Shown here piece by piece: positions 1 to 64,000 of a stretch of 64,000 nucleotides of DNA. The position numbers and the translations under genes were made by a program. Numbering within the stretch: the stretch's first letter is position 1; each line of letters begins with the position of its first letter. The DNA is from Trypanosoma brucei (lineage: Eukaryota). The stretch covers positions 1,536,001-1,600,000 of the forward strand of contig CP000068.1 in the NCBI GenBank assembly GCA_000002445.1, read 5' to 3'. The notes beneath the pieces are model-generated. The model did not search any database, was not told where the DNA came from, and was given only the letters and a program-made list of their open reading frames with translations.

Positions 1-2650
1 AAAAAGGCTTAGCGAACAGAGCCTTGAGGAGTGTCGCATTTTTTTTGGCAATTCTAGTGTCTGGAAAAGGCTGTTTTTTTGGAGGAAATAGTTGAGCCTT
101 CGGTTTCTGTTTCTAATTTTGGCTTCTTCCAGTAGCTGCGTCGGCGTTTTGTCTGTGTTGGAATTCTAAAGAAATTTTTTGCTTTTAAATTAATTGGCTT
201 TGGTTGAAAAATTCGTTATAATCATGGTGACTAGTTCCCTGTGTTTGATACTGTGTTAGTACAGCTTTTTTAAAAAAGTCTCTAGCCCTTGTATTTGCTA
301 TGTATCTGCCTTTGCCATAAAAATTCAATATATATATTTATATATTTATTTATTTGCAATACTCCAACTCACCCCTGCCTCTCACCTTTTAAAATCTTCT
401 CACCACCCTCTCTATGCTATACCTAAAGCAAAAAACTCACAACAGTATACGAATTTGTTACTCATCGACTTAGCGCTTAAAATATTAATCTACTATAAAA
501 TTTAAAAAATACAGTAGCTACCAATTCTGCTCTCGAATTAAACTATTTATGTACGAAATGCGGCTTTTTATTGAGTCCATATGGTGTTTTCCAGCGTCGG
601 ATATTATGATCATTTGCAATTCTCTCCCCTACTCGCGCAGTCGGTTCGGCTTTATATCCTATGTTGTTTGTTCCCTTCTTTGTATATCGACATTCTAAGC
701 ATTATGGAGTATTTGTTTCTCCTATTTTTACTAGATACTCCTTCTTTTTACACTATTTCCCGGCGAGGGTTGTTTGTAATTATTGCTTTCTTTTGGAATT
801 TGAAGATACAGGAAGGTACGATGGTGCTCTAATCATCATGAGAAATGGTTTCTCTTTCGTTATGTTTGCCTGATAGCTTAAATGCAGTTGAGTTATTGTA
901 AGTGACGTCGGTTCTAATCTGTTAAACGTGCATTTTCAGACACTTGCATGCTTCACTCTAGAAAAATAAAAATGCTTACTTCTATCTAATAATTTTTCCC
1001 ATTTTATTGAATGTATCATCCACTGAATTTTATTGGTTTTACTCTTGGTTGCAATAAAATAAAGACTTTATTGATGTTTTTTCTGTTTTTATGCATCATT
1101 TTTCTTTTTGTTACTTTTCTGAAAATGTGACGCTTTTTTGGCATTTCTGCAAAGAGTAGTGCAATCATCAGTTTCTTCAGCTTCCACTGCTTCTTTTCTG
1201 CCATTAATTCTCTCCATAATTATCCTTTTACACGATTTGTAGGGCCTCCACCAGTTTAATTTTCTATCTGAGGTCGCTGTACAGTGATTATAGAGTCTTG
1301 GGTGTAAACAATGCATTCTTCAAAGAGTTCTAAATAAAATATAGGCACCAGTGTGCTTCAATGTCTTCCGTTTCTTTCCAGGAATAATCATGGTCGCCCG
1401 CTAAAGTCCAATGCGTTCTCTGAATATATATAACTGACTACTTTCACTAATAAAAGTATTGAATCAAAGCTTTAAACGATCTAGTTTCTTACATGTTAAA
1501 CATGTGAAAATGACCATTTTACCATAAAAACCCATGAAATTAATGAAAAACTTTCAAACCCAATTTTTCCCTGAAGTATTTACACAATGATTACATACCG
1601 TAGAATTTTATATCTGCTTAAAAACATTTAAATTTATTGTAGCTGTGGGCTTCTATTGCAGCCTGAAACGCGCTCCGTGAATGAACCTTCAATGAGAAAA
1701 TAACGGCAACACTTTACCTGTGAACGTGACCGTAAGTGTTTCATAGCGTTATCCTCCTGCAATGTCATGTGTTTTCGTTTATTGAATCGCAATTAGTGTC
1801 CTAAATTTACTCTCTTTTATTGCATTTTCTTTATAAATACCATCATGTTCACGTAAATATGTATTCTTATGTAAACTAGTCGTGTTTTTAACGGTGTTAG
1901 AATTTGGTTCTTGCACCAATAGAGAAGTGGTGTGGTGTATTTTGCAACATCTTGTAGTTCATAAAAAGCTTCTCTATCGTTTCATATATATTTTATTTAA
2001 GAATTTTAGCGATTTTGTTCTTTATTTCCCCTTGACCGTAATCCATCAGTAGTCCTTTTTAAAATGTTTCATCCAGATAATTTTTATTGCTTTACCAAAT
2101 ATTAAAATTATTACATTATTTGTCGTGAGAATAAATTGTAGAAAAACCTCATACTTACTAAGTGCCTTCCTTTTCCTGCTATTGTTTTGTCTTCGTTAGA
2201 GTTGGAAATCAGTGTTGGCCTTCATATTGAAAACCACAATCGCCACTATCATATCAAAAGTGGCACCCATCAATTTGTGTGAGATACCCTGAATCAATCT
2301 CTCCGCTTTCACTGCAAAATAATGTAGTATTTTTCCTCTTCATTTTCTGTCTCTGCTACTTCATTTAACGTAGCGAGAACATTTGTCGTACACCTCGCGA
2401 CCCGTATCCCACTTATCAGCTCTTCCATCATCTTCATGTATATGATGATTCCCTTATGGCACTGTCGTGTATGAAACTTCGCATCTCCAATCTTCTTTTC
2501 TCTTCTTTTCTCCCTTTTTTCTGCATTTACCTTAATATAATGTTCCTCATCCTCTCCCATTTATTCTCACTCACTTATTCTCATTTTCTCTCTTTCGTAA
2601 CACTCTTTTTTAAATGCTACTTTTTTTTTTCGACTTTTCGGCGTTGAACA

Positions 2651-2712
2651 CCACTATTATTATAATATTCGTATACACACTCTCCTACCAATATTATTAT
2701 TATTATTATAAC
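2651..2712 (-). repeat. 70-bp repeat, single copy; the VSG cassette it would precede (lower coordinates) is not recognisable
   Basis: The minus strand reads TGTGAGTGTGTATACGAATATTATAATAATAGTGG followed by a TAA tract. The same unit recurs before every VSG in the window. Confidence 0.75.
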
Positions 2713-2982
2713 GCCAAATATTCCATAACTAATATCCAGAAAATAAACTAAACTAAAATTTTCATAAGAGCACTCGCTTTTCCTGCCTTATTACAATAAA
2801 ACGTTACACCCATAAGCCACTGCTATACAATTTTTTCACAATTTTATATATTTCGAATTCTTAAAATTTTCAGCAAATACTGCTAAAATATATCACATAT
2901 TATTAGTTTTAGCAACATATATAAAAAAATAGTTTTATAAATTTCAGAAAGAATCCTTATAGTTCTCAAATGATACCAAACT

Positions 2983-4493
2983 CATAAAAGAGAAACATCC
3001 ATTAGAGCTAATTTCTTATTTACAGGAAAACTGTAATCCTTGCAAGTTTCGCTTTCCCACTTACAATCCGGGGATTTGCAGTACTCTCTTTCCTTATCCT
3101 TGGAACCTGAGGCAGTATTTGTTCCTGTAGTTTGAGTTTATGTTACGGGGAGGCCTGCTGCTGTTGCTTTTGTTTCATTAAAATTGCACTTTTTGTCGCC
3201 CTCATCTGCGCTTTTATTATAACTGTAATAAGGCTTTTTGTTGCATTTACTTTTATCCGTTATTGTACTGCAAGTGTATACCGATGCCTTTTCATTGTTC
3301 TTCTAAGCTTCTTCTAGCTTTTTGTTTAATGTTTTTAGATTTTGTGAATTTTGGATCTGAAAGTCCACTAGTAGTGCTGCCAGTACGTTTGCTTCAGCGA
3401 TTTCCCCTGGTAGAGTGTCTTTGGCTTTGTCACCAAATTTGCTGAGCAGCTTGAATACCGCTACTTTGGTCATTAGCCTCTTTACTTCGTCGGCTGGACT
3501 TCCTGTGAACAATTGCGTTTTGTAGTCTTTAACGACCGTACTTTCTCTCGCCTTGCCGTGTGTGCTGATCAAAGTGAATAACGTGTCGGCTGCAGCGGCT
3601 GCTGTTAGTTGGCTTGTTTTGTTGTCGTATTGCGGTGAATCCTCTGAGAGCGCCTTCTGTAAAGCTGTTGAAACAGCCTCCCACAGCGGTAGCCTTGTGG
3701 AATGTGTCAGCGTTGCTGCGCTGCCGAAAGCTAGCACCGCTTTGTCGCCGGCGTTTTGTGTTACTCTTATGTAGCCACCTACGTATTCCAGTTTGTTTTG
3801 GGTGTTGCTGGCGTCCGTGTGGACTATGCCGTCGCCACCATCTAGTGTCAGAAGCCGGCACTTGGCTGTGCTGTCTTGATGGTCCTGGGTATGGTCTGTT
3901 GGGTTGCGTAGTCCTTTGTAACCTTGTGGTGTGACGAGCGGGCTTTGCCGCTTTTCCTTTTTCGTTTCTGTGGCCTTTAGTGGACCCGTGACGCTCTCTA
4001 TGACGCCTCGCTCTAGAGCTGCTGCTGCGCCTCCACCGCTGACGCTTAAGCACCCATGTGCGCTGCCCGCTGTCTGTTGTGCGATGTCTAGCCATTCGTC
4101 GAGACGACCATTCAAGTAAGTTGCTGCTTTGCTTGCTTGCGCGATACTTTGCGCTCCCTGTGTTTCTAGGTTGGTAATTATGGTATTGCTTGCCGTTTGC
4201 TGGTAGGCTGCAAGCGTCAATAGTTTGTCATTGTCTGTGTCGGTGGGGTTTGCTGCCATGTATACCTGCGTGCGAATGGCTTCGATTGCTATGTTTGCGG
4301 CCCGCTTTAAGACAGCGGCTTCTGAGGCAAGCATCTCCCAGGCAATTCCATTCAGGTCGTTGCTTATTTCACAAAGCGGCTGCCACGCCGCTTTTTTCAT
4401 GCTGTCTTTGGCGGTCGCATCGCTCCTGTGGACTATTGAAATTATAACCATTGCTGCAGTTGCTGTTAGCTGCTTAACTGCGGACATTGTCAT
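2983..4493 (-). pseudogene. VSG: VSG pseudogene (cassette A). The 396-aa N-domain ORF at 3303-4493 is intact and the C-terminal domain is frameshifted.
   Basis: The ORF starts MTMSAVKQLTATAAMVIISIVHRS with WQPLCEISNDL. Below 3303, in another frame, the minus strand encodes CKWESETCKDYSFPVNKKLALM followed by a short tail. The 3'UTR and 70-bp repeats flank it. Confidence 0.8.
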
Positions 4494-5275
4494 CGTGAAT
4501 GTCGTATTTTTCCCTTATCCCGTTCCAGCTTTACTACTTTTGTCGTCTTGAGCAGCTTTTATGATTGGATGTCTGCCGCGGTAGTTACTTTTACCTTATG
4601 TCGCTACTTCTTTTTTAGGGGAAGCTAGTTACAAATGTGAAAAAGCGGGCTTCATTCGTTGCGATTGCCGCCGTTGGTGACTTCCCCTACGGTCAGCTTT
4701 GTGAATAAGCAGAAATGGGCCGGCCTCCCCTTTAGCCCCATGAAACATATTTAAAACCAGGTCTCGTCCTGAACAAAGACCCCCAGTTTAGTAGTTTTTT
4801 TTACTACATGTCTCAGGAATTTTAAAGATTGTTCGCAGTCTGATTACCTTCTATGCTTTTCTATTGGTTATGATTCTGTTTTTTTGTACCTCGCCAAACA
4901 TTTTAAAACTCTCCTCATATCGATATCAGTCCTCTACTATCCATTCCCACTACTCATTGGCAACTCACCTTCACGTGTCCACACAATGGTTCAGCTAACA
5001 ACCACCATCTGAATTTAACTTGTCGTTTTGCCATATTGGCTTCTTTTTGCTTTTTTATCAGTACCTATGCTATAAAAACTGTACAAATTGCTGCAATATT
5101 AGGTTAGAACATTTTTTTCTCATCCTTTGCCTCACCGCATTATGATACCATGTGTTATTCTGCTTGCGGCGGTAGCAGTGGTTGTAACTCTTTTCATACC
5201 GCTATTAGTCTCCAAATGAACTTCTACTGCGTCTATCAGCTCAGTTTCAACTGTAATTCCACGGAGTACGCCACT

Positions 5276-5411
5276 ATTCTTATAATAATGATACACGCTC
5301 ACAGCACTCTCCTATGATAATAACAATAATAATAATTATTATTACTGCTCTTAATGTAATATTAGTAAATACACACTCACAATACTTTCTTATTATTATT
5401 ATTATCATTGT
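5276..5411 (-). repeat. 70-bp repeat block, about 2 copies
   Basis: The plus strand reads cacgctcacagcactctcc and acacactcacaatactttc, with ATT/TAA tracts. Confidence 0.85.
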
Positions 5412-5581
5412 AAAAACCCTAAATAATGTCCATAAAATTTTAAAAATATACCAAATCAGAATAAAACATTTTTTTCATATTCTATAACCATACTACGTTA
5501 CAGCTATAGGCCGCTTTCGTCCTCATTTTACACAAAGTTTCATACATTTTAATTTTAAAAAAAAATTGCACTTTTTTATAA

Positions 5582-5597
5582 GTGCTAAAATATATCA
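5582..5597 (-). promoter_or_regulatory. VSG 3'UTR 16-mer (15/16 match)
   Basis: The plus strand reads gtgctaaaatatatca, the reverse complement of TGATATATTTTAACAC. It lies about 100 nt beyond the C-terminal coding end of VSG B. Confidence 0.7.
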
Positions 5598-5699
5598 AAA
5601 TATATCTAAATATTTTTAAATGTTCTCAAATTTTATAAAATCCTTAATATTTTAAAATGATAGCAAACTCACAAAAGCAGCCGTACTGAGAGCCAATTT

Positions 5700-7176
5700 C
5701 TGACTGATAATAAGACTTGAATCTTTGCAAGCATTATTTTCCCATTTACTCATCTTTGCAGTCTTTGTGCTCTTTACCTACACGCTTTGAGTCATTTTTC
5801 ACATCTTTAACTTCTTTGTTTTCTGCTATTTTTTTCAGCGGCTTCTGTGGTTAAGGTACACTTTGTGCCTTCAAGACGTGTAGAAACAAAGTGGCACCCT
5901 GACGTGCTTTTACAACCAGTTTCATTTTTGTCCCCTATTGCATTACAAACTTCTTCTGGCGGTTTTTGGTTCTTTTCAGCTGAATTCTCTTGTGATTTCC
6001 TGAGTTCGGCTTCCAGTGCTGCTATCCTAAGCGTATTTTGGTTTCTGTAGTAAGCCAAGGTCGCTTGTAATGTTGTTTCTTCGTCTATGTTTTGTAGTTG
6101 TTTCTTAGAGCCCAGTTCGCCCGTGACATCTGTGACTTCTGCTACTTTTATTTTTGCCCAAAGGTCCTTTATGGGGTCGTCAGTTGTTTTGAATTTGGTT
6201 TCGATGATCTGCGTAGCTGCTTGTTCGTTTTGGTGACTTTTCGGTTTGTCTTGCTGCTGGTTAAGTTGCGCTGCTACTTGGTTTTTGACGTAGCCGGCTG
6301 TGATCGCTGCTTTAAGCAGTGTTACCTCGTCGGTTGTTGGTTCGAGGTTGCTTTCGCTCTGAATCTTCCTGGCGTCGTAGTATGCCTGTTTCAGGATGTT
6401 TGTCTTGTCACGACTGCCATCTTCGCCTTGATCGAGCTGGGCGACCCGCTGGAATTGGTTATTGGCGGCTATCTTGAATATCCCTGAGAGCAACGTCGGT
6501 GTCCGAGTGCTGACAATTGACCCAGTTCCGGCTGCAGTTGTGTGAATGAGCCCGCACTTGTTGCTGGCGCCACTGACCACAGCATTGCCTACTACCGCCG
6601 TTATCTTGGTGTAGCCTGCAGCCCCTATATTGGTCTAGTTTATATTGCTGTCGTCCCCGTCGATATCCGTCACCGTGCTTTCACAGCCATGCTTTTTTGT
6701 GTTACCAGTTGTCACGGTGTTGCCGTCGTTGTCGGCAAGGCAGCCGTTGCCGCTGCTATCGTGCGTCGCTTTTAGGACTCTCATTGTGGCTTTATTCGTC
6801 CAGTTAGTTCGAGCATTGTTGAAGCACTGTTGAGTGCCTGCTGGATGGTGGCTCCGAGCGCTTTCCGTTTTGCTTTTACTGCCGCCAGGGTGCCTAAAGC
6901 TAGGACTTCTGTATGTCGCCGCTGGTCTCCTGTAATGTGCGCAGCCTAAAATATTAGGACTTTTAGGACCGGTTTACGCATCACCTGCTCTTCAGCTATT
7001 GCAGCCCTTAGTGCCTTGTATGCTCTGGCTGATACACGTCTCAAGTCATTTGCTAGGTGGCACACTGGCTGCCACGTTGACAGCTCTATGCTTGGCGCAT
7101 CTTCTGATGCTTGCCCCGGAGCCATCACGAATGATAGCACTATGGCTAGTAAGTGTGCTTCCTTAATCAGTTGCAT
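5700..7176 (-). pseudogene. VSG: VSG pseudogene (cassette B) with several frameshifts
   Basis: The ORFs at 6946-7176 (MQLIKEAHLLAIVLSFVMA with WQPVCHLANDL) and 5807-6580 (ending CHFVSTRLEGTKCTLTTEAAEK) are VSG-like. The 3' end encodes KWENNACKDSSLIISQKLA in a shifted frame. Confidence 0.8.
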
Positions 7177-8345
7177 TGGGTGTTGTTTAATTGGAAACTT
7201 GTTCCACAGGAGCCGCTATAGCTGTCAAAAAATTATTTATTTCTTTCTAGAAAAATTTTAGTACGATCTGCCTTTGCCACAGTTTGCTTGCATGTCGACA
7301 TATGGTGTTGTTTAGTGGACGGTTAAAAATAGATATGGGAGTTCGTTATCGGTTGGTTTTATAATTTTGGTTATTTCCATGCTTGAGAAATAGATATGCT
7401 CTGCTCTTATCCTCTTTTGTTTACCTCTTAGTTTGCAGCCGGTATCGCTTTCGGTCCCCAGTTCGAGGCGGCTGTGTCTTTGAAGCCGTGCCAGTGCTTC
7501 ACAATCCTTCGGTTTCGCTCACTTTTTAGTGATTCTGCAGCGTCTAGACCACAGCCAAAGTTGCTTTGCCGTTAGTTCCACGTGTTACTACGGCTACGTT
7601 ATATACAGCATTACTTAACCCTTGTCTTCTGTAAAACTTGCTTATGTTTTTTTTTGAAACCAGCAGTTTTTAACTTAGTTACACCGCATTTTTACAATAG
7701 ATTACATACATTCAGGTGCGATCATACAAGTGTATTGGCTTGCTCGGCGGCGTGAAAACGTTTTCTTTGCAACCTCTCACCAGCTGTGAAGCTTTTTACA
7801 CCAGGTCATGCTCCTAAGATTCTAATGTATAGTCATTTACATTATTCCACACCACCTTTAACTTTCGTCAAAGTCCCCTCACTATATGATCACGCTCTCA
7901 TGTTCGTGGAAAAACACACTTTTTTACCACGAATCAGAATCGAATTCTGAACTTACTACTTAGCATCAGAATCTATCATCATATTAAAAAATAGAGTAGC
8001 AACAATCTCCAACAGTACACCTACCTGTTTTTGTTTTAAATTTAGGCCATCACCATTTTGGACTTCCGCTGTGCACTGTTCCACATCCCGTCGTTTCACT
8101 ATGTATTTTCTTTTCATTCCTTTCTATCTTTCGTTACTTTTTCTGCGGGTAACATAGCAACTTCATTTGCCTTGTACACTAGATTCAGTCTCTCCCTCTA
8201 TCTGTCTTAATTCTTCATTCATAATATTTTCGCCCCCACAATTTTATAATCATCCACCCTCATTCACTCACTTACTCACATTCCAATCTTGCTACTTTTC
8301 AAGTTCATCTTTTTGTTTCCGCATTCAGGTTTTAACAATATCCTC

Positions 8346-8402
8346 ATACTAATATTTGTATATGCACAGCCACACCACTTTCCTATCACCATTATTGTTA
8401 CA
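8346..8402 (-). repeat. degenerate 70-bp repeat remnant
   Basis: The plus strand reads tatatgcacagccacaccactttcc and attattgtt. It sits at the position expected between the conserved 3' element and the spacer. Confidence 0.5.
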
Positions 8403-8766
8403 ACGCTAACTAATATTCATCAAATAAATAAAATAAACAAAATAAACAAAATTAGAACATCACTCATTTTTCATACCTTATCTCTCTGTTACTTTACATC
8501 CATCGGCCACCTTCATACGAAGGTTTAAATAATAGCATATTTTCATCGAAAAGTGTGAAAATATAACAGAGTCGCAAAAATATAGGTAAAAATTTTAAAA
8601 CAGTAAGGCCGTAAAAACAGCGGTCATCAGAGCCAATTACTTATTGACTAGAAAACTTCCATTTCGGCATTTCTCTGTATCCTTGTCATCCTCACCATCT
8701 TTGTCCTTTCTGAAACCACAAACGGGGGTTTGGCCTGCTGTGTTTTCAGCTTCGCATTTGGCTTTG

Positions 8767-10197
8767 TCAGTGCCGTGTTTGGTGCACCTGTCTGAAGCAG
8801 TTTTTCTCATCTTTCCCTCCTGTTTCTTGAGTTGCTTTTTCTGCTTCTTTTTTGCTCTCTTCACTCAATGTGCACCTTTTCTTTGGTTCTTTTGCTTCGG
8901 CGTCCCATTTGCAGGATGGTTTGCACTCTGTGTTTTTGTTTATCCTATTGCATTTTTCTTCGGCTTCTTCTTGGTTTTGTTTATTGTTTTCTGCTGCTAC
9001 TGCTGCACCTGGCGCTTTTTGGGATTGCTGCTGTATAGCCATTGCATTCAGCTGCAGGAGGTTTGTTAGGCTTTCATTGAGGCTGGTTAATTGAATCTCT
9101 GCCTGCAAAGTAGTGCGTTGCTCATCCTTTAGTGCCTGTTGCTTTTGAGCTGCTTTATCAAGAGCGCTTAGCCATGTCGGCTCCTGTATCGTGTTTGCCG
9201 CACTTACAAACGCTACACATGGACCTGTGCCTCCCGCGTCAGCGCCGTTGCAGTTGCCCGCTGCCCCTGCTGAGCCGACGTATCCTATGTATCCTACGGC
9301 GCCGCCAGTCCCTTTCGGTTCGTATAGCAGCGCCCTAATGCTGCTGCCGGCCTGTGCTATGTCCGTTTGCTGGTTAGCTTTATCGTGGTTGCCTTCGCTG
9401 CTGCAGTGTTCCGTTATTTGTGTCCACGCTGCTAGTGGTTTGCCTTGAGCCCCGAAATCCTGCTCTGTAGCTTGGGTTTTGTAGCGTGCCGCGGCGTTGT
9501 TGCTGGTACTGTCCGAGGCGCATAGACATGTCATGGTTTCTGCTAGTGAATTTTTGCTTGATGAGCCGCTTTTGCTGTTGGTGCCGCAGTGCGCTTCCCT
9601 GGTCGCCCCTGTGCCGGTTAGCTTGAGGTTGACTTTGTTTCCGCCGGGCCCGTATATTGCTTCCTCTAAGGCCGACTTGATTGCGGCGGCAGCGTCGGCT
9701 TCTTCTAAATAGTCTTTGGCTTGGTCCGCTAGAGTTTTCATTAGTTCGACGGTTTTGTTTATTTGCATGTGCAGTGGGCTCGCCGGCTGCGCCGCGATCT
9801 TGAGTTTCTGTTTTTCTTCTGGAGCTAAATTTTTTAGGTAGTTGGCTGCCTCTTGATACTGTGCCTTTGAGCTTCCCTTGCACTTTTCAGGAATCTCAGA
9901 GTCTCCCGTTGCCGCTTCTCCTGATGTGGTTGTTTTGTCTGCCATTTTTGCAATTGCGGAGAGCTCGCTTAGAATTAAAGCTATGTGTTGTGTTCTAAGA
10001 GCCGCATCCTTCGCTGCCGCAGACGGCTTGTTCTTACTTTGGAGCTTTGTGGCAGCCAGCACCACGTTGCATAGCAGTCCAAATGTTTGTCTGTTTTCAC
10101 CTTTGGTCGCGGTTCCCGCTTCAGTGGCTGCCGCGTACGTTATAAGCAGCAATGCTACCGCCACTACCGCTTTAGTTGGCCTTTGGTCCAATCGCAT
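8767..10197 (-). CDS. VSG: VSG (cassette C). The 476-aa ORF is nearly full length but is probably a pseudogene: there is a frameshift around 8770-8860 and a stop inside the GPI signal.
   Basis: The signal peptide is MRLDQRPTKAVVAVALLLITYAAA and the protein includes GENRQTFGLLC, CKWDAEAKEPKKRCTLSEE and other VSG hallmarks. The canonical C-terminus continues in another frame (ORF 8637-8864 ends NGSFLVNK, then a stop). After that stop the sequence reads LALMTAVFTALLF. Confidence 0.85.
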   Translation of the reverse strand: MRLDQRPTKAVVAVALLLITYAAATEAGTATKGENRQTFGLLCNVVLAATKLQSKNKPSAAAKDAALRTQHIALILSELSAIAKMADKTTTSGEAATGDSEIPEKCKGSSKAQYQEAANYLKNLAPEEKQKLKIAAQPASPLHMQINKTVELMKTLADQAKDYLEEADAAAAIKSALEEAIYGPGGNKVNLKLTGTGATREAHCGTNSKSGSSSKNSLAETMTCLCASDSTSNNAAARYKTQATEQDFGAQGKPLAAWTQITEHCSSEGNHDKANQQTDIAQAGSSIRALLYEPKGTGGAVGYIGYVGSAGAAGNCNGADAGGTGPCVAFVSAANTIQEPTWLSALDKAAQKQQALKDEQRTTLQAEIQLTSLNESLTNLLQLNAMAIQQQSQKAPGAAVAAENNKQNQEEAEEKCNRINKNTECKPSCKWDAEAKEPKKRCTLSEESKKEAEKATQETGGKDEKNCFRQVHQTRH

Positions 10198-10360
10198 CTC
10201 AGTTTGTGTCTAGTGCGTTTCTTTCAGCCTGGATCCGTAGGTAAAAGTGTGAGAAAGATGACGGTTGTTGGTTTTTCCGGCATGTTTTTGAAGTACTTCG
10301 CCTTTAAAAGCTTAGGGTGAGCCAGCTGTTCTGGTGCTCGTTATTTTTGACAAAATAACT

Positions 10361-11458
10361 TCACCATGGACGTTTTGGGACGTCACTTCGACTTAATAAA
10401 TCTGGCGGCCCATTGGAATGGCGGCTCGGGTGAAGCCTTTGCTGCGGTTTCATTGTAATACTGTCGCAAACAATACGGTTGCCATTCACTTCCATGGATC
10501 GCATTAAAATTCTTTTCACATGCATTACATAATGACAATCTTGCATATCCACCGTTAATAACCCCTCAATTTTAAATTTATTCTTTATAACTTCCACGAC
10601 CATAATATCTTCATTGAGTGCTCTAAAATCAATATATGTTTCGACATTTCTGAATTTAATTTCTGATTTTACTAATTTTATCAAAAGCTCATAATCAACA
10701 ATTTTCTTAACTACATCCCTTGATAGTGTGGACGCATAACCTATTGTGTGCCATGTAATTTCGTCACTAAATTCTTTAGGATAACCAACCGCTCTTGCCA
10801 CATTCAATTTCTCCATTGGCAATATTTCAAGGCACTGTAACAACAATGGCACCCTCATAAAAATATTATCATCTGCTTTCATTATATAAGGGTTTGTTGG
10901 CTTGAATAATTACACTGCAAATTTAAACTACAGATACGTGTTTCTACTCATCGTGAGTTCTGCTTCCCATCCCCAATTACACCCCTCTCCAACTTTTTTA
11001 TCTGCTGTAGGATTTACATCGCAAACTGGTAAAATAATAATATCCTGCTTTAACTCCGCCTCTTCTTCAGCGATTACTCTGAGCTCGCAATTGTTATTTG
11101 TATGAGGTGAAAGGGTATATACTACAGACAACTTCCCAGTAAAATTATTTACCTTCCTTGCCGCTTCGGGATAACTCCAACACGTTTCCCTCTGAAGGTT
11201 GCGCCTTCTGAATCTCCCATCATTATCTATGGAAGGTATTCCAGCTACAACCAAATAATCGTCGGCTTTCCAAATCATCCTTACATCTTTCGAAACAAAT
11301 TTAATACACTCATCCTCAACAACTTCTAGTGAAATAGTGTCACACACGTCAAATAAGCTGTATAGTGACGTTCCTAAATTAACAGAAATAACAATTAAAA
11401 AAAGTAAACTATCATTAACCAAATAGTTTGCAAATACTTTATAAGATGCTATTCCCAT
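10361..11458 (-). pseudogene. GT31-family glycosyltransferase gene (UDP-Gal/UDP-GlcNAc-dependent type). One frameshift or stop lies near 10882-10928.
   Basis: The N-terminal ORF at 10928-11458 has a type II anchor (SLLFLIVISVNLG) and the motif LVVAGIPSIDNDGRFRRRNLQRETCW, matching the xxRRxxIRxTW box of beta-1,3 GT31 enzymes. The C-terminal ORF at 10361-10882 has KADDNIFMRV (DDD-type box) and TIGYASTLSRDVV (GGGYVLS box). Confidence 0.65.
10798..11338. repeat. segmental duplication, copy 1 (also at 20788-21328; offset 9990 bp)
   Basis: The sequence is identical to the second copy apart from one mismatch noticed (11322 a vs 21312 c). The translated ORFs are identical on both strands (10902-11105 = 20892-21095). 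Confidence 0.85.
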
Positions 11459-12120
11459 ATTATTAGAAAACTATTAATATTTGTAAAATCAAAAACGATA
11501 TTTAGAAAATAAGTAAATGCTCTTCACCAAAGTGTTTACATAAGCAATTCCAAGGTATTGTCATGATGTAGCTGTTAAAAAGTCTATGTTAATATTCTGG
11601 AATTTTTATATAACCTCTCCTCTATATTTAGTTTTAGTAGTTATCTAGAGCCACATATAGTGCTTCTAAACAATATAAATCCTTCTGTTCTCTAGAATTA
11701 TTCACATTTTCCTCCAATGTATTTTTGTTTAATTACAGTAGTTACCTGCATCTATGTGTTCAGAAACGCTAATAATTTTACTGTTTATTTGTAGTAACTA
11801 CGACTAACATCCATTTTCGTGACTCTCGCATCACTATAACTTTTGAAACTTATGTAGTTGCCGTCTTGGGCAAAATAATGACACAGTATGGGCTGCACAC
11901 TTCATCTTCTCTCTTACTTATTGTACCCTCTATCATCTCAATGTGCATAATGGTGTACACCGTTACATTTGTGCTCGAATTTACGCCTCTACAATACTCG
12001 TTTCCGTCTGCCTCCTTGACTCAGCTGCTCTTCACATTATTTACTTGGTCTTGTCGCGCCCTTGACATTGTTTCGACTGTTGCTATTGCGGTAAACCATT
12101 TAGTATCTACAAACACTAAC

Positions 12121-12205
12121 ATTACAATAATATCAGTATATACACACTCACAACACTCACCTATCATCATCATCATTATTATTATTATTATCATGGTAAT
12201 AACAT
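12121..12205 (-). repeat. 70-bp repeat block
   Basis: The plus strand reads atatcagtatatacacactcacaacactcacc followed by an ATC/ATT tract. Confidence 0.85.
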
Positions 12206-12422
12206 CTTAAACTATCTTCACTATTTTTATTTGGATTGTAAACCTAAATTACTTCTAATATTCATAAAATAAAGAAAGTAAACTAAATTATAATATCACT
12301 CATTTTTTATACCTTACTCCAAATTGTTTTATACCAATAGGCCACTATCATAAATATTTCATATGTTTGATATTTTTTAAATATTCACAATTTTCAATTT
12401 TTTGCAAAGTTTTTATTAAAAA

Positions 12423-12438
12423 GTGTTAAAATATATCA
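12423..12438 (-). promoter_or_regulatory. VSG 3'UTR 16-mer (perfect)
   Basis: The plus strand reads gtgttaaaatatatca, the reverse complement of TGATATATTTTAACAC. Confidence 0.85.
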
Positions 12439-12529
12439 AATTTAAAAAATTATTTTGAAAAATAATTTTTTCATAAAATTAAGCAAAAATCCTTAGAATA
12501 TAAGAATGCTAAAATGCAACCACACTCAC

Positions 12530-14041
12530 AAGGTAGCAGACGCCAGCGGAAATTTTTTATTTGCGAGGAAACTGTAATCTTTTCAAGTTGAGTCTTACCA
12601 TTTACAACTATCTTCACATTCTTTCTCTCCTTTCCCTGGACATTTATCCTTTTTCTTTCCATTTTTCTCCTGCTTCTTGGCTTGCTTTTTCTAGTCTTTC
12701 CTTCAGTTCCATTTTCGAGATGCACTTTTTTTCAGCTGGTTTGTTGTCGTGAAAATGGCAATGTTCAGTAGCATTACATGTCTTTGGGTCATTGTCTGTG
12801 ATTTTATTGCAAGCTTCTTCTGAATTGCTTGACTGTTTGTTATCTTTGTTAGCTTCTACGTCATCTTTTAACTTGATTATTTCGTTGTTTTTGGCTATTA
12901 TTGAATTAAAAAGCAGTTTTAAAAGTTGCTCAACGCTCTGTATTTCAGAGAGCGAAGTCTCGCCGTTTTCTTTGTCAGAAAATTCTTTGTTTGGAATTTG
13001 TGTTTCTTTAATATCTTTCCATACCTTGAGGTCGGTTGGCTTGTCGCTATCTTTGTAGATCTCTTCTAGCTTCTCGCTTGTTGGGCCGGCGTCGCTGCTT
13101 GTGTCGTATTTTTTTGTTTTCTTCAGTAGCTGGTGGTGGGCTGCTGCCTTTGCTGCTGCCAATTCCTGCAGACATTTAATGGTGAACTTTGTATGCTCTT
13201 TTCCCGCCGCGATTTTATTCTCTGCGGCATATATGAGCAGGTTGCCAAACTCCGCATAAGTGGTTCCGGCTGTAATTTTTTTTCATGTTTTTGCAGGCTG
13301 CGCAATGTGTATCATCGCGGCGCCTGCTGTTGCCTGGCTGAGGTAGCCGGTGTCATATGTTACTGGCGCAGCTAGCGTTTGTGCGCCCACCATGCTGGTG
13401 CCGGTGTGTTGAGTTAGGGCGTAGTTCTGGACAGTTCCAGTCGTTGCTGCATCGCCTGAGGCAGTGGAGAGCTCATCGAACAGAGACGAAGGACTGGTTA
13501 TAGCTTTGTTGGCCGTCGCTTTAGCGTCAAGCTGAGGGCCTACACCGCATTTTTTTCAAGGCTTGCCTTTTTTGCACTGCATTGCTGTTCCTGATTCTTC
13601 TAGGCACCCGTGAGTTTCGCATGTAGCGTAGGCCCCTGCAGCTATTTCTGCGAATTCAGCAATCCAGACCTGTAGGTAACTGCCGGCTGCCTGTGCATTC
13701 AGTGCTACGTCTATTGCCGTTTGCAGCTGTGTGGCTGTTATTGCCAGAAGCTCACGAAGCGATTACAGCAGCGGCCGGAGATTTGTGGCTGCTCCGGGCG
13801 GCTGTCTAGCAAAATATACCATTATTTTCAGTTTGTCTTTTAGCCACGAATCTGCTGTTGCTATGCTCGTTTTTAGTTTGGCAGCCCTCGCCGGAGCTGC
13901 CGTCGCCAACGCTTCCGCTACGCCACACAGTGGCTGCCAGACCGTGTGTTTAACGGCGTCGCCTGCACTTGCGGATGCAGCATCTGCTAGATATATTATG
14001 AGCAATAGCCTCGCTATGTCGTGCATTTGTGTAATGGGCAT
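12530..14041 (-). pseudogene. VSG: VSG pseudogene (cassette D), heavily fragmented
   Basis: The N-terminal ORF at 13763-14041 contains IARLLLIIYLADAASA and WQPLCGVAEAL. The C-terminal ORF at 12644-13162 contains EHCHFHDNKPAEKKC. Between them are multiple stops and frameshifts. Confidence 0.75.
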
Positions 14042-15231
14042 AGTTGCACGGCTTCTCTTTCTTAGATTTTCTTTCTTGCTTGGGGGATGATGTTGGCAAC
14101 TGACGTATGATATTTGTAGATTTTTTGTCCGGGCCTGGGTTAAGTCGGAATCATGGCATAAAATGGTTGTTGAGGCGTTTAGTTATCTTCTTACGGTGGT
14201 CTTGGCTACGTCTGATCTTAATCTTGCAGTTAGCCGCACCACATCGTTTACTTTAGGTTTTTACTCTCTTTGAGTGCATATCGTCTCGCTGGTTTGAGTT
14301 AGACTTTTGTTGCACTTCTTTAATATTGTTCGTCTTTGTTGAGTAGAACCAACTGTCAACAGCTGACGGCTTTTCTTTTATATCCAAACACTAATTTAAA
14401 CACATTAATAAAAATCTACAACACCTTGATTCCTATCGGTATATCAAATATCAACGTATTCTCCAACATTATAGCTTCTAATTGTTCCAAACTGTCGACA
14501 AACTTTACATATCTGAAATTTCAGTCTTTAGGGTTATTATTAATTTTTGTTTTTCTACAGTTTTATCCGTACTAACTGGTGCTGGAATAACAAAGTAACA
14601 AGAAGCTTTTCAGGGTCAGAATTCCTTTGAAGCTCCTGTTTTTCGTCATTCAGCTCTGTCATCTTCCGGCGTTTACGTTTAAGACAAGGCAAGTTGTTGC
14701 CAGAAAGCGTCTTCTTCACTGCTTTTCTTTTGTTAATGTGTGTTTTCGGTCTAAGGCATATGACCACTCTTACATACCTTAATCATTTCTTATATTTCTT
14801 AGCGTCTAGCGTGTATACCGATATGGAATTGAAGGGATATAACCATTGATCCTCTCCACTTTATAGAGATAGCTCATTGATTCATATACGAGGTTTCTTA
14901 TCCATTTAGTGTCTCCTTCACCTTGAACTTTAGTTAGCATTATCTCCTTGTTCTATCACTGTGTACAACGCAGTTGCTACATTTGTTCGATGTATCGTGC
15001 TGTGTGTCTCAATTATCGCATCCTCAAAATTATATCATATAATAATGTCTTGTCACTTTCTTCTCATGACAATGCGTACAATCAGTTTCATCACTTCATT
15101 TCATTCTACAATGATACCCATTTTCATTCTAATCCACCATTTCTACCTTATTTAATCACCCCCATCGCACGCTTTCCATTGTATTAACTAATTTTCTTTC
15201 AACCATCCACTTACTATTCATCATTGTTTTT

Positions 15232-15293
15232 ATTGATAATATTAGTATTTACACACACTCACAACGCTCTCTTATCATTATTATTAGTATTTA
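15232..15293 (-). repeat. 70-bp repeat, about 1 copy
   Basis: The plus strand reads tatttacacacactcacaacgctctc followed by an ATT tract. Confidence 0.8.
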
Positions 15294-15521
15294 TCTTTAA
15301 CTAATATCCATCAAATTAACAAAATTAAAAAAATTAGAATATCACTTACTTTACATTCATATACCACTATCACACACATTTAAAAAAAACATGAAAAAGT
15401 GTTATAATATGCCATACTTTTAGAGAAATTTTAAGCTACATAAAATGGATCTAAAATTTTTACCAATAATTCTTAAAGTTGTTAAGCTAGAGGAAAAACT
15501 GCAAGCAAAAAGGGACTTTAA

Positions 15522-16946
15522 TTACAGCTGAAAGAACCGTTCCCTCTTTAACTTTGCACTCTTTCTTTTCTGCGTTACAATCGCATTTTGTTTTGTCGCA
15601 ATCTTTCTCTTCGACGGCTGTGAAAACCTCGGCTTTTTTATCCCCGTCTTTCTTATCGTCTTTTTGTCTGGTTTTTCGCTTTGTTTGAGCTTTTCCTCTG
15701 AGCCTGATAACTGAGCTTTTTCCGCTGCTTCTTTGCCGAGATAATATGCTAATACGGTTACACCATCAGCTGTCCCTGCCAATTCAAAGGGAGTCTTTTT
15801 TATTGGCATGTTCCTTATTTTTATGTCAATCCTTGTCTTGTCAATAGTGTCTGTGACTCTTTGCTTGAATATTTCTGGCTTTGCGCCGAAAAACTTGTGA
15901 ACAAGCGCTTTCCTTTCGATTGCATCTTTTGGAAGTGGTGTGTCTGGTGATCTTATATCAGTTAGGGTTTCTGCTAACCGGTTTTCAGCTTCCAGTGTCG
16001 ACAACGGGCGGTTGTGTGGAGGTGTATATGCAGGTTTCGGGGTACGCCTTAGCTGGCAGATAGCTGCTGCTAGGGCTGTTGGTTTGTACTGGTGCGGCTT
16101 ACTGTCGTCGCTGATTTTTGGGCACGCCGTCTGGTCCCCTGTGCTCTTTAGTGCTATCTTCGTTTTTTTGTACGAGTGCGCTTTGTGTTCGACTTTGGGT
16201 AGCAGTGCGTTGGCTTGATTGGCGCCGTCAAAGTCTTGTGATGCCGTGATGCAGGCGCCGGTCGTGTGTGCGGATCCTACCATGGCTCCGTTTACTTCTC
16301 CTTTACTTAGGGACGTCGCTTCTAGGACGTGTCTGCTTGCGGCCGTTGCCGCCAGCGTTATGTGCTCGGTGGTCTGCCATTTGACGTTAGAGCGCTTTAC
16401 GTCGTCTTCTTCGCTGTCTAGGCTGCAATTTTGCGCGGTGTACGAGATTTTGACAGCCGCCTTGCAGCCGTGTATGGTGTTAGTTGAGCCAATTGTGAGT
16501 GGGCTGCCAAGTTTGCTTCCGCTCTCTAAAGTTATTGTTTTGGTTGCTGTATCGTGGTCAGTTAGGTGCACCGCTTCCTGTATTTTTATTATCTCCCGCG
16601 TCGCCGCTACTTGTTCGTTGTGAGCTAGTGTTGCAGAGATTAGCTGTGATACATCTGCCTCGGCGATTGTCGCTAGCGCTTTGAAGGCCACTGCTGTTAC
16701 TGCGTCGTCTGACGAAGCTGCTGCTATTATATATGCCACCGCAGCTTTAACAGCTGTAGTTGCAGCTGATCCGTCGCTCAAATAAGTCGTTTTGATTTTG
16801 TCGTTGATTAATTTAAGATATCTGGCCGTCTGGCCGGGTGTGGATACAGCCTGGCTGGCGGCGTCATCGTCGCCCATGGTGCCCGTTAACTGAGCTGATT
16901 CCACTAGTATTATTAGTGGCTGTCTCCCTGCGTTGGTGTAAAGCAT
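15522..16946 (-). CDS. VSG: VSG (cassette E). The 474-aa ORF has a C-terminal frameshift, the canonical GPI-signal frame ends near 15488, and the N-terminus is atypical.
   Basis: The ORF ends KRKSAKLKRERFFQL. The same DNA in another frame encodes EEKDCDKTKCDCNAEKKECKVKEGTVLSAVIKVPFLLAVFPL followed by a stop, which is a GPI-type tail. The start MLYTNAGRQPLIILVESAQLTG is only weakly like a signal peptide. Confidence 0.7.
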   Translation of the reverse strand: MLYTNAGRQPLIILVESAQLTGTMGDDDAASQAVSTPGQTARYLKLINDKIKTTYLSDGSAATTAVKAAVAYIIAAASSDDAVTAVAFKALATIAEADVSQLISATLAHNEQVAATREIIKIQEAVHLTDHDTATKTITLESGSKLGSPLTIGSTNTIHGCKAAVKISYTAQNCSLDSEEDDVKRSNVKWQTTEHITLAATAASRHVLEATSLSKGEVNGAMVGSAHTTGACITASQDFDGANQANALLPKVEHKAHSYKKTKIALKSTGDQTACPKISDDSKPHQYKPTALAAAICQLRRTPKPAYTPPHNRPLSTLEAENRLAETLTDIRSPDTPLPKDAIERKALVHKFFGAKPEIFKQRVTDTIDKTRIDIKIRNMPIKKTPFELAGTADGVTVLAYYLGKEAAEKAQLSGSEEKLKQSEKPDKKTIRKTGIKKPRFSQPSKRKIATKQNAIVTQKRKSAKLKRERFFQL

Positions 16947-18221
16947 CTGCTTGCGTGTGTGAGTGATGCTGCTGGTGAGGTGTCTGTGGAATTGGCTGGT
17001 TGGTTCTGTCGTTGCGAAAGTGGCGGAACAAAAGATATATATTCTTGGTGTGCTGCTGAGATGCGTGCCTACGATGCTAGTACATAGGCTGAGCCGTAGA
17101 ATTTACACTTTTAATTCCATGTTAATTTGTTTGACATCTATATCTATTTAATCTATTGGTTCGTAAATCCGATTGTTCAACTCTTAAAAGTACTTTTCAC
17201 ACTACTACACCTGAAAAATCAAAACTCAAGGTTTCTAATCTTCTCTATTTCCAGACAATTCTGCGTTACATTCCGAATTAATAACCAAGTTCCGCCATTG
17301 CTTCTTAAAAAACGATTACTTTTCGCTCATATTTTGATCATGTGGCGTTAAGTTGTTCCGATGCCGTTAAATGCTGGGTCATTTTTGTAGCTAACGTACC
17401 TTGTGTGACGCTTTTATCTTCACTAATACGCGCCACTAACTCACCATATGCAACCGCTTTTATACGGATTAGTCTCTGTTTAGAAGCTCTTAATGGTTTA
17501 CCTGTATACAAATATGGAATTAGAGGAATTGTGTCTCTAATTCACTTTACTTCATAGAGATACGCTATTTTCTCCTATATGAGCTATTTAAAGACGTTTC
17601 CAAGTTTTTATTCTTATTTTTCTGTCAGCAAAAATCTATTATTGGTACTGGTTTTTAAATTTTCATCCTAAAAGTATTATATTATTTCCAGAAAATATGT
17701 GTCATTATTACTATACATGATGAGACTACTTTGACATTATTTCACATCTACCTAACACCTTTCCCAACCTTCTTAATCTTATTCTTTACATCTGAAGATT
17801 AGGGTACGACATCAGATTAAAAAACGAAGTCAATACCATCTCTACTTTTTCACCAATACATTTTTTGTGAGCTATAAGGCACAGTCTCCTGTACTGTTCT
17901 CTTCTGTGCTCTGCTGCCAGAGCTACCGTTGGTTTACTCAGTTTTTTAATTCCGTCCCTTTGGCTTACTAAAACTGTCACTTCATGTAACGTACGTACTC
18001 CCTTTATCCTCTACGTTGAATTCTGTATCTCCTTCATTTCACTTCTAACGTATTCTTGTGTATGATGCCTCTATCCGTCATTTATATGTATGAAACCGCG
18101 CATACCCAAACTCCTTCTTTGTATCTTTCTCATGGCCACTACCCTACTCATTTCCCTTGCACCTCTCCCATTTTTTGAAGAGCTTCGATTTTCCTCTTTC
18201 ATTCGGTTGCCACAACCACCC

Positions 18222-18394
<173 letters not shown>

Positions 18395-18553
18395 TTAAGA
18401 CTAACTGATTTCGGTCAAATAAACAAGATAAATGACATTAGAATAGTACTCGGTCTTTTTACCTTATCACCATATTAATTGGCATGAATGGTCCTCTTCC
18501 GCACTAAAATTTAGTATTTTTTAAAATACACATTTTTCAAAGGTTCGACAAAA

Positions 18554-18569
18554 GTGTTATAATATATCA
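18554..18569 (-). promoter_or_regulatory. VSG 3'UTR 16-mer (15/16)
   Basis: The plus strand reads gtgttataatatatca. Confidence 0.75.
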
Positions 18570-18605
18570 AATTTTAACCAGAAAAATTTTAAAGTACTAG
18601 AAAAA

Positions 18606-20147
18606 TTAAAATAGTAATGCCACAAAGGCAACCGACATTAGAGTAAATTTTTTATTAAAAAAAATACTGGAATCATTGCAAGCAATATTTTTCCATTTAC
18701 AGCTTTTGTCATCCTCACATTTTGCCTTATCAGTTCCGTGTCTTGCATATCCAGATGTATCTGTTCCTTCTCCTGCTTTTTCTACTGCTTTTTTGGCTTC
18801 CTCGCTCAATGTGCACTTTTTGTTGTGTTCCTTTGCTTCGCCGCTCCACGTGCATGGCGGTTTGCAATCTGTGTCTTTTTCTTTTTTATTGCATCCTTTT
18901 TCGGCTTCTTCTTGTTTTGTTGAGTCACCTGAGGCTGTTTCTGCTGCTGCTGCTGGACTTGCTGTTGGCCGCTTAAGCGCTTCCATGCAGTTTAGTGCTA
19001 GGAGGGTCGTTAGGGAATTATTGAGTGTGTGAATTTGTGCCTGTAGTCGAGTTATGGCGGCCTGTTTCCCGTGTAGTGCTGTTTGTTGTTCCGCTGCCGT
19101 CGCCAGTTTGCCGAGCCATTCTGGCGGTGCTATATCGGCTGGCCCGGTCCGAAAGCTTGCGCAGGCACCACTGTTTCCGCTGTTCTCACCGTCGCAGTTG
19201 CCTGTGCCCTGACCAGCGATATGGCCTATGATGCCGGTTTTGCCTGTCGTACCTTTGGCTGCGTTTAGTTCGGCCTGCAGTGCAGCTGTAATTTCAGTTA
19301 GTCTTTGCCTGTGTTGCGTTGCTGCGGTCCCGACCGTCTTCCGGCAGTCTTGCAGTATTGTCGACCAGTCCGTTATTTCTTCGTTTTGTTCCCCGAAGTT
19401 TTGGTTGCCTGTTGGGGTGCTGTAGCACGCCGTGTTTGTTCTCGGTCCTGCGGCGGTTGACGCGCACAGGCAAGCTATTGTTTCCGCGATTGATCTTTTG
19501 GCCGATGCGCCTGGGCCGGTGTCGCCCTTGCCGCAGTGGGTCTCCCTGTCCCCGCCGGCGCCTGGCAACTTCGGCTTGGTTGTTTTTGTCGTTACACCGT
19601 AGATGGCTTAAATCAAATGTTTTTTGACTGGGTCGTTGGTGTCGCCGTTTGAAAATATTTTGTGTGTTGTAGCAATCTTTATGAGTTTTTGCAGCGTGTT
19701 GTTTATCTTTTCCTTGAATCCGCGGTTTTCTGTGGTGGCCTGTAGAAGCTTTTGTTTTTCTGCTTCTGGTAAGCCTTTGAAATATGTTGCAGCTGCCGTG
19801 CACCGAGAAAGTTTTTCCTTTTTACATGCAGTTGAAATAGCGTCATTGTCGTCTGGTTTTGGCTTGCTGTATGTAATAAGCGACGCAACTTTGCTTATAG
19901 CTGTTGGTTGTTCCATGATTAATGACATGAATTGTGAATTTTGTGCTGCCTCCTTGGAAGCCTGTGCTGGTGCCGGTGCTGCTGAGCCTTCTTCCTCCGC
20001 TAACACCACTGCACATAACAAACTAAATGGGCCTCGGTTTTCTCCTTTGCTGGGTCCAGCTGCTGATACGTGTGTTGCTATTGACACGAACACCGCACAT
20101 ATGGCTACTAACAACATTGCTTGGGGTTTTTTCTGACGCTTAAACAT
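18606..20147 (-). pseudogene. VSG: VSG (cassette F) with a single interruption at about 19568-19608. The GPI signal is canonical and intact.
   Basis: The N-terminal ORF at 19608-20147 has the signal peptide MLLVAICAVFVSIATHVSA and GENRGPFSLLCAVVLA. The C-terminal ORF at 18606-19568 ends CKWKNIACNDSSIFFNKKFTLMSVAFVALLF. It is paralogous to cassette C. Confidence 0.85.
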
Positions 20148-20787
20148 TGCTGTTCGCTGAAGTACTAATTTTCGCTTGGTTAGGGACTTGTTGGTTGTAT
20201 AACAGTTGAAGATACATCGATGCCGGGTTGTATTCTGGTTAATTTCCGCAGAAATGCTGCAAATTTGAAACCGTGTAATCTCGCTATGGTTGAAGTGTTA
20301 CTTATTATGCCGCTTATCAGCCGTTATTGCCCGTTTTAAAGGTAATACATCTGACTATGCTCATTGTTTTTTCTTTTCGTTGATGGTAAGGAACATAATG
20401 GTACTGCCATAAAAAGTGACAGCTTCAGCAATTCATTTATAAGTCGCTCCATTCGTATGATAACAGGTGGCAGCTTCAGCTTGTAGTGAGGTGCATGTTC
20501 GGTGTTTGCCACTGCGCCTTCAACGTGGAAATCTCTGCTTTTGCTTATTTTTGCTGCGAACTTTCCGTGATTTTGGGAATGGCGCAGCGAAACATTATGC
20601 TTGTGTGAAGCCATGACCGCTTAAGTGTCACCTTATGTGTCGGAAAGATATACGGTGATTGATAAGGTTTAAAAGTCTTTAAATTTTCAACCGCTGTGTG
20701 AAAACATCTCTTAACAATATATTGACATAAACTCAGACGTAAAAAATACCCTTTCATTTATACAGCTGACACGTTTCCTCACATTCC

Positions 20788-21346
20788 CCACATTCAATTT
20801 CTCCATTGGCAATATTTCAAGGCACTGTAACAACAATGGCACCCTCATAAAAATATTATCATCTGCTTTCATTATATAAGGGTTTGTTGGCTTGAATAAT
20901 TACACTGCAAATTTAAACTACAGATACGTGTTTCTACTCATCGTGAGTTCTGCTTCCCATCCCCAATTACACCCCTCTCCAACTTTTTTATCTGCTGTAG
21001 GATTTACATCGCAAACTGGTAAAATAATAATATCCTGCTTTAACTCCGCCTCTTCTTCAGCGATTACTCTGAGCTCGCAATTGTTATTTGTATGAGGTGA
21101 AAGGGTATATACTACAGACAACTTCCCAGTAAAATTATTTACCTTCCTTGCCGCTTCGGGATAACTCCAACACGTTTCCCTCTGAAGGTTGCGCCTTCTG
21201 AATCTCCCATCATTATCTATGGAAGGTATTCCAGCTACAACCAAATAATCGTCGGCTTTCCAAATCATCCTTACATCTTTCGAAACAAATTTAATACACT
21301 CATCCTCAACACCTTCTAGTGAAATAGTACCACCTTCACCAAACAA
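20788..21346 (-). pseudogene. GT31 glycosyltransferase 5' fragment (duplicate of 10798-11338). The C-terminal half is absent.
   Basis: ORF 20918-21346 is identical from ISLE onward to the copy-1 N-terminal ORF and includes the RFRRRNLQRETCW box. The sequence diverges on both sides of the 541-bp shared block. Confidence 0.7.
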
Positions 21347-22317
21347 GCTTTATAGCGAAACACTAACGCTAGTTCCCATAATAATAAAGACTAAACTAAC
21401 CGGTGTATCATAAATACTTCATATATACTTCATACCTTCCTATTATCGTACTAATGAGAAGCTTGTAATTCATTTAAAAAATAATAGACAACATCGATAA
21501 AAGAAGTGTTAGTTCCATAAATCTATTTAGTGAAGGAATCCCTGTTTACATATATAAGTCATCATATGATATTGTTATGATATAAGTGTTAAAATGTGTA
21601 TTTTCCTGTCTTCAGCATTTATTTGAGAAACATATACTGTATTTGTTTTTGCTTTAAAAGTGAGACTCAGCCAAACCTAATGCAACAAAGCCGACGAACT
21701 ACACTTTTCCTTACATTATTCACATATCCCCTATAAGCAATGTCATAAAAATTTCGAATCTTAGTTGCGGTAGGTAATAGAGAATTACTAAAAATTTTGC
21801 TTCTTTCCTGTGCTAAAGACCCTTACCATTCTCTTTCATTATGAGACTTCAATAACCATAAATTTATGAACTACTGTCCCTTTTTTTCGATCATCATCTA
21901 TAGAAGCAGAAGATATCTTTTTTTTTGCGCAAAATATGGAACACGATCTATGCTGATGCATTTTTCCATCTGAGGTACATTTCCACGCCTGCCATTCTTC
22001 ACTTTGTATTTTATGTGTTTAATTTTACTCTATTGCTGCTACCAGTACCGATGACATAACAATCTGATTTTACCATTCACTTTATTTTGATTTTGCATGA
22101 TAGCCATATCCTTCTTTTTGTGCATGATAATTCCCATAATTATATCGATTTTAAGGTGCGTATACTCCATTTCCATCTACCCTTTTTTTGCTTTTTCTTT
22201 CATAATATTCCTCTTACTCTCCTACTTACTATCGCATTTACTATACCCATCATTCTCAACCCACACTTGTCATCGTTTCAAATGCTTCTGTTTCGGCTGT
22301 TCATTCTGCTATTACCG

Positions 22318-22400
22318 CTACTATAATTATCATACATATACGAACCAACAAAATGTTCTTATCATTAGGCTTGTCCCTTCCATCACCATTACTATTTTAA
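22318..22400 (-). repeat. degenerate 70-bp repeat remnant
   Basis: The plus strand reads tcatacatatacgaaccaacaaaatgttcttatcatt. It sits in the expected cassette position, next to the conserved element at 22400-22500. Confidence 0.4.
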
Positions 22401-22699
22401 ACCTAACTAGTATAAAAAATATAAATCAAATTAATATTTTTTCATAATTTCACTCATTTTTCACGTCATATCACCTTTCCACTTTACGTCCATAGGCCCA
22501 TTTCATGTACATTTCACTAAAATATAATATTTTTCAGATTTTTTAAAACTTTCAAAAGTTTCACGTTTCTCAAAAGCTTTAAAAATGTGTTAACATATAT
22601 TATATTTCATAAAATTCTCTCAAAATAAAAATATTCATAAAAATCATAAAATTGAGCAAAAATATTTAGATTTTTATAATCCAAATATAAAACAAAAAT

Positions 22700-24151
22700 C
22701 ACAAAATCAACAGACATAAGAGAAAATTTCTTATTGACAAGAAAACTGGAATCTTTACAAGCATTATTTTTCCATTTGCATCCATCTTTTCAGTGTTCTT
22801 GTTTTGTCTTTTCAGAGCACTTTGAAGTTGCCCCTGCTGCTCCTACTCCTGTTTGTGTGGCCTGTTCATTTACCTTTGTCGTAATAGACTTGCAGTGTTT
22901 TTCATCTGTTTCGTCCACTTACCATTTTCATTTTTCATTGGTTGTGCAGTCAGCTGCTTTTTCTATTGCTTCGCATTGTTTTTTGTTGGTTTCTGTTGTG
23001 TTTTCATTCGGTGGTTTGGCGTCTGCTCTAGTTGTGGTTGGCTTGGCTACGCTAGAACTCCTGTAAATTTCCCACGCTGTGGAGTTTATTACTTTCAATT
23101 GCGTTAGCAGGCTGTCGATCCGCCCATGTGTCACCAGTCGTTTGTCTGGTTAGCCCACGGCCCTTTCCAGATCCTGCATTCAGGTAATGCCGTTGTCGCT
23201 GTCACCAAGTTAGTGCTTGTAATTTACGGACATGCCATTGCTGCCATTGCCGTCGCATCCTTCGCTGTTTGTGGGTTTACTGAGTACAGCACAGGCTGGG
23301 AAGGCGCTTATGCTGCTAGTGTGCTTTCCCATTAAGTTTTTGACGCTGCCGAGAGCGGCTGCTATGCTGCCAGTTGTTAGCGCTGTTTCTCTTGTTTTCA
23401 GCCGGCATTTTGTTATCATCGTCTGGAGTTTCGTTTCCTTGTCTCCTTTGTGGTCGCTGTGGCCTTTTGCTGTTGGCGTGGTCCCCTTCTCACACGCAGC
23501 GGTAGCGCTTCCTTCCACGCCGACTCATAGACAGTATAGAGCTGTTGTCAAGGGCTTGTCTACTGTTGCAGCACAGGCTGTTCCGCCGCAAGTTTCGTCC
23601 ACACTGGTTGCTACTGTGGATCCGTCAAATGCAGTTTTCTTCTCGCCGTGCAGCGCTTTCTTAATTTTATGCAGGGCTAAAGTTTTGGTGGTGCTATACG
23701 CTTCTACTTACTGCTCCAGTGCGTCTTTTACTGCTTTCGCTGCAGCGTGTACTTTGATTAGGTTTTTGTTTGCACGTTCACGGTAATTACTTTTTGGTAG
23801 CCTTAGGATTCTGGGCTTGCCTGTTGAGTGTTCTTTTTCGTGTACCTCTTCAAGTTTCTTTCGCCAGGCTTCCTACTCACTTTCTTTGCTGTTGCTGCCT
23901 TCTGGTGTCAGTGCGCCATCTTTGGTTGTGTAGTATGTGTCCGTTTCTGTAGAAATATTTGGGTTCTCGATTTCGTTTAAGGTGGTCTGTACTTGAGCAT
24001 CTGCAGTTATGGCTTCCAGTTGCTTCGCTGCATCTTCTAGGGACAAAACGTTGCATATTACCGCAAATTCATTGTCGTTATCGTTGGCTGTTGCTGATAC
24101 CTGGCTTATTACTGTATACAACAAAGCCCAAACTGTGAATAAAGTTTCCAT
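22700..24151 (-). pseudogene. VSG: VSG pseudogene (cassette G), fragmented
   Basis: The start at 24151 reads METLFTVWALLYTVISQVSATANDNDNEFAVICNVL. Middle ORFs contain GCDGNGSNGM and CTTNEK. The 3' end encodes VNKKFSLMSVDFV but its stop codon is lost. Confidence 0.75.
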
Positions 24152-24360
24152 TGTATGGCGCTTTTTTTTCTTACTAAAACGAGGTTGAGAAAACATAGAG
24201 GTAATGAATAGCGTTTTGCTTAGAGGAGTTGTAGTTGTATCTCCACAAGCTACCGACTGCTGTGTTTCTTGTTGCTTGCTCTCCGCGCTGGGGCTGACGC
24301 TTGGTGCAATTTGATTAGCCAAGGTATGGCTGGCTAGGAGTCTGTGAAATGGGCACCTTT

Positions 24361-25355
24361 CTACTGGACACACCGGCCGTTGTTAGCGTCCTTGTTTCCT
24401 TTGCGTCCACACCAGGGGCTGCCAATGCCACTGACCGTCCCAAGTATATGCTGCTGTTGCGCGTTTCCTCCTTTTTTCCTGTTTATTGACTGTCTGAAGT
24501 TGGCCCAGGCTATTTGAACTTCTAGTGGATTGAGTTTGCCTGGGCTTCCAAATTCAGTGCATTTGCTTAGCAGTTTGTCTGCTGCAGTCTTATCGTTTAC
24601 GTTGGAGCTCCAGTTGTCGTTCGTCACGGTGCTTTCTAGGCTGACACCGCATGCTTTTTTCGTGCCTAAGTTCAGGTGGTCTCGCCCCGCGCATAGACAA
24701 AGCAAGTCGGTGGCTATTGAGTTTCCCGCTTTGTTGTTTGCTCCCCCATCCTTTTCTGAGCACGCCTGTGCCCGTGTCGCGTGGCCTATCATCGCCGGTT
24801 TGCTTCCCGTGTTTCCGGCTCCATATAGTGCTTCTTCTGCTAGTGCGGCTGCATGCTCAGCTGACGATTTTGGTGGCTTATTCGCTGTGTTGAAAGCTTC
24901 GAGCGCTCGGTCGGCCGCTTGCCTAATGTGCTCCACTGTTTTGGGTGAGTGCTTTCCTGCCGTCCATTTTTCTATCGTTTCTTTAGACTTTTGTAACTCT
25001 TGTTTTGCTGCTTTGTAGAAAGGCCAGATTGATGCCTTGTTTTCCAGTGTCTTGCGTTGGTCTTCTGTTAGCCATGCCCATTCCTTTGACGTGTCTATGG
25101 CTGTTACGAATATTTTGGCAAGATGCTTAGATTTAGCGCACCGATGTATACGGAGGTGGGTACCGATGCCTTTTTGATTGGGGGTGCCTCGATGGCGGCC
25201 CTTTCTAAGTTTGCAATGTTGCAGAGAGAGAGCGGAATTCTGCTGTATTGTTGTGTGTCTGACTAGTGAGCACCATGTACCTGTATAAATTTCACCAGCA
25301 CCGCGAGTGTCACCATTGCTAGTACCTCCTCTGAACTCAGTGGTATCATGACCAT
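24361..25355 (-). pseudogene. VSG: 3'-truncated VSG fragment (H): N-terminal domain only, directly abutting cassette G with no 70-bp repeat or 3'UTR of its own
   Basis: ORF 24361-24936 (AALAEEALYGAGNTGSKPAMIGHATRAQACS and IATDLLCLCAG) aligns with the N-domain of cassette I (ALTKALYGETGNSKN and IALDILCLCGK). Upstream, with stops, the signal-like sequence MVTLAVLVKFIQVHGA lies near 25314. Confidence 0.65.
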
Positions 25356-26597
25356 CTGAGCCTCCGCTCAGTGATCTTGCCTAGTGATAGACAGATGGGT
25401 TGAGATATGGCCACAATAACCTGTTTTATGAGAATTTTCCCTTAATACTCTAGTTTTTATGTTATACCTGCTAGTAAATTTTTAAAGCCTTTTGCCATTA
25501 AGCTATAAAACTCTTATATTTTTTCCATCAACCGCATTTTCTACTTCTATAATATGTTGAACACCTTTATGGATATAAAACTTCAATTTTTTATACTTGT
25601 TAAGCATTGACACTGTCCATAAACTATTCACCATTACATGCCGATTTTACAACAATATACTGCTGTTTTTTACAAACAACGGTCCTTGGCAGTTTCTCTT
25701 TCGAATTATAGAATATTTTATACCTATTTCTGTTTGTATATCGCAAATCTTTTCCAAGCCGAAATGTCTTTGGCTCTACACTTCCTTTGGTTGCTGCATT
25801 AAAGCCGGATCAGCAATAAAATTCATATGAATTCTGCTCTCTTTCAATACCGTCATATTTTCAGCAGTATACTAGTAAGAAATTGGTGGTATATCATCAC
25901 TGACTTTTTTGATTCATAGAGATCTTCTAACGATTCATATATTTGTTATTTTTAGTATTTTGCTTGTTTGTGTTATTCTTTTGTCGTAAGGAACAATCCA
26001 TTAGTCGTTATTGCTTTAAAAGTAGCACCCGATAATATCATATTGTTTCCAACAAAAATTAACCACTGTTACTATATCAGATGAGAAGAATAATTCGAGA
26101 TTACCTCACAGTTACTCATTTTCTTTTTGTTACTTCCTCTTCCTAACATCTTGATATTAGAATCCGCCATTAGTGTGAAACCTACATTCGCCAACATCAT
26201 CTCTTCGATAACATTTACCCATTTTCAATAAATACAGATTATTATCGGCTCCTTCTGTTGTATTATTTTTTCTCTGTGATGTGCTTTCGTTCATCTCATG
26301 ATTTCACTACTTATTTTCCTTTCTTATCTTTCGTATTCTGTTACTGTTTCTGCGTATGAAGTAGCAACGTTTTTGTATTTTATACTGCACTCTGTGTTTC
26401 CATCAACTCCTTGTGTATGATAATGCTAATCATCATGTTTTATCTCACGTGAGCATATTTTGTTCCTTTCACTTTATGAAAATTACAGTCTTTCTTTTAA
26501 TAATACTCCTCGTATTTACTCACACCCATTTCGTTCCCATCGCTGTTTTAAGTGTCTTTACTTTTGACCAACCACTTGGGCTTCGCTACCATTCTTC

Positions 26598-26665
26598 CAA
26601 TATTGTTAGTATATTTACACTCACAACACATCACTATAACAATCACAATTACTATTAAAACCATA
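26598..26665 (-). repeat. degenerate 70-bp repeat
   Basis: The plus strand reads tagtatatttacactcacaacacatcactataacaatcac. Confidence 0.6.
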
Positions 26666-26791
26666 ATTTACTCCAATATACATAAAATAGAAGAAAAAGA
26701 AGGAAACTTTTCATACCCTATTACTTTACAACTACGTGCCATTAACATAATAAATATTGAAATATTCAAAAAGTTTTAAAAGTTTACAAAA

Positions 26792-26807
26792 GTGTTAAAA
26801 TATATCA
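26792..26807 (-). promoter_or_regulatory. VSG 3'UTR 16-mer (perfect)
   Basis: The plus strand reads gtgttaaaatatatca. Confidence 0.85.
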
Positions 26808-26851
26808 GACACTTGAAAAATAGCAAATTTTATAAAATTGGGAAACAATCC

Positions 26852-28297
26852 TTAAATATTTGCTCCTAAGGTCAAAAATGCAAGCAGAATAGGGTCCTTA
26901 TGAATGACAAAAGAATTGCTCCATGTGGTGTTTGTTGTTTTCTCTTTTTTTCCTTCTTGATTTTCTGCTGCCTCTCTGTCTTCTGCTGCTTTCCCTTCCT
27001 CACTCAATGTGCACTTTTGGCCGGCTGGCTTATTTTCATCGAATGTGCATCCTGTTTTCTTTCCACATTCAGTTTTATCATCTCCTGCTTTGTTGCACTC
27101 TTCATCCGCTTTGTTTTGTCTATTTGATTGGGCATCGCCGTCGTTTTTGCTATTTAGTAATGTCGTCATGGCCGGTACTGTGTCTTCTAGCAAATGCGTA
27201 ACGGTTAGGTTTAGCATGTGGATTCGTTGGTTTAAAAGCTTAAGTGTATGCTGATGTTTTTCGGCTTCCTGTAGTGTGCTGCCTGCGCTTGTTAGCTCTT
27301 TTACCCATGGGATGCCTTGGAGGCCGTTTTGTAGTTGCGCTGTTTGGTAAGCAACACATGGTCCGTGGGTGCTGGTGGCGTCGCCGCTGCAGCCTCCGGC
27401 TCCGGTGCCTTCGAGGTAGCCCAGTGTATTGTGGAAGTCACGGTTTGTTCCTTTGGATTTTGCCATCCGCGCTGCGAATCGGCTAAGGGCGGCGTTGATT
27501 GCCGCCGGGCTTAAGCCGAGTGAAGGCTTCTTGGTGTTGCATTTTTCTATGATGGCGTTGAAAAGTGTGGTCGGGTCGGCGTTTGGTGTCCAGTCGTTAT
27601 CTAGTTCGCCCCTGGTCAATTGTTTGCCGCATGCCGTGTTCCCCCTTGCCTCTCCGCTATGTTTGCCGCAAAGACATAATATGTCGAGGGCAATTGAATT
27701 ACCTGCGTGGCTCCCACCTTTTTTGTTGCTGTTGCCGCAGCCGCTAGCCCGGTTCGTGTCTGGCAGCCTTGCATTTTTGCTATTTCCAGTCTCGCCGTAG
27801 AGCGCTTTGGTTAGGGCAGCAGTGACGGCTTCAGCTTTAATTTGCTGCGCCTCATTTTTGGCCGTTTCGCTGATCTGAAATGCGACTTCTGCCGCCTGGA
27901 TTAACTTTCGCTTTGCCGCTGTCGTTAGTTGCCGTCGTCGTACTTCTGCATAAGATTTTTTGTCTTGCCCGTGGCTAACCTCTAGCACATTTTTTAGAAA
28001 CGCGTATTTGCTAGGTTTGCCGTCCGCCGCTTCTTTCATTGAGGCATTGGAATCACTGTAGTCCTTTTTTAGATCGATCTTGCTTATAAAGTCGGCGTTT
28101 GCAAGAGATATATTTATCACCCCAATTGTGGCTGCTATGTCTTGGGTATCATCGACGGCTGGCACTAGATTGACTTTGCTTTTGGCTAGCGCCGTTAGTT
28201 CGCAGAGAACCTCAAAATCTTCTTGATTCTCTCCCCCACTTATGACTCCATAGACCTGTAGTCTCGCTGTTATCAGAAAGACAACTATTGAAAACAT
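26852..28297 (-). CDS. VSG: VSG (cassette I), an uninterrupted 481-aa ORF with an atypical GPI-signal tail
   Basis: The signal peptide is MFSIVVFLITARLQVYGVIS. The N-domain contains LCLCGKHSG and the C-domain contains CTFDENKPAGQKCTLSEEGK. The tail reads NTTWSNSFVIHKDPILLAFLTLGANI followed by a stop. A 16-mer lies 45 nt downstream. Confidence 0.85.
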   Translation of the reverse strand: MFSIVVFLITARLQVYGVISGGENQEDFEVLCELTALAKSKVNLVPAVDDTQDIAATIGVINISLANADFISKIDLKKDYSDSNASMKEAADGKPSKYAFLKNVLEVSHGQDKKSYAEVRRRQLTTAAKRKLIQAAEVAFQISETAKNEAQQIKAEAVTAALTKALYGETGNSKNARLPDTNRASGCGNSNKKGGSHAGNSIALDILCLCGKHSGEARGNTACGKQLTRGELDNDWTPNADPTTLFNAIIEKCNTKKPSLGLSPAAINAALSRFAARMAKSKGTNRDFHNTLGYLEGTGAGGCSGDATSTHGPCVAYQTAQLQNGLQGIPWVKELTSAGSTLQEAEKHQHTLKLLNQRIHMLNLTVTHLLEDTVPAMTTLLNSKNDGDAQSNRQNKADEECNKAGDDKTECGKKTGCTFDENKPAGQKCTLSEEGKAAEDREAAENQEGKKEKTTNTTWSNSFVIHKDPILLAFLTLGANI

Positions 28298-28669
28298 GTC
28301 TCTATTTATTGCTGGCCTTGTTTCGTTAAATCTTTAATGTAACAAAAGCCTCTCAGACTGCAGGTGGGTTGATTATGCAAGGATGCTTGATGATTTGCAT
28401 TACTATTTTTAGGTATTATATTGCTACAATGTCTTTTTTGGCGTGGACCCTCCGGTGTAGTACATCCTATAGACAACAACCCGTCCTTACACAGTCATTA
28501 CAACAACTCCAGTGTCGCTTTATGTTGCTTATTATTTTTATTTTCGCTTTATATGGTCCACTGGCGTACATTAAAAATTTAAAGAGTGAAATTTGGCTTT
28601 GCTTTCAGTTTGGGGATGACTAACTTAGGATCTACAGGTCCTGTTCCGTCGGTATTTATCCATTCTTGT

Positions 28670-29171
28670 CCCTGGCGATGCCGGCCACATCAATGTTGTG
28701 CCAGGGTCCAGTACCCCGTATCATCGAGGGAAGCCAAAAGCTAGCAGCGTTCCTTTCATGGGGAACACTGCTTTGCTCCGACTACGGCATCATACAGCAC
28801 AGGAATCAGCAGCGTCTTGCTCGGACACCATTTTTCATTTGTCTGTCCCTGGACACGTTGCTAGCATGCCATCAGCAGTATCATCCGCACTAAGATGCTG
28901 CTGTCCGGTGATGTGGAACTCCAAAAAAAGGATTGCCAATTGACATCTTTGGGAGAGTCCAGGGTGGGAGGCTTCTCGCCCCATCTGCTGTATTCCGTTC
29001 ATATGCGGAAATACAACAAAAATTATAGAGGGTGTGTTAGGATGAATAAAAAAGGGAGACTCTGCCACAGTCGCCAGACCGATAGCATCTCAGGGCTCTA
29101 CGGTGATGGCTGATAGCCGCGACAGTGGGGGGAAACTCCCACGAAGGCACGAAGAAAATTCCAAAAAAGAA
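28670..29171 (+). mobile_element. RIME: RIME (ribosomal mobile element, a truncated ingi-type non-LTR retroposon) of about 500 bp, with a target-site duplication
   Basis: The 5' end reads ccctggcgatgccggccacatcaatgttgtgccagggtccagtaccccgtatcatcgagggaagccaaaagctagcagcg. This matches the conserved 77-79 nt hallmark shared by ingi, RIME and L1Tc. The 3' end is A-rich (ccaaaaaagaa). The sequence atccattcttgtcc is repeated at 28658-28671 and 29172-29185. Confidence 0.8.
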
Positions 29172-30770
29172 ATCCATTCTTGTCCGTCCTTTGCGCTGAT
29201 TCCGCCAGGTAAATCGCTGTGTTCTCATTGGCCATGTTCTCGGCCATTTCGTAGATGTCTGTTATTAATACTGAAGCAACGTCCTCGTAACCTTGGTTTT
29301 TGATTGTCTGATTAGCTTGGGTTGCAGTTTTATTGTTGCGCAGCTGCTGGCGCCAGCATCGTTGCAGTGACTTGAATGGGTTGACTTTTAACTACGCGTA
29401 GATTTTGGGACAGACACTGAGGCTGTTCAGGTTCTGGCCGCTGCGTGCGTGTGAGTGGAATGATAAAAATGCTGCTTTGGCTGCTGGTCTAATGTTCTGC
29501 TCTATTTTGTGGTTGCTGACCCAAAAGATGTGGTAATTCTTATTTCTGGATTTTTCTTGAAGTATAAACGTTACACTACGAGTTACAAGATGTGTTTGTT
29601 ATGTACAGGCCTTCTGTTGTTGAACTTTTCGCTCGACTATGTGCCTAGCTCTGGTGCTTCCTCCTGTGTAGTAAGTTAATCTAGAAGCTAAAGTTTTGAG
29701 ATATGTGCAAAGCATTCGTTTGCGTGGGTGGTCGGCATATTTCTTTATTTCGCGAAAAAGTCTAATTTGTACGTAGAGAAGACAGCTGTTCTGTTCCTGC
29801 ACTCCGGTAAGAAACATTCGTAGATCGATCGTATAACGTGTAAGGCATTTCGAGTAAAGAGAAAATAGAAGGGATACTACCGCGCGGTTGTATCAAAAAA
29901 TATATATTAAATAAAGTACGGAGTAGAGTTGAGGAATTTTCACCTTAACATCTAATTTATAGCATGATATATATATTTATATATAAATTATCTAACATTT
30001 GTAGTCAGTATAGACTTGTAGAAAAGTTCAACTGCTGTTGTACTGGTTCTTCTGCAATAACGATATAAAGCTGACGTTTCACCCTTGCGCACAGCCTTGA
30101 GAATTTAGTACCATCTTCCTATATTATTCTCTCTCTTTCCCTCCTCCTCATAAATTTCTGGCTTGAATGTACTTGTTACTTTTGTATTTGCCCCATATAG
30201 TTCTTCAATCAAACTTCACCATGTATTTTTATATGAATCAGCCGTTACCTTAATAGGATAAAAGTTTTTTTCAATGATTTAGTATGGGAGCGGTGGAGTA
30301 TCATTACAAACTTTCTGTGCTCCACAAATGTTATCTTCGGTCTCCAATGTGTGGGTTCTTATCATTCAATTATTCCTCTTCCTTTAGTCATTCTCCGCAG
30401 GCTCTGCTGTTTTTAATACCGCGGATAACGTAAAGACATCACTTGTCGTGCACACTGCACTCTGCGTCTCAATAATTCTCCACTACATCGTCCCCTAGTA
30501 TATAATGGAACAAAGAACCATATGTGTGTTTTAAACTGTGCATATTCCATATTTCTTCATTCCATATCACTTTATGCCTTTCTTCCTTACCTTTAATATT
30601 CTTCGCTCTGTTCTACTTACTGTTTCATTTACTTACATCCAATATACCATTTATATTTTACAGCGCTTCTATTTTAACTATCCATTTCATCTCAACCACA
30701 ACTGTTATTAAAACATTAGTGTACTCACACCCTCAGCACATTCAATCATTATCATCACCATTTCTCTCTC

Positions 30771-30840
30771 TTATTAAAATATTTGTATATGCACACTCAC
30801 AACACTCTCCTATCATCATCATTATTGTTATTTTTGCTAT
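30771..30840 (-). repeat. 70-bp repeat, about 1 copy
   Basis: The plus strand reads atttgtatatgcacactcacaacactctcctatcatcatcattattgtt. Confidence 0.8.
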
Positions 30841-31089
30841 CGTGACTGCTCTTATTCATGAAATGAATAAAAGACAAATTAATTCAGAATAGTACTCAGT
30901 TTTTGCGCACTTTTACCTTAATACTTTATACCTACAGGCCACTTTAATACACATATTTCACATTGTCGAGTTTTTCAAAATCTGCGCATTTTGCAGATGT
31001 TTAAGAAAGCGTTAGAATATGTCAAGTTTTAGAAAATTTTACAAACTCCATAAATATCATAAAAATGAGCAAAAATCCTTTAAATATTA

Positions 31090-32546
31090 CTGAACTCACA
31101 AAAGCTTCGGCCATCGGAGCCAATTTCTTATTTAAGAGAAAACTGGAATCTTTTTTCAAGTTTCACCTTCTCACTTACAATCTGGAGACTTGCAATCCTC
31201 TTGATTTTTCTTAGGGGAGAACTTCTTGCCTTCCGCATTTGGTGTCTGTCCTGTCCGTGCTTTAACTTTGCATTCCCTTTTTTCTGAGTCATAATCGCAT
31301 TGTTCGCTTGGGCAATCGCTGGGGGTTTTGTTTTGCGGTTTGCATTTATTCTGCCGCTGCTTGTTTTCTTCCTTTTGTCCTGCCGCTGAATGGTTGCCAC
31401 TTTCTATGAGGATTTCCGGCTGTCGCGTGTATTCCCTGGCTATATCCTCCCCTAATTCTGTTAATTGCTGGGCTAGTGCTGTTGCTGCAGTATCTGCTCG
31501 CTTATATTGGCGATAGAGTTTGGCTGCTGTGCGCAGCTGTTCCACCCAGGGTACTGCCGCTAATCCTTTGCTGTTTGATGCAAAATATGTTGTATATGCG
31601 ATGCATGCCGCTGAATCTGATGCCGTGCACGCTGTTGTGTGGCTGGTTACTAACAAATGAACAGATGCACCGTATTTGCGGCTTCCGATGTGCGCCTCGA
31701 GAGTGGCGAGTGTTGTGTCGATCGCTTGCGCCAAATCTTCGTCATCGGTAATTTGAGGACAGGAGGAAGCTATTTTGGCGACTGCTGTCGTTTGTATGTT
31801 GGCTCCGTTAATAATTTGTGTGCCGGCCGATATTCCGCAGACGTAGATTGCGGCTGTTGCACAAACGCAGATTATGTCGTTTGCTAGGCTTTTGCCGTTT
31901 TGTCCTGTCGCAGACTGAGCTGTTTTGGCTGCCGCCGCCGTTAACTCCTTGCATTGCTTTTTTTCCGTGTCATAGGCATGTTCTGCCGTCCCGCATTTTG
32001 CTTTTTGTAGTGCAGATTCTATTGCCTGTCTTTTGTCGGCGGCTGTCGCTGCTGCCTGGACTGCTAGCTTGCGGACCTTGGTTTTGGCTGCCGCGGCCAG
32101 TCGGTTAATGTGCCTGACTGAACTACGGTCCGGCTTGCCGGCCGGGTTGTGTGAGGATTGGCTTTAGGCCACGGGTCAGTCGGTATCTTCGTTTCCTTTC
32201 TGCCTCTTTTCCAGATCGGCCAGTATTGTTCCCATTCGAGCTTGTTTTCTTTCGCTTTTAGAGTAATCGCCATCTTGGCCCATTCCCCGTCTGCGCCTTC
32301 CGTGTCGAAAAGTTGCTGCCAGTCTGTGCTAGACACTGACATGTTATAGTTTTGAATGTCCTGATAGGTCGTGCCTCCTGTTGCGTCGACTGTTGGTGGC
32401 GGCACTTGCGTTTCTGTTAGCCGCCATAGCCTGCAAAACGTCTGGAACAGCGCGGCGTTTTCGTTTTGTTCCGGCGCTGCTGGCTCACACGTGCTCGACA
32501 TATGAAGAAATGCCGCGCTGACAACCAAAAATATATTCGCTGACAT
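31090..32546 (-). pseudogene. VSG: VSG pseudogene (cassette J) with frameshifts in the middle and a lost stop
   Basis: The N-terminal ORF, starting about 32546, reads MSANIFLVVSAAFLHMSSTC with NENAALFQTFCRLWRL and WEQYWPIWK. The C-terminal ORF at 31171-31734 contains CKVKARTGQTPNAEGKKFSPKKNQEDCKSPDCK. The 3' end encodes DSSFLLNKKLAPMAEAFV. Confidence 0.8.
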
Positions 32547-33019
32547 GGTTTTTGTTGGCTTTGAATATAAGCATTCGGGAGGGAATTTAGTTTGTGGCGT
32601 TTCTTCAGGGTACACTTTCTTCTTAATTAATTGTTTCCAAGTTTTATATGGGGTTTTTAAAATAAATTTTATGTTCACCATTCGGATATACAATGTTTAT
32701 GTGTAATTGTTTAGTGTTGAGACTGAGGCTTGTCTTTTTAAAATTGCTTAATTTTTGTGTAGTGGCTGCAATTTTGTAAAGACACAGGTCAAACGATCAG
32801 TTGTGAGTTGGCTGCTTTACACTTCCCTATCTACCACACGCTGGCAGTTCTAGTTTGCGTCCGGCTTCGAGTTGCATTCTAATGGCTACGTTCTGTGAAA
32901 TGCCACCCTTTACAGCTGCCTCTTGTTAGTCGCTGTTAAAGTCCACGGCTGCTACTTCCATGATATTCCCAGGAACCCAACCTTGTTTTTTGTCACAGCC
33001 TACTTTCTCTCATCGTTGC

Positions 33020-34199
33020 TTATTTGCTGCCTGACATTGTGCTTTTGATCCTTAGTTGTGGAAGTAACTTAACATACCGGCTAAACTTTGAAGTATTTAA
33101 ATAGCACAAAGTTGTGCTACTTGTGGTTGAACTTATCTTAAAATAACAATTTCGGCTCTCGTTGGCGCCACCACGGCCAAGAAATAAGTTTTTTTGCCGG
33201 AGTCGAGTACCGGCCTCCATGAACGCTATCGTTTCAAAGTTTATTTGGTTTAAATAAATCCCCCTTTTTGAGCGCATAACCACAAATTCTTTCATATCGA
33301 AAATCCCAATTCTCTCCACCTACTACATAAGTTTCTATTTTTCCCATATCCTTCGAATTAAGTTGTCTTCCTTTCAACTCTTTATACCAAGTAAAATTTT
33401 TCACAATCAATTTCGTCTTCTCCTCCAACGCAATAGGCTGACCTGGAAAATGAATAAATGGAGCCCCTCCAATCACCACAATACTGGGAACAGTAAATAA
33501 TATCTCCTCATAATCCAATCCAATCATTCCTCTCTTCAAAACAAATCTCTGTCCAACAGCTTCGTCCTGAATGACACTCCATATTAGCAACGGTTTGTAA
33601 ATACTCTGCTCTGACTACCATTTCTCACCCCCTTTAAGAAATTCTCCAAATATGAATTCAAATTTATTAAATGCCCAAACTCTGGTTATTATACCGTCAC
33701 CATTAAGATAAGGTTTGTCACTAAGGGGTGACTTCAGTGAGCGAGGTAGCTTCTTATTCTATTTCTTTCTATGGCAAACATTAAAAACACAATATATCTC
33801 TCCATTGCTTTATGTGATCTGAATTCAAAATTAAGTCCAACTGAGGCGCATAACATTCTGATATTGTCATGAATATAATAGGGGAAATTTGCTTCTCTTT
33901 TACTATATCTTCTCTACTAAACTTCTCTTCATTTTCTGAACTTTTTTGTATAAAATATTCCACAGCATTTTCATATTTTTCTCCTTATCACTAACAATGA
34001 CTTCATATCCATCAAAAGTTATCACAACATCTCCATCACTTGCATTCTTACTTTCTAAGAATTCTATTACCCATCTAGACGTCTTAACAAGGCTATGCAA
34101 ACCTCCTATTTCAATTGTAATAATTTCAGCATGGCTTAGTTTGGCACTCAATATGAGTCTACACCATCCTTGTGTTGCATGAGTTTGAACGACAACCAC
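33020..34199 (-). other. cluster of four short non-VSG ORFs of unassigned family; possibly a decayed gene
   Basis: The four ORFs are minus-strand collinear (34199-33903, 33963-33781, 33590-33234, 33319-33020), with no VSG motifs. There is weak local resemblance to the GT31 pseudogene: SIVVIGGAPFIHFPGQ vs YLVVAGIPSIDNDGRF, and EIGGLHSLVKTSRWV vs TIGYASTLSRDVV. No motif is conclusive. Confidence 0.25.
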
Positions 34200-34809
34200 A
34201 AACGCTCTTGTGTTCTTATGTTTGTTGTCTATTAAATTTGTTATGTTATTTACTTTATCATATTAAAGAGATATTGAGGTTATACACAATAAATGTAATA
34301 GTGGCGTTAATAGGACAGTTCCTAGGATACCAAATTTCATTCCCTAACATACTAATAAAATTTGATATGTTATAAGGAAATGTAAGAATTATTAATAAAA
34401 AAGCTTGTAGTGCTACTAATCTGTTTGCTTATATAATTAATGCATCTGTAATGTTATGATATATCTGTTACAATTTGTTTGTTTAGTATGTTTAGCTTAT
34501 ATTTTAACACAAATGTGTGGTTTCTGTTTTATAGGTTATAATTGGCCACATGCGGCGCCGCTGCCTTTTTAAATCTAGTCTTCCCTGCATTGATAACCCA
34601 TGTCTATGCATTGTTATTGGAGTTACAGTAGTTTGTTGCACTGATTAATTCGAATATGCTAATAATTTTATCGCCTTAGTGTGCAAAATACTACAACCAT
34701 TTACTACTATCAAGTTCCTCCCATTAGCATGATTTTGCGATACACTTCTACTGTTGTCGTTGAAATAATCTCCTCCGTAGATTTTATTACATTTTGAGTG
34801 AAGGTTAGG

Positions 34810-34848
34810 GCACGAAACGCTCCTGTCATCATCATTATCATTATTACC
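34810..34848 (-). repeat. truncated or degenerate 70-bp repeat remnant
   Basis: The plus strand reads cacgaaacgctcctgtcatcatcattatcattattac, immediately followed by the conserved element at 34849-34930. Confidence 0.5.
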
Positions 34849-35159
34849 CTAACTAATATCCATAAAATAGAGAAAAAATATAATTATATTAGTACTCATT
34901 TTTCATATCCTATAACACTATTGCTTTCAATATATTTGACACTTTCGTTCCCAAATTTCGTATTATCAGACTATTTTCACTAATCTTAGCATATTTTCAT
35001 TACAAATTGTTAAATCTTTAAACTTTAGAAAATTTCCTATGATTTCATTAAATTAATCAAAATTTCTTGAAATACTTTCAAAAATCACAAAGGAATAGTC
35101 CATGAAAACAAATATGTTATTTAAAAAACTAGAAACTTTGCACTTGCCTTCTATCAATT

Positions 35160-36665
35160 TCAAAAAGCTTTTTTATCTTTTGGAATATCACCTTTTGCTA
35201 AAACAAAATCCTCAGGAGTTTTTGCTAGGCCACACTTATCTGTTGTTGCTCCTGCAGCTCCCTCTTCTGTTCCTGCTGTCTGGGCTGCTTGTTGTTCTAT
35301 CGCTTTTACGGGATCTAATGAGCATTTTTTGTTTATGTCAGTGGTATTCTCGTTCCATTTGCAGGGGGATTTGCAGGTGTTGTTGCTGGTAAGCTTGTTG
35401 CACTCTCCATCGCTGATTTCCATGTTCACAGTTTTGCCTGGCGCAGCTTGCCCGTGGGCCGTCTGTAAGTGGCCTTTGATGATTTTTGCTATTTCCCCTT
35501 CCCTGCTTAATTTTCTGGCCTGTTCGGCAAGTGCTTTGAGCGCTGCTTTCGTGCTTTCTGCTTGCACTATTCTACTTTCCCTGTCTGCAAGGTCGGTTGC
35601 TATGCTGTGCGGTATTGTCAGCCATGGTGTATGGGGTGGTATTGAGCCGTTGTTGTCGGCGTATCCAGTGAATTTGACGCAGCGGCCGCTGCCCTGAGCA
35701 CCTGTGCAGCCGGTTTTGGTTGCCCCAAGGTAGCCGGTACCGCTGTTCGTGGTTATGAGTGCCACGATTTCCTCGATCGCCTGCCTCAGCTCGTTTTCTT
35801 TTAGCTGCCGTGGCGGTATTTTGCCACACAGCTTTGTTATTTTTCCTGTGTTCGATGGTGTGTCTGGGCTGCCGGTTGCCCACCGGTCGGCTTTAGCCAC
35901 CGCCGGTGTGCACACGTAGTCGGCTTGGCTGTCTGTTTCAGGCGCACATACGCAGCTTAGCGCACCCATGAGGGAATTTGTTCGGGTTCCTGAGCTGCCG
36001 GTCGTGCAGGCTGTTTGGCGGTCGCTGCCCGAGCTTGCCCCGTATATGCTTTGGTAGTCCGCCGTGTCGACGTCCTTCGAGCCGTCGCCAGTTACCGCTT
36101 CTGTTAGCTTCTGTTTGAGCGTCTTACCTTTTAGCGAAGGTAGCTGGGCTGGCGCCGCCGGAGATTTTGCTAGTGCGGCCGCCGCGCTTGCCAAGTTTAT
36201 CATACGCGGCCTTATAGTGTCTTTTACGTCTTCAGGCAAGCTTTCAAACGTTATTTTGTCTTCTGCCTTTGTTCGGTCCGCCTTATAAAGACTTCTTATT
36301 GCTTCCTTCCAGTCCAACCAGTATTCTTCCCAGTCATCACCGTGTTGGTCCTTCGGTGGTAGCTCGTCCTGCCAGGCGTTTTTTTCACCTGTTTTCCAGA
36401 ACACTTGCTTCCATGCTTTTGGTGCCAAACTCATATTTAGTTTGATGATGTCTTTGAAGTCTTGGTTTTTTAAGTTCGGTTCCTCTGGAATTGTAAGGTC
36501 AATACGAGCCAGCTTTGTTAATTTGCAGAGACCGTCGAACACTGGTCGGTTTTGGCCACCTTCTATGTTGGTTGCTTTACCAAGTTTGGTAATACTGAGA
36601 ACTATGAATGCTACGGCTATTATGCAGCCATTAACTGTTCGCTTTTGCTCTTGACTTCTCTGCAT
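35160..36665 (-). CDS. VSG: VSG (cassette K). The 501-aa ORF is frameshifted just before the GPI-signal region and is a probable pseudogene.
   Basis: The signal peptide is MQRSQEQKRTVNGCIIAVAFIVLSITKLGKA. The protein includes GQNRPVFDGLCKLTKLA and CKWNENTTDINKKCSLD, and ends DIPKDKKAF followed by a stop. In the next frame downstream the sequence reads LIEGKCKVSSFLNNIFVF, where the canonical sequence would be [20 protein letters not shown]. Confidence 0.85.
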   Translation of the reverse strand: MQRSQEQKRTVNGCIIAVAFIVLSITKLGKATNIEGGQNRPVFDGLCKLTKLARIDLTIPEEPNLKNQDFKDIIKLNMSLAPKAWKQVFWKTGEKNAWQDELPPKDQHGDDWEEYWLDWKEAIRSLYKADRTKAEDKITFESLPEDVKDTIRPRMINLASAAAALAKSPAAPAQLPSLKGKTLKQKLTEAVTGDGSKDVDTADYQSIYGASSGSDRQTACTTGSSGTRTNSLMGALSCVCAPETDSQADYVCTPAVAKADRWATGSPDTPSNTGKITKLCGKIPPRQLKENELRQAIEEIVALITTNSGTGYLGATKTGCTGAQGSGRCVKFTGYADNNGSIPPHTPWLTIPHSIATDLADRESRIVQAESTKAALKALAEQARKLSREGEIAKIIKGHLQTAHGQAAPGKTVNMEISDGECNKLTSNNTCKSPCKWNENTTDINKKCSLDPVKAIEQQAAQTAGTEEGAAGATTDKCGLAKTPEDFVLAKGDIPKDKKAF

Positions 36666-37231
36666 CTGCGGTGCCGTATGCTATTACTAGCCTGCCCCTT
36701 TTTGTAGAGAAACGAGGAACTAGTTGGTTACACATTTTCAATGCCTATGCTTAGTGAAAAAACTGCCGTTCACTGTGGCTTTGTGAAACAGGTTTTTGTG
36801 GGTTGTGCTTTCTTCGTCTTATAAAGTCTAATTAACTTCTGTTTACTGACTTTTATGCATCTATAGGAGAAACATTTAGCCTTGTCGCTCTGACTTTAGT
36901 ATGTTTATATGCCATGAAGATTGCAGCCTTTGAAGGTTTTGTTTAAAAAACTCTTCTTCTGCTCATATAATGCTTATGCTCCACGCATTACTTAAAAAAT
37001 AGTGTGACAAAAAGCGGCATCCCTGTTTCTCCCTTTTCAGTTTCTATTCTTGTAAGAAGAACACTTGGCTTAGCTAAAGACTTTGTAGTTTCATTTCCAA
37101 CCACTGCTATTCCATATATGAAAATATTGTGGCTATCTTCTTTGCAACTATGGGCTCTTACTTGGAAAAAACACACACATTGCTGTACCTCCAATATTCA
37201 AATTATATGTATTTTTATTTTTTGTATCTGC

Positions 37232-37548
37232 TTTTATTATAATATTCGTATATACACACACTCACAACACTCTCCTATTTTTATTATTATTATTATTATT
37301 ATTACTGCTCTTATTATAATATTTGTATATACACACACTCACAACACTCTCCTATTATTATCATTATTATTATTATCATTATTATTATTACTGCTTTTAT
37401 TATAATATTTGTATATACACACACTCACAACACTCTCCTATTTTTATTATTATTATTATTATTATTACTGCTTTTATTATAATATTCGTGTATACACACT
37501 CTCACAACACTTTCCTGTTATTATTATTATTGTCATCATTATTCTTTC
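37232..37548 (-). repeat. 70-bp repeat block, about 4-5 tandem copies
   Basis: The core ataatattcgtatatacacacactcacaacactctcc repeats with variable ATT tracts. Confidence 0.9.
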
Positions 37549-37686
37549 TAAACCATTACAAAAAAATTAGAATAACACTTATTTTAATACGCTTTCACAA
37601 ATACTTTACGCCTACATTATACTTTCATACCAAATTTATATATTTTAAGATTTTTAAAATTTTTTATTGAATTTTTTTACAGAAAA

Positions 37687-37701
37687 TGTTAAAATATATC
37701 A
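37687..37701 (-). promoter_or_regulatory. VSG 3'UTR 16-mer (15/16)
   Basis: The plus strand reads atgttaaaatatatca. Confidence 0.75.
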
Positions 37702-37789
37702 AACTTTAGAAAATATTTTTAAAATTTTCTCAAAATAACAAAATGTTGCAAATTTAGAATATCAAGACGATAAAATTAAAAATTCCACT

Positions 37790-38050
37790 AAACTCACAAA
37801 AGCAGCAACGATACTCGGAGCTAATTTCCTATTGACAAGGATACTGAAAGAGAGTCACTCAGGTTTGGGAAGTTTGCCTTCTTTGTCTGTGAAAGTTATC
37901 CAACCACATTTACAAGGGGCACAAGCTGGCAGTCCTTCATTCTTGTTTTTCACCAGATGTCTGATCCTGGTGGCTAGAGAAATTAGTTTGCAAGTCTTTC
38001 CCTCACGATTCTTGGCTTGCCTTTTCTAGTTCTTGTGTCAACTCCTTTTT
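37790..38050 (-). pseudogene. VSG: orphan VSG 3' fragment: a C-terminal domain or GPI-signal remnant with its own 3'UTR 16-mer and no N-domain
   Basis: The minus strand encodes a VNRKLAPSIVAAFVSL-like tail upstream of the 16-mer at 37687. Hydrophobic or Cys-rich coding potential continues only to about 38050, then generic sequence runs to the next 16-mer at 38540. Confidence 0.5.
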
Positions 38051-38539
38051 CAACTCACATTTGTCTCTGACACCGTTAAAAACACACCTCTGACAGTTGA
38101 ACGGCTTTAGACGTCTGGTGCCAGCGACAGATTGTGCCACTGAGGGTTAATTGCTTATTGTTATAATCTGCTGGTGACAAATGTTTCCCTATTTCCTTAA
38201 TTTTCCCTTTAAAAGCAAATCGGTTTGCGCACCGAAATTGCCGCGCGCCAGCTTTAAAAAAAACAGCGTGCAGCCCCTTAGTCTACGCACCAGAGTTTTT
38301 TTAAAAAACAAATTAAGCACCACTTCACGTGCGGAAGGCAAATAAGCGTTAGGGTCCGCGTCAAGAAAGAGCCGCTGCATTACATTAAAAACATGGAAAA
38401 CTATAAAACAAACCAAAAAAAAAGAAAAATTAAAACCTTAAAAAACTCAATAGATAAAAGGGGAATTTTTGAGCCATCAACAAAAAATTTACAGAATCAG
38501 AATTTTTACAAACAAACGAAAACTCTCCGCTGAATTTAG

Positions 38540-38555
38540 GTGTTAAAATATATCA
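38540..38555 (-). promoter_or_regulatory. VSG 3'UTR 16-mer (perfect)
   Basis: The plus strand reads gtgttaaaatatatca. Confidence 0.85.
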
Positions 38556-38769
38556 AACAGCAAATGTTTTACGTATAGGGGAAATTCTTTTAGAAAACCA
38601 TGGCCACAAATGCAGCAGAAACCACGCTGAGGGCGAATTGTTTGTTTACTAGAATAGAGGAATCTTTGCATTTTTCTTCAATCCAGCCGCAATTGGCTTT
38701 TTCACCCGGTTTCTGACCCTCGTTTTCCTTTTCACAGTTTGCTTTATCTTTGTGCTTTTTGCACCTATC

Positions 38770-40170
38770 TTATGGTGTTGATGTCTCTCCAGTTTGACTT
38801 TGTGTTACAGGGGCGCCATTTGCTGTGGCTTTTGTTGCATTATATTTGCACCTTTTTGTACCATCGCTTTCTTTTTCATAACTGCATTCATTTTCTTTGT
38901 TGCATATCTCTTCCGTAACTATTTGATTGCATTTGTTAGTCGGCTGAGTCCCCTGGTCGCCTTTGCGGTTGACATTGTCGCTGCTCGTCTGACCGGCTGT
39001 TGGAGGTGCGGTCTTCTGTAGCAGTGCTGCCGCATAGGCTTTATTTTTGGCCACAGCAAGTTGCTGTTCGAGTGCCGTCGCTTCTGCGATTGCTTTTTCT
39101 TGCTGGCGCAGATCGTCGTGGAGAGCTAGCAACTTCTGGGCCCAGGGGATCGCCGCAAAAGCCTTGGTGGGCGTCCCGTCATAGCCAGCGTACTTTATGC
39201 ATATTCCTTGTGTTTTGTCGCCGTTGCAGCTGCTTCCTGTTTTGAGAGCCCCCATGTAGGCGTCGCCGCCTACTCTTCTTATTAGGTTTTTGATCTTGGT
39301 TATGAGACCCATTAATAGGCTGGATGTTAGGTGCGTTTTTGCTGGGCCGGCGCAGTGCTTTACTATTTCCTCGAATCCGTCCTTGGTCATGGCGTTGGTG
39401 CTCGATGTCCACTTGTGAGTATCTGCCTGGTTTCTTGCGCACACTTTTTCTGCTTGGGCGTTGTCTTGGCCGCAGATACAGTAAATAGCGCCTGCGATTG
39501 TTGTTGTTTTAGCTTCGCTGCCTAGCCCGACGCATATCGCTTCCCTTGCTTGTGTGTTCAGACCGTCATAGTTTCTCGTTGGCTCAAAGTCTGGTGTCTC
39601 CTCTTGTTTGACCCCGTATATAGCTTCGTTTAGCGCTGCTTTAATGGTTTCCGGTGTGTGCTTTTTTCCTAAGCTTTGTTTGTTGGCGATCCGCGTCGCT
39701 AGGAATTGTGCTTCTGCTGCTATTTGTGCTACACTTACTTTGGCCCCTGCCTTTTCTATTGGGTTTAAGGTTTCAAAGCCGCTGTTTTTTATCTCTAGTG
39801 TCGTCCCTTCCGCTCCTAGTTTTTCTGCTGCGGCGGCCCACTTTGGCCAACTTTTTTTCCAGTAGCCAGGGTCTGTTGTGCCTGCCGGAAGCTCTTTTAT
39901 CCACTCTTTTTTCGCCCCGTCCTTACTGAACCGCTTCTTCCACGACTCATCTGCTAAGCTCATGTTAAGGGCTAGAACGGCCCCTTCTAGGGCAGCTGTC
40001 TGATCCGGAAACTGGTTAATGGTTATGTCCGATCGTGAAATATCGACAATAGCGCACAATGCACCAAATTCCTGCTCGTTTGCTCCTGCCGGTATGTTGC
40101 CTCTTGCTTGCTCTGCCGTTAGTGCTAAGGCCAGCAGCGCCGTCACTGCCACCGTCGCTTTGGGCGTCAT
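38770..40170 (-). CDS. VSG: VSG (cassette L). The 466-aa ORF has one frameshift near 38780, and the canonical C-terminus with an intact GPI signal ends about 38592.
   Basis: The signal peptide is MTPKATVAVTALLALALTAEQARG. The ORF ends GETSTP followed by a stop. The adjacent frame continues [58 protein letters not shown] followed by a stop. Confidence 0.85.
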   Translation of the reverse strand: MTPKATVAVTALLALALTAEQARGNIPAGANEQEFGALCAIVDISRSDITINQFPDQTAALEGAVLALNMSLADESWKKRFSKDGAKKEWIKELPAGTTDPGYWKKSWPKWAAAAEKLGAEGTTLEIKNSGFETLNPIEKAGAKVSVAQIAAEAQFLATRIANKQSLGKKHTPETIKAALNEAIYGVKQEETPDFEPTRNYDGLNTQAREAICVGLGSEAKTTTIAGAIYCICGQDNAQAEKVCARNQADTHKWTSSTNAMTKDGFEEIVKHCAGPAKTHLTSSLLMGLITKIKNLIRRVGGDAYMGALKTGSSCNGDKTQGICIKYAGYDGTPTKAFAAIPWAQKLLALHDDLRQQEKAIAEATALEQQLAVAKNKAYAAALLQKTAPPTAGQTSSDNVNRKGDQGTQPTNKCNQIVTEEICNKENECSYEKESDGTKRCKYNATKATANGAPVTQSQTGETSTP

Positions 40171-41151
40171 TTAGGCTTTTGTTTTTTTGTTTTACCTACT
40201 TTAAAATTGTCCCCGGCGTAGTTGTTCGCCGCTATACTTGGTTAAAAGTTGTTTACTGCCGCTTGCAGGTGCTTTCGCCGGGACTTTCTTGTACAATCTA
40301 CGAAACACAGAAGAAAAGCAATTATGATTGGTCGTGTTTGTAGCTACAAGCCCTATTTAGAGCATCTTGTTCCAAAGCCGTATGAAGTTGTTGGTCTGCC
40401 ATGTCAAATGGCATTTTGGTATCTGCTTAGCTGAAGTTAGTGGCTCGCGTGGTGTTGTCGTCTATGGTCTGGTCGTTGCCGTCCGCCGCGGTGTTAAGGT
40501 GTGTGTGCGGTCCTGCTACGGTGTCTTGTGTTGTTACTTGTATGCACTCGTTTCGAAATGACGATAAATAGTCGGTGGTTACGTTCCTTCTTATTTTAGT
40601 AGTTGTTACTGTCCTTGGGTTTGTGTCTGACACAGTCAGAAAACATCTTTGTCACCTTTTCCCCATCTACAATGTTCCATTCTCATACCATTAAAAAAAA
40701 CCACATTCAATCTATCTGTCGCCACAGACTTAGTCTTGTCGATTAAGATAGGAACTTACCATAAATTTAAAACCCCATTCGGAACAATTATTGATAGAGT
40801 AGCACATATTCATTTTTGTGGGAAATGTGGTGTAAAATCTCCTCTTCCTATATCATTTTTTACGTGATGAGCTACTACGTATTCTGTAGTTTTCCTCTGT
40901 ATTTTCTTCCCCCTTTTTCAATCTCTGTCGCTACTTGTACGAATGACATAAAAAAATTATTTAGACTGTTTACTGCATTCTGTCTATCCATATTGGCCAA
41001 TCAATTATCTTCTCGTATAATGATTCCCATTGTCACGCTCATTTATGTAAATACTCACGTTCCATCTTCCTCATTATTTAACTTATGTTACACTATGCCC
41101 ATTGTTTTAAGTTCTTGTATTTTTTCATCCACTTTGTTTTCAATTCTATAG

Positions 41152-41215
41152 TCATTATAATATTATTATATACACACTCCAAAAACTCCCCTATTATTAT
41201 CATCACCTTTATTAC
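41152..41215 (-). repeat. 70-bp repeat, about 1 copy
   Basis: The plus strand reads tataatattattatatacacactccaaaaactcccctattattatcatc. Confidence 0.75.
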
Positions 41216-41507
41216 TATAAATTATAACCGTACCAAGTATCCATAAAGTAAACAAAATAAAGCAAATTGAAAAATTTCCTAGTGACACCAATTTTTCATA
41301 CGTTATCACCCTACAAAGTTTTATCCATAGACCACAGTCATACAAAAAATTAAAAATTTTCAAATTCTCTATATTTACACATTTTATCAAAAAGTTTTAG
41401 AATGTATCAAATCGTATTAAATTTATTTTTTTTTATCATAATAGCAAAATTTTGTAAATTTCACAAAATGGAACAAAAACCTTTTACCAACAATTCTTAA
41501 AATTTGA

Positions 41508-42913
41508 TTATTTAATAAAAACTGCAAGCAAAAGAGGGGCCTTGTGAATGACAAATGAATTGCTTCCTGTGGTGTTTGTGTTGGTTTTCTCATCTTTCCC
41601 TCCTGTTTCTTGGTTTTCTCCCTCTCCTTTCTTTGTTGGTTTGCAAACTCCGTCTACCAGAACGCAATCGCCTTTGCAATCATCTCCTGTTTTGTCACTG
41701 CATCCTTGGACGCCTTTGAGAGTCGGTTCGCCGCTCGCTTGTGGGTCTGTTTCTATCGCCAGTCTTTTGAGTGTCACCCTTGCTAAAGCGTCAGCAAGGT
41801 CGGTGAAAGTTTCTACGCTTGTCAGCGGCTCTGTCTTTTTTTTGCCGTCGGCGGAGATTTCGGTTTGTTTATTGCCTGGGGTCTCATACACTACTTTGTT
41901 GAAGTTTTTGCCGCCTTCGCCGTATGCTGTGGTGAGCGCCTTCTCTAAGGTTTCGGCCGGGCTTGTCTTCTTTTTTTCGTTGCCCTGTTTTTGCAATAGG
42001 GTCTTTATTGCTAGCCGCTTGAACAGTCCTGTTCCTGCTATGGTACTGTAGTCTGTAATCTTTGCTGCACACGCTGTTGTCGGGTCCGCTTCTTTTAGTT
42101 CTTTGAGAGCGTTGTTTAGGTTTGTTATATTATCATCAAGAAGCGCAACTTCTTTGCCAAAATCCGCGCTCGTGGTATATGTGTTTGAACGCCAGGCGGC
42201 TGTGGTGTCTGGGACGTCGCCGGTTGTGTGCGCCAAGTCCAGTTGGATCCAGCCGTTCGCTGCTACTGTGGCGCTGTGGCATGTGCTGCCTCCACTGTTT
42301 GTCGAGCACTTTAGCGACATTTTTGTTTTTAGTGCAAATGGTGGCAGATCCGGCTCCGTGGCCGCTGTTTCTGCCGTTAGCGCTGCCGCTTTTTCACCTC
42401 CGCTTGGTGCTTTGCATTTACTCGGTTGTACCTTGCCGAGTGTTTTTGTCGTGAACGATGTTTCTTTAAAGTAGCCACTGCCGTCCGCTGTCAGCTTCAG
42501 TTGAGAAGCCGCTTTCACAAAATGTTGCATTATGGAGTAAGTTTTTTCGACCTTGGCGGCGATCCGTGCTTCCGTGTCAAATTTTTTTGGGCGTCGTCCA
42601 GTTTTGCCTTGCATTGATCCAAGATGTCTCCGGCTGCCCCTATTACTGGCACCGCTGCTTTAGAAAAAGACCTGTCACCGTTTAACGTTGCTATTTGAAG
42701 TTTTAACAGTTGTTTCAAATTATATTCTGAATTCTTCCGTGCGTTTGCTATGTGTATGTCGTAGTATTTTATTATTTTTTCCAGTCGTTCTTTGCAATCG
42801 CATGGAGTTGAGCAGGCAGCGTTTGTTTTCGCTTCGTTTGCGGTTACCTGTACTAGTGTTATCAATATCCATAGGGACACCTCGCCTTTATTGATGTTTT
42901 TCTTCACTTTCAT
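41508..42913 (-). pseudogene. VSG: VSG (cassette M) with one frameshift near 42530-42614 and a GPI tail that deviates at its last codons
   Basis: The N-terminal ORF at 42530-42913 reads MKVKKNINKGEVSLWILITLVQVTANEA. The main ORF at 41508-42614 ends ETGGKDEKTNTNTTGSNSFVIHKAPLLLAVFIK followed by a stop. Confidence 0.8.
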
Positions 42914-44042
42914 TGTTCTCGCTATATTTTAGTCTATGCCTGCTATTTTATCCTGTAGGTGTAATCTGCATAGTTTTTTTGTAGTGAAAGGACACATTTT
43001 AGTTGGTCTCCAGGATGTACGTTACACGCCTACTGTTAGTGTTACCTCGTCGCTGTCGCAACAGATTATACTTTTCGACATCGGTATGAATCTTGTGCTG
43101 TGCTGGGCTGGTCTACTGTACACTGCCTCTCCTTTTGCCGTCGGACAGGTCCTTCTGGCACAAAAAGGGCAGAAGGGAACCCCCATTTTGTTCCAGTTCA
43201 ACGCCACATTGATCAGCTATTGAACTCCTGTTGTTGTAGCAGTCTGCCGCCGGTGACTCAGCTGGTTGAAGCAGTGGCTACCATATCTGCTGTTCTTTAT
43301 TCTAGGTTTTGCCTTTTCCAAGCTGTTCGACAATAAGTTGTGCGGAAATGAAGAGCTTTCACTGCGAGTAACAGAACCATTAGGACAATTGCCTTGATGA
43401 ACCTCTAGAATGTCTCGTTTGACTGTGTGTAGTATGCTCACTGAATTACATTCCTTTGAACGTTGCCGCACTTCAATTCCTAATTTATGCAGTTTAATAA
43501 AATTATTACCAACTTATCAGCATAATCTATTAAAATCCTCTAGTTATGCCAGCGTTCACACAGAAAATAAATGCATGACGCTTCTACATAAATATTGCTG
43601 ATTTTTGTCACTAATGTATAGCGGAAGGTCCACCATCAAAAAAAGCTACAGTAGACGTCATCATTTCTGCAGTATAATTTATTCTTTTTCCGTTAAATAC
43701 GTGGCATAACTGGCTCCTTTTATATCATTTCCTCCTGTTACTCACTGTATTTTTGGGTGCTCTTTCATTTAATTTTGGATTTTTCTCCCTTGTCTTATTC
43801 TTTTGAATATGCAGATCATATAGCGAGTCAATCTATCCAGGGCACTGCATTACGTCTTTTCAGAATGTTCTCTCTGTCATCTCTTTGTATATAATGATGT
43901 CTATTGCCATTTCTGTGGTTGAAGCTGCGCATATTACACCACCACTTTCTCCTTATTGTCTATCAATCCTACTCACTCTCATTGCACCATTTCCATTTAT
44001 TTAACTTTTACTATTTCGACAGTGCGTTTAGCATTTAGCATA

Positions 44043-44262
44043 ACTCTTATTATAATATTAGTATATACACACTCACAACACTCTTCTATTATTATTATCA
44101 TAATTATTATCATTACTTCTCTTATCATAATATTCGTATATACACACTCACAACACTCTTCTATTATTATTATCATAATTATTATCATTACTTCTCTTAT
44201 CATAATATTCGTATATACACACTCACAACACACTCTCCTATCATTATTATAATTATTACACC
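44043..44262 (-). repeat. 70-bp repeat block, 3 copies
   Basis: The unit tataatattcgtatatacacactcacaacactcttctattattattatcataattattatcattacttctct repeats. Confidence 0.9.
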
Positions 44263-44609
44263 AATAATCAACTTTAATACCAAATATGTTAATTTTACTT
44301 GAATTAAAAACTTTAAAATATGCATATTTCTTTCAAAAGTGTTAAAATAGGTCAAATTTTATAAATTTTTATAAAATTCTTAAAAAGCTACCAAAGTCAC
44401 AAAGCAACACCAATTAGAGCCAATTTCTTATCCAAATCAAAACAGGAACCTTTGCATTTTTCTTCTATCCAGCCGCAAACAGATTTCTCATCTGCTTTGA
44501 CATTCTTGTTTTCTGCCTCACAAGCCTCTTTTTTCGTGTGATCGTAACACTTTTTACCAGTCTGGGTCCCTCCTGTTCCTGCTTGTGTTGCTTGTTGTGC
44601 TGCTGCTGT
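44150..44609. repeat. segmental identity, copy 1 (also at 47278-47754): last 70-bp repeat plus 3'UTR plus the 3' about 210 bp of VSG coding
   Basis: The sequence is identical at every position compared (about 460 bp); the final 16 bp of the original span were not supported by the comparison. The ORF tail of 44397-45953 (NTTAAAQQATQAGTGG to LALIGVAL) is identical to ORF 47524-47745. Confidence 0.85.
44339..44354 (-). promoter_or_regulatory. VSG 3'UTR 16-mer variant (14/16)
   Basis: The plus strand reads gtgttaaaataggtca. Confidence 0.6.
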
Positions 44610-45953
44610 CGTATTCAATTCGCAGTGTTTTCCTGTTTCATCAGTTTCTTTCGTCCATTTGCAGTTTCCATTCTTTCTGCATTCTGTTGCTTTTTCTATT
44701 ACTGCGCAGTTTTTAGTTACTTTTTCTGTTTCAGGTGCGGTCTTGTCGTGTTTTGCCGTTTCTATTTGCTGCGGCCGCTCGGTGTACAGCAGTGCTTGCA
44801 CTAGTTGCTTTTTAGCTTTCAGTTGCCTTGCGGCCTCCTTTCTTATTTGCACTGCTTGCTCGTGTTTGCGCAGTTGGCTTGCTATCTCAGAGAGTCCGCT
44901 GAGCCACGGGATGTCCGTCACTTTCGCCGTGCCGTCCGTGCCGAGGTCAGTGTACTTGACACACATGCCGCCCCCTTGGAGGCCTGTGCATGTGCCGGCG
45001 ATGGTTTTTCCTAGTGTTGCTTGACCGCTTTTCCTTGCTATCAATCCAGTGACTGCCGCTAACCGCGATTCTAGCGAAGCGGCTGATAGTTTATGTTTGG
45101 TTTTGAGATCGCAGAGCTTTACAGCTTGTGAGATTACTGTTGCCGGTGGTGCAGAAGCGGCGTTCCAGTCAGTTGTCAGTCCTGTTGTGTGTTCACAGGC
45201 TTTTTGTTCGCTGCCGGCTTTAGATTGGTCTGCTGTGCAGATGCAAATCAGGGCCGCCGTTACTGTTTTAGCAGCGTTGGTTTGTGTCGTGCCGTCGCAA
45301 TATCCGGCCCTGTTGCTCGCTGTTGGCGATGTAAACAGCTTTGTTGCGGCAGCGGGTGGTTCGGCGTCTGGGTTTCCGCCGTAGATTTGCTCGTTTAGTA
45401 GTGTTTTCAGCTTTTCGTCATTTAGCAGATGCGTTTCGGGCGCATCGGCTGTCGCTAGCGACTCTATCGCTTCGGCCTCGGCTGTTATCCTGGCGACTGC
45501 CGCCCGAATTGACACACGCTGCTCCTGCGTCATTGCTTGTAGCTTGTGTTTTGTCAAAGCTTCTTTCTGTCCGTCTGCTTTTAATAGCGACTCAGCTGCG
45601 GTTTTCCATTTTGGCCACCTTCCGGGCCAGTCTTTGTGCTCCCTGAATTCTGCTTCCGGAAAGTCTCGCGGCTTCTCCCTGGCATCGGTTTGCCGGAAAA
45701 TGTCAAGCCAGCTGCTATCTGCCAGCGACATATTTAGCTCTAGTAGATCTGCCATGTCTTTACCGAGTTGTGAGTCGCTCGACTCCAGAGCTGCGCGCCC
45801 ATTTGCTAATTCGATTAAGCCGCAGAGGGCTCCTCTCTCCCGCACATTGTCGTCTGCTGCTATGTTTCCGCGCGCGGTCTGTGTCGTTAGAACTATAGCA
45901 ATAACTATCGCCACTTGTAGATGACTGCCGTGTCTTTGTGGCAGTGGCGGCAT
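44397..45953 (-). CDS. VSG: VSG (cassette N), an uninterrupted 518-aa ORF whose C-terminal hydrophobic tail is short or truncated
   Basis: The signal peptide is MPPLPQRHGSHLQVAIVIAIVLTTQTARG. The protein includes CKWTKETDETGKHCELNTT and [26 protein letters not shown] followed by a stop. Only about 8 hydrophobic residues follow the presumed omega region, where the canonical tail is [15 protein letters not shown]. Confidence 0.8.
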   Translation of the reverse strand: MPPLPQRHGSHLQVAIVIAIVLTTQTARGNIAADDNVRERGALCGLIELANGRAALESSDSQLGKDMADLLELNMSLADSSWLDIFRQTDAREKPRDFPEAEFREHKDWPGRWPKWKTAAESLLKADGQKEALTKHKLQAMTQEQRVSIRAAVARITAEAEAIESLATADAPETHLLNDEKLKTLLNEQIYGGNPDAEPPAAATKLFTSPTASNRAGYCDGTTQTNAAKTVTAALICICTADQSKAGSEQKACEHTTGLTTDWNAASAPPATVISQAVKLCDLKTKHKLSAASLESRLAAVTGLIARKSGQATLGKTIAGTCTGLQGGGMCVKYTDLGTDGTAKVTDIPWLSGLSEIASQLRKHEQAVQIRKEAARQLKAKKQLVQALLYTERPQQIETAKHDKTAPETEKVTKNCAVIEKATECRKNGNCKWTKETDETGKHCELNTTAAAQQATQAGTGGTQTGKKCYDHTKKEACEAENKNVKADEKSVCGWIEEKCKGSCFDLDKKLALIGVAL

Positions 45954-47118
45954 TACGACGTTTACTAGTTTCTTCTTTTTAAAGGATGTGCGTTGAAGCT
46001 GAGGCGTTGGTTTTTTTTGTTACAGTTTGGTGGTATAGAAGATTGATATTTGGTGTTCACTGCCTTGCCGACTTTTTTGAGCAGCCAAAGCTAGAGATAT
46101 TTTGTTTAAGGCTGAATCGGTAACGGTTATAAAATGGAAGTGCTTATCTTTTGTGCTCGTTTAGTAAGATTATGTTTCCGCCTTATAGAAGATGTATGTG
46201 AGCTTCTATGGGAAATCTCCATAAGTTAAAAACTAATTGAGCTTTTGGTATCTTTTTTGCATTTACAGCAGGCACGCATCCTTTGAACACTGGATTTACA
46301 AAATTACGCTCAAAAACGACCTAAATATTGGTTTTAGCTATATTTTAACTCTTAATTCTAATATACGGCGCTCTATATCTGTAACTATTGCATCTTTCCT
46401 TCACATTCCCAATTCCCTGCCTGTCTACTTTTAAAAAACGTTAGATGGGTCTGTAAACGTAAAAAAATTGGAATTTATGATTGTCACTTTCTTCTATCAA
46501 CTTTTTCCTCCTATGTTTTCCCTGAGCTTCGAAGCACAAGATAACACTGTTGCTTCTCGCACACGTGGCCCCTCTTTTCCTCTTTTTTTGGAGTGGTGAT
46601 ACTGAGTTCCTCAGATTTTCGAAATTGGAAATTTCTGTGCAGACGTATGCTGCTAATCTTGGTCTGTCGGTTACCATTATATGATTTACGCTTGGTTTAA
46701 ATTGCTTTATCGCCGGTCCGTATATCAACACGGATTTTTTTGCTATCGCCATTAATTTTCTTTACTTTATAGAAATAGTCTGCGGTTGCATCTGCGTGTA
46801 TTATTGTTCACTCATTGCTGTTGCTAGCCGGGGGTTCGGTCAGCCGTCTACGCCTCAGTATTCGCCATGCACGCCGCGCTATATGCATTGCTTGTGCCGC
46901 TTCTATATGGTTCGTCGGTGTCTGGTTTTGTCTTGATACGTGTGGCGCCCCTTTTTGGCTGCCCTCGCTTGAAAATACGTATAAGCCAGTCGTTGCTGGC
47001 CAGCATCTTTTTCAACAATACACTTTTTGAATCCTTTCCTTCTATTATACTGCCGACACTGGTTGTACTCCTGTCGCTTGTCGCGTTCAAGCGACAACAA
47101 TCATCTTTGTAACGTTTT

Positions 47119-47388
47119 AGTATACACACACTCACAACATTCTCCCATCATTATCATCATCATCATCATTACTGCTCTTATTATAATATTAGTATATGCA
47201 CACTCACAACACTCTTCTATTATCATCATAATATTTATTACTGTTCTTATTATAATATTTGTATATACACACAGTCACAACACTCTTCTATTATTATTAT
47301 CATAATTATTATCATTACTTCTCTTATCATAATATTCGTATATACACACTCACAACACACTCTCCTATCATTATTATAATTATTACAC
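47119..47388 (-). repeat. 70-bp repeat block, about 4 copies
   Basis: The core gtatatacacactcacaacactcttc repeats with ATT/ATC tracts. The last copy is identical to the last copy of block 44043-44262. Confidence 0.9.
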
Positions 47389-47754
47389 CAATAATCAACT
47401 TTAATACCAAATATGTTAATTTTACTTGAATTAAAAACTTTAAAATATGCATATTTCTTTCAAAAGTGTTAAAATAGGTCAAATTTTATAAATTTTTATA
47501 AAATTCTTAAAAAGCTACCAAAGTCACAAAGCAACACCAATTAGAGCCAATTTCTTATCCAAATCAAAACAGGAACCTTTGCATTTTTCTTCTATCCAGC
47601 CGCAAACAGATTTCTCATCTGCTTTGACATTCTTGTTTTCTGCCTCACAAGCCTCTTTTTTCGTGTGATCGTAACACTTTTTACCAGTCTGGGTCCCTCC
47701 TGTTCCTGCTTGTGTTGCTTGTTGTGCTGCTGCTGTCGTATTCAATTTGCACTG
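47278..47754. repeat. segmental identity, copy 2 (copy 1 at 44150-44609)
   Basis: See copy 1. Confidence 0.85.
47466..47481 (-). promoter_or_regulatory. VSG 3'UTR 16-mer variant (14/16)
   Basis: The plus strand reads gtgttaaaataggtca. Confidence 0.6.
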
Positions 47755-49142
47755 GGGGCCATCTTTCGCGTCATCGCCCTCCCATTTGCAGTTACCATTC
47801 TTTCTGCATTCTGTTGCTTTTTCTAGCTTTGCGCATTCTTTTTTTTAATGTCTGCTGTTTCTGCGCTGTTCTCTACTACCTTTTAGATTTGTTTGTGTGG
47901 TATGTCTAGTTCAGCGTTGTTGAGATTGTGGATTATGGCATACGAACTGTTGACTACCTGCTTCAGTTGATGAGTGAGCATCTTTGTCTGTTGACATGCT
48001 TCGTCGTAGATTTTAAATATGGTCCCTAGGGATTCTAGGTACTCAAGCCAGGGTATCTTGCCCGCCGCTATTTTGCCGCCGCTTACATAATTTGCATATT
48101 TGACGCACACTCCGTTGGTGGCTGTTCCTTCGCAGTTTTTAGTTCCTGCGATTGCGCCTAGATAGCCGCCGGTGGAGTCGACTATTATTGGCTGTCTTAC
48201 CTGTCTCGCCAGATGGCGTAGGCTTTCGGCCTGTAGTACGGTGGCCGCTGGCTGCGGGCAGTGCTTTATGAGTTCGTTCCGTGCTGTGCTGCCTGATATC
48301 GCACTGCCGCTAGTTCATGCATGGCCTAGAGTGACGCTGTGGTGGCAGGGGATGGCAGGGCTGCCTACACTGTCCTTCATGCACACGCACGTCAGCACCG
48401 CCGCTATCGTCGTCGCTTTGTCGCCATCGCAGTCCGTTGCTCGTGTGTCCGATTTGCGTGTGAAAGCCGTCGCCGCTGTGAAGGTGGTCCCCGTGCTTTT
48501 ATCGCCGTAAACGATTTTTCTTAGCTTCTCTGGGGCTTCGGTTATATCCTTGTCCTGCAGCCTCGGTTTTAGTGCATCGATCTGCTTTTTGAGCACGCCT
48601 GCCGTGTGCGCCGCTGACGTTTTGTGAACACGTGCCAGTTTTCTCGCTAAGCCCTCAAGCTTGTTGGCCTGCAGTTTTTTTATCCTTTCGGGTGTTGTAG
48701 CCATGTCGGAGAGCTTTTTTGCTGCTGCACTCCAGAGTGGCCAGTTTTTCGTCCACGTATCGTCTACGAGGTCTTCTGTTATGCCGGCTTTCTGAGCTAT
48801 TTCGGCTTTTGTGCTCTTTGGATTGCTGTCCCTTAAAATATTCCGCCATTTTTCGTTCGCCACAGATATGTTTAGGTCGACGATGCCAGTGATCTCGGTG
48901 TCGGCGTCGCTTTCGTAGTTAAGTGCCTTAGGTGGTGAACGGCCTAAGTTGACTAGGTCGCAGAGCGTGTCGAACAGTGCTGCAATGCCACCGTCCGCTA
49001 TCGCGGCATTTACTGGTAAGAGCAGCCTCAATAGAATGCCAGTGTTAATAGCATTAGACGGTGCATCTTGCGCACAGTACGACTCACTTTTGTTGTGCCT
49101 ATTCGCCTCTTGCTGTGCTTTTGCTTCAGTAGAACGAAACAA
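47524..49142 (-). pseudogene. VSG: VSG pseudogene (cassette O), fragmented, with the same 3' end as cassette N
   Basis: The N-terminal ORF at 48315-49142 contains ALFDTLCDLVNLG, WTKNWPLWSAAAKKL and LTCVCMKDS. The middle ORF at 47883-48110 reads MCVKYANYVSGGKIAAGKIPWLEYL. The C-terminal ORF at 47524-47745 is identical to the C-terminus of N. Confidence 0.8.
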
Positions 49143-50325
49143 GTGCTGAATAATGGTTGGGAGTGGCAGTTGCTTCTATTTCGTCTGGATTTTTGAAGAA
49201 CAAAATTTCCGAATCTGACCTGCAGTCTCGTGTGCTTCTGTGGTTATTCTTTTTATTCTTTTGTTGACTGTTGCTTGCTTTTGTCTTGTGTCAATCCGCT
49301 TGAATCTTTTTTTGCCTTCCTTACCAACCAGTGTTTTTAGTTTTTTTTTCCAAAACCCACGCCGCTTAAATTTATCGTTTTTTGCCATCACCGCGATTTA
49401 ATTCGGTGTTTTTCCTTCGAATCACCTTGCATTTGGTGTTGACAGGTTGAGAAGGGTTAAGTCTTGAAGTTCTGTTGTGCTTTCAAGCGACGCCGGTGAC
49501 GCTTCTACTAGTCGCTTCAGTTCACAGCCGACGCGGTATTTCACTACGCTATCGCTGGAGGCTGTGAAGGCGGGCTGATTTACATTTATTATTGTTATTA
49601 GCGTTCACTCAATTAAGTGAAACACGTTAGGTTCTTCCCTTATGACTGGAGCTTTATTGGAAAACTGAATTTTAAATTGATTGGTGCCGACGTTTATATC
49701 CGCGTGGTTCTTGTTGCCTTCAAAGAAAATTATGAATTATTTAGCACTTTAATTTGGAGAAAGCAACCTAATAAGCCTTAGGTATCTATGCCTACCGTAA
49801 TTGAGCCTTACGAGCGTGTGAAGTTAAATATAAATATTAATGAAAAGTATTCTGTTTGCCTAAGGTGCATTTCCACAAACACATTTTTTTAAAATGCTAA
49901 GGATCATTCGCTGAATGCAGCTCCTAGCAAAGCACATTAGAATTCACAAAAAATAAAAAAAACACAGGCATCACCATCTTTTAAGCAATAGTATATATCT
50001 ATTTTTGAGTAAAATGTGCACCATAATGTCCTCTTGTAGCATTACCACTTGTACCATCTGTGTGGTTGCGCATACTGCTGTTTCATTCTCTATTTTATTT
50101 CCTTCTTTTCAACTTTCTTTCACCATTTATATCGACAAGGGAGTGGGTCTATTTGGCCTGCTCACTGGAATTTGTTTCCGTATCATTTTCCTCTCCAGTC
50201 TCTGTATCTCTGATGATGCTCATAGCCATGTTCGTCTTTAAAACTGCGTATATTTCATCTCCTTTTATTTCCTTCTTTTTTTGTTTCCTTAAAAAATATT
50301 CCTTGTGTTCTGTTAAATCCCTTTT

Positions 50326-50392
50326 ACACACACACACACTCACACTCACAAAAATCCCCTAGCATTATTATTATTATTACTATTGTCATTAA
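50326..50392 (-). repeat. 70-bp repeat, about 1 copy, with CA-rich variation
   Basis: The plus strand reads cacacacacacactcacactcacaaaaatcccctagcattattattattattac. Confidence 0.7.
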
Positions 50393-50734
50393 CTGTTAGA
50401 TATAACCCTAACCATAATTAATATCCAATATAATAAATAAAACAAAGAAATTAGAAAGAATTTCAAAATATCGCTAATTTTTCATACCCTATCACCCTGC
50501 TTCTTGACACCTGTGCGCTAAACTCATATATATTTGAGGAAAATTGTATTTTTAAAAAATTTACCGAACTTGCACTTTTCTATCAAATAGTGTTAAAATG
50601 AAACAAAATTTATACTTTTCACGAATTACATCAAGATATCGTATTTTATTTAATTTTATGAAGTTGAGAAATGATCCTTAAAATTGTAAAATGCTCTATA
50701 AGTCACAAAAGCAGCAGAAATCAAAGCTAATTTC

Positions 50735-52202
50735 TTATTTACAAGAAAAGTAGTATCTTTGCAAGTTTTACCGTCTAACATACACTTTGGGACTTTTCAA
50801 TCATCGTTTTTAGCGTGTTTCGATCACTTTGAGTCAACTTTCTCTTGTTTGTTTGCTTCTGCAGCGGCTTCTTTTGTTATTGTGCACTTTTTGTCTTGGG
50901 ATTTGCAGAAACAAAATGACAACTTGGAGTCTTGTTTCAAGAAGTTTCATTTTGATCCTCTATCGCGTTGCAAATTTGCTCTTGTGTTTTCGAGGCTCCT
51001 TTGTTAATTTGCTCTTATAATTCTGCAATTTTCCTTTTTAAAGCTTTGGTATTGATGTCCTGGTAGTATGCTAGTGTTGCCGTTAGGTCCTTCAGTGTTG
51101 AAAGTGATGTCAATGGAACTTTGTCCGTGCCTTTGGCATTGGGGTTGTGGACTTGTGCTGAGGCGAAAGCAGTGTTGTATTCTTTTGCCATTGCTCCTTT
51201 GTCTCCAAAGGCACCTCCGATCTCATCCTTTATGACGGCTTCCTCAGTTTGCCCTATTGTATCTTTCTTTTTAACTAGCATGGCATAGATTGTCCTGAAG
51301 TCAGCACTTTCTTTGAGCTGGTCGGCTGTCTCGAATTTGTAACTTGCCGGGGTGTACTTTGTTGTTAGGTAAGCGTCGTGTGCTGCTTTGAGCGTGGGTG
51401 CCGTCCCTTCGGCTGTGCTTAGGGATACCGTTGCCCGCCTTTGCATGCCGTCGTTGTGGATGTAGTACAGTCCTGAAGCGAAGGTCGGGCTCCCTTGTAT
51501 TGCGCTGTCGCCGTTGGCGCCGTCTAGTAGTCTTGAACTTGCTTTGGCTGCTGTTATTGCACACGTGTCCGACGTGGTGTCGGTGTTCGCGGCTACATCT
51601 GCATCTTCTTGCAGCCCGCCGTCGTAGCCTGTTTGTGTGAAATGGTTTGTCGCCGTGTCAACCGTTGTTAGTGTGGCGGTTGAAATTTTACAGCCTTCTG
51701 AGTTGCCGGCAAAGGCCGTACTGTGAGGCCTGTGGCTATTGCTGCCTGTCTCTTTCTCTAAGCAACCGTCAGCTCCGCTCGTCGTTGATATTTGTGCCAT
51801 TGCGCCTATGAAATCCCTGATGGAGCCCTCAGCTCTGGCGGCATCTCTTATAGCTGATGCTAGCTTGCCTACTGCGGTCGAGGTTAGCTCGTTTGCTGCT
51901 ACGTCCGCTTTGTATGCATAGTAGGCTAGGAGTGCCCTATCGGCTGCTGTATAGGTCCCGTTTCTGTAGGCTTCGGTATATATTGCTGTTCGAAAGTACT
52001 GTTTTAAGTAGTCGTTTACCGTTGCCATAGGTGTCGCCAGTCTGTGGGCGGCTTTTTGTTCTACTTTGTCTAATTCGCTAGCCAGTTGGCATGCCGCTGT
52101 CCAACCATTTGCTTTGAGCCGTCCTCCAGCTCCTGCATCGCCCATTTGCAACGCCCAAAGCAGAATCACACTTATGATTGCTATTTGCTGACTTTGCTGC
52201 AT
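50735..52202 (-). pseudogene. VSG: VSG (cassette P). The 395-aa N-domain ORF at 51015-52202 is intact and the C-terminal domain is in another frame.
   Basis: The signal peptide is MQQSQQIAIISVILLWALQMGDA. The N-domain contains GWTAACQLASELDK and ends IAEL followed by a stop. Downstream, a shifted frame encodes KTCKDTTFLVNKKLALISAAFVT. Confidence 0.8.
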
Positions 52203-54042
52203 GGGTGCACCACGCGTCCTGTGTTAGTGATTGAAACTTACGGTTGCTTATTTATTTATAAAAGAAGAGGAAAGCTGTTTGCGAAAAAGGATTGAGTCAA
52301 GTCGCGTCGGCGTCGGTTTTTTTTCCTGACACTCTTGCGGTGCTGATTAACTTTTCATGTGACCTTCCGGATTTCACTCCTCTGAAAGGTTAATAGACCG
52401 CTTGAACCGCCGGTTAAAGTTTTTTACTCACCTTTGTTGGTTATTTTTCTCAAAATTACATTCAAAACAACCTTTGATTGCATTTTCTTCTCTCTATATA
52501 TCTCTCTCCTTAAAGCCTTAAAGTACTTCAATCTCTCACACTTCCAGGTCATGGCGTTGTGTGGATAAATTCTTCTGCCACTACGCTCTAAGCACTACTT
52601 GAGTAACTACTGCAGCTGCTTTGGTTAACGACTGATGACTAAAGTTCAGTTGTTTCCAATTAGCTGCATTACTGTCCTCCTTTTGCAGTTCATGTGTTAT
52701 GGCTGGTACTAAACCTGAAGGTAGTTGTGCGCTGTGGATTTTTTGTTTTTTATTATTTTTGGATATATATGGTCTTGTTGTTGTTTGTGATAATGCTGCT
52801 TGACTTCTTTTTATATGACGCGTTCTTTTGTAGTGCAGAACCAATTGTTGGCAGGTCACAGCTAGCGTTGTAATTTAAAACCCCATGTTGCATCCGTAAA
52901 TAAATTTCCAACACATATTCAACCCTCATCTATTAAATTCCCATCTATGCTCCATTATCTCATCCTGTTATTGCTCCGAATCATCGAAAACATTTTATGT
53001 CTAAAATTTCAACTTTTATCGTTATTAGCCGTATCTATTTTCTACATTTTCATCTATGCTTGTTTTTTCTAGAATAACAAAGTACAGGCATGCTTTTTTA
53101 TGGAAACAATTCCATGCCTGATTGTGGTGCGTATCGTGCTGCTCTGATGCCAAAAGAGGCTTAATGCCTGGAAAATTAAGGCTACAAAGTGCTTTAAAGC
53201 TGATTTTTGTTTTTTGTCCTGCTACATGCTGGTCAACCAACCACTTTTTATTAATTAATCGCTTATTCAAACGTTTTGATCTCTATCCAGTATACCGATT
53301 TTGAATAAAGTAACATACCTATCGATTTTCTATACTTCATAGGCTTCCTTCATCTTTTCATATATTTGCTATTTAAAAAATCCTTATTTTTATTTTAATT
53401 CTGCTGTCATGGATTATCCATTAGTATTCCTAGTTTTAAAATTCTTCTCCAAACAATAAAATGTTGTTTCCTACAACTGTTAGATATTGTTAATATATAT
53501 GAAAAGATGTCCCCTATATTACGTCACCCTTACCCAATTCCTTCCCGTTTCCTCTTCTGAACATGAGGATAAGAAACCAAACTAAAAAGCATTTTCTGCA
53601 ACCTTTCCTCCTGTATCTAACAATTATTTAGTGAAATATAGAACACAATCACCTCTCCCTCACCCTGCATCACTTTCTTCTGCTGCGTTTCGGATCACAC
53701 CAAGTCACTTAAATCGGTATCTTTCGTCCCTTTTTAATTTTTCTACAACTGCTCCTGCGGATAACATGGCACTTTCATTTGGCTTTTACACTAGGCTCTG
53801 TGCGTCTGCCATTGTCCCCTAAATCATCTCCCTGAGTATGATTATATCGGTAGTCTTTTATCTTTTACAAGCACTTATATTCAAACATTCCTTTCTTTTT
53901 CTGCCTTTTTGGACCTCTTCAATAATAATCCTGATACTTCTCCACTTCTTTTAACTCACTCATTTGATCTTATCGCACACCTGCAGTTGTTTTTAATTCC
54001 TCTATTTTAATTTTTCCATTCTGTCTTACTACTCTAATATGA

Positions 54043-54392
54043 GTATATACACACTCACCACACACTCCTATAATCATTATTATTATTACTATTATAATTA
54101 CTGCTCTTACTATAATATTCGTATATACACACTCACAATACTCTCCTACTATTATCATTATTATTATTATATTCGTATATACACACTCACAACACTCTCC
54201 TACTATTATCATTATTATTATTATATTCGTATATACACACTCACAACACTCTCCTACTATTATCATTATTATTATTATATTCGTATATACACACTCACAA
54301 CACTCTCCTACTATTATCATTATTATTATTATATTCGTATATACACACTCACAACACTCTCCTACTATTATTATTATTACTATTATTACTAT
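54043..54392 (-). repeat. 70-bp repeat block of about 6 copies, including 4-5 tandem copies of a 54-bp unit at 54117-54386 (4 identical, 1 near-identical)
   Basis: The unit attcgtatatacacactcacaacactctcctactattatcattattattattat recurs with period 54 starting at 54171, 54225, 54279 and 54333. Confidence 0.9.
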
Positions 54393-54564
54393 TTTCATAG
54401 CTTTCATATATAAAATAAACAAAGTAAAACAAAATTGTAATATCACTTACTTGTCATACCTTCTGATCATACTGTTTTACAATATTCGGTCAAATTTAAG
54501 AAAATAAGTTTGTAAAACATTTCGAATTTCCAAAATTTGAACAGGTCGCAAAGGTTTCACAAAA

Positions 54565-54579
54565 TGTTAAAATATATCA
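54565..54579 (-). promoter_or_regulatory. VSG 3'UTR 16-mer (15/16)
   Basis: The plus strand reads atgttaaaatatatca. Confidence 0.75.
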
Positions 54580-54655
54580 AAATAAAAACTTTTCACAATG
54601 TTTGTAAACTTAATAAAAAGAACAAAGTTCTTAAAATTCTAATATGCTACCAAAC

Positions 54656-56086
54656 CTATAAAAGCAGCAGAAAGGAAAGCAAATTTTCTATTGAAAAGAA
54701 AACAGGACTCCTCAAACTATTTACCATCCCGTTTTCAGCTATTGTTGCAGTCTTTTTGCTCTTTGCCTGCATACTTCTCTTTAGTTTCCCATCTGGTCCT
54801 TTTGTTTCTTTGTGCACTGCTTGCTTGCCTTCCTCACTCAAGGTGCACTTTCTCTTTGGTTCCTTTGCGTCGCCGTCCCACTTGCAAGGCGTTTTGCGTT
54901 CTGTATCTGTTTCTTTTTTATTGCACTCTTTTTCGACTTGTGTTTCTTGTTCACTTTTCTTTGCTGTATTTTTTAGCGCTGATGCGTGGCTTGGCGCATC
55001 TCCTCCTAGTGCCGCCATGTAGGCGGCTAGTGCCGTCGTTTTTAGCGCCGTTGCTGTTGCTGCAAGGTGTGCGTTGTGCTGTGCTTCGCCGTTGGCTGTT
55101 TCTAGTTTGGTTATCGCGTTGTCGATAGCGGCTTGCCACTTTACGTCAAGTTTGCCTTCTGCCTCGATGTCTTTGTACAGTATGCAGTTGCCGTTGGCTG
55201 CACCATTGCACTGGGCTGTGCTGCCTGCGCCGAGTATGTTTTTTGCTGCCGTGGCCGATTTGGCGCCCGTCATGAAGTTTGCTAGAAAAAGCTGCTCGGC
55301 TTGGAGAAGTGTAGCTATGCCAGTCTTTCCTCTGCCCTGGTGAGGGCATTTGGTTGCTAGTTCCTCAAAAGCTGCTGCAGCTTCCGCCGTAGTGCCCATC
55401 TTTACTGCATTTAGCGCCTTTCCTGTACAGTCGACCGAGTTTCCGTTGGCTTGGCTGCAAAGGCACACTAGGTCCGCCGCGAACGTCGTCCCGGCTGCGC
55501 TGGTGCTGGCGACACTGCCTCCGCATGCCGTGGCCCCGTTGTCGACAAACGCCGTTGGGCCGCTTTTATCTAGGGTTTTTGTCGGTCCATAAAGTGCTGT
55601 TTTGAGCTCGTCCTCTACGACTTTTTCTTTTATAGTTTGTTTTAACTGCTGCTTGAGCTTCTCTGTCAGTTTGAGCGTTCTGTTGATGACCTCTGACGCT
55701 CGCTGCCTGGCGAACGATGCTCGTGGCCGTTGCAGCTTCAGTCCGCTTATTTCTGTTGCTCCTGTTTTTATTTGGTTTTTAATCTCTTGCCATCGTTGTC
55801 TGTGGTTCCGATATTCTTCTGGCTTCTTGCTGTCGTCGTCTGCTGGATCGAATGATTGGTCGTAGAGACTGTCCTCAGCTGTCGACAGATTTAACTGTTG
55901 CAGTTCAGCGATTGCCTGTGTTATTAAGGCTTCACTGTTGTCGAGCGGGATATCTGGCTTTTCCTGCAGTGTTCGCAAGATAGTGCACATTGTAGTGAAG
56001 GCTTGCGCGTTGCCGTTAGCCTTCCCACTAACAAGCTCCTGGGGTGTCAGCCATAAAATTATGGCCGCTACCAAAATTGTCATCAC
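54656..56086 (-). CDS. VSG: VSG (cassette Q), an uninterrupted 476-aa ORF. Its tail is hydrophobic, but it sits in a frame shifted relative to the canonical GPI-signal reading.
   Basis: The signal peptide is MMTILVAAIILWLTPQELVSG. The protein includes DLVCLCSQANG and CKWDGDAKEPKRKCTLSEEGK. The ORF ends NSLRSPVFFSIENLLSFLLLL followed by a stop. The neighbouring frame reads ESCFLFNRKFAFLSAAFIGLVAY, which matches the canonical [25 protein letters not shown]. Confidence 0.8.
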   Translation of the reverse strand: MMTILVAAIILWLTPQELVSGKANGNAQAFTTMCTILRTLQEKPDIPLDNSEALITQAIAELQQLNLSTAEDSLYDQSFDPADDDSKKPEEYRNHRQRWQEIKNQIKTGATEISGLKLQRPRASFARQRASEVINRTLKLTEKLKQQLKQTIKEKVVEDELKTALYGPTKTLDKSGPTAFVDNGATACGGSVASTSAAGTTFAADLVCLCSQANGNSVDCTGKALNAVKMGTTAEAAAAFEELATKCPHQGRGKTGIATLLQAEQLFLANFMTGAKSATAAKNILGAGSTAQCNGAANGNCILYKDIEAEGKLDVKWQAAIDNAITKLETANGEAQHNAHLAATATALKTTALAAYMAALGGDAPSHASALKNTAKKSEQETQVEKECNKKETDTERKTPCKWDGDAKEPKRKCTLSEEGKQAVHKETKGPDGKLKRSMQAKSKKTATIAENGMVNSLRSPVFFSIENLLSFLLLL

Positions 56087-57983
56087 TTCTTTTAGATTGT
56101 TGAGGTGGTGCCGAAAGTGTGGAGATAAATTCCAGGACCCTCGTTATTGCCTGTGTTTCGCGTTGGCACACAGTGAATCTGGTTTCTTCCCTATTTAAAT
56201 TTTTAATTTTAGTTGCAGAGTTTGTTAGTTTTTACATTCTGTTGCTACTTCGAGAAGTGTAAACTTCAGGTTATATGTCTCGGCTGCTTTCAAATCGTTT
56301 GCAACTGGTTTCCCCGTCCTTCACTGGTATGCTTTTTGAGAGATCCACGTGACTGCGTGTTAACACGCAAAATAAAGCAAAACAAAGACTTTTCTTAAAC
56401 ATTTGCAAGTGTAATCAAGTTCTATTTGGGTGGAATGCCGGTTGACACTAATGGCTCCGCACATGTGTGCTGCTTTCCTTAATTCCAGAGGGTTGTGTCC
56501 GTGGTCAACGTGCTCGCTGAGGTACAGTTGGTGCATTTTTGTTTGCCTGTCAATAAGTTTTTGTGTTTGGCTGCTGCTTACGTCGGACTTGCTGTTGCGG
56601 TTAGTTGCGCTTTCCTTCCTCTTCCGCTGAAGACAAAAATAGTCTATGGATATTTCTTTGCAGGTTTGATCAAGCCTCAGCTTCTTCAATTCTCGCTTAA
56701 TCCTTTAAAATACTATTTTCGTTGCTACACTACTTGCTTTACTTCCTGTCCATGCAGCTAACGTTTGAGAGGTACTTTGAGGGCTATTTAGCTGTCATTA
56801 TTTTAAAAGGGAAAACACGATGTTTGGCTTCAACGTTTACACTATTAATTCCAATGTGTTTCACTGTAGATCTATATATATAACTTCTATTGTTGAGTAG
56901 GTCCGATTATGCCTTGCTTTAAAATAGAATTACTATTTATAGACTTTGTAATTAAAATCTTATGGTTTATACTGTGGTCTATTTTCCTGTACATTTTGCT
57001 TGTTGCTTTTTTGAGTCAGTAGTATTGTAACATCTGTACTTCGGCTTTCCAAGTCCTCCTAGTTTAAGTTCCTTTGGAACATGTATGTTTTCAGCTAGTT
57101 TACGCTACATATTTTCTAGTTTTTTGTACGCTTTAAAGGTTTGGCTGCTCCGATACTTTATATTAGTCATCAAATAAGTATAACCTTCGCTTCTAATATT
57201 GAGAACTTGATTATTGTGCCTACTTAGTGTTTTTTACTTTTTCAATACGGAACCATTTGAGTTTCTGGTTAATTTCTTTACTTCATAACGTTCTGCTAGC
57301 GCTCATAGATATGCTGATTTAATAATTTTAACATTTTTATATTTAGTCTCCTGTCATAGATAACACATTATAATCCTTAGCACTAAAATGCTTCTTCCGA
57401 TAGTATTATATTTTTGCTCACAAATATTATCCACTGTTACTAAATATTATTAGAATAAGACTTTCAATTATTTCAAATTACAAAATTCCTTCTTTCTTCT
57501 ATTGCTCCTTTAAATTTAGATATTAGGATCCCCTATCAGATTTTAAATGGCAGTAGGTAGCATTTCTTATGCCGTGTATATCCTTTTCTGTATGAAATAC
57601 GGGTATAATCGATTTCTGTTCTTCCTGATAATGTATTATTTTCTTTTGTGCTGCGCCAGCGCGTATTCCGTTTTTATTCTGTGTCTTCTTTTCTTCCCCT
57701 TCGTTTGCTTCCTCTAGAAGTGGCGCCAACTTGGCCAGTCACTTTGGCCTGTAAAATACTCAAACTCTTAAACATTGTCCTGTGCCAGCATCACCTTGTA
57801 TATGATGATGTCCATCTATATATTTGTGCTTGAAACTGAGCATATTACATATTTCATATCTTTTTTACAGTATTTAAAATCACTCAACCTCTTCCACTCT
57901 CTCTTTTACCCACATAGAAATCACACATGCCATAGTTTTCAGTGCTTCTATTTATTTTTCAAAATTTCCTCTCAGCTGCCACT

Positions 57984-58026
57984 CTTATTATAATATTCGT
58001 ATATACACACACTTACAACACTCTCC

Positions 58027-58058
<32 letters not shown>

Positions 58059-58140
58059 CTGTTCTTATTATAATATTCGTATACACACACTCACAACACT
58101 TTTACATCAATATCATCGTTACTAATAATATTACTAATAC
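57984..58140 (-). repeat. 70-bp repeat block, about 2 copies
   Basis: The plus strand reads ataatattcgtatatacacacacttacaacactctcc and ataatattcgtatacacacactcacaacac, with ATT tracts. Confidence 0.85.
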
Positions 58141-58439
58141 AGCTCTAACCAATTTCAATGAAATACACATAATTAGAATAATAATCATTTTCATGCCATA
58201 TCCTTTAACTATCTTGCAGCCATATGCAACTTTCATGCGTATTTTACTAAATTATTAGATATTTTTTATTTTCTATTTTTAAAAAATTTACATATTTTTA
58301 TCAGAAAGCGTTAAAACATATAAAAATTTAGAAAAGTTTTATAAAATTGATAAATATCATAAATTTGAGTAAAATATCCTTATAATGTTAAAATTATACC
58401 GAACCTAAAAAATAGTAGCAATCATATTCAATTTCGTAT

Positions 58440-59940
58440 GGACGAAAAAACTGAAATCTTTTCACTTTTCTTCTATCAATCTGCAATTAGCTTTTGCCTC
58501 TGGTGCCAATCCCTCATTTTCTTTTTCACAGTTTGCTTTGTCTTTGTGTCTTGTGCACCTATCTGAGGCAGTTGATGTCTCTTCAATTTGAGCTTGTGCT
58601 ACAGGGACACCGCTTTTTGAGACTTTTGTTTCATTATATACACATCTTTTACCCTCATCTTTTGTTTGATCATAAGTACAGAAATCCTTTTAATCACAAT
58701 CATGTTGGCTAGCGTGGTGTTTGTTGCATTCTTTTTGTTTTTCTCCTGTTGCCTTCACATCCTCGCCCGATTTTATAGTTGCAAATTCATTTGCGAGTTT
58801 GTCTTTAGTGTGCGTGACTGCTAAGGTGACTCGCAGAAGCAGATTTGTTAATGTTGGTACTCCAGTGATGTCGCCGAGTTTTGTGTCTTCTGTCACTCCT
58901 AGGTTGCCCTTCTTTAGTGGGTACTTTTCGACGTTTTCGATGAATTTCTCTATTGTTTTTCTTCTCTATTTGGCAAATAGCCTTAGCGTGTTTGTTTGTG
59001 GTGTTTGTTGTCCGCTGTTTTTCGGTTCTGATTTAATTGCCGTTACGACTTGCTCGAGGTTTGCTGCTGCTGTGTTGTCGTCTGTTTTGATGTCGTGTTG
59101 AGAAGTATCAAGCTTGTCGAGGGCGTCCATGGTCATGAAGGCATCCTTCCATATCTTGTGCTTCTGGTCGGTCGCTGTTTTGAGGGTGGCTATGTGCGTC
59201 CCGGTCTGCTGGGCATCAGCCTTTGCTGCCTCGAAGAGGCCGCCCCCGTAGGTTACGGAGGTTGCTGTTTGTGGCTCGCCTCCGCCGAAACCGTCGGCGT
59301 TGACATTGGGTAAGTTGCAGTTTTTGCTATTAGTTTGTTTTGTTGACCCCTTCGCTGTGGGTATTGGTTCTGTTCCTAGTCCAGTTGCGGTGAGTATTCC
59401 AGGTTTAAAATAGCCTTCTTGCGTCTTCTTGCGTTCTAAGCCGCATACAACACTTGCTATTGCCTCACCAGTCTTGATCGCTGGGCTCCCGGCGTCGCCG
59501 TTGCCTGTTTGCAGACATCCGTGAGAGGCGCCTTTGGTCTGCAACATCAGTTCGAGCAGCTCGTCGACTCGACCTTTGGCGTAGTAGTTGGCAGCTGCGG
59601 CTTCGATGGCCTGGCCGGCTGCTGCTGTCTCTGATTTTTCTTGCAATCACAGTGCGAGAGCTGCTGCTTTTGTCCTTTCCGCTTCGCTTGTCGTTAGTAA
59701 CGCGAAAAGTTGCAGCCGTAGCGCGGCCTCGGAATTTTTTTTCCTGAGGCTGTTTATGTCTGCCAGTCTGGCGCGGCTGTTGCCTTCGATTTTGTTGATG
59801 TCCTCACTTAGCCAGCAGTAACCGCTCCAAGCAGATTAGTCCAGCGCGTTGGTTGCTGCCGCTGCCGCTTTTTCCCCTGTTGTTGCTACAGCCGCTACTG
59901 CTAGGGGCAGTGTTGCCAATGGCCGTAAATTTTCTGACAT
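58440..59940 (-). pseudogene. VSG: VSG pseudogene (cassette R) with several stops
   Basis: The start near 59940 reads MSENLRPLATLPLAVAAVATTGEKAAAAATNALD, then a stop, then SAWSGYCWLSEDINKIEG. The middle ORF at 58966-59646 contains GASHGCLQTGNGD and ASVVCGLERK. The C-terminal part contains KECNKHHASQHDCD. Confidence 0.75.
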
Positions 59941-61533
59941 TTTTCATACGCAGGGAACGTTACCGGCTGGTGTCGATTTTCCTTTCTGAAATTGTAAGTT
60001 TTTTTATTCGGCAGAATGAATTCCTGGAAATCTCCGCCGGTTATATATTCTACAAATTGAGATTTATGCAAAAGTAGTTGCGTTCCCCATTAGACCCAGT
60101 CCTATGTAAAACCATTTTTTTAGAGCTTGTCTCGGCTACATCTTTGCGCACAATCGTTGTTTAACTTCGAAAATCAACGAAATACAACCCATTGACTTGT
60201 CTGTCTCCACGTCAAAGTTTCGTATCTGGATTTTCAGCTTCATTCCCTCTGAAAAGTGAACCAAACTTGATTTTGTCGGCTCTTGTACGGTAAGTTTGCC
60301 GTTCTGCTGAAGTTATGAGTTCTTTACAAGTATATATCTGTTAATTACTCATAATAATACTTGTGTAGGGCTGCTGAACTATTTTTTGAAGAACGATGTT
60401 TCACCTGCTATTTTCAGTGCTGCTTGCCATCTTGTCGTCAGTTTGTAGGTTCTTATGGCTGGGTCTAGTTGTCACATTAGTCTTGCAGCTTGATGGTTGT
60501 GCTGCGTGTCGCCTTTTGCACCATGTTTTCTACTTGATTTATTTCTGGTTTAGTAGATTAAATTATTTTAAAACATCGGGTAGTCTACAAATGAAATCTA
60601 TATTATTCAGTAAGCTCCATTTATTTTGCCTATGTGCCGTTAAATTAAACTCAAAAATGCTGAAATCTCTTAACCTACGAAATATGTATTGTATATGGCT
60701 TCTTTTCACTGCTTTCTGACTGCTACGGAGTATTCACAAGGGTTATTTTCCGTTATTTCATTTCCACACTAATAAATATATCATTTAGTGTATGTTTACA
60801 CACTTTTACACGTTTAATTCTAAAAATAAACTAAAATCTTGCTGATGTCTAATAAATAATTGTAACTTCAAGAGTGCATATACCACTAACACTTACTTTC
60901 TCCGCACTATTATGTGATAAAATAACACACTATTATTACTATTTTTTGATTTTTTTCTTGCTTTTGACCTTTCTAACTTCCGTGCTCTTTTTGTTTGTTT
61001 TAGAACGATTTATTGCAATAATAACCCTTTTGATTTGGTTTTGACTTTTCGTATGAGTTGACTACACATCAAGAAAACTCATATATGAATTGCAAGGTTT
61101 TAGAATACAGATAACTTATCACCAATATACAAGTATAAAATTTATGTGGTGTCGCTACGAAGTCTGTCTGCTTCATAGAGATTTTTTGATTGTTGATATA
61201 TGAGCTTTATTATTTTTGCCTCACCGGTGCTCCCTTCCATTGTTCTCAGAAGTATCGCCTATTTGCTTGAGAAAACAAATGTAGTAGCTTTATTTCTTTG
61301 TACAGTGCTGTGCATCTCATCCTCATAGCCGGCACCGTATTCTACCATGCTTCTTCCTATTTTATTTCTGCAATTGACAGTGCTTGTATCCTTCGACCCT
61401 CCAGTATTTTCTTTAATACTAATATTTCTCTTCACTTACTCTCAATTCTTTCTCACCTACTTATTGTAGTTAAACCCAGCCACTGTTTTAAATTCTTTCA
61501 TATTGGTCATCTGTTTAGTATTTACTACTACCA

Positions 61534-61670
61534 CTATTATTATATTACTGTGTATCCACTCACAACACTCTACTATTATTATCATAACTATTATCATTAT
61601 CATTATTACTGCTCTTATCATAATATTCGTATATACACACTCACAACATTCTCCTATTATTATCAACATC
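61534..61670 (-). repeat. 70-bp repeat block, about 2 copies
   Basis: The plus strand reads tgtgtatccactcacaacactctac and ataatattcgtatatacacactcacaacattctcc. Confidence 0.85.
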
Positions 61671-61974
61671 ATAACACAACATATAATCATAAAATAAATA
61701 AAATAATAATAATTAGAATAGCACTCATTTTCCATACCCTACCACCCTATTTCTTTATACCCAGAGGACACAGTCATACATATTTTATAAAGATTTTCAT
61801 ATTTTTCATATTTTTCATATTCTTTACTTTTTTTTTCAATTTTCATCAGAAAGAGGTAAAGCTTCTAAAATTTTATAAAAAATATAAATTTACCAATTTT
61901 TAAAAATTTAGTAAATTTGATAAAATGGGGAAATAATCTTTGGAGAGAACCAAAATGATAGCAAATTCATAATG

Positions 61975-63478
61975 TGGTGACAATCAGAGACATTTCATAT
62001 TTACATGTAAACTGGAATCCTTGCCATCTTTTCTATCCCATTTGCAACCATCTTTGCATTCCTCTTCTTTTTGTTATCGGAGCACTTTTTGCCTTCTGCA
62101 TTTGTTCCTGCAGCTCCTGTTCCTGCTTGGGTTGTCTGCTCTTCTCCATCTTTGGGTTTGCAGTGGGCAACTTTATCCTCTGTAGTGATATCCCATTTGC
62201 AGTTATTGTCCACTGTGCAGGTGGTGTTTGTTTTGTGTTGGGTACAATCTTTGCCGTCTTTTGTTTGTGGTTGCGCAGCCGTATTGATTTGCTTGTCGTG
62301 ATCCTGTTTTTGGGCGAGGGCTGCATACACTACAGCCTGTGCCGCTGATCCCTTTCTTTTTATTTATTCGTTGACTCTTTCGAGTTCTTTGACTGCATCC
62401 TCGTGGCATCGCAGATTGTCTTCTAGCGTACTAAGCGTTTTGAGCCAGCCGACGGCTTCGAGTGGGGACATCGCTGCAGCCGCCAGGGCAGTATACTTGA
62501 CGCATATTCCGGCATTGTTGCTGCCTGTACATTGCCCGGTTGTGTGGGCACCTATGTATCCCGCGGCGCTGTCGTATTTGAATTTTGCGGCGATGGCTTG
62601 TATTCTGTGCTTGAGGTCGGTACTTGTGACTGAGTGTTGCCTTTTGCGGTTGTACATGTTGGCTATTTCTTTTTGTAGTGCTGCGGCGGGGTTGCTGTTG
62701 GCGCCGCTCCAGTCCTCGTTTGGTGCCGTCCCTGTGCAGGCCGCCGCTGTGTTGGCTGCGTTGGTTGAGTCTTTGGCGCAGAGGCAGACTAAGACGGCTA
62801 GTATAGTTTTGGCTTTGCCGCCTGATTCGTCGCCTACACAAGCGGCCTGTCTGCTCCCCCCATAGATGAAGTAAAAAGGTTTGTTACCATTGATCCGTCG
62901 GCCGGCTCTTCATTTGCGCCATATATAGCCTGGTTAAATTGCTTTTGCATGTCCGCCTCGTTCATTATTTTTTGCTGCAACCCTTCGTCTTTTGCTTTAG
63001 AGATTAGGTGCTGCGCCTCCTCCGCTATTGGCTCTAGGGCTAGGCGCAAGGTGGCCCTCTGTTTCTCGCTTAACATGTTAATTTTGTGTTTTTTCTCCAG
63101 GGTTGTTCTTGCATCTTGCTTGAGCAGTTTGCCTGCTTGTTTCTTCCACGCTTTCCACTTTCCTTCCCAGTCTGTGCCCTTCGGCAACTTCGCCGCGTGA
63201 TAATCACGGGTGTCGTCTTTTCCTTGTTCTTTCCGGAACAATTCTATCCAGGCCTGTTCGGAGGCTGTCATGTTTAACTCTATTATTGAGTCCGCTGTCG
63301 GTGAGAGCGGCGGTTTCGTGGTGGTGAGCTTGGCCCTTGTTCCCCCTAGCTCAACTATCGTGCACAACGCCTCCCGCACTTGTACGTTGGCATCGTCTTG
63401 GAGCGCTGCCTTTGCTACGCTGCAGTATGCTGCTGCTGCTGCTGAAAGAAGTAAAATAAAGTTTAGTTTGTCTTTCAT
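61975..63478 (-). pseudogene. VSG: VSG pseudogene (cassette S) with 2-3 frameshifts
   Basis: The N-terminal ORF at 62834-63478 reads MKDKLNFILLLSAAAAAYCSVAKA with REALCTIVELGG and WEGKWKAWKKQ. The middle ORF at 62364-62657 contains AGICVKYTALA and IGAHTTGQCTG. The C-terminal ORF at 62001-62330 contains CKWDITTEDKVAHCKPKD. Confidence 0.8.
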
Positions 63479-64000
63479 GTGCGCTTTCTACGTTTTTTTC
63501 AGTCAAAAGACAGGAGCTGAATAAATGCTTTTGAGTTGACTGATGAGATGTCCAAGGCGTCAGTTAGAGAATACCAAGAGGATTTTAAGTGATAATTGAG
63601 ATGCATACACAAAACGTCTTCTTCCAAATGCTGGTTTGACTTTGATGGCTTTACTGCGAGTGCTGAACTCATTAACTTTGTCACTGCTTAAGCATCTCTT
63701 TTTTGCTCCTGTGTTTAGGCACTATCGTGATATGCCACATAGTAATTACTCATATCTTCTTGCTTCGCTGAAGGACTAAAATTTACATTGAAAATTTCTA
63801 CACGGTAATGTTGGGGTTTGTGGTTCGTTTTGTGTGGTGCCACTCCCGTTTGCTATCTCCAGCCTGCGGTGATGGTGTACGGTCCGAGGATCTTCACAGC
63901 ATTACAATTTGTTAGCATTAAACAAAAACCCTTTTCAAACGCATTATCATATAAATACTTATATTCAGCATGTAAGTTTTCTTCACTTATCACATAAGTT

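What the first reader, a model, noticed from the sequence alone, without database searches (positions are those of the whole stretch)
8590..56086. Lesions cluster in the last ~100 codons of otherwise open VSG ORFs
Cassettes C (8767-10197), E (15522-16946), K (35160-36665), L (38770-40170), P (51015-52202) and Q keep open N-domain reading frames of 395-501 aa. They lose frame only in the C-terminal domain or GPI-signal region, which is rich in A/T homopolymers. There are two explanations. The biological one is that N-domains are kept as donors for segmental or mosaic conversion, while 3' ends are supplied by the recipient expression-site VSG. The technical one is homopolymer indel errors in the assembly. 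The pattern is striking because N-domains are three times longer yet intact.
Basis: partly seen in the sequence, partly recalled or inferred. Interest (0 to 1): 0.5.

Follow-up and report, generated by a model that had tools for sequence, protein, structure and literature searches.

The report
VSG pseudogenes broken mostly at 3′ ends
In this silent array of trypanosome surface-coat (VSG) genes, the mutations that break the reading frame are about five times denser in the short C-terminal part than in the long antigenic N-terminal part; the pattern is real, but it matches what the field already describes, because the expression site can supply the C-terminal end when a gene is copied in.

Summary
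The window is a silent VSG array of Trypanosoma brucei brucei TREU927, with every gene on the minus strand. I rebuilt all 18 full-length cassettes, not only the six named. They carry 58 ORF-breaking lesions. Twenty-two lie in 6,727 N-domain codons (0.33 per 100). Thirty-six lie in 2,351 hinge, C-domain and GPI-signal codons (1.53 per 100). That is a 4.7-fold excess (p about 7e-9). Fifteen of 17 damaged cassettes are denser at the 3′ end. Eight cassettes have an untouched N-domain and a broken 3′ end; two show the reverse.

The assembly-error explanation fails. Thirty-six of the 58 lesions are nonsense substitutions. Frameshifts are not enriched at long homopolymers. The frameshifted tails of K and E occur unchanged in VSGs of strain EATRO1125. 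One stop is shared with the T. equiperdum orthologous locus.

Composition explains part of the excess: stop-prone codons are 1.3 times and homopolymer runs 2 to 2.5 times denser at the 3′ end. The remainder fits the published "3′ donation" mechanism, in which conversion replaces the N-domain and keeps the expression-site C-domain. Evidence for active protection of N-domain ORFs is weak (p 0.02 to 0.04). Verdict: observation confirmed, biology already known, low novelty.

The parts
2968..4493 (-). Cassette A, A-type VSG. N-domain open for 396 codons. Lesions: TAG 3303-3305 (hinge), TAA 3138-3140, and a frameshift in the GPI signal within 2982-3015.
5655..7176 (-). Cassette c18, A-type. N-domain lesions: TAG 6946-6948, frameshift near 6790, TAG 6635-6637. 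C-domain lesions: frameshift at the A7 run 5829-5835 and frameshift near 5748 (2-nt loss).
8598..10197 (-). Cassette C, B-type. N-domain open. Frameshift in the linker between the C-domain subdomains (possible interval 8767-8864, best estimate 8797-8829). TAA 8637-8639 in the GPI signal.
12505..14041 (-). Cassette c16, A-type. N-domain stops: TAA 13763-13765 (shared with T. equiperdum), TGA 13556-13558, TGA 13283-13285. C-domain lesions: frameshift within 12644-12690, TAA 12595-12597, TGA 12583-12585, and a GPI-signal frameshift near 12535.
15485..16946 (-). Cassette E, a VSG family with no Pfam match. N-domain open. A 1-nt loss in or next to the A5 run (15652-15665) and a 1-nt loss next to the T run near 15510 in the GPI signal. 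Conserved cysteines are lost (STPC to STPG, AEVC to AEVF).
18609..20147 (-). Cassette c14, B-type. Counter-example: a single TAA at 19608-19610 in the N-domain, with C-domain and GPI signal intact.
22682..24151 (-). Cassette c12b, B-type. Nine in-frame stops and no frameshift. N-domain: codons starting at 23875, 23710, 23527, 23212, 23182, 23152. C-domain: 22930, 22921, 22792.
24367..25325 (-). N-domain fragment 12a, B-type, with no C-domain, abutting c12b. One stop (25263-25265) and one frameshift near 25124. Left out of the statistics.
26852..28297 (-). Cassette c11, fully open (481 aa), identical to XP_845142, annotated 'VSG, atypical'. The GPI signal is extended (…LLAFLTLGANI).
31082..32546 (-). 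Cassette c10, B-type. N-domain frameshift within 32064-32163. C-domain: TGA 31171-31173 and a frameshift within 31156-31162.
35080..36665 (-). Cassette K, B-type, identical to XP_845143. N-domain open. Frameshift confined to 13 nt (35160-35172, sequence AAAAGCTTTTTGA). The second C-domain subdomain has lost cysteines. No 3'UTR 16-mer is recognisable.
37780..38146 (-). Orphan C-domain fragment 8b, with its own 3'UTR 16-mer at 37686-37701. Two stops and one frameshift. Left out of the statistics.
38593..40170 (-). Cassette L, B-type. The only lesion is TAA 38770-38772, at codon 467 of 526. Everything else, including the GPI signal and an exact 16-mer, is intact.
41511..42913 (-). Cassette c7, a divergent A-type. 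Counter-example: one N-domain frameshift within 42530-42659, with the C-domain open to its natural stop.
44383..45953 (-). Cassette c6, B-type, with a 518-aa ORF. The single lesion is a 1-nt loss in the GPI signal within 44397-44427.
47510..49066 (-). Cassette c5, B-type. Signal-peptide frameshift (49028-49175), TGA 48315-48317, TAA 47883-47885, frameshift at the A8 run 47839-47846. It carries the same GPI-signal frameshift as c6, counted once.
44044..44698 (-). 3' block shared with 47175-47825 (95% identity). It is 100% identical over the 3' part of the C-domain, the GPI-signal frameshift and the 3'UTR (44260-44620). The differences are patchy and confined to 44621-44702.
50689..52202 (-). 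Cassette P, A-type. N-domain open for 395 codons. Lesions: TAA 51015-51017 (hinge), TGA 50937-50939 (replaces a cysteine), frameshift within 50877-50946, TGA 50824-50826, TGA 50797-50799. The natural stop appears to be lost.
54642..56083 (-). Cassette Q, B-type. N-domain open. One to three lesions, all in the last 55 codons. Either a frameshift at 54754-54800 plus TGA 54735-54737 and TAG 54717-54719, or a single frameshift near 54715.
58408..59940 (-). Cassette c2, A-type. Five in-frame stops and no frameshift: 59836-59838, 59647-59649 and 58966-58968 in the N-domain; 58690-58692 and 58462-58464 in the C-domain.
61953..63478 (-). Cassette c1, B-type. N-domain frameshift within 62834-62909. TAA 62364-62366. 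C-domain frameshift within 62001-62073. Two further frameshifts in the GPI signal (61967-62032).

Best explanation
These are silent-archive VSG cassettes of T. brucei TREU927. Their 3' ends (hinge, C-terminal domain, GPI signal and often the 3'UTR 16-mer) decay faster than their N-terminal domains.

Two causes combine.

(1) Mutational opportunity. The 3' region is A-rich and full of Lys, Glu and Cys codons, which are one change from a stop. It also has twice the density of homopolymer runs. Damaged 3' blocks are copied between neighbouring silent genes as well.

(2) Relaxed constraint. When an array gene is copied into the expression site, conversion starts in the upstream 70-bp repeats. It often ends inside the C-domain coding region, so the resident C-domain, GPI signal and 3'UTR are retained ("3' donation"). 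A lesion downstream of the crossover therefore costs nothing, while a lesion in the N-domain removes the cassette from simple use and leaves it only for mosaic assembly.

Shown here: the lesion map, the excess, that the lesions are real, and the exchange of a 3' block between neighbours. Taken from the literature: 3' donation. Inferred: that selection, rather than extra mutation, accounts for the part of the excess that composition does not explain.
For: Identity. ORFs 26852-28297 and 35160-36665 are identical to TREU927 proteins XP_845142 and XP_845143. The cassettes have A- or B-type N-domains and C-domains, 70-bp repeats and 3'UTR 16-mers.

Excess. 22 lesions in 6,727 N-zone codons against 36 in 2,351 C-zone codons, ratio 4.7, p 7e-9. 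With the boundary at the first C-domain cysteine the ratio is 4.9, p 5e-9. 15 of 17 cassettes are denser at the 3' end (p 0.002). 8 cassettes have all lesions in the C zone against 2 with all in the N zone. First-lesion positions are bimodal: 0.02-0.40 and 0.78-0.98 of the coding length.

Composition explains only part. The nonsense target per codon is 1.3 times higher and runs of 5 or more are 2.3-2.5 times denser in the C zone. Residual p values are 0.002-0.01. With a ratio of 2, 2.6 all-in-C cassettes are expected against 8 observed (p 3e-4).

Mixture model. A ratio of 2.8 plus 31% of cassettes with a protected N-domain fits better than one common ratio (bootstrap p 0.023).

Reality of the lesions. 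K's tail is identical in VSG 1125.1035 and 1125.4184. E's tail is identical in VSG 1125.4691, and the intact relative 1125.4249 locates both 1-nt losses.

Ortholog comparison with T. equiperdum. E's N-domain has 92 substitutions, dN/dS 0.75 and no nonsense codon (3.2 expected). The T. equiperdum C-domain has two independent AAA-to-TAA stops, where TREU927 has two frameshifts.

Exchange of 3' ends independent of N-domains. The c5/c6 block is 100% identical across the frameshift and 3'UTR, with a patchy boundary inside the C-domain.

Literature. [quoted passage not shown] A conversion end inside the C-domain or 3'UTR is described in PMC4155160 and PMC1868767, and the same N-domain with different C-domains in PMC6464242.
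Against: - A single elevated ratio of about 4.7 for all cassettes is not firmly rejected (p 0.08). Extra, unmodelled mutation at 3' ends could therefore explain everything without selection.
- The sample is 18 cassettes from one array. Frameshift positions in weakly conserved N-domains are less well resolved than in C-domains, and paired compensating shifts there could be missed.
- Lesion counts in degenerate GPI signals (c1, c16, Q) carry an uncertainty of one or two.
- P and A break in the hinge before any conserved C-domain sequence, so rescue would need a crossover at the very end of the N-domain.
- E's open N-domain has lost conserved cysteines, so "open" does not mean "functional".
- The T. 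equiperdum E ortholog has a 1-nt deletion in the signal peptide.
Confidence: 0.65

Rival explanations
1. Mutation and conversion only. The 3' ends break more often because they are A-rich, rich in stop-prone codons and homopolymers, and are recombination hotspots where conversion tracts end and damaged blocks spread. No selection of any kind keeps N-domain ORFs open.
For: - Targets are 1.3 to 2.5 times higher at the 3' end.
- Among cassettes whose N-domain is already broken the ratio is only 2.3, close to the target estimate.
- The common-ratio model is not rejected at p 0.08.
- A damaged 3' block was copied between neighbours.
- Six frameshifts cluster 53-68 codons from the end, in the A-rich linker between C-domain subdomains.
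- Recombination is reported as concentrated at the VSG C terminus in PMC13233330.
Against: - Residual excess remains after target correction (p 0.002-0.01).
- The mixture model is preferred (p 0.023).
- E's N-domain took 92 near-neutral substitutions with no nonsense codon (3.2 expected), while its short C-domain gained two stops and two frameshifts across two lineages.
- The ratio of 2.3 among broken cassettes is biased downward, because those cassettes were chosen for having an N-domain lesion.
Confidence: 0.28
2. Assembly or sequencing artefact. The breaks are homopolymer indel errors in the reference sequence.
For: About half of the frameshift intervals contain an A or T run of 5 or more. 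Those located most precisely (K, E, c18, c5) lie in or next to runs of 5-8.
Against: - 36 of 58 lesions are base substitutions that create stops.
- There is no enrichment of runs in frameshift intervals: 11 against 9.9 expected.
- At least six frameshifts lie in intervals with no run of 5 or more.
- K's and E's frameshifted tails are reproduced in EATRO1125 sequences.
- The stop at 13763-13765 is reproduced in T. equiperdum.
- The reference is the TREU927 genome. From my own knowledge, it was finished by Sanger sequencing.
Confidence: 0.02
3. Choosing cassettes by long ORFs from the ATG guarantees late first lesions, and there is no real excess.
For: The six cassettes were indeed chosen by ORF length. 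Nine other cassettes in the window have N-domain lesions.
Against: The excess holds over all 18 cassettes. It also holds within cassettes that have N-domain lesions: 7 of 9 are denser at the 3' end.
Confidence: 0.03

Closest known systems
3' donation, i.e. segmental gene conversion that keeps the expression-site C-domain (Hall, Wang and Barry 2013, PMC3708902; first seen as an 'altered 3' end' by Bernards et al. 1981, as cited in PMC4155160)
   Same: Same organism and strain. The cassettes have upstream 70-bp repeats and conserved C-domain and 3'UTR sequence for the two crossovers. Six of the eight cassettes with an open N-domain and a broken 3' end keep at least 120 nt of undamaged C-domain coding sequence before the first lesion. 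That exceeds the 13-143 bp of boundary homology reported.
   Different: Nothing here shows expression. I measured the state of the silent donors, not conversion events. P and A break in the hinge, a case the paper reports only once.
The T. brucei silent VSG archive and its pseudogene classes (Berriman et al. 2005; Marcello and Barry 2007; VSGdb, PMC1868767)
   Same: The window is part of that archive. The mix of one clean or 'atypical' gene, many full-length pseudogenes and a few fragments matches the published proportions: only about 5% intact, the rest atypical genes, pseudogenes and fragments.
   Different: The sources I could read describe damage by class, not by position. One review says the archive is mutated 'apparently randomly' (PMC3467770). 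The five-fold positional bias measured here refines that statement. I could not read Marcello and Barry 2007, so I cannot say whether they already quantified it.
Partial silent-cassette systems in bacteria (Anaplasma msp2, Borrelia vlsE, Neisseria pilS), named as analogues in PMC3708902 and PMC3467770
   Same: The silent donors need only carry the variable, antigenic segment. The expression site supplies the constant ends.
   Different: The bacterial cassettes lack the ends altogether. Here full-length genes are present and the unused end decays in place.

Membership tests
T. brucei subtelomeric silent VSG array cassette | An A- or B-type VSG N-terminal domain | tested here: met
   PF00913 or PF13206 matched 9 of 10 long ORFs (E-values 1e-35 to 1e-80 for complete domains). 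My own HMMs placed N-domains in all 18 cassettes. E has no Pfam hit but has named VSG homologs at 80-99% identity.
T. brucei subtelomeric silent VSG array cassette | A C-terminal domain with the cysteine pattern and a GPI signal | tested here: met
   PF10659 hits. Frameshift-aware alignments to 25 intact C-domains.
T. brucei subtelomeric silent VSG array cassette | Upstream 70-bp repeats and the conserved 3'UTR 16-mer | tested here: met
   30 repeat cores in 13 blocks against 0.1 expected. 12 16-mers with at most 2 mismatches against 0.15 expected. K and c1 have none, even at 3 mismatches.
T. brucei subtelomeric silent VSG array cassette | The sequence belongs to a T. brucei genome | tested here: met
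   Two ORFs match TREU927 proteins XP_845142 and XP_845143 exactly, on a 1,608,198-bp contig.
VSG pseudogene usable by 3' donation (intact N-domain, damaged C-domain) | N-domain ORF open from the ATG to the end of the domain | tested here: met
   Eight cassettes: A, C, E, K, L, P, Q and c6. E has lost conserved cysteines.
VSG pseudogene usable by 3' donation (intact N-domain, damaged C-domain) | ORF-breaking lesion(s) confined to the hinge, C-domain or GPI signal | tested here: met
   One to five lesions each, all in the last 113 codons.
VSG pseudogene usable by 3' donation (intact N-domain, damaged C-domain) | Undamaged homologous sequence between the N-domain and the first lesion, where the 3' crossover can fall | tested here: inconclusive
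   Five cassettes keep 42-97 codons of C-domain before the first lesion (C, K, L, Q, c6), and E keeps only family-specific hinge sequence. P and A break 11-15 codons before the first cysteine. I did not measure homology to actual expression-site VSGs.
VSG pseudogene usable by 3' donation (intact N-domain, damaged C-domain) | Observed expression of the N-domain joined to a foreign C-domain | not testable with these tools
   This needs expressed-VSG cDNA data for these loci.
Homopolymer indel assembly artefact | The lesions are indels | tested here: not met
   36 of 58 are substitutions to TAA, TAG or TGA.
Homopolymer indel assembly artefact | Indels fall in long homopolymers more often than chance | tested here: not met
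   11 of 20 intervals contain a run of 5 or more, against 9.9 expected.
Homopolymer indel assembly artefact | The lesions are absent from independent sequences of the same locus | tested here: not met
   K's and E's tails are identical in EATRO1125 VSGs. The c16 stop is shared with T. equiperdum. C, L, P and Q could not be checked.

The most novel reading that the evidence does not exclude
Within silent arrays, N-domain reading frames are specifically shielded from ORF-breaking mutations while their amino-acid sequence drifts almost neutrally. In the E ortholog pair dN/dS is 0.75, with no stops where about 3 were expected, against four independent breaks in the short C-domain. That would be a measurable signature of second-order selection, or of a conversion-based renewal process, acting on genes that are never expressed in place. 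It would contradict the view that the archive is mutated randomly.
Probability: 0.3. Interest if true: 0.45.

Novelty: already known. Interest (0 to 1): 0.2.

Why it matters
The positional bias decides how much of the roughly 80% "pseudogene" archive can be used directly. A cassette broken only at its 3' end can yield a new coat in one conversion step. A cassette broken in the N-domain needs mosaic assembly. In this window, 9 of 18 cassettes (8 broken only at the 3' end plus 1 open but atypical) are potential one-step N-domain donors, although only two are annotated as genes. The field already works with this idea, so the value here is a quantified local example, plus a clean rejection of the assembly-error reading.

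Tried and rejected
- Larger sample. I tried to reach more TREU927 arrays by searching the protein database with a profile of 20 C-domains. It returned only 2 hits. The first single-protein search also returned only 2. A genome-wide test was therefore not possible.
- Exact look-up of the ORFs of C, E, L, P, Q, A, c6 and c7 found nothing. Cross-strain checks of C, L, P and Q could not be made.
- Marcello and Barry 2007, Cross et al. 2014 and Weirather et al. 2012 are not held in the library. I cannot say whether they already quantified the bias.
- Frameshift-aware alignments of broken N-domains to weak references (25-35% identity) produced spurious paired shifts. I used the minimum-lesion path anchored on HMM hits instead.
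- The first automatic walk counted an extra stop in c5 and a stop rather than a frameshift in c16's GPI signal. Both were corrected by hand.
- E's frameshift was first placed loosely, within a 242-nt interval. It was then pinned down with a close intact homolog.
- Pfam searches of ten inter-cassette ORFs gave nothing significant.
- Estimating the neutral ratio from cassettes with broken N-domains was rejected as a fair estimate, because the selection of those cassettes is circular. I report it only as a lower bound.

Full report
**What the window is.** All long ORFs lie on the minus strand. Their products are VSGs. Pfam finds complete A-type (PF00913) or B-type (PF13206) N-terminal domains and the VSG C-terminal domain (PF10659). 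Between the genes lie reverse-complemented 70-bp repeats: 30 cores in 13 blocks, against 0.1 expected. The conserved 3'UTR 16-mer is also present: 12 copies with at most 2 mismatches, against 0.15 expected. Two ORFs are identical to proteins of Trypanosoma brucei brucei TREU927 on a 1,608,198-bp contig. ORF 26852-28297 is XP_845142, annotated "VSG, atypical". ORF 35160-36665 (cassette K) is XP_845143, annotated "VSG, putative". The window is therefore a piece of the TREU927 silent VSG archive.

**Checking the observation.** The six named ORFs exist with the stated lengths. Choosing cassettes by the length of the ORF from the ATG guarantees a late first lesion. I therefore rebuilt every cassette.

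The method had five steps:
- I built HMMs for A-type N-domains, B-type N-domains and C-domains. The sources were 76 VSGs from a representative-library search, two earlier hits and the window's own open domains.
- I searched these HMMs against all stop-free segments of the minus strand.
- I wrote a protein-to-DNA aligner that allows frameshifts and in-frame stops.
- I aligned each C-terminal region to 25 intact C-domains, and each broken N-domain to the best references.
- I then walked each cassette from its ATG to its natural GPI-signal end. Along the frame path fixed by these anchors I counted in-frame stops and frame changes.

This gave 18 full-length cassettes, one N-domain fragment (24367-25325) and one orphan C-domain fragment (37780-38146).

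**Result.** There are 58 ORF-breaking lesions: 36 in-frame stops and 22 frameshifts.

| Boundary between zones | N-zone lesions / codons | C-zone lesions / codons | Ratio | Binomial p |
|---|---|---|---|---|
| 35 codons upstream of the first C-domain cysteine (hinge counted as C zone) | 22 / 6,727 (0.33 per 100) | 36 / 2,351 (1.53 per 100) | 4.7 | 7e-9 |
| At the first C-domain cysteine | 27 / 7,357 (0.37 per 100) | 31 / 1,721 (1.80 per 100) | 4.9 | 5e-9 |

- Fifteen of 17 damaged cassettes are denser at the 3' end (sign test p 0.002).
- Thirty-two lesions lie in the last 100 codons and 19 in the last 40.
- Eight cassettes have every lesion in the C zone: A 3303-4493, C, E, K, L, P, Q and c6 44397-45953.
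- Two have their only lesion in the N-domain: c7, with a frameshift within 42530-42659, and c14, with TAA 19608-19610.
- One is open throughout (c11, 26852-28297). Seven are damaged in both zones.
- First-lesion positions are bimodal: nine at 0.02-0.40 of the coding length, eight at 0.78-0.98, and none between.

Counts in the most degenerate GPI signals (c1, c16) and in Q (1 or 3 lesions) are uncertain by one or two. That does not change any conclusion.

**What the lesions are.** "Losing frame" is only partly right.
- L is broken by a single TAA (38770-38772). Everything downstream is intact, including the GPI signal and an exact 16-mer.
- A has TAG 3303-3305, TAA 3138-3140 and one frameshift in the GPI signal.
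- P has TAA 51015-51017, TGA 50937-50939 in place of a cysteine, one frameshift, and TGA 50824-50826 and 50797-50799.
- C has one frameshift in the linker between the C-domain subdomains, plus TAA 8637-8639.
- K has one frameshift confined to 13 nt (35160-35172).
- E has two 1-nt losses.
- Cassettes c2 and c12b carry five and nine in-frame stops and no frameshift at all.

**The technical explanation.** Homopolymer errors cannot create stop codons by substitution, and 36 of the 58 lesions are such stops. For each frameshift I computed the interval in which both frames are open. Eleven of 20 intervals contain a run of 5 or more. Random intervals of the same length in the same zone give 9.9. Among the nine intervals of 50 nt or less, three contain such a run against 2.6 expected. 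At least six frameshifts lie where no such run exists.

Independent sequences agree with the window:
- K's 501-aa ORF, including its frameshifted tail (…PEDFVLAKGDIPKDKKAF), is identical at the C terminus in two VSGs of strain EATRO1125 (1125.1035 and 1125.4184).
- E's 474-aa ORF with its frameshifted tail is reproduced in VSG 1125.4691 (99% identity). The intact relative 1125.4249 (489 aa, 80% identity) locates the two 1-nt losses.
- A T. equiperdum contig (L001) is orthologous to window 18288-13290 at 93% identity over 5 kb. It carries the same TAA at window position 13763-13765 in cassette c16.
- The GPI-signal frameshift of c6 is present in c5 as well, inside a block that is 100% identical.

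The TREU927 reference was, to my knowledge, finished by Sanger sequencing. I reject the assembly-error reading. C, L, P and Q could not be checked against another assembly.

**How much is composition?** The C zone is 40% A.
- Its codons offer 1.3 times more single-base routes to a stop than N-zone codons (0.47 against 0.36 per codon).
- Runs of 5 or more are 2.3-2.5 times denser (13 against 5-6 per kb).
- Against these targets, the excess of stops (17 N, 20 C at that stage of the count) keeps p 0.003.
- The excess of frameshifts (5 N, 15 C) keeps p 0.002-0.01.

Composition therefore explains perhaps half of the effect. If the true ratio were 2, 2.6 cassettes would be expected to have all lesions in the C zone; eight do (p 3e-4). 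At the fitted common ratio of 4.7, 5.1 are expected (p 0.08). A mixture model fits better than a single ratio. In it, 31% of cassettes have a protected N-domain and the rest decay at a ratio of 2.8 (likelihood-ratio statistic 4.2, bootstrap p 0.023). Among cassettes whose N-domain is already broken the ratio is 2.3. That group is selected for N-domain lesions, so the figure is a lower bound.

**Ortholog comparison.** The comparison is between TREU927 and T. equiperdum.
- E's N-domain (codons 21-402) has 92 substitutions spread evenly over codon positions (35, 26, 31). dN/dS is 0.75.
- It has no nonsense codon in either lineage, although 3.2 would be expected from random substitutions (Poisson P about 0.04).
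- In the roughly 80 codons downstream, TREU927 has two 1-nt deletions. T. equiperdum instead has two AAA-to-TAA stops, at window positions 15639 and 15549.
- These are four independent breaks of the same short region.
- T. equiperdum also has a 1-nt deletion in the signal-peptide region (window 16889), so its N terminus is not clean.
- The pseudogene c16 gained a further stop in T. equiperdum (TGG to TAG at 13846).

This is one gene pair. It is suggestive, not conclusive.

**Exchange of 3' ends among silent genes.** Cassettes c5 and c6 have different N-domain sequences (48.8% identity just upstream of the block) but share a 659-bp block (44044-44698 and 47175-47825).
- From 44620 to 44260 the block is 100% identical. 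This span covers the 3' part of the C-domain, the frameshifted GPI signal and the 3'UTR.
- The 26 differences are confined to 44621-44702, inside the C-domain coding region, with no bias by codon position (9, 7, 10).
- Upstream of the block, identity drops to 49%.

This is a recent conversion or duplication whose boundary lies inside the C-domain. It is the same geometry as 3' donation, but between two silent neighbours, and it copied a lesion. I counted that lesion once.

**Mechanism.** The anatomy fits the published model. Conversion of an array VSG into the expression site begins in the 70-bp repeats. It ends either in the 3'UTR or within the C-domain coding region (PMC4155160, PMC1868767). 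In TREU927 infections, 57% of unique expressed VSG sequences showed "3' donation", and a quarter of those had the boundary only in the GPI-signal region. Homology at the boundary was 13-143 bp. [quoted passage not shown] Long-read data show one N-domain with three different C-domains (PMC6464242).

Here, all eight cassettes with an open N-domain and a broken 3' end have 70-bp repeats 0.6-1.9 kb upstream. Five keep 42-97 codons of undamaged C-domain sequence before the first lesion, and E keeps a family-specific hinge. P and A break in the hinge and would need a crossover at the very end of the N-domain. The paper reports such a case once.

Shown here: the lesion map, the excess, that the lesions are real, and the exchange of 3' blocks. 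Taken from the literature: the conversion mechanism. Inferred: that relaxed constraint on the 3' end, rather than an additional unmodelled mutation bias, accounts for the residual excess.

**Comparison with what is known, and novelty.** The archive's pseudogene content, and the use of cassettes with damaged C-domains through 3' donation, are established. One review describes the archive as mutated "apparently randomly" (PMC3467770). The positional bias measured here refines that. I could not read Marcello and Barry 2007 or Cross et al. 2014, which may already report it. I rate the finding as already known. The remaining open point is whether N-domain ORFs are actively protected, and that needs a genome-wide test.

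**Verdict.** The technical explanation is refuted. The biological explanation is consistent with the evidence and already in the literature. Composition and conversion between silent genes contribute as well. Interest is low (0.2).

Noticed in passing
window 44044-44698 and 47175-47825: Neighbouring cassettes with different N-domain sequences share a 3' block. It is 100% identical from 44620 to 44260 (3' part of the C-domain, frameshifted GPI signal, 3'UTR with the same variant 16-mer TGACCTATTTTAACAC). A patchy boundary lies inside the C-domain. This is a conversion between silent genes that copied a lesion.
   Followed up: yes
window 10798-11338 and 20788-21328: A 541-bp block, 99.8% identical, lies upstream of cassettes C and c14. 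Both N-domains belong to the same family (best references VSG 1125.4162 and A0A1V0FXS9). ORFs in the block have no Pfam match.
   Followed up: partly
window 15485-16946: Cassette E and its relatives (VSG 1125.4691, 1125.4249, Lister 427 VSG 530 and a T. equiperdum VSG) match neither Pfam VSG N-domain model, even at E-value 10. TREU927 E and its EATRO1125 ortholog 1125.4691 have lost a conserved N-domain cysteine (STPC to STPG). TREU927 E has also lost the first C-domain cysteine (AEVC to AEVF).
   Followed up: partly
window 22682-24151 and 58408-59940: Cassette c12b has nine in-frame stops and c2 has five, with no frameshift in either. That is an unusually pure substitution pattern for such decayed genes.
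   Followed up: no
L001 1-13578 against window 13290-18288: The T. equiperdum contig is orthologous to the window only downstream of the 70-bp repeat at about window 18288. Upstream it carries different cassettes. Coding N-domains are more diverged (92.1% and 89.9% identity) than the flanking non-coding DNA (96.3% and 94.8%).
   Followed up: partly
window 13559-14041 (c16 N-domain): c16 is a pseudogene in both TREU927 and T. equiperdum, yet the 59 differences are biased to third codon positions (16, 14, 29; dN/dS 0.33). It looks as if the variation was imported from constrained copies, or predates the inactivation.
   Followed up: no
window 26852-28297: The two EATRO1125 relatives of this 'atypical' VSG (1125.431 and 1125.4782) end at …TTNTT, exactly where TREU927 reads TGG (Trp) and most VSGs have Gly. 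The same codon is a stop in one strain and a sense codon in the other.
   Followed up: partly
C-domain linkers of cassettes Q, c16, E, c18, P and C: Six frameshifts cluster 53-68 codons before the natural stop. They lie in the A-rich linker between the two C-domain subdomains, or before the GPI-proximal segment.
   Followed up: partly
window 37686-38146 and 24367-25325: An orphan C-domain fragment has its own 16-mer and lies just upstream of a 70-bp repeat block. An N-domain fragment is fused directly to the upstream side of cassette c12b. Both are remnants of partial conversions or deletions.
   Followed up: partly
window 18260-18394: A perfect (ATT)45 microsatellite lies next to the 70-bp repeat core at 18236-18253.
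   Followed up: no
window 28300-30790 and 33000-34900: Two inter-cassette stretches of about 2 kb have ORFs of 60-125 aa with no VSG homology and no significant Pfam match.
   Followed up: partly
representative-library hits P0007, P0008, P0018, P0065 and others: Many deposited VSG 'proteins' from other strains have a complete N-domain and end in a frameshifted or truncated C-domain. Of 53 sequences of 380 aa or more, only 24 end in a canonical GPI signal. The same pattern therefore appears in public VSG sets, though those sets are biased by ORF-length filters.
   Followed up: partly

What the first reader, a model, noticed from the sequence alone, without database searches (positions are those of the whole stretch)
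20788..21328. A near-identical 541-bp copy of the GT gene's 5' half lies exactly 9990 bp away, while the flanking VSG paralogs are diverged
Copies 10798-11338 and 20788-21328 differ at one position noticed. Each sits about 600 bp upstream of a VSG from the same subfamily (C and F), which suggests an ancestral VSG-plus-GT unit duplication. The VSGs themselves are only about 50% identical at the protein level, and the GT homology ends abruptly on both sides. So either the GT fragment was transposed or duplicated recently, or it is being homogenised by gene conversion while the VSGs diverge.
Basis: seen in the sequence. Interest (0 to 1): 0.5.

Follow-up and report, generated by a model that had tools for sequence, protein, structure and literature searches.

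The report
Gene-conversion patch between two glycosyltransferase pseudogenes
In a silent trypanosome surface-antigen gene array, about 0.5 kb of one dead glycosyltransferase gene was recently copied over the matching part of an older, more decayed copy 10 kb away, which is an ordinary outcome of the frequent recombination known in these regions.

Summary
10798-11338 and 20788-21328 are 541 bp with one mismatch (11322 A / 21312 C), at an offset of 9990 bp. It is the only high-identity match between the two regions.

The window is a Trypanosoma brucei-group VSG array with its genes on the minus strand. Copy A lies in a near full-length GT67-type glycosyltransferase pseudogene (11458-10361). That pseudogene has two in-frame stops, both inside the shared block and both present in copy B.

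Copy B is not a bare fragment. GT homology continues on both sides of it:
- On the 5' side it is 64% identical in nucleotides up to B's own start codon.
- On the 3' side a collinear 44-codon relic with stops and a frameshift is visible only to a family profile (11 bits, against 1.3 bits or less anywhere else in the window).

A matches its family equally well inside and outside the block, whereas B is a mosaic. The best reading is one recent ectopic gene conversion from A, or from an A-like copy, into an old GT relic. Each relic lies upstream of one of two b-type VSGs, which are each other's closest relatives in the window (36% amino-acid identity, not about 50%).

Break-induced templated conversion with short-homology junctions is well documented in T. 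brucei. This is a clean example of a known process. Interest is low.

The parts
10798..11338 (-). Shared block, copy A (the inferred donor, or identical to the donor). It spans codons 41-221 of GT pseudogene A and includes the WG motif and the degenerate DXD motif (YIMKADDN).
   Evidence: for the identity; for residue mapping and motifs.
20788..21328 (-). Shared block, copy B (the inferred recipient tract). It is 541 bp with 1 mismatch to copy A, at 21312.
10361..11458 (-). GT pseudogene A. [quoted passage not shown] It has in-frame stops at 10928-10930 and 10910-10912. Its DDD motif has become DDN, and its ED-I-M-x-(G/A) motif reads EDIMVV.
20628..21433 (-). GT relic B as a whole. It consists of its own diverged 5' end (21433-21329, with two stops), the converted block with the same two stops as A (20918-20920 and 20900-20902), and a frameshifted 3' relic (20759-20628, with stops).
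   Evidence: tblastn to P0004 from its Met1; profile hit of 11.2-11.4 bits against 1.3 bits or less elsewhere.
11322..11368 (-). 5' junction zone in A (21312-21358 in B). It runs from the single mismatch through 16 identical nt to 30 nt at about 67% identity (20 of 30). The 5' flank beyond the block (11339-11440) is 64% identical overall. The tract ends inside homology that continues.
20778..20803 (-). 3' junction in B. In gene sense it reads ...GAGAAATTGAATGTGG|GGAATGTGAGGAAACG. Identity to A stops abruptly just after the conserved P-x-EKLN-V motif. The 7-mer GAATGTG occurs again 2 nt beyond the junction.
   Evidence: The background frequency of such a recurrence is 0.3-0.7%.
8767..10197 (-). 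VSG 'C', an intact b-type VSG ORF of 476 aa, 164 bp downstream of GT pseudogene A.
   Evidence: VSG_B, 6.6e-35; 68% to T. brucei EATRO1125 VSG 1125.4162.
18606..20147 (-). VSG 'F', a b-type VSG of 513 codons with a single in-frame stop at 19608-19610. It is the closest paralogue of VSG C in the window (36% aa identity).
12068..12239 (-). 70-bp repeats upstream of cassette A. GT pseudogene A therefore lies between the 70-bp repeats and the VSG, within the cassette. Cassette F has no canonical 70-bp core.

Best explanation
The block is the footprint of one recent ectopic (inter-paralogue) gene conversion in a silent Trypanosoma brucei-group VSG array.

Two old copies of a [GT67 glycosyltransferase pseudogene - b-type VSG] cassette lie 10 kb apart and have diverged almost beyond recognition. 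A lesion in the more decayed copy (B, 20.6-21.4 kb) was repaired using the better preserved copy as template. That template was A (10.4-11.5 kb) or an A-like copy elsewhere. The repair overwrote about 524-541 bp of B without changing its length.

The 5' end of the tract lies inside homology that continues: 16 identical nt, then about 67% identity over the next 30 nt, with 64% over the whole 5' flank. The 3' end falls just after the conserved P-x-EKLN-V motif, beyond which the two copies no longer align at the nucleotide level.

This is the pattern expected of break-induced, templated repair that starts by homologous or homeologous strand invasion and is resolved on very short shared sequence. 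Examples are synthesis-dependent strand annealing and 'one-sided MMEJ' gene conversion.

Shown:
- the near-identity of the block and the stop codons both copies share;
- GT ancestry continuing on both flanks of B;
- collinear replacement;
- A being uniform across its length while B is a mosaic.

Inferred:
- the direction, A to B;
- a break as the trigger;
- the repair pathway.

The block has no function of its own. Both genes are dead.
For: 1. The block is 541 bp with 1 mismatch, while the flanks differ at 36% or more of sites.

2. Both in-frame stops of A (L*FKFAV*LFK) and the DDD-to-DDN change lie inside the block and are present in B. The copying therefore happened after the gene died, and selection on a protein cannot explain the identity.

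3. B has its own GT 5' end, MKYI*SIYDTPVSLVFIIMGTSVSVSL*SLFGEGG. It aligns with the N-terminus of family member P0004 from Met1, which A's N-terminus does not. In nucleotides it is 64% identical to A (z = 4.5, 0 of 500 shuffles reach it).

4. A profile of the family finds a collinear GT relic 3' of the block in B (20759-20628, profile positions 180-223, 11.2 bits). The best chance hit in the six-frame translation of the rest of the window scores 1.3 bits. The relic starts 29 nt after the block, against 30 nt in A.

5. A resembles the family as much inside the block (66-75% aa) as 3' of it (58-71% against the full-length members). True family members compared with each other give 72-85% and 55-80%. 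B's 3' relic is only about 33% identical, with stops and a frameshift. At the stop density of B's flanks, about 10 stops would be expected in the 180-codon block; 2 are seen.

6. The window holds only two GT relics. They sit upstream of the two VSGs that are each other's best match in the window (E 1.6e-73, against 5.9e-27 for the next).

7. Literature. T. brucei repairs breaks by ectopic HR, and by RAD51-dependent gene conversion with HR at one end and microhomology at the other, copying 28-1084 bp (PMC3045614). Break-induced, templated mosaic formation uses recombination sites averaging about 9 bp and leaves the donor intact (PMC13233330). Glycosyltransferases make up 1.1-1.5% of subtelomeric genes (PMC2854126).
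Against: - No second genome or reads could be examined, so the event is inferred from a single assembly.
- The donor could be a third copy outside the window.
- The 5' flank is only 64-77% identical, which makes it a poor substrate for classical RAD51 recombination. The assignment of 'HR at one end' is therefore weak, and both ends may have used short identities.
- The original B sequence at the 3' junction is unknown, so no microhomology can be defined there. The repeated GAATGTG is a single observation with a background frequency of 0.3-0.7%.
- The 3' relic is supported only by an 11-bit profile hit plus its collinear position. At the nucleotide level it is not significant (z = 0.8).
Confidence: 0.8

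Rival explanations
1. The conversion ran the other way, from B to A, or both copies were converted by a third A-like GT copy outside the window.
For: Identity alone says nothing about direction. Subtelomeric GT copies are numerous and vary between strains (PMC4288722; PMC2854126), so other possible donors exist.
Against: A matches the family equally well inside and outside the block, and it has no stops outside the block. B's flanks carry 5 or more stops in about 88 codons plus a frameshift, while the block carries 2 stops in 180 codons. The block's state of preservation therefore matches A's context and not B's. A third donor would have to be A-like across the whole block.
Confidence: 0.1
2. 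It is an assembly or polishing artefact. Reads from A were used to correct a poorly covered, homologous stretch of B, producing false identity.
For: Subtelomeric VSG arrays are hard to assemble (PMC4288722). The event cannot be checked against reads or other assemblies here; searches found no external DNA.
Against: One mismatch persists inside the block. The edges are sharp, and the 3' edge coincides with a conserved coding motif. B's flanks are too diverged from A (64% or less) for A reads to be recruited there easily. The window's only other non-tandem repeat of at least 100 bp at 85% identity or more has the usual VSG 3'-end location.
Confidence: 0.06
3. A 541-bp GT fragment was recently duplicated or transposed into an unrelated site upstream of VSG F.
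For: The 3' edge is abrupt, and the 3' flanks show no nucleotide-level similarity.
Against: B's flanks are themselves GT-derived and collinear with the block on both sides, with no net length change. No target-site duplication, poly(A) tail or terminal repeat is seen at the edges. The 5' edge is graded rather than abrupt.
Confidence: 0.03
4. The block is conserved by selection, as a functional protein domain, an RNA or a regulatory element, while its flanks drift.
For: None beyond the identity itself.
Against: Both copies have two in-frame stops and a damaged DXD motif. Across about 180 codons all three codon positions are identical except at one site. Selection on a product would not keep synonymous sites unchanged for as long as the flanks took to diverge by 36% or more. 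There is no Rfam match in the window.
Confidence: 0.01

Closest known systems
RAD51-dependent 'one-sided MMEJ' gene conversion and ectopic HR in T. brucei (Glover, Jun & Horn 2011, PMC3045614)
   Same: A templated copy of an ectopic segment replaces local sequence. One end lies in homology and the other is resolved on very short shared sequence. The copied lengths reported there, 28-1084 bp, bracket the 524-541 bp seen here.
   Different: Those events were induced by I-SceI at reporter loci with long perfect homology at the HR end. Here the event is natural, lies between two pseudogenes in a silent array, and the 'homologous' end is only 64-77% identical. The pathway is inferred and not shown.
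Break-induced mosaic VSG formation, or segmental gene conversion (Nature 2026, PMC13233330)
   Same: A family member is used as an intact template. Junctions fall at short stretches of shared sequence (mean about 9 bp), and imperfect flanking homology is required.
   Different: That work concerns the expressed VSG, and the insertions are mostly short (about 46 bp). Here the recipient is a silent non-VSG pseudogene in the cassette's upstream region, and the tract is about ten times longer.
[quoted passage not shown]
   Same: Copy A is 64% identical in amino acids to TREU927 family members. It has the WG motif and recognisable versions of the other two motifs. Its subtelomeric location matches PMC2854126 and PMC4288722.
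   Different: Both copies are dead. They carry stops, the DDD motif has become DDN, and B is frameshifted and truncated.

Membership tests
[quoted passage not shown] | Significant sequence similarity to named family members | tested here: met
   E 3.8e-126, 64% identity over 85% of the query to the TREU927 protein P0001; tblastn gives 64% over 314 aa for A and 77% over 170 aa for the block in B. Pfam itself gave no hit at E <= 0.01 for the separate ORF pieces.
[quoted passage not shown] | The three motifs WG, Y(I,V,F)xKxDDD and ED(A/V/I/L/M)(M/L)x(G/A), as listed in PMC9472816 | tested here: not met
   WG is present at residue 162. The second motif reads YIMKADDN, so the third D is lost. The third reads EDIMVV, so the final G/A is lost, and B lacks it altogether. 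The copies are relics of the family, not functional members.
[quoted passage not shown] | An intact open reading frame | tested here: not met
   A has two in-frame stops, at 10928-10930 and 10910-10912. B has those same two stops plus at least two 5' stops, several 3' stops and a frameshift.
Ectopic gene-conversion tract | A stretch of near-identity embedded in continuing, much more diverged homology | tested here: met
   Searches give 99.8% over 541 bp. Searches give a 5' flank at 64% nt identity (z = 4.5). Searches find a 3' relic by profile only (11.2 bits against 1.3 bits or less of background).
Ectopic gene-conversion tract | Replacement without a net insertion or deletion (collinearity) | tested here: met
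   The 5' flanks are 102 and 105 nt. Profile position 180 lies 30 nt after the block in A and 29 nt after it in B.
Ectopic gene-conversion tract | The donor is unchanged and the recipient is a mosaic, which gives the direction | tested here: inconclusive
   One search shows that A is uniform relative to the family and B is a mosaic, which favours A to B. Without an outgroup strain or the rest of the genome, a third donor cannot be excluded.
One-sided MMEJ gene conversion (PMC3045614) | HR at one junction, and at the other a microhomology shared by the donor and the original recipient sequence | not testable with these tools
   B's sequence before conversion is unknown. All that can be seen is a graded 5' edge, an abrupt 3' edge after a conserved motif, and a nearby repeat of GAATGTG. 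RAD51 dependence needs an experiment.
Transposed or retroposed fragment | Insertion into unrelated sequence with target-site duplication, a poly(A) tail or terminal repeats | tested here: not met
   The flanks are GT-derived and collinear. No duplication or tail is present at the edges.
T. brucei silent VSG array cassette | VSG genes on a single strand, with 70-bp repeats upstream and conserved 3' ends | tested here: met
   Searches give Pfam VSG_B, Trypan_glycop and Trypan_glycop_C hits for at least 12 minus-strand ORFs. Searches find 70-bp-repeat cores upstream of most of them. Cassette F lacks a canonical core.

The most novel reading that the evidence does not exclude
GT relics embedded between the 70-bp repeats and the VSG could be more than debris. 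They could serve as an alternative upstream homology 'handle' for array VSG cassettes. Cassette F has no canonical 70-bp repeat. It now shares 541 bp of perfect homology with cassette A, 600 bp upstream of the VSG start. That homology could seed later conversions running into the VSG, or a 10-kb deletion or duplication between the two cassettes. If GT-relic+VSG units are recurrent and conversion tracts often start in the relic, this would be a previously unrecognised recombination boundary in the VSG archive.
Probability: 0.05. Interest if true: 0.45.

Novelty: new member of a known kind. Interest (0 to 1): 0.15.

Why it matters
It matters little beyond being a clean natural example. It shows that templated, short-homology gene conversion, which is known to build mosaic VSGs at the expression site, also acts inside the silent array on non-VSG pseudogenes. 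It also shows that such a tract (about 0.5 kb) can be laid into a partner so diverged that only a family profile still recognises it.

For annotation, it warns that a 'GT fragment' in a VSG array may be a mosaic of old and young sequence. Dating cassette duplications from any single segment would therefore mislead.

Tried and rejected
- External DNA. Exact-protein look-ups for VSG C, the 176-aa GT ORF, and P0001, P0003 and P0005 returned nothing. None of the DNA collections covers trypanosomes. I therefore could not look for further copies of the block, compare strains or set an outgroup polarity.
- Pfam on the separate GT ORF pieces gave no hit at E <= 0.01. The GT identification rests on the homology search.
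- Nucleotide alignment of the 3' flanks gave no significant similarity. Only the protein profile shows the relic.
- Old tandem duplication of the whole 10-kb unit. The other collinear matches (8820-9011 with 18761-18961; 12353-12614 with 22519-22788) are generic VSG C-terminal or 3'-end similarities, shared equally with other cassettes such as 54791-54948. Two unrelated VSG slots lie between A and B.
- Structured RNA or another known element in the block: no Rfam match in the window.
- An 8-9-nt insertion at the 3' junction, suggested by the repeated GAATGTG, is rejected because the downstream relic is in register with A to within 1 nt.
- Strain identification. VSG C's best database match is only 68%, to an EATRO1125 VSG. 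The strain or subspecies remains undetermined.

Full report
**Observation.** Aligning 10698-11438 with 20688-21428 shows a block with no gaps, 10798-11338 against 20788-21328. It is 541 bp long with one mismatch (11322 A / 21312 C), at an offset of 9990 bp. In 30-nt windows the left edge is a step from 7/30 to 30/30. The right edge decays as 29, 20, 13, 9 of 30, so blastn reports 571 bp at 98%. A sensitive blastn of 6-13 kb against 16-23 kb, and of each unit against the whole window, shows that this is the only high-identity match between the two regions. The other collinear matches are generic VSG-cassette features shared with many other cassettes: 70-bp repeats, VSG C-terminal ends and 3' ends. 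In the whole window only one other non-tandem repeat of at least 100 bp reaches 85% identity, 44044-44732 against 47175-47861.

**Context.** All long ORFs lie on the minus strand, and most hit the Pfam families VSG_B, Trypan_glycop (A-type) or Trypan_glycop_C. 70-bp-repeat cores precede most of them. The best database match of VSG C (8767-10197) is a T. brucei EATRO1125 VSG at 68%. The window is therefore a silent VSG array of a Trypanosoma brucei-group parasite. The strain is undetermined.

[quoted passage not shown] This is the kinetoplastid GT67 family, whose motifs are WG, Y(I,V,F)xKxDDD and ED(A/V/I/L/M)(M/L)x(G/A) (PMC9472816). Copy A has WG, YIMKADDN and EDIMVV, and two in-frame stops at 10928-10930 and 10910-10912. 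It is a near full-length pseudogene. It lies between the 70-bp repeats at 12068-12239 and VSG C, which places it inside the VSG cassette. The block covers codons 41-221, so 'the 5' half of the GT' is correct. Both stops and the DDN change lie inside the block and are present in copy B. The copying therefore came after the gene's death.

**Copy B is not a bare fragment.** tblastn with family member P0004 aligns B from Met1. The stretch 21433-21329 encodes MKYI*SIYDTPVSLVFIIMGTSVSVSL*SLFGEGG, against MKNIERIYAIIGCLSFIVMVINILVSLYSLFGEDE in P0004. A's N-terminus (MGIASYKVFANYLVNDSLLFLIVISVNLGTSLYSLFDVCD) differs from this. At the nucleotide level the two 5' flanks are 64% identical (z = 4.5; 0 of 500 shuffles reach it).

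On the 3' side the nucleotide sequences no longer align (z = 0.8). I built a profile HMM from the five TREU927 proteins plus A. It finds a collinear continuation in another reading frame: 20759-20628, profile positions 180-223, 11.2-11.4 bits. The translated relic reads FYV*VYVNILLRDVFTQRLKI*RLLNLINHRISFRH. The corresponding stretch in the family is WYVVGYANTISRDVVKEIVGF..ISKLL...ISFRN. Run over the six-frame translation of the whole window, the same profile gives a best non-GT score of 1.3 bits. The relic begins 29 nt after the block in B, against 30 nt in A. B is thus an old GT relic of at least about 800 bp (21433-20628), riddled with stops, whose middle 541 bp is A-type.

**Direction.** Against the family members, A is 66-75% identical inside the block and 58-71% in the next 99 residues (39% over the 38 residues it shares with the truncated P0004). 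True family members compared with each other give 72-85% and 55-80% for the full-length pairs. A is therefore uniform along its length. B's flanks carry at least 5 stops in about 88 codons and a frameshift, while the block has 2 stops in 180 codons. At the flank rate about 10 stops would be expected in the block. The block's state of preservation fits A's context and not B's. A, or an A-like copy outside the window, was therefore the donor and B the recipient. This is an inference, because no outgroup could be examined.

**Ancestral unit.** The profile scan finds only these two GT relics in 64 kb. They lie 164 bp (A's stop codon) and about 480 bp (end of B's relic) upstream of VSG C and VSG F. 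VSG F is the best match to VSG C in the window (36% identity over 452 aa, E 1.6e-73; the next best is 29%, E 5.9e-27). VSG F is a complete 513-codon VSG with a single in-frame stop. This supports an old duplication of a [GT-VSG] cassette, or membership of both in a dispersed family of such cassettes. Two unrelated VSG slots lie between them (12.6-13.2 kb and 15.5-16.9 kb), so it is not a simple 10-kb tandem repeat.

**Mechanism.** The anatomy is near-identity embedded collinearly in old homology, with a graded 5' edge and an abrupt 3' edge placed just after the conserved P-x-EKLN-V motif. That is the signature of a single recent gene-conversion tract.

In T. brucei, chromosomal breaks are repaired by allelic or ectopic HR and by microhomology-mediated joining. 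A RAD51-dependent 'one-sided MMEJ' gene conversion copies 28-1084 bp from an ectopic template, with HR at one end and microhomology at the other (PMC3045614). Break-induced mosaic VSG formation is templated, leaves the donor intact, and uses recombination sites averaging about 9 bp (PMC13233330). The 524-541-bp tract fits this repertoire.

The single mismatch lies 17 nt from the 5' edge. It may mark the true end of the tract, in which case the next 16 identical nt were pre-existing microhomology. Alternatively it is a later mutation or a heteroduplex repair patch.

At the 3' junction B reads ...TTGAATGTGG|GGAATGTGAGG. The repeat of GAATGTG has a background frequency of 0.3-0.7%. Because the downstream relic is in register with A, it is not a net insertion. 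Its meaning is open, since B's sequence before conversion is unknown.

**Rivals.**
- Reverse direction or a third donor: possible, about 0.1.
- Assembly or polishing artefact: cannot be excluded without reads, about 0.06.
- Transposed fragment: contradicted by the GT-derived collinear flanks and the absence of insertion signatures.
- Selective conservation: contradicted by the shared stops and by identity at all but one site across all three codon positions. There is also no Rfam match.

**Comparison and novelty.** Glycosyltransferase genes and pseudogenes are a known minor component of T. brucei subtelomeres (1.1-1.5% of subtelomeric genes, PMC2854126). They are known to vary between strains (PMC4288722). 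Segmental gene conversion among subtelomeric paralogues is a defining property of these regions. The finding is a new instance of a known process. Its only slightly unusual aspects are that the recipient is so diverged, and that the converted element is a non-VSG relic within the VSG cassette's upstream region. Cassette F lacks canonical 70-bp repeats, so the new 541-bp perfect homology could in principle act as an upstream recombination handle. This is speculative (probability about 0.05).

**Limits.** No trypanosome DNA outside the window was reachable. Exact-protein look-ups returned nothing. As a result, the block's genome-wide copy number, the polarity of the conversion and the correctness of the assembly remain untested.

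**Verdict.** Interest is low (0.15).

Noticed in passing
44044-44732 vs 47175-47861: This is the window's second recent duplication or conversion: 93% identity over about 690 bp, with a 300-bp core at 99-100%, at an offset of 3127 bp. It covers 70-bp repeats, the 3' UTR and the C-terminal end of two neighbouring VSGs. This is the classic location for VSG 3'-end conversion.
   Followed up: partly
15522-16946 (-): An intact 474-aa ORF occupies a VSG cassette slot. It has no Pfam hit even at E <= 1, no PDB sequence match and no paralogue in the window. It is Ala/Thr-rich, has no obvious signal peptide, and has a basic tail that looks out of frame. It is probably a very diverged or decayed VSG.
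   Followed up: partly
18262-18400: A run of about 45 uninterrupted TAT/ATT triplets lies next to a single 70-bp-repeat core, downstream of VSG F.
   Followed up: no
54107-54386: A variant of the 70-bp repeat with a 54-bp period is present as five tandem copies at 96-97% identity.
   Followed up: no
21434-22520: The region upstream of GT relic B has no canonical 70-bp-repeat core. No core is found anywhere between 18239 and 26615. Only a degenerate purine-rich stretch is seen, around 22190-22330. Cassette F may therefore lack the usual upstream recombination boundary.
   Followed up: partly
19608-19610: VSG F is a complete 513-codon b-type VSG with a signal peptide and a GPI-signal-like tail. 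It is interrupted by a single in-frame stop.
   Followed up: yes

What the first reader, a model, noticed from the sequence alone, without database searches (positions are those of the whole stretch)
33020..34199. Unassigned ORF cluster in the enlarged spacer upstream of cassette J
Four collinear minus-strand ORFs of 60-118 aa have no VSG features. They lie in a spacer that is 2.3 kb long rather than about 1.2 kb. Only faint patches recall the GT31 pseudogene. This may be a decayed expression-site-associated-gene (ESAG) family member, a retrotransposon hot spot (RHS) family member, a glycosyltransferase, or a family I do not recognise. It is the locus in the window least explained by the cassette model.
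Basis: inference. Interest (0 to 1): 0.5.

Follow-up and report, generated by a model that had tools for sequence, protein, structure and literature searches.

The report
Decayed ESAG3 pseudogene in VSG array
The four small reading frames are broken pieces of one dead copy of ESAG3, a Trypanosoma brucei glycosyltransferase gene family already known to leave many pseudogenes among the silent surface-coat genes, so the locus is ordinary.

Summary
The ORFs exist as described. Three of the four are fragments of a single full-length ESAG3 (Fam53) pseudogene on the minus strand, from the start codon at 34340 to the stop at 33234-33236. It aligns without gaps, codon for codon, to all 368 residues of expression-site ESAG3 proteins (tblastn E 2e-130; phmmer E 4e-148). 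Identity is about 70%, against 92-99.7% among expression-site copies and 24-28% to the more distant GRESAG3-type relatives. The copy is disabled by three premature stop codons (codons 26, 194, 242) and a pair of frame changes that cancel out. Several residues reported as catalytic or as lining the dimer-interface cavity are lost (W242 to stop, D113E, G215D, Y82H, H84L). The fourth ORF (33020-33319) is out of frame and lies mostly in the 3' flank; it is probably a chance ORF. The 1.1 kb pseudogene accounts for the extra spacer length. It sits between a 70-bp-repeat motif (34820-34843) and VSG pseudogene J, an arrangement already described in Lister 427 expression sites BES7 and BES15. Known kind, low interest.

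The parts
33234..34340 (-). Full-length ESAG3 (Fam53) pseudogene: 368 codons plus a stop codon at 33234-33236, collinear with expression-site ESAG3
   Evidence: Ungapped tblastn of ESAG3 proteins, residues 1-368, onto 34340-33237 gives E about 1e-153; gapped gives E 2e-130. phmmer gives E 4.3e-148 against the ESAG3 cluster. The repaired translation is 68-72% identical to cluster members.
34263..34265 (-). Premature stop TAA at codon 26 (Q in intact ESAG3), just after the signal-peptide-like N-terminus
33985..33986 (-). First frame change: two extra bases ('aa') between codons 118 and 119. Codons 119 to about 181 read in the next frame, which is the 60-aa ORF 33781-33963.
   Evidence: The middle frame reads GEKYENAVEYF...SECYAPQLD and matches ESAG3 residues 119-175 with numbering preserved. 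The exact indel is inferred from the protein alignment, because no ESAG3 DNA was available.
33791..33813 (-). Second frame change (net -2 nt) within codons 176-183, which restores the original frame. The total length therefore stays at 368 codons.
   Evidence: The position is bounded but not resolved to the base.
33759..33761 (-). Premature stop TAG at codon 194 (E in intact ESAG3)
33615..33617 (-). Premature stop TAG at codon 242, replacing W242. W242A is reported to abolish ESAG3 activity.
   Evidence: preprint 10.64898/2026.01.27.701950
33020..33233 (-). 3' flank of the pseudogene. The 99-aa ORF 33020-33319 is out of frame with ESAG3 and has no family match, so it is probably a chance ORF.
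34820..34843 (-). 70-bp-repeat-type motif (TGATAATGATGATGACAGGAG) marking the upstream edge of cassette J. Similar motifs occur in most of the other spacers, all on the minus strand.
   Evidence: 102 matches against 0.08 expected; this segment resembles the matching segments of other spacers.
31171..32546 (-). VSG pseudogene J, a b-type VSG split into at least two ORFs. It is the cassette gene immediately downstream of the ESAG3 relic.
   Evidence: Pfam VSG_B E 1.6e-16 for the N-terminal part and 1.3e-13 for the C-terminal part
35160..36665 (-). Intact upstream VSG ORF (501 aa), 96% identical to T. brucei EATRO1125 VSG-1035. It identifies the organism and bounds the spacer.

Best explanation
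Window 33234-34340 (minus strand) is a non-functional relic of an ESAG3 gene, lying in a silent subtelomeric VSG array of Trypanosoma brucei. A 2026 preprint reports that intact ESAG3 is an ER-resident, Mn2+-dependent GT-A O-glucosyltransferase that glucosylates VSG. This copy keeps the full 368-codon layout but cannot make that protein. It has stops at codons 26, 194 and 242 and two offsetting frame changes. It also has substitutions at residues reported as catalytic or as lining the dimer-interface cavity. It lies between the 70-bp repeat and VSG pseudogene J. I infer that it was carried there by the recombination and duplication that shuffle subtelomeric cassettes, and that it has since drifted by point mutation. 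Its 1.1 kb explains the oversized spacer. The homology, the lesions and the position are shown; the history and the lack of expression are inferred.
For: The only hit among 5.8 billion proteins is the ESAG3 cluster, at E 4.3e-148, and 12 of its 15 members are named ESAG3 by their sources. The ungapped alignment covers ESAG3 residues 1-368 onto 34340-33237. Three stops, each one base away from the ESAG3 residue, and the frame changes are mapped. The copy is 68-72% identical to expression-site ESAG3 proteins, which are 92-99.7% identical to one another. It is only 24-28% identical to the full-length GRESAG3-type relatives found by the exhaustive search. Of 94 codons that differ from every cluster member, 84 need a single base change, as expected for point-mutation decay. 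W242 is a stop, and D113E, G215D, Y82H and H84L alter residues the preprint lists as catalytic or as lining the dimer-interface cavity. Weak Pfam GT_PLOD hits on the window ORF (E 0.032) and on ESAG3 (E 0.005) agree with the published LH3/PLOD3-like fold. The literature states that T. brucei ESAG3 copies lie throughout subtelomeric loci and that most are pseudogenes (PMC6152948). ESAG3 pseudogenes 3' of the 70-bp repeat are recorded in BES7 and BES15 (PMC2567434).
Against: No trypanosome DNA could be retrieved. The exact indels, the nucleotide divergence and the synteny with other strains are therefore unverified. The two frame changes might be assembly errors near A-runs, although the three substitution stops cannot be. 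D110, H54, Y163, E244/Q245, H297 and W345 are retained. That shows the decay is partial but does not rescue function. Transcription and any RNA-level role were not testable.
Confidence: 0.96

Rival explanations
1. It is a functional ESAG3/GRESAG3 gene, and the apparent disruptions are sequencing or assembly errors.
For: The total length is exactly 368 codons and the two frame changes cancel out. The first lies beside an A-rich run. A preprint counts about 50 intact ESAG3-related genes in subtelomeric and internal regions.
Against: Three in-frame stops arise by base substitution, not by indels. One of them replaces W242, and W242A abolishes activity. The copy is 30% diverged in protein sequence from a family otherwise at least 92% identical, with several residues reported as catalytic or cavity-lining replaced.
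Confidence: 0.02
2. It is non-coding spacer with chance ORFs.
For: The region is AT-rich, there are no Pfam hits above threshold, and one of the four ORFs (33020-33319) does appear to be chance.
Against: The E-values of 1e-130 to 1e-153 against ESAG3 cover the full protein length. The ORF count and lengths exceed those of shuffled sequence.
Confidence: 0.005
3. It belongs to another subtelomeric family: the GT31/GT67-type UDP-Gal/GlcNAc-dependent glycosyltransferases, RHS, or a core-chromosome GRESAG3 lineage.
For: A PF01762-type glycosyltransferase pseudogene exists elsewhere in the window. ESAG3 is also reported to have a GT-A fold.
Against: blastp against the window's GT31-type ORFs gives a best E of 0.29. 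There are no PF01762 or RHS hits. Identity to GRESAG3-type representatives is only 24-28%, against about 70% to ESAG3 proper.
Confidence: 0.015

Closest known systems
Expression-site ESAG3 of T. brucei (e.g. CAQ57304.1, CAD21886.1; Fam53 sensu stricto)
   Same: It has the same 368-codon architecture. It is collinear from the signal-peptide-like N-terminus to the C-terminal ...KL, at about 70% amino-acid identity. It retains D110, H54, Y163, E244/Q245, H297 and W345.
   Different: It is interrupted by 3 stops and 2 frame changes. W242 is lost, and D113E, G215D, Y82H and H84L are substituted. It is far more diverged than expression-site copies are from one another (at least 92%). It lies in a silent VSG array with no other ESAGs within 64 kb, not in a telomeric expression site.
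ESAG3 pseudogenes 3' of the 70-bp repeats in Lister 427 BES7 and BES15, and subtelomeric ESAG3 pseudogenes in general
   Same: It is the same gene family, also in a pseudogene state, and in the same position relative to the 70-bp repeat and the VSG (PMC2567434; PMC6152948).
   Different: Those examples are in telomeric expression sites, whereas this one is in an internal array cassette whose VSG is itself a pseudogene.
GRESAG3 / ESAG3-like proteins of trypanosomatids, and the LH3/PLOD3 glycosyltransferase domain
   Same: They are distant homologues (E down to 1e-55 for ESAG3). The published fold is GT-A, closest to LH3/PLOD3. Weak Pfam GT_PLOD hits were seen.
   Different: Identity to the window copy is only 24-28%. 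Those relatives represent the ancestral, mostly intact lineage.

Membership tests
ESAG3 (Fam53 sensu stricto) | Significant full-length sequence homology to expression-site ESAG3 | tested here: met
   E 4.3e-148. Ungapped alignment of residues 1-368. 68-72% identity.
ESAG3 (Fam53 sensu stricto) | Closer to ESAG3 proper than to GRESAG3-type paralogues | tested here: met
   About 70% against 24-28% for full-length relatives from the exhaustive search. No phylogeny was built.
ESAG3 (Fam53 sensu stricto) | Intact open reading frame of about 368 aa | tested here: not met
   Stops at codons 26, 194 and 242, and two frame changes. It is therefore filed as a pseudogene of the family, not a functional member.
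ESAG3 (Fam53 sensu stricto) | GT-A catalytic set: DXXD (D110/D113), G215-G216, W242, E244/Q245, H297 (preprint) | tested here: not met
   D110, G216, E244, Q245 and H297 are kept. D113 is E, G215 is D, and W242 is a stop.
ESAG3 (Fam53 sensu stricto) | [quoted passage not shown] | tested here: not met
   The window is a one-directional array of VSG genes and pseudogenes with 70-bp repeats. No other ESAG homology was sought or seen apart from this copy. Subtelomeric array copies are, however, a recognised part of the family.
GT31/GT67-type UDP-Gal/GlcNAc-dependent glycosyltransferase (PF01762) | Match to PF01762, or to the copies of this family in the window | tested here: not met
   No PF01762 hit. 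blastp against the window's GT ORFs gives a best E of 0.29. tblastn with T. brucei GT proteins hits only 10454-11404 and 20732-21433.
VSG | VSG N-terminal or C-terminal Pfam domains | tested here: not met
   None in any of the four ORFs, whereas the neighbouring genes score E 1e-13 to 3e-73.
RHS (retrotransposon hot spot) proteins | Homology to RHS proteins | tested here: not met
   The protein search with the repaired translation returned only the ESAG3 cluster, and there was no Pfam hit. RHS sequences were not used as explicit queries.

The most novel reading that the evidence does not exclude
The array ESAG3 relic may not be mere debris. It could serve as a homology anchor that lets the 'ESAG3 pseudogene + VSG' unit be copied into expression sites; ESAG3 pseudogenes are seen 3' of the 70-bp repeats in BES7 and BES15. 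Or it could be a donor for segmental conversion that diversifies active ESAG3 O-glucosyltransferase alleles, by analogy with mosaic VSG formation. Nothing here tests this. It rests only on position and on the published suggestion that ESAG3 loci coincide with recombination breakpoints (PMC2567434).
Probability: 0.07. Interest if true: 0.4.

Novelty: already known. Interest (0 to 1): 0.08.

Why it matters
The result matters little beyond correct annotation. It removes an 'unassigned' locus from the window, and it shows that the enlarged spacer is a standard VSG cassette carrying an ESAG3 pseudogene. There is one small point of interest. ESAG3 has just been reported as the O-glucosyltransferase that modifies VSG, so decayed copies such as this one record which positions drift once selection is lifted. 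Here W242, D113, G215, Y82 and H84 have changed, while D110, H297 and E244/Q245 remain. A catalogue of such copies could serve as a neutral baseline when assessing selection on active ESAG3 alleles.

Tried and rejected
(1) Self-comparison of the spacer against the whole window by blastn found no second copy of the ESAG3 segment. It found only 70-bp-repeat and 3'-UTR-type similarities.

(2) Pfam on the four ORFs gave nothing above threshold. The weak GT_PLOD hit (E 0.03) was a lead and is now explained by the published fold.

(3) Six exact-protein contig look-ups all returned nothing. They used ESAG3 P0001, three VSGs of the window and two VSG homologues. Synteny and DNA-level comparison with other strains therefore could not be done.

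(4) A PDB sequence search with the repaired translation found no ESAG3 or PLOD entry by sequence. Only chance-level MBD4 hits appeared (E 0.23).

(5) Rfam on the whole window found no RNA family.

(6) A search for flanking direct or inverted repeats that might mark an insertion found only short, chance-level pairs.

(7) A 13-nt plus-strand match to the VSG 3'-UTR 16-mer (34500-34512) and an 85-nt similarity to 21542-21624 were examined. Both were judged too weak to interpret.

(8) Structure prediction was not run, because a cryo-EM structure and AlphaFold/Foldseek analysis of ESAG3 are already reported.

Full report
**Context.** The window is a one-directional array of variant surface glycoprotein (VSG) genes and pseudogenes on the minus strand. 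GC-rich coding blocks of about 1.2-2 kb alternate with AT-rich spacers. Most spacers carry a 70-bp-repeat-type motif, always on the minus strand (102 matches against 0.08 expected). Twelve copies of the conserved VSG 3'-UTR 16-mer are present. The intact VSG just upstream of the finding (35160-36665) has Pfam VSG_B and VSG C-terminal domains. It is 96% identical to T. brucei EATRO1125 VSG-1035. The sequence is therefore from Trypanosoma brucei sensu lato.

**Checking the observation.**
- The four minus-strand ORFs of 99, 118, 60 and 98 aa are at the stated coordinates.
- None has VSG features.
- Shuffled sequence of the same composition gives on average 0.29 ORFs of at least 60 aa. It reaches four ORFs in 0.1% of trials and a 118-aa ORF in 0.3%.
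- The spacer is long: 2613 nt between the neighbouring VSG reading frames, and about 2.27 kb from the 70-bp-repeat motif at 34820-34843 to the start of VSG J at 32546.
- It is not the only long spacer. Five others measure 2.1-2.8 kb.

**What the locus is.** Most of the coding signal lies in one reading frame, with a middle piece in a second frame.
- A frame-repaired translation, searched against 5.8 billion proteins, returned a single cluster at E 4.3e-148. Twelve of its 15 members are named ESAG3 by their sources. The other three carry old VSG-type labels.
- tblastn of those proteins onto the window aligns residues 1-368 without gaps onto 34340-33237, followed by a stop codon at 33234-33236.
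- The ORFs at 33234-33590, 33781-33963 and 33903-34199 are therefore pieces of one full-length ESAG3 relic.
- The ORF at 33020-33319 overlaps the 3' end out of frame and runs into the 3' flank. It has no family match and is best regarded as chance.
- There is only one ESAG3 locus in the window.

**Why it is a pseudogene.**
- The stop codons are TAA at codon 26 (34263-34265), TAG at codon 194 (33759-33761) and TAG at codon 242 (33615-33617). Each is one base away from the residue in intact ESAG3.
- Two extra bases at 33985-33986 shift codons 119 to about 181 into another frame.
- A net -2 change between 33791 and 33813 shifts the reading back, so the total length remains 368 codons.
- The repaired translation is 68-72% identical to expression-site ESAG3 proteins, which are 92-99.7% identical to one another.
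- Of the 94 codons that differ from every cluster member, 84 need only one base change, as expected from point-mutation drift.

**Placement within the family.** An exhaustive HMMER search with ESAG3 against 1.84 billion cluster representatives found 46 relatives. The full-length relatives are 31-35% identical to ESAG3 and 24-28% identical to the window copy. These presumably represent the GRESAG3-type lineage. The relic therefore belongs to the ESAG3 lineage proper.

**What the ancestral gene does.** A 2026 bioRxiv preprint (10.64898/2026.01.27.701950) makes the following reports.
- ESAG3 is an ER-resident, Mn2+-dependent O-glucosyltransferase that is specific for UDP-glucose. It is required for O-glucosylation of VSG3.
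- It has a GT-A fold, closest to human LH3/PLOD3, and assembles into an 18-subunit ring.
- The catalytic features listed are D110/D113, G215-G216, E244/Q245 and H297. W242 is reported to line the UDP-binding pocket and to be required for activity.
- H54, Y82, H84, Y163 and W345 lie at the dimer interface or line its cavity.

Because numbering is preserved, I mapped these residues onto the relic.
- Retained: D110, G216, E244, Q245, H297, H54, Y163 and W345.
- Changed: D113 to E, G215 to D, Y82 to H, H84 to L, and W242 to a stop codon.
- The preprint reports that W242A alone abolishes activity.
- The weak Pfam GT_PLOD hits on the window ORF (E 0.032) and on ESAG3 (E 0.005) agree with this fold.

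**Position and comparison with what is known.** The relic lies 480 nt downstream of the 70-bp-repeat motif and 687 nt upstream of VSG pseudogene J. VSG J is a b-type VSG split into at least two ORFs. The literature covers both the family and the position.
- An 'ESAG3 pseudogene 3' of 70-bp repeat' is listed for Lister 427 BES7, and ESAG3 pseudogenes for BES15. The 5' ESAG3 copy is a pseudogene in most expression sites (PMC2567434).

The locus is thus a known kind of object in a known position.

**Rival explanations.**
- A functional gene damaged by assembly errors is very unlikely. The three stops are substitutions, and the protein is 30% diverged.
- Chance ORFs are excluded by the E-values.
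- The GT31/GT67-type glycosyltransferase family is present elsewhere in the window (10361-11458 and a copy at about 20732-21433). It shows no significant similarity to this locus (best blastp E 0.29).
- RHS and VSG membership are not supported.

**What could not be done.** No trypanosome genomic DNA was reachable with the tools, and six exact-protein contig look-ups failed. As a result, the exact indel positions, the nucleotide divergence, dN/dS, synteny with other strains and transcription all remain untested. The PDB copy holds no ESAG3 entry detectable by sequence. Rfam finds nothing in the window.

**Verdict.** Novelty: already known. Interest: low.

Noticed in passing
It sits between a 70-bp repeat and a VSG, and it explains two more enlarged spacers. 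A 541-nt stretch (10798-11338 and 20788-21328) is 99.8% identical between the two cassettes, which points to a recent segmental duplication or gene conversion.
   Followed up: partly
window 28620-29760: A GC-rich block of about 1.1 kb (about 0.42-0.45 GC, with locally positive GC skew) lies between the 70-bp-repeat motif at 30807 and the VSG at 26852-28297. It has no ORF over 104 aa, no Pfam match and no similarity to the VSG, ESAG3 or GT proteins collected here. It may be a heavily decayed gene or a retroelement fragment, and it remains unidentified.
   Followed up: partly
window 44044-44698 and 47175-47825: A 659-nt stretch is 95% identical between two neighbouring cassettes. It covers the 70-bp repeats, the VSG 3'-UTR 16-mer variant TGACCTATTTTAACAC and the 3' end of the VSG. 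This is consistent with duplication or conversion between adjacent cassettes.
   Followed up: no
window 18255-18392; 37200-37545; 54065-54386: There is a long pure (TAA)n run of about 140 nt at 18255-18392. Multi-copy 70-bp-repeat arrays occur at 37.2-37.5 kb and 54.1-54.4 kb; the latter has a 54-nt register at 97-98% identity. Most other spacers, including the ESAG3 one, have a single degenerate copy.
   Followed up: no
window 34500-34512 (+): A 13-nt exact match (TATATTTTAACAC) to the core of the VSG 3'-UTR 16-mer lies on the opposite strand to all VSGs, 160 nt upstream of the ESAG3 relic's start codon. The upstream VSG (35160-36665) has no 16-mer within 2 mismatches in its own 3' region. 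This may be chance in AT-rich DNA.
   Followed up: partly
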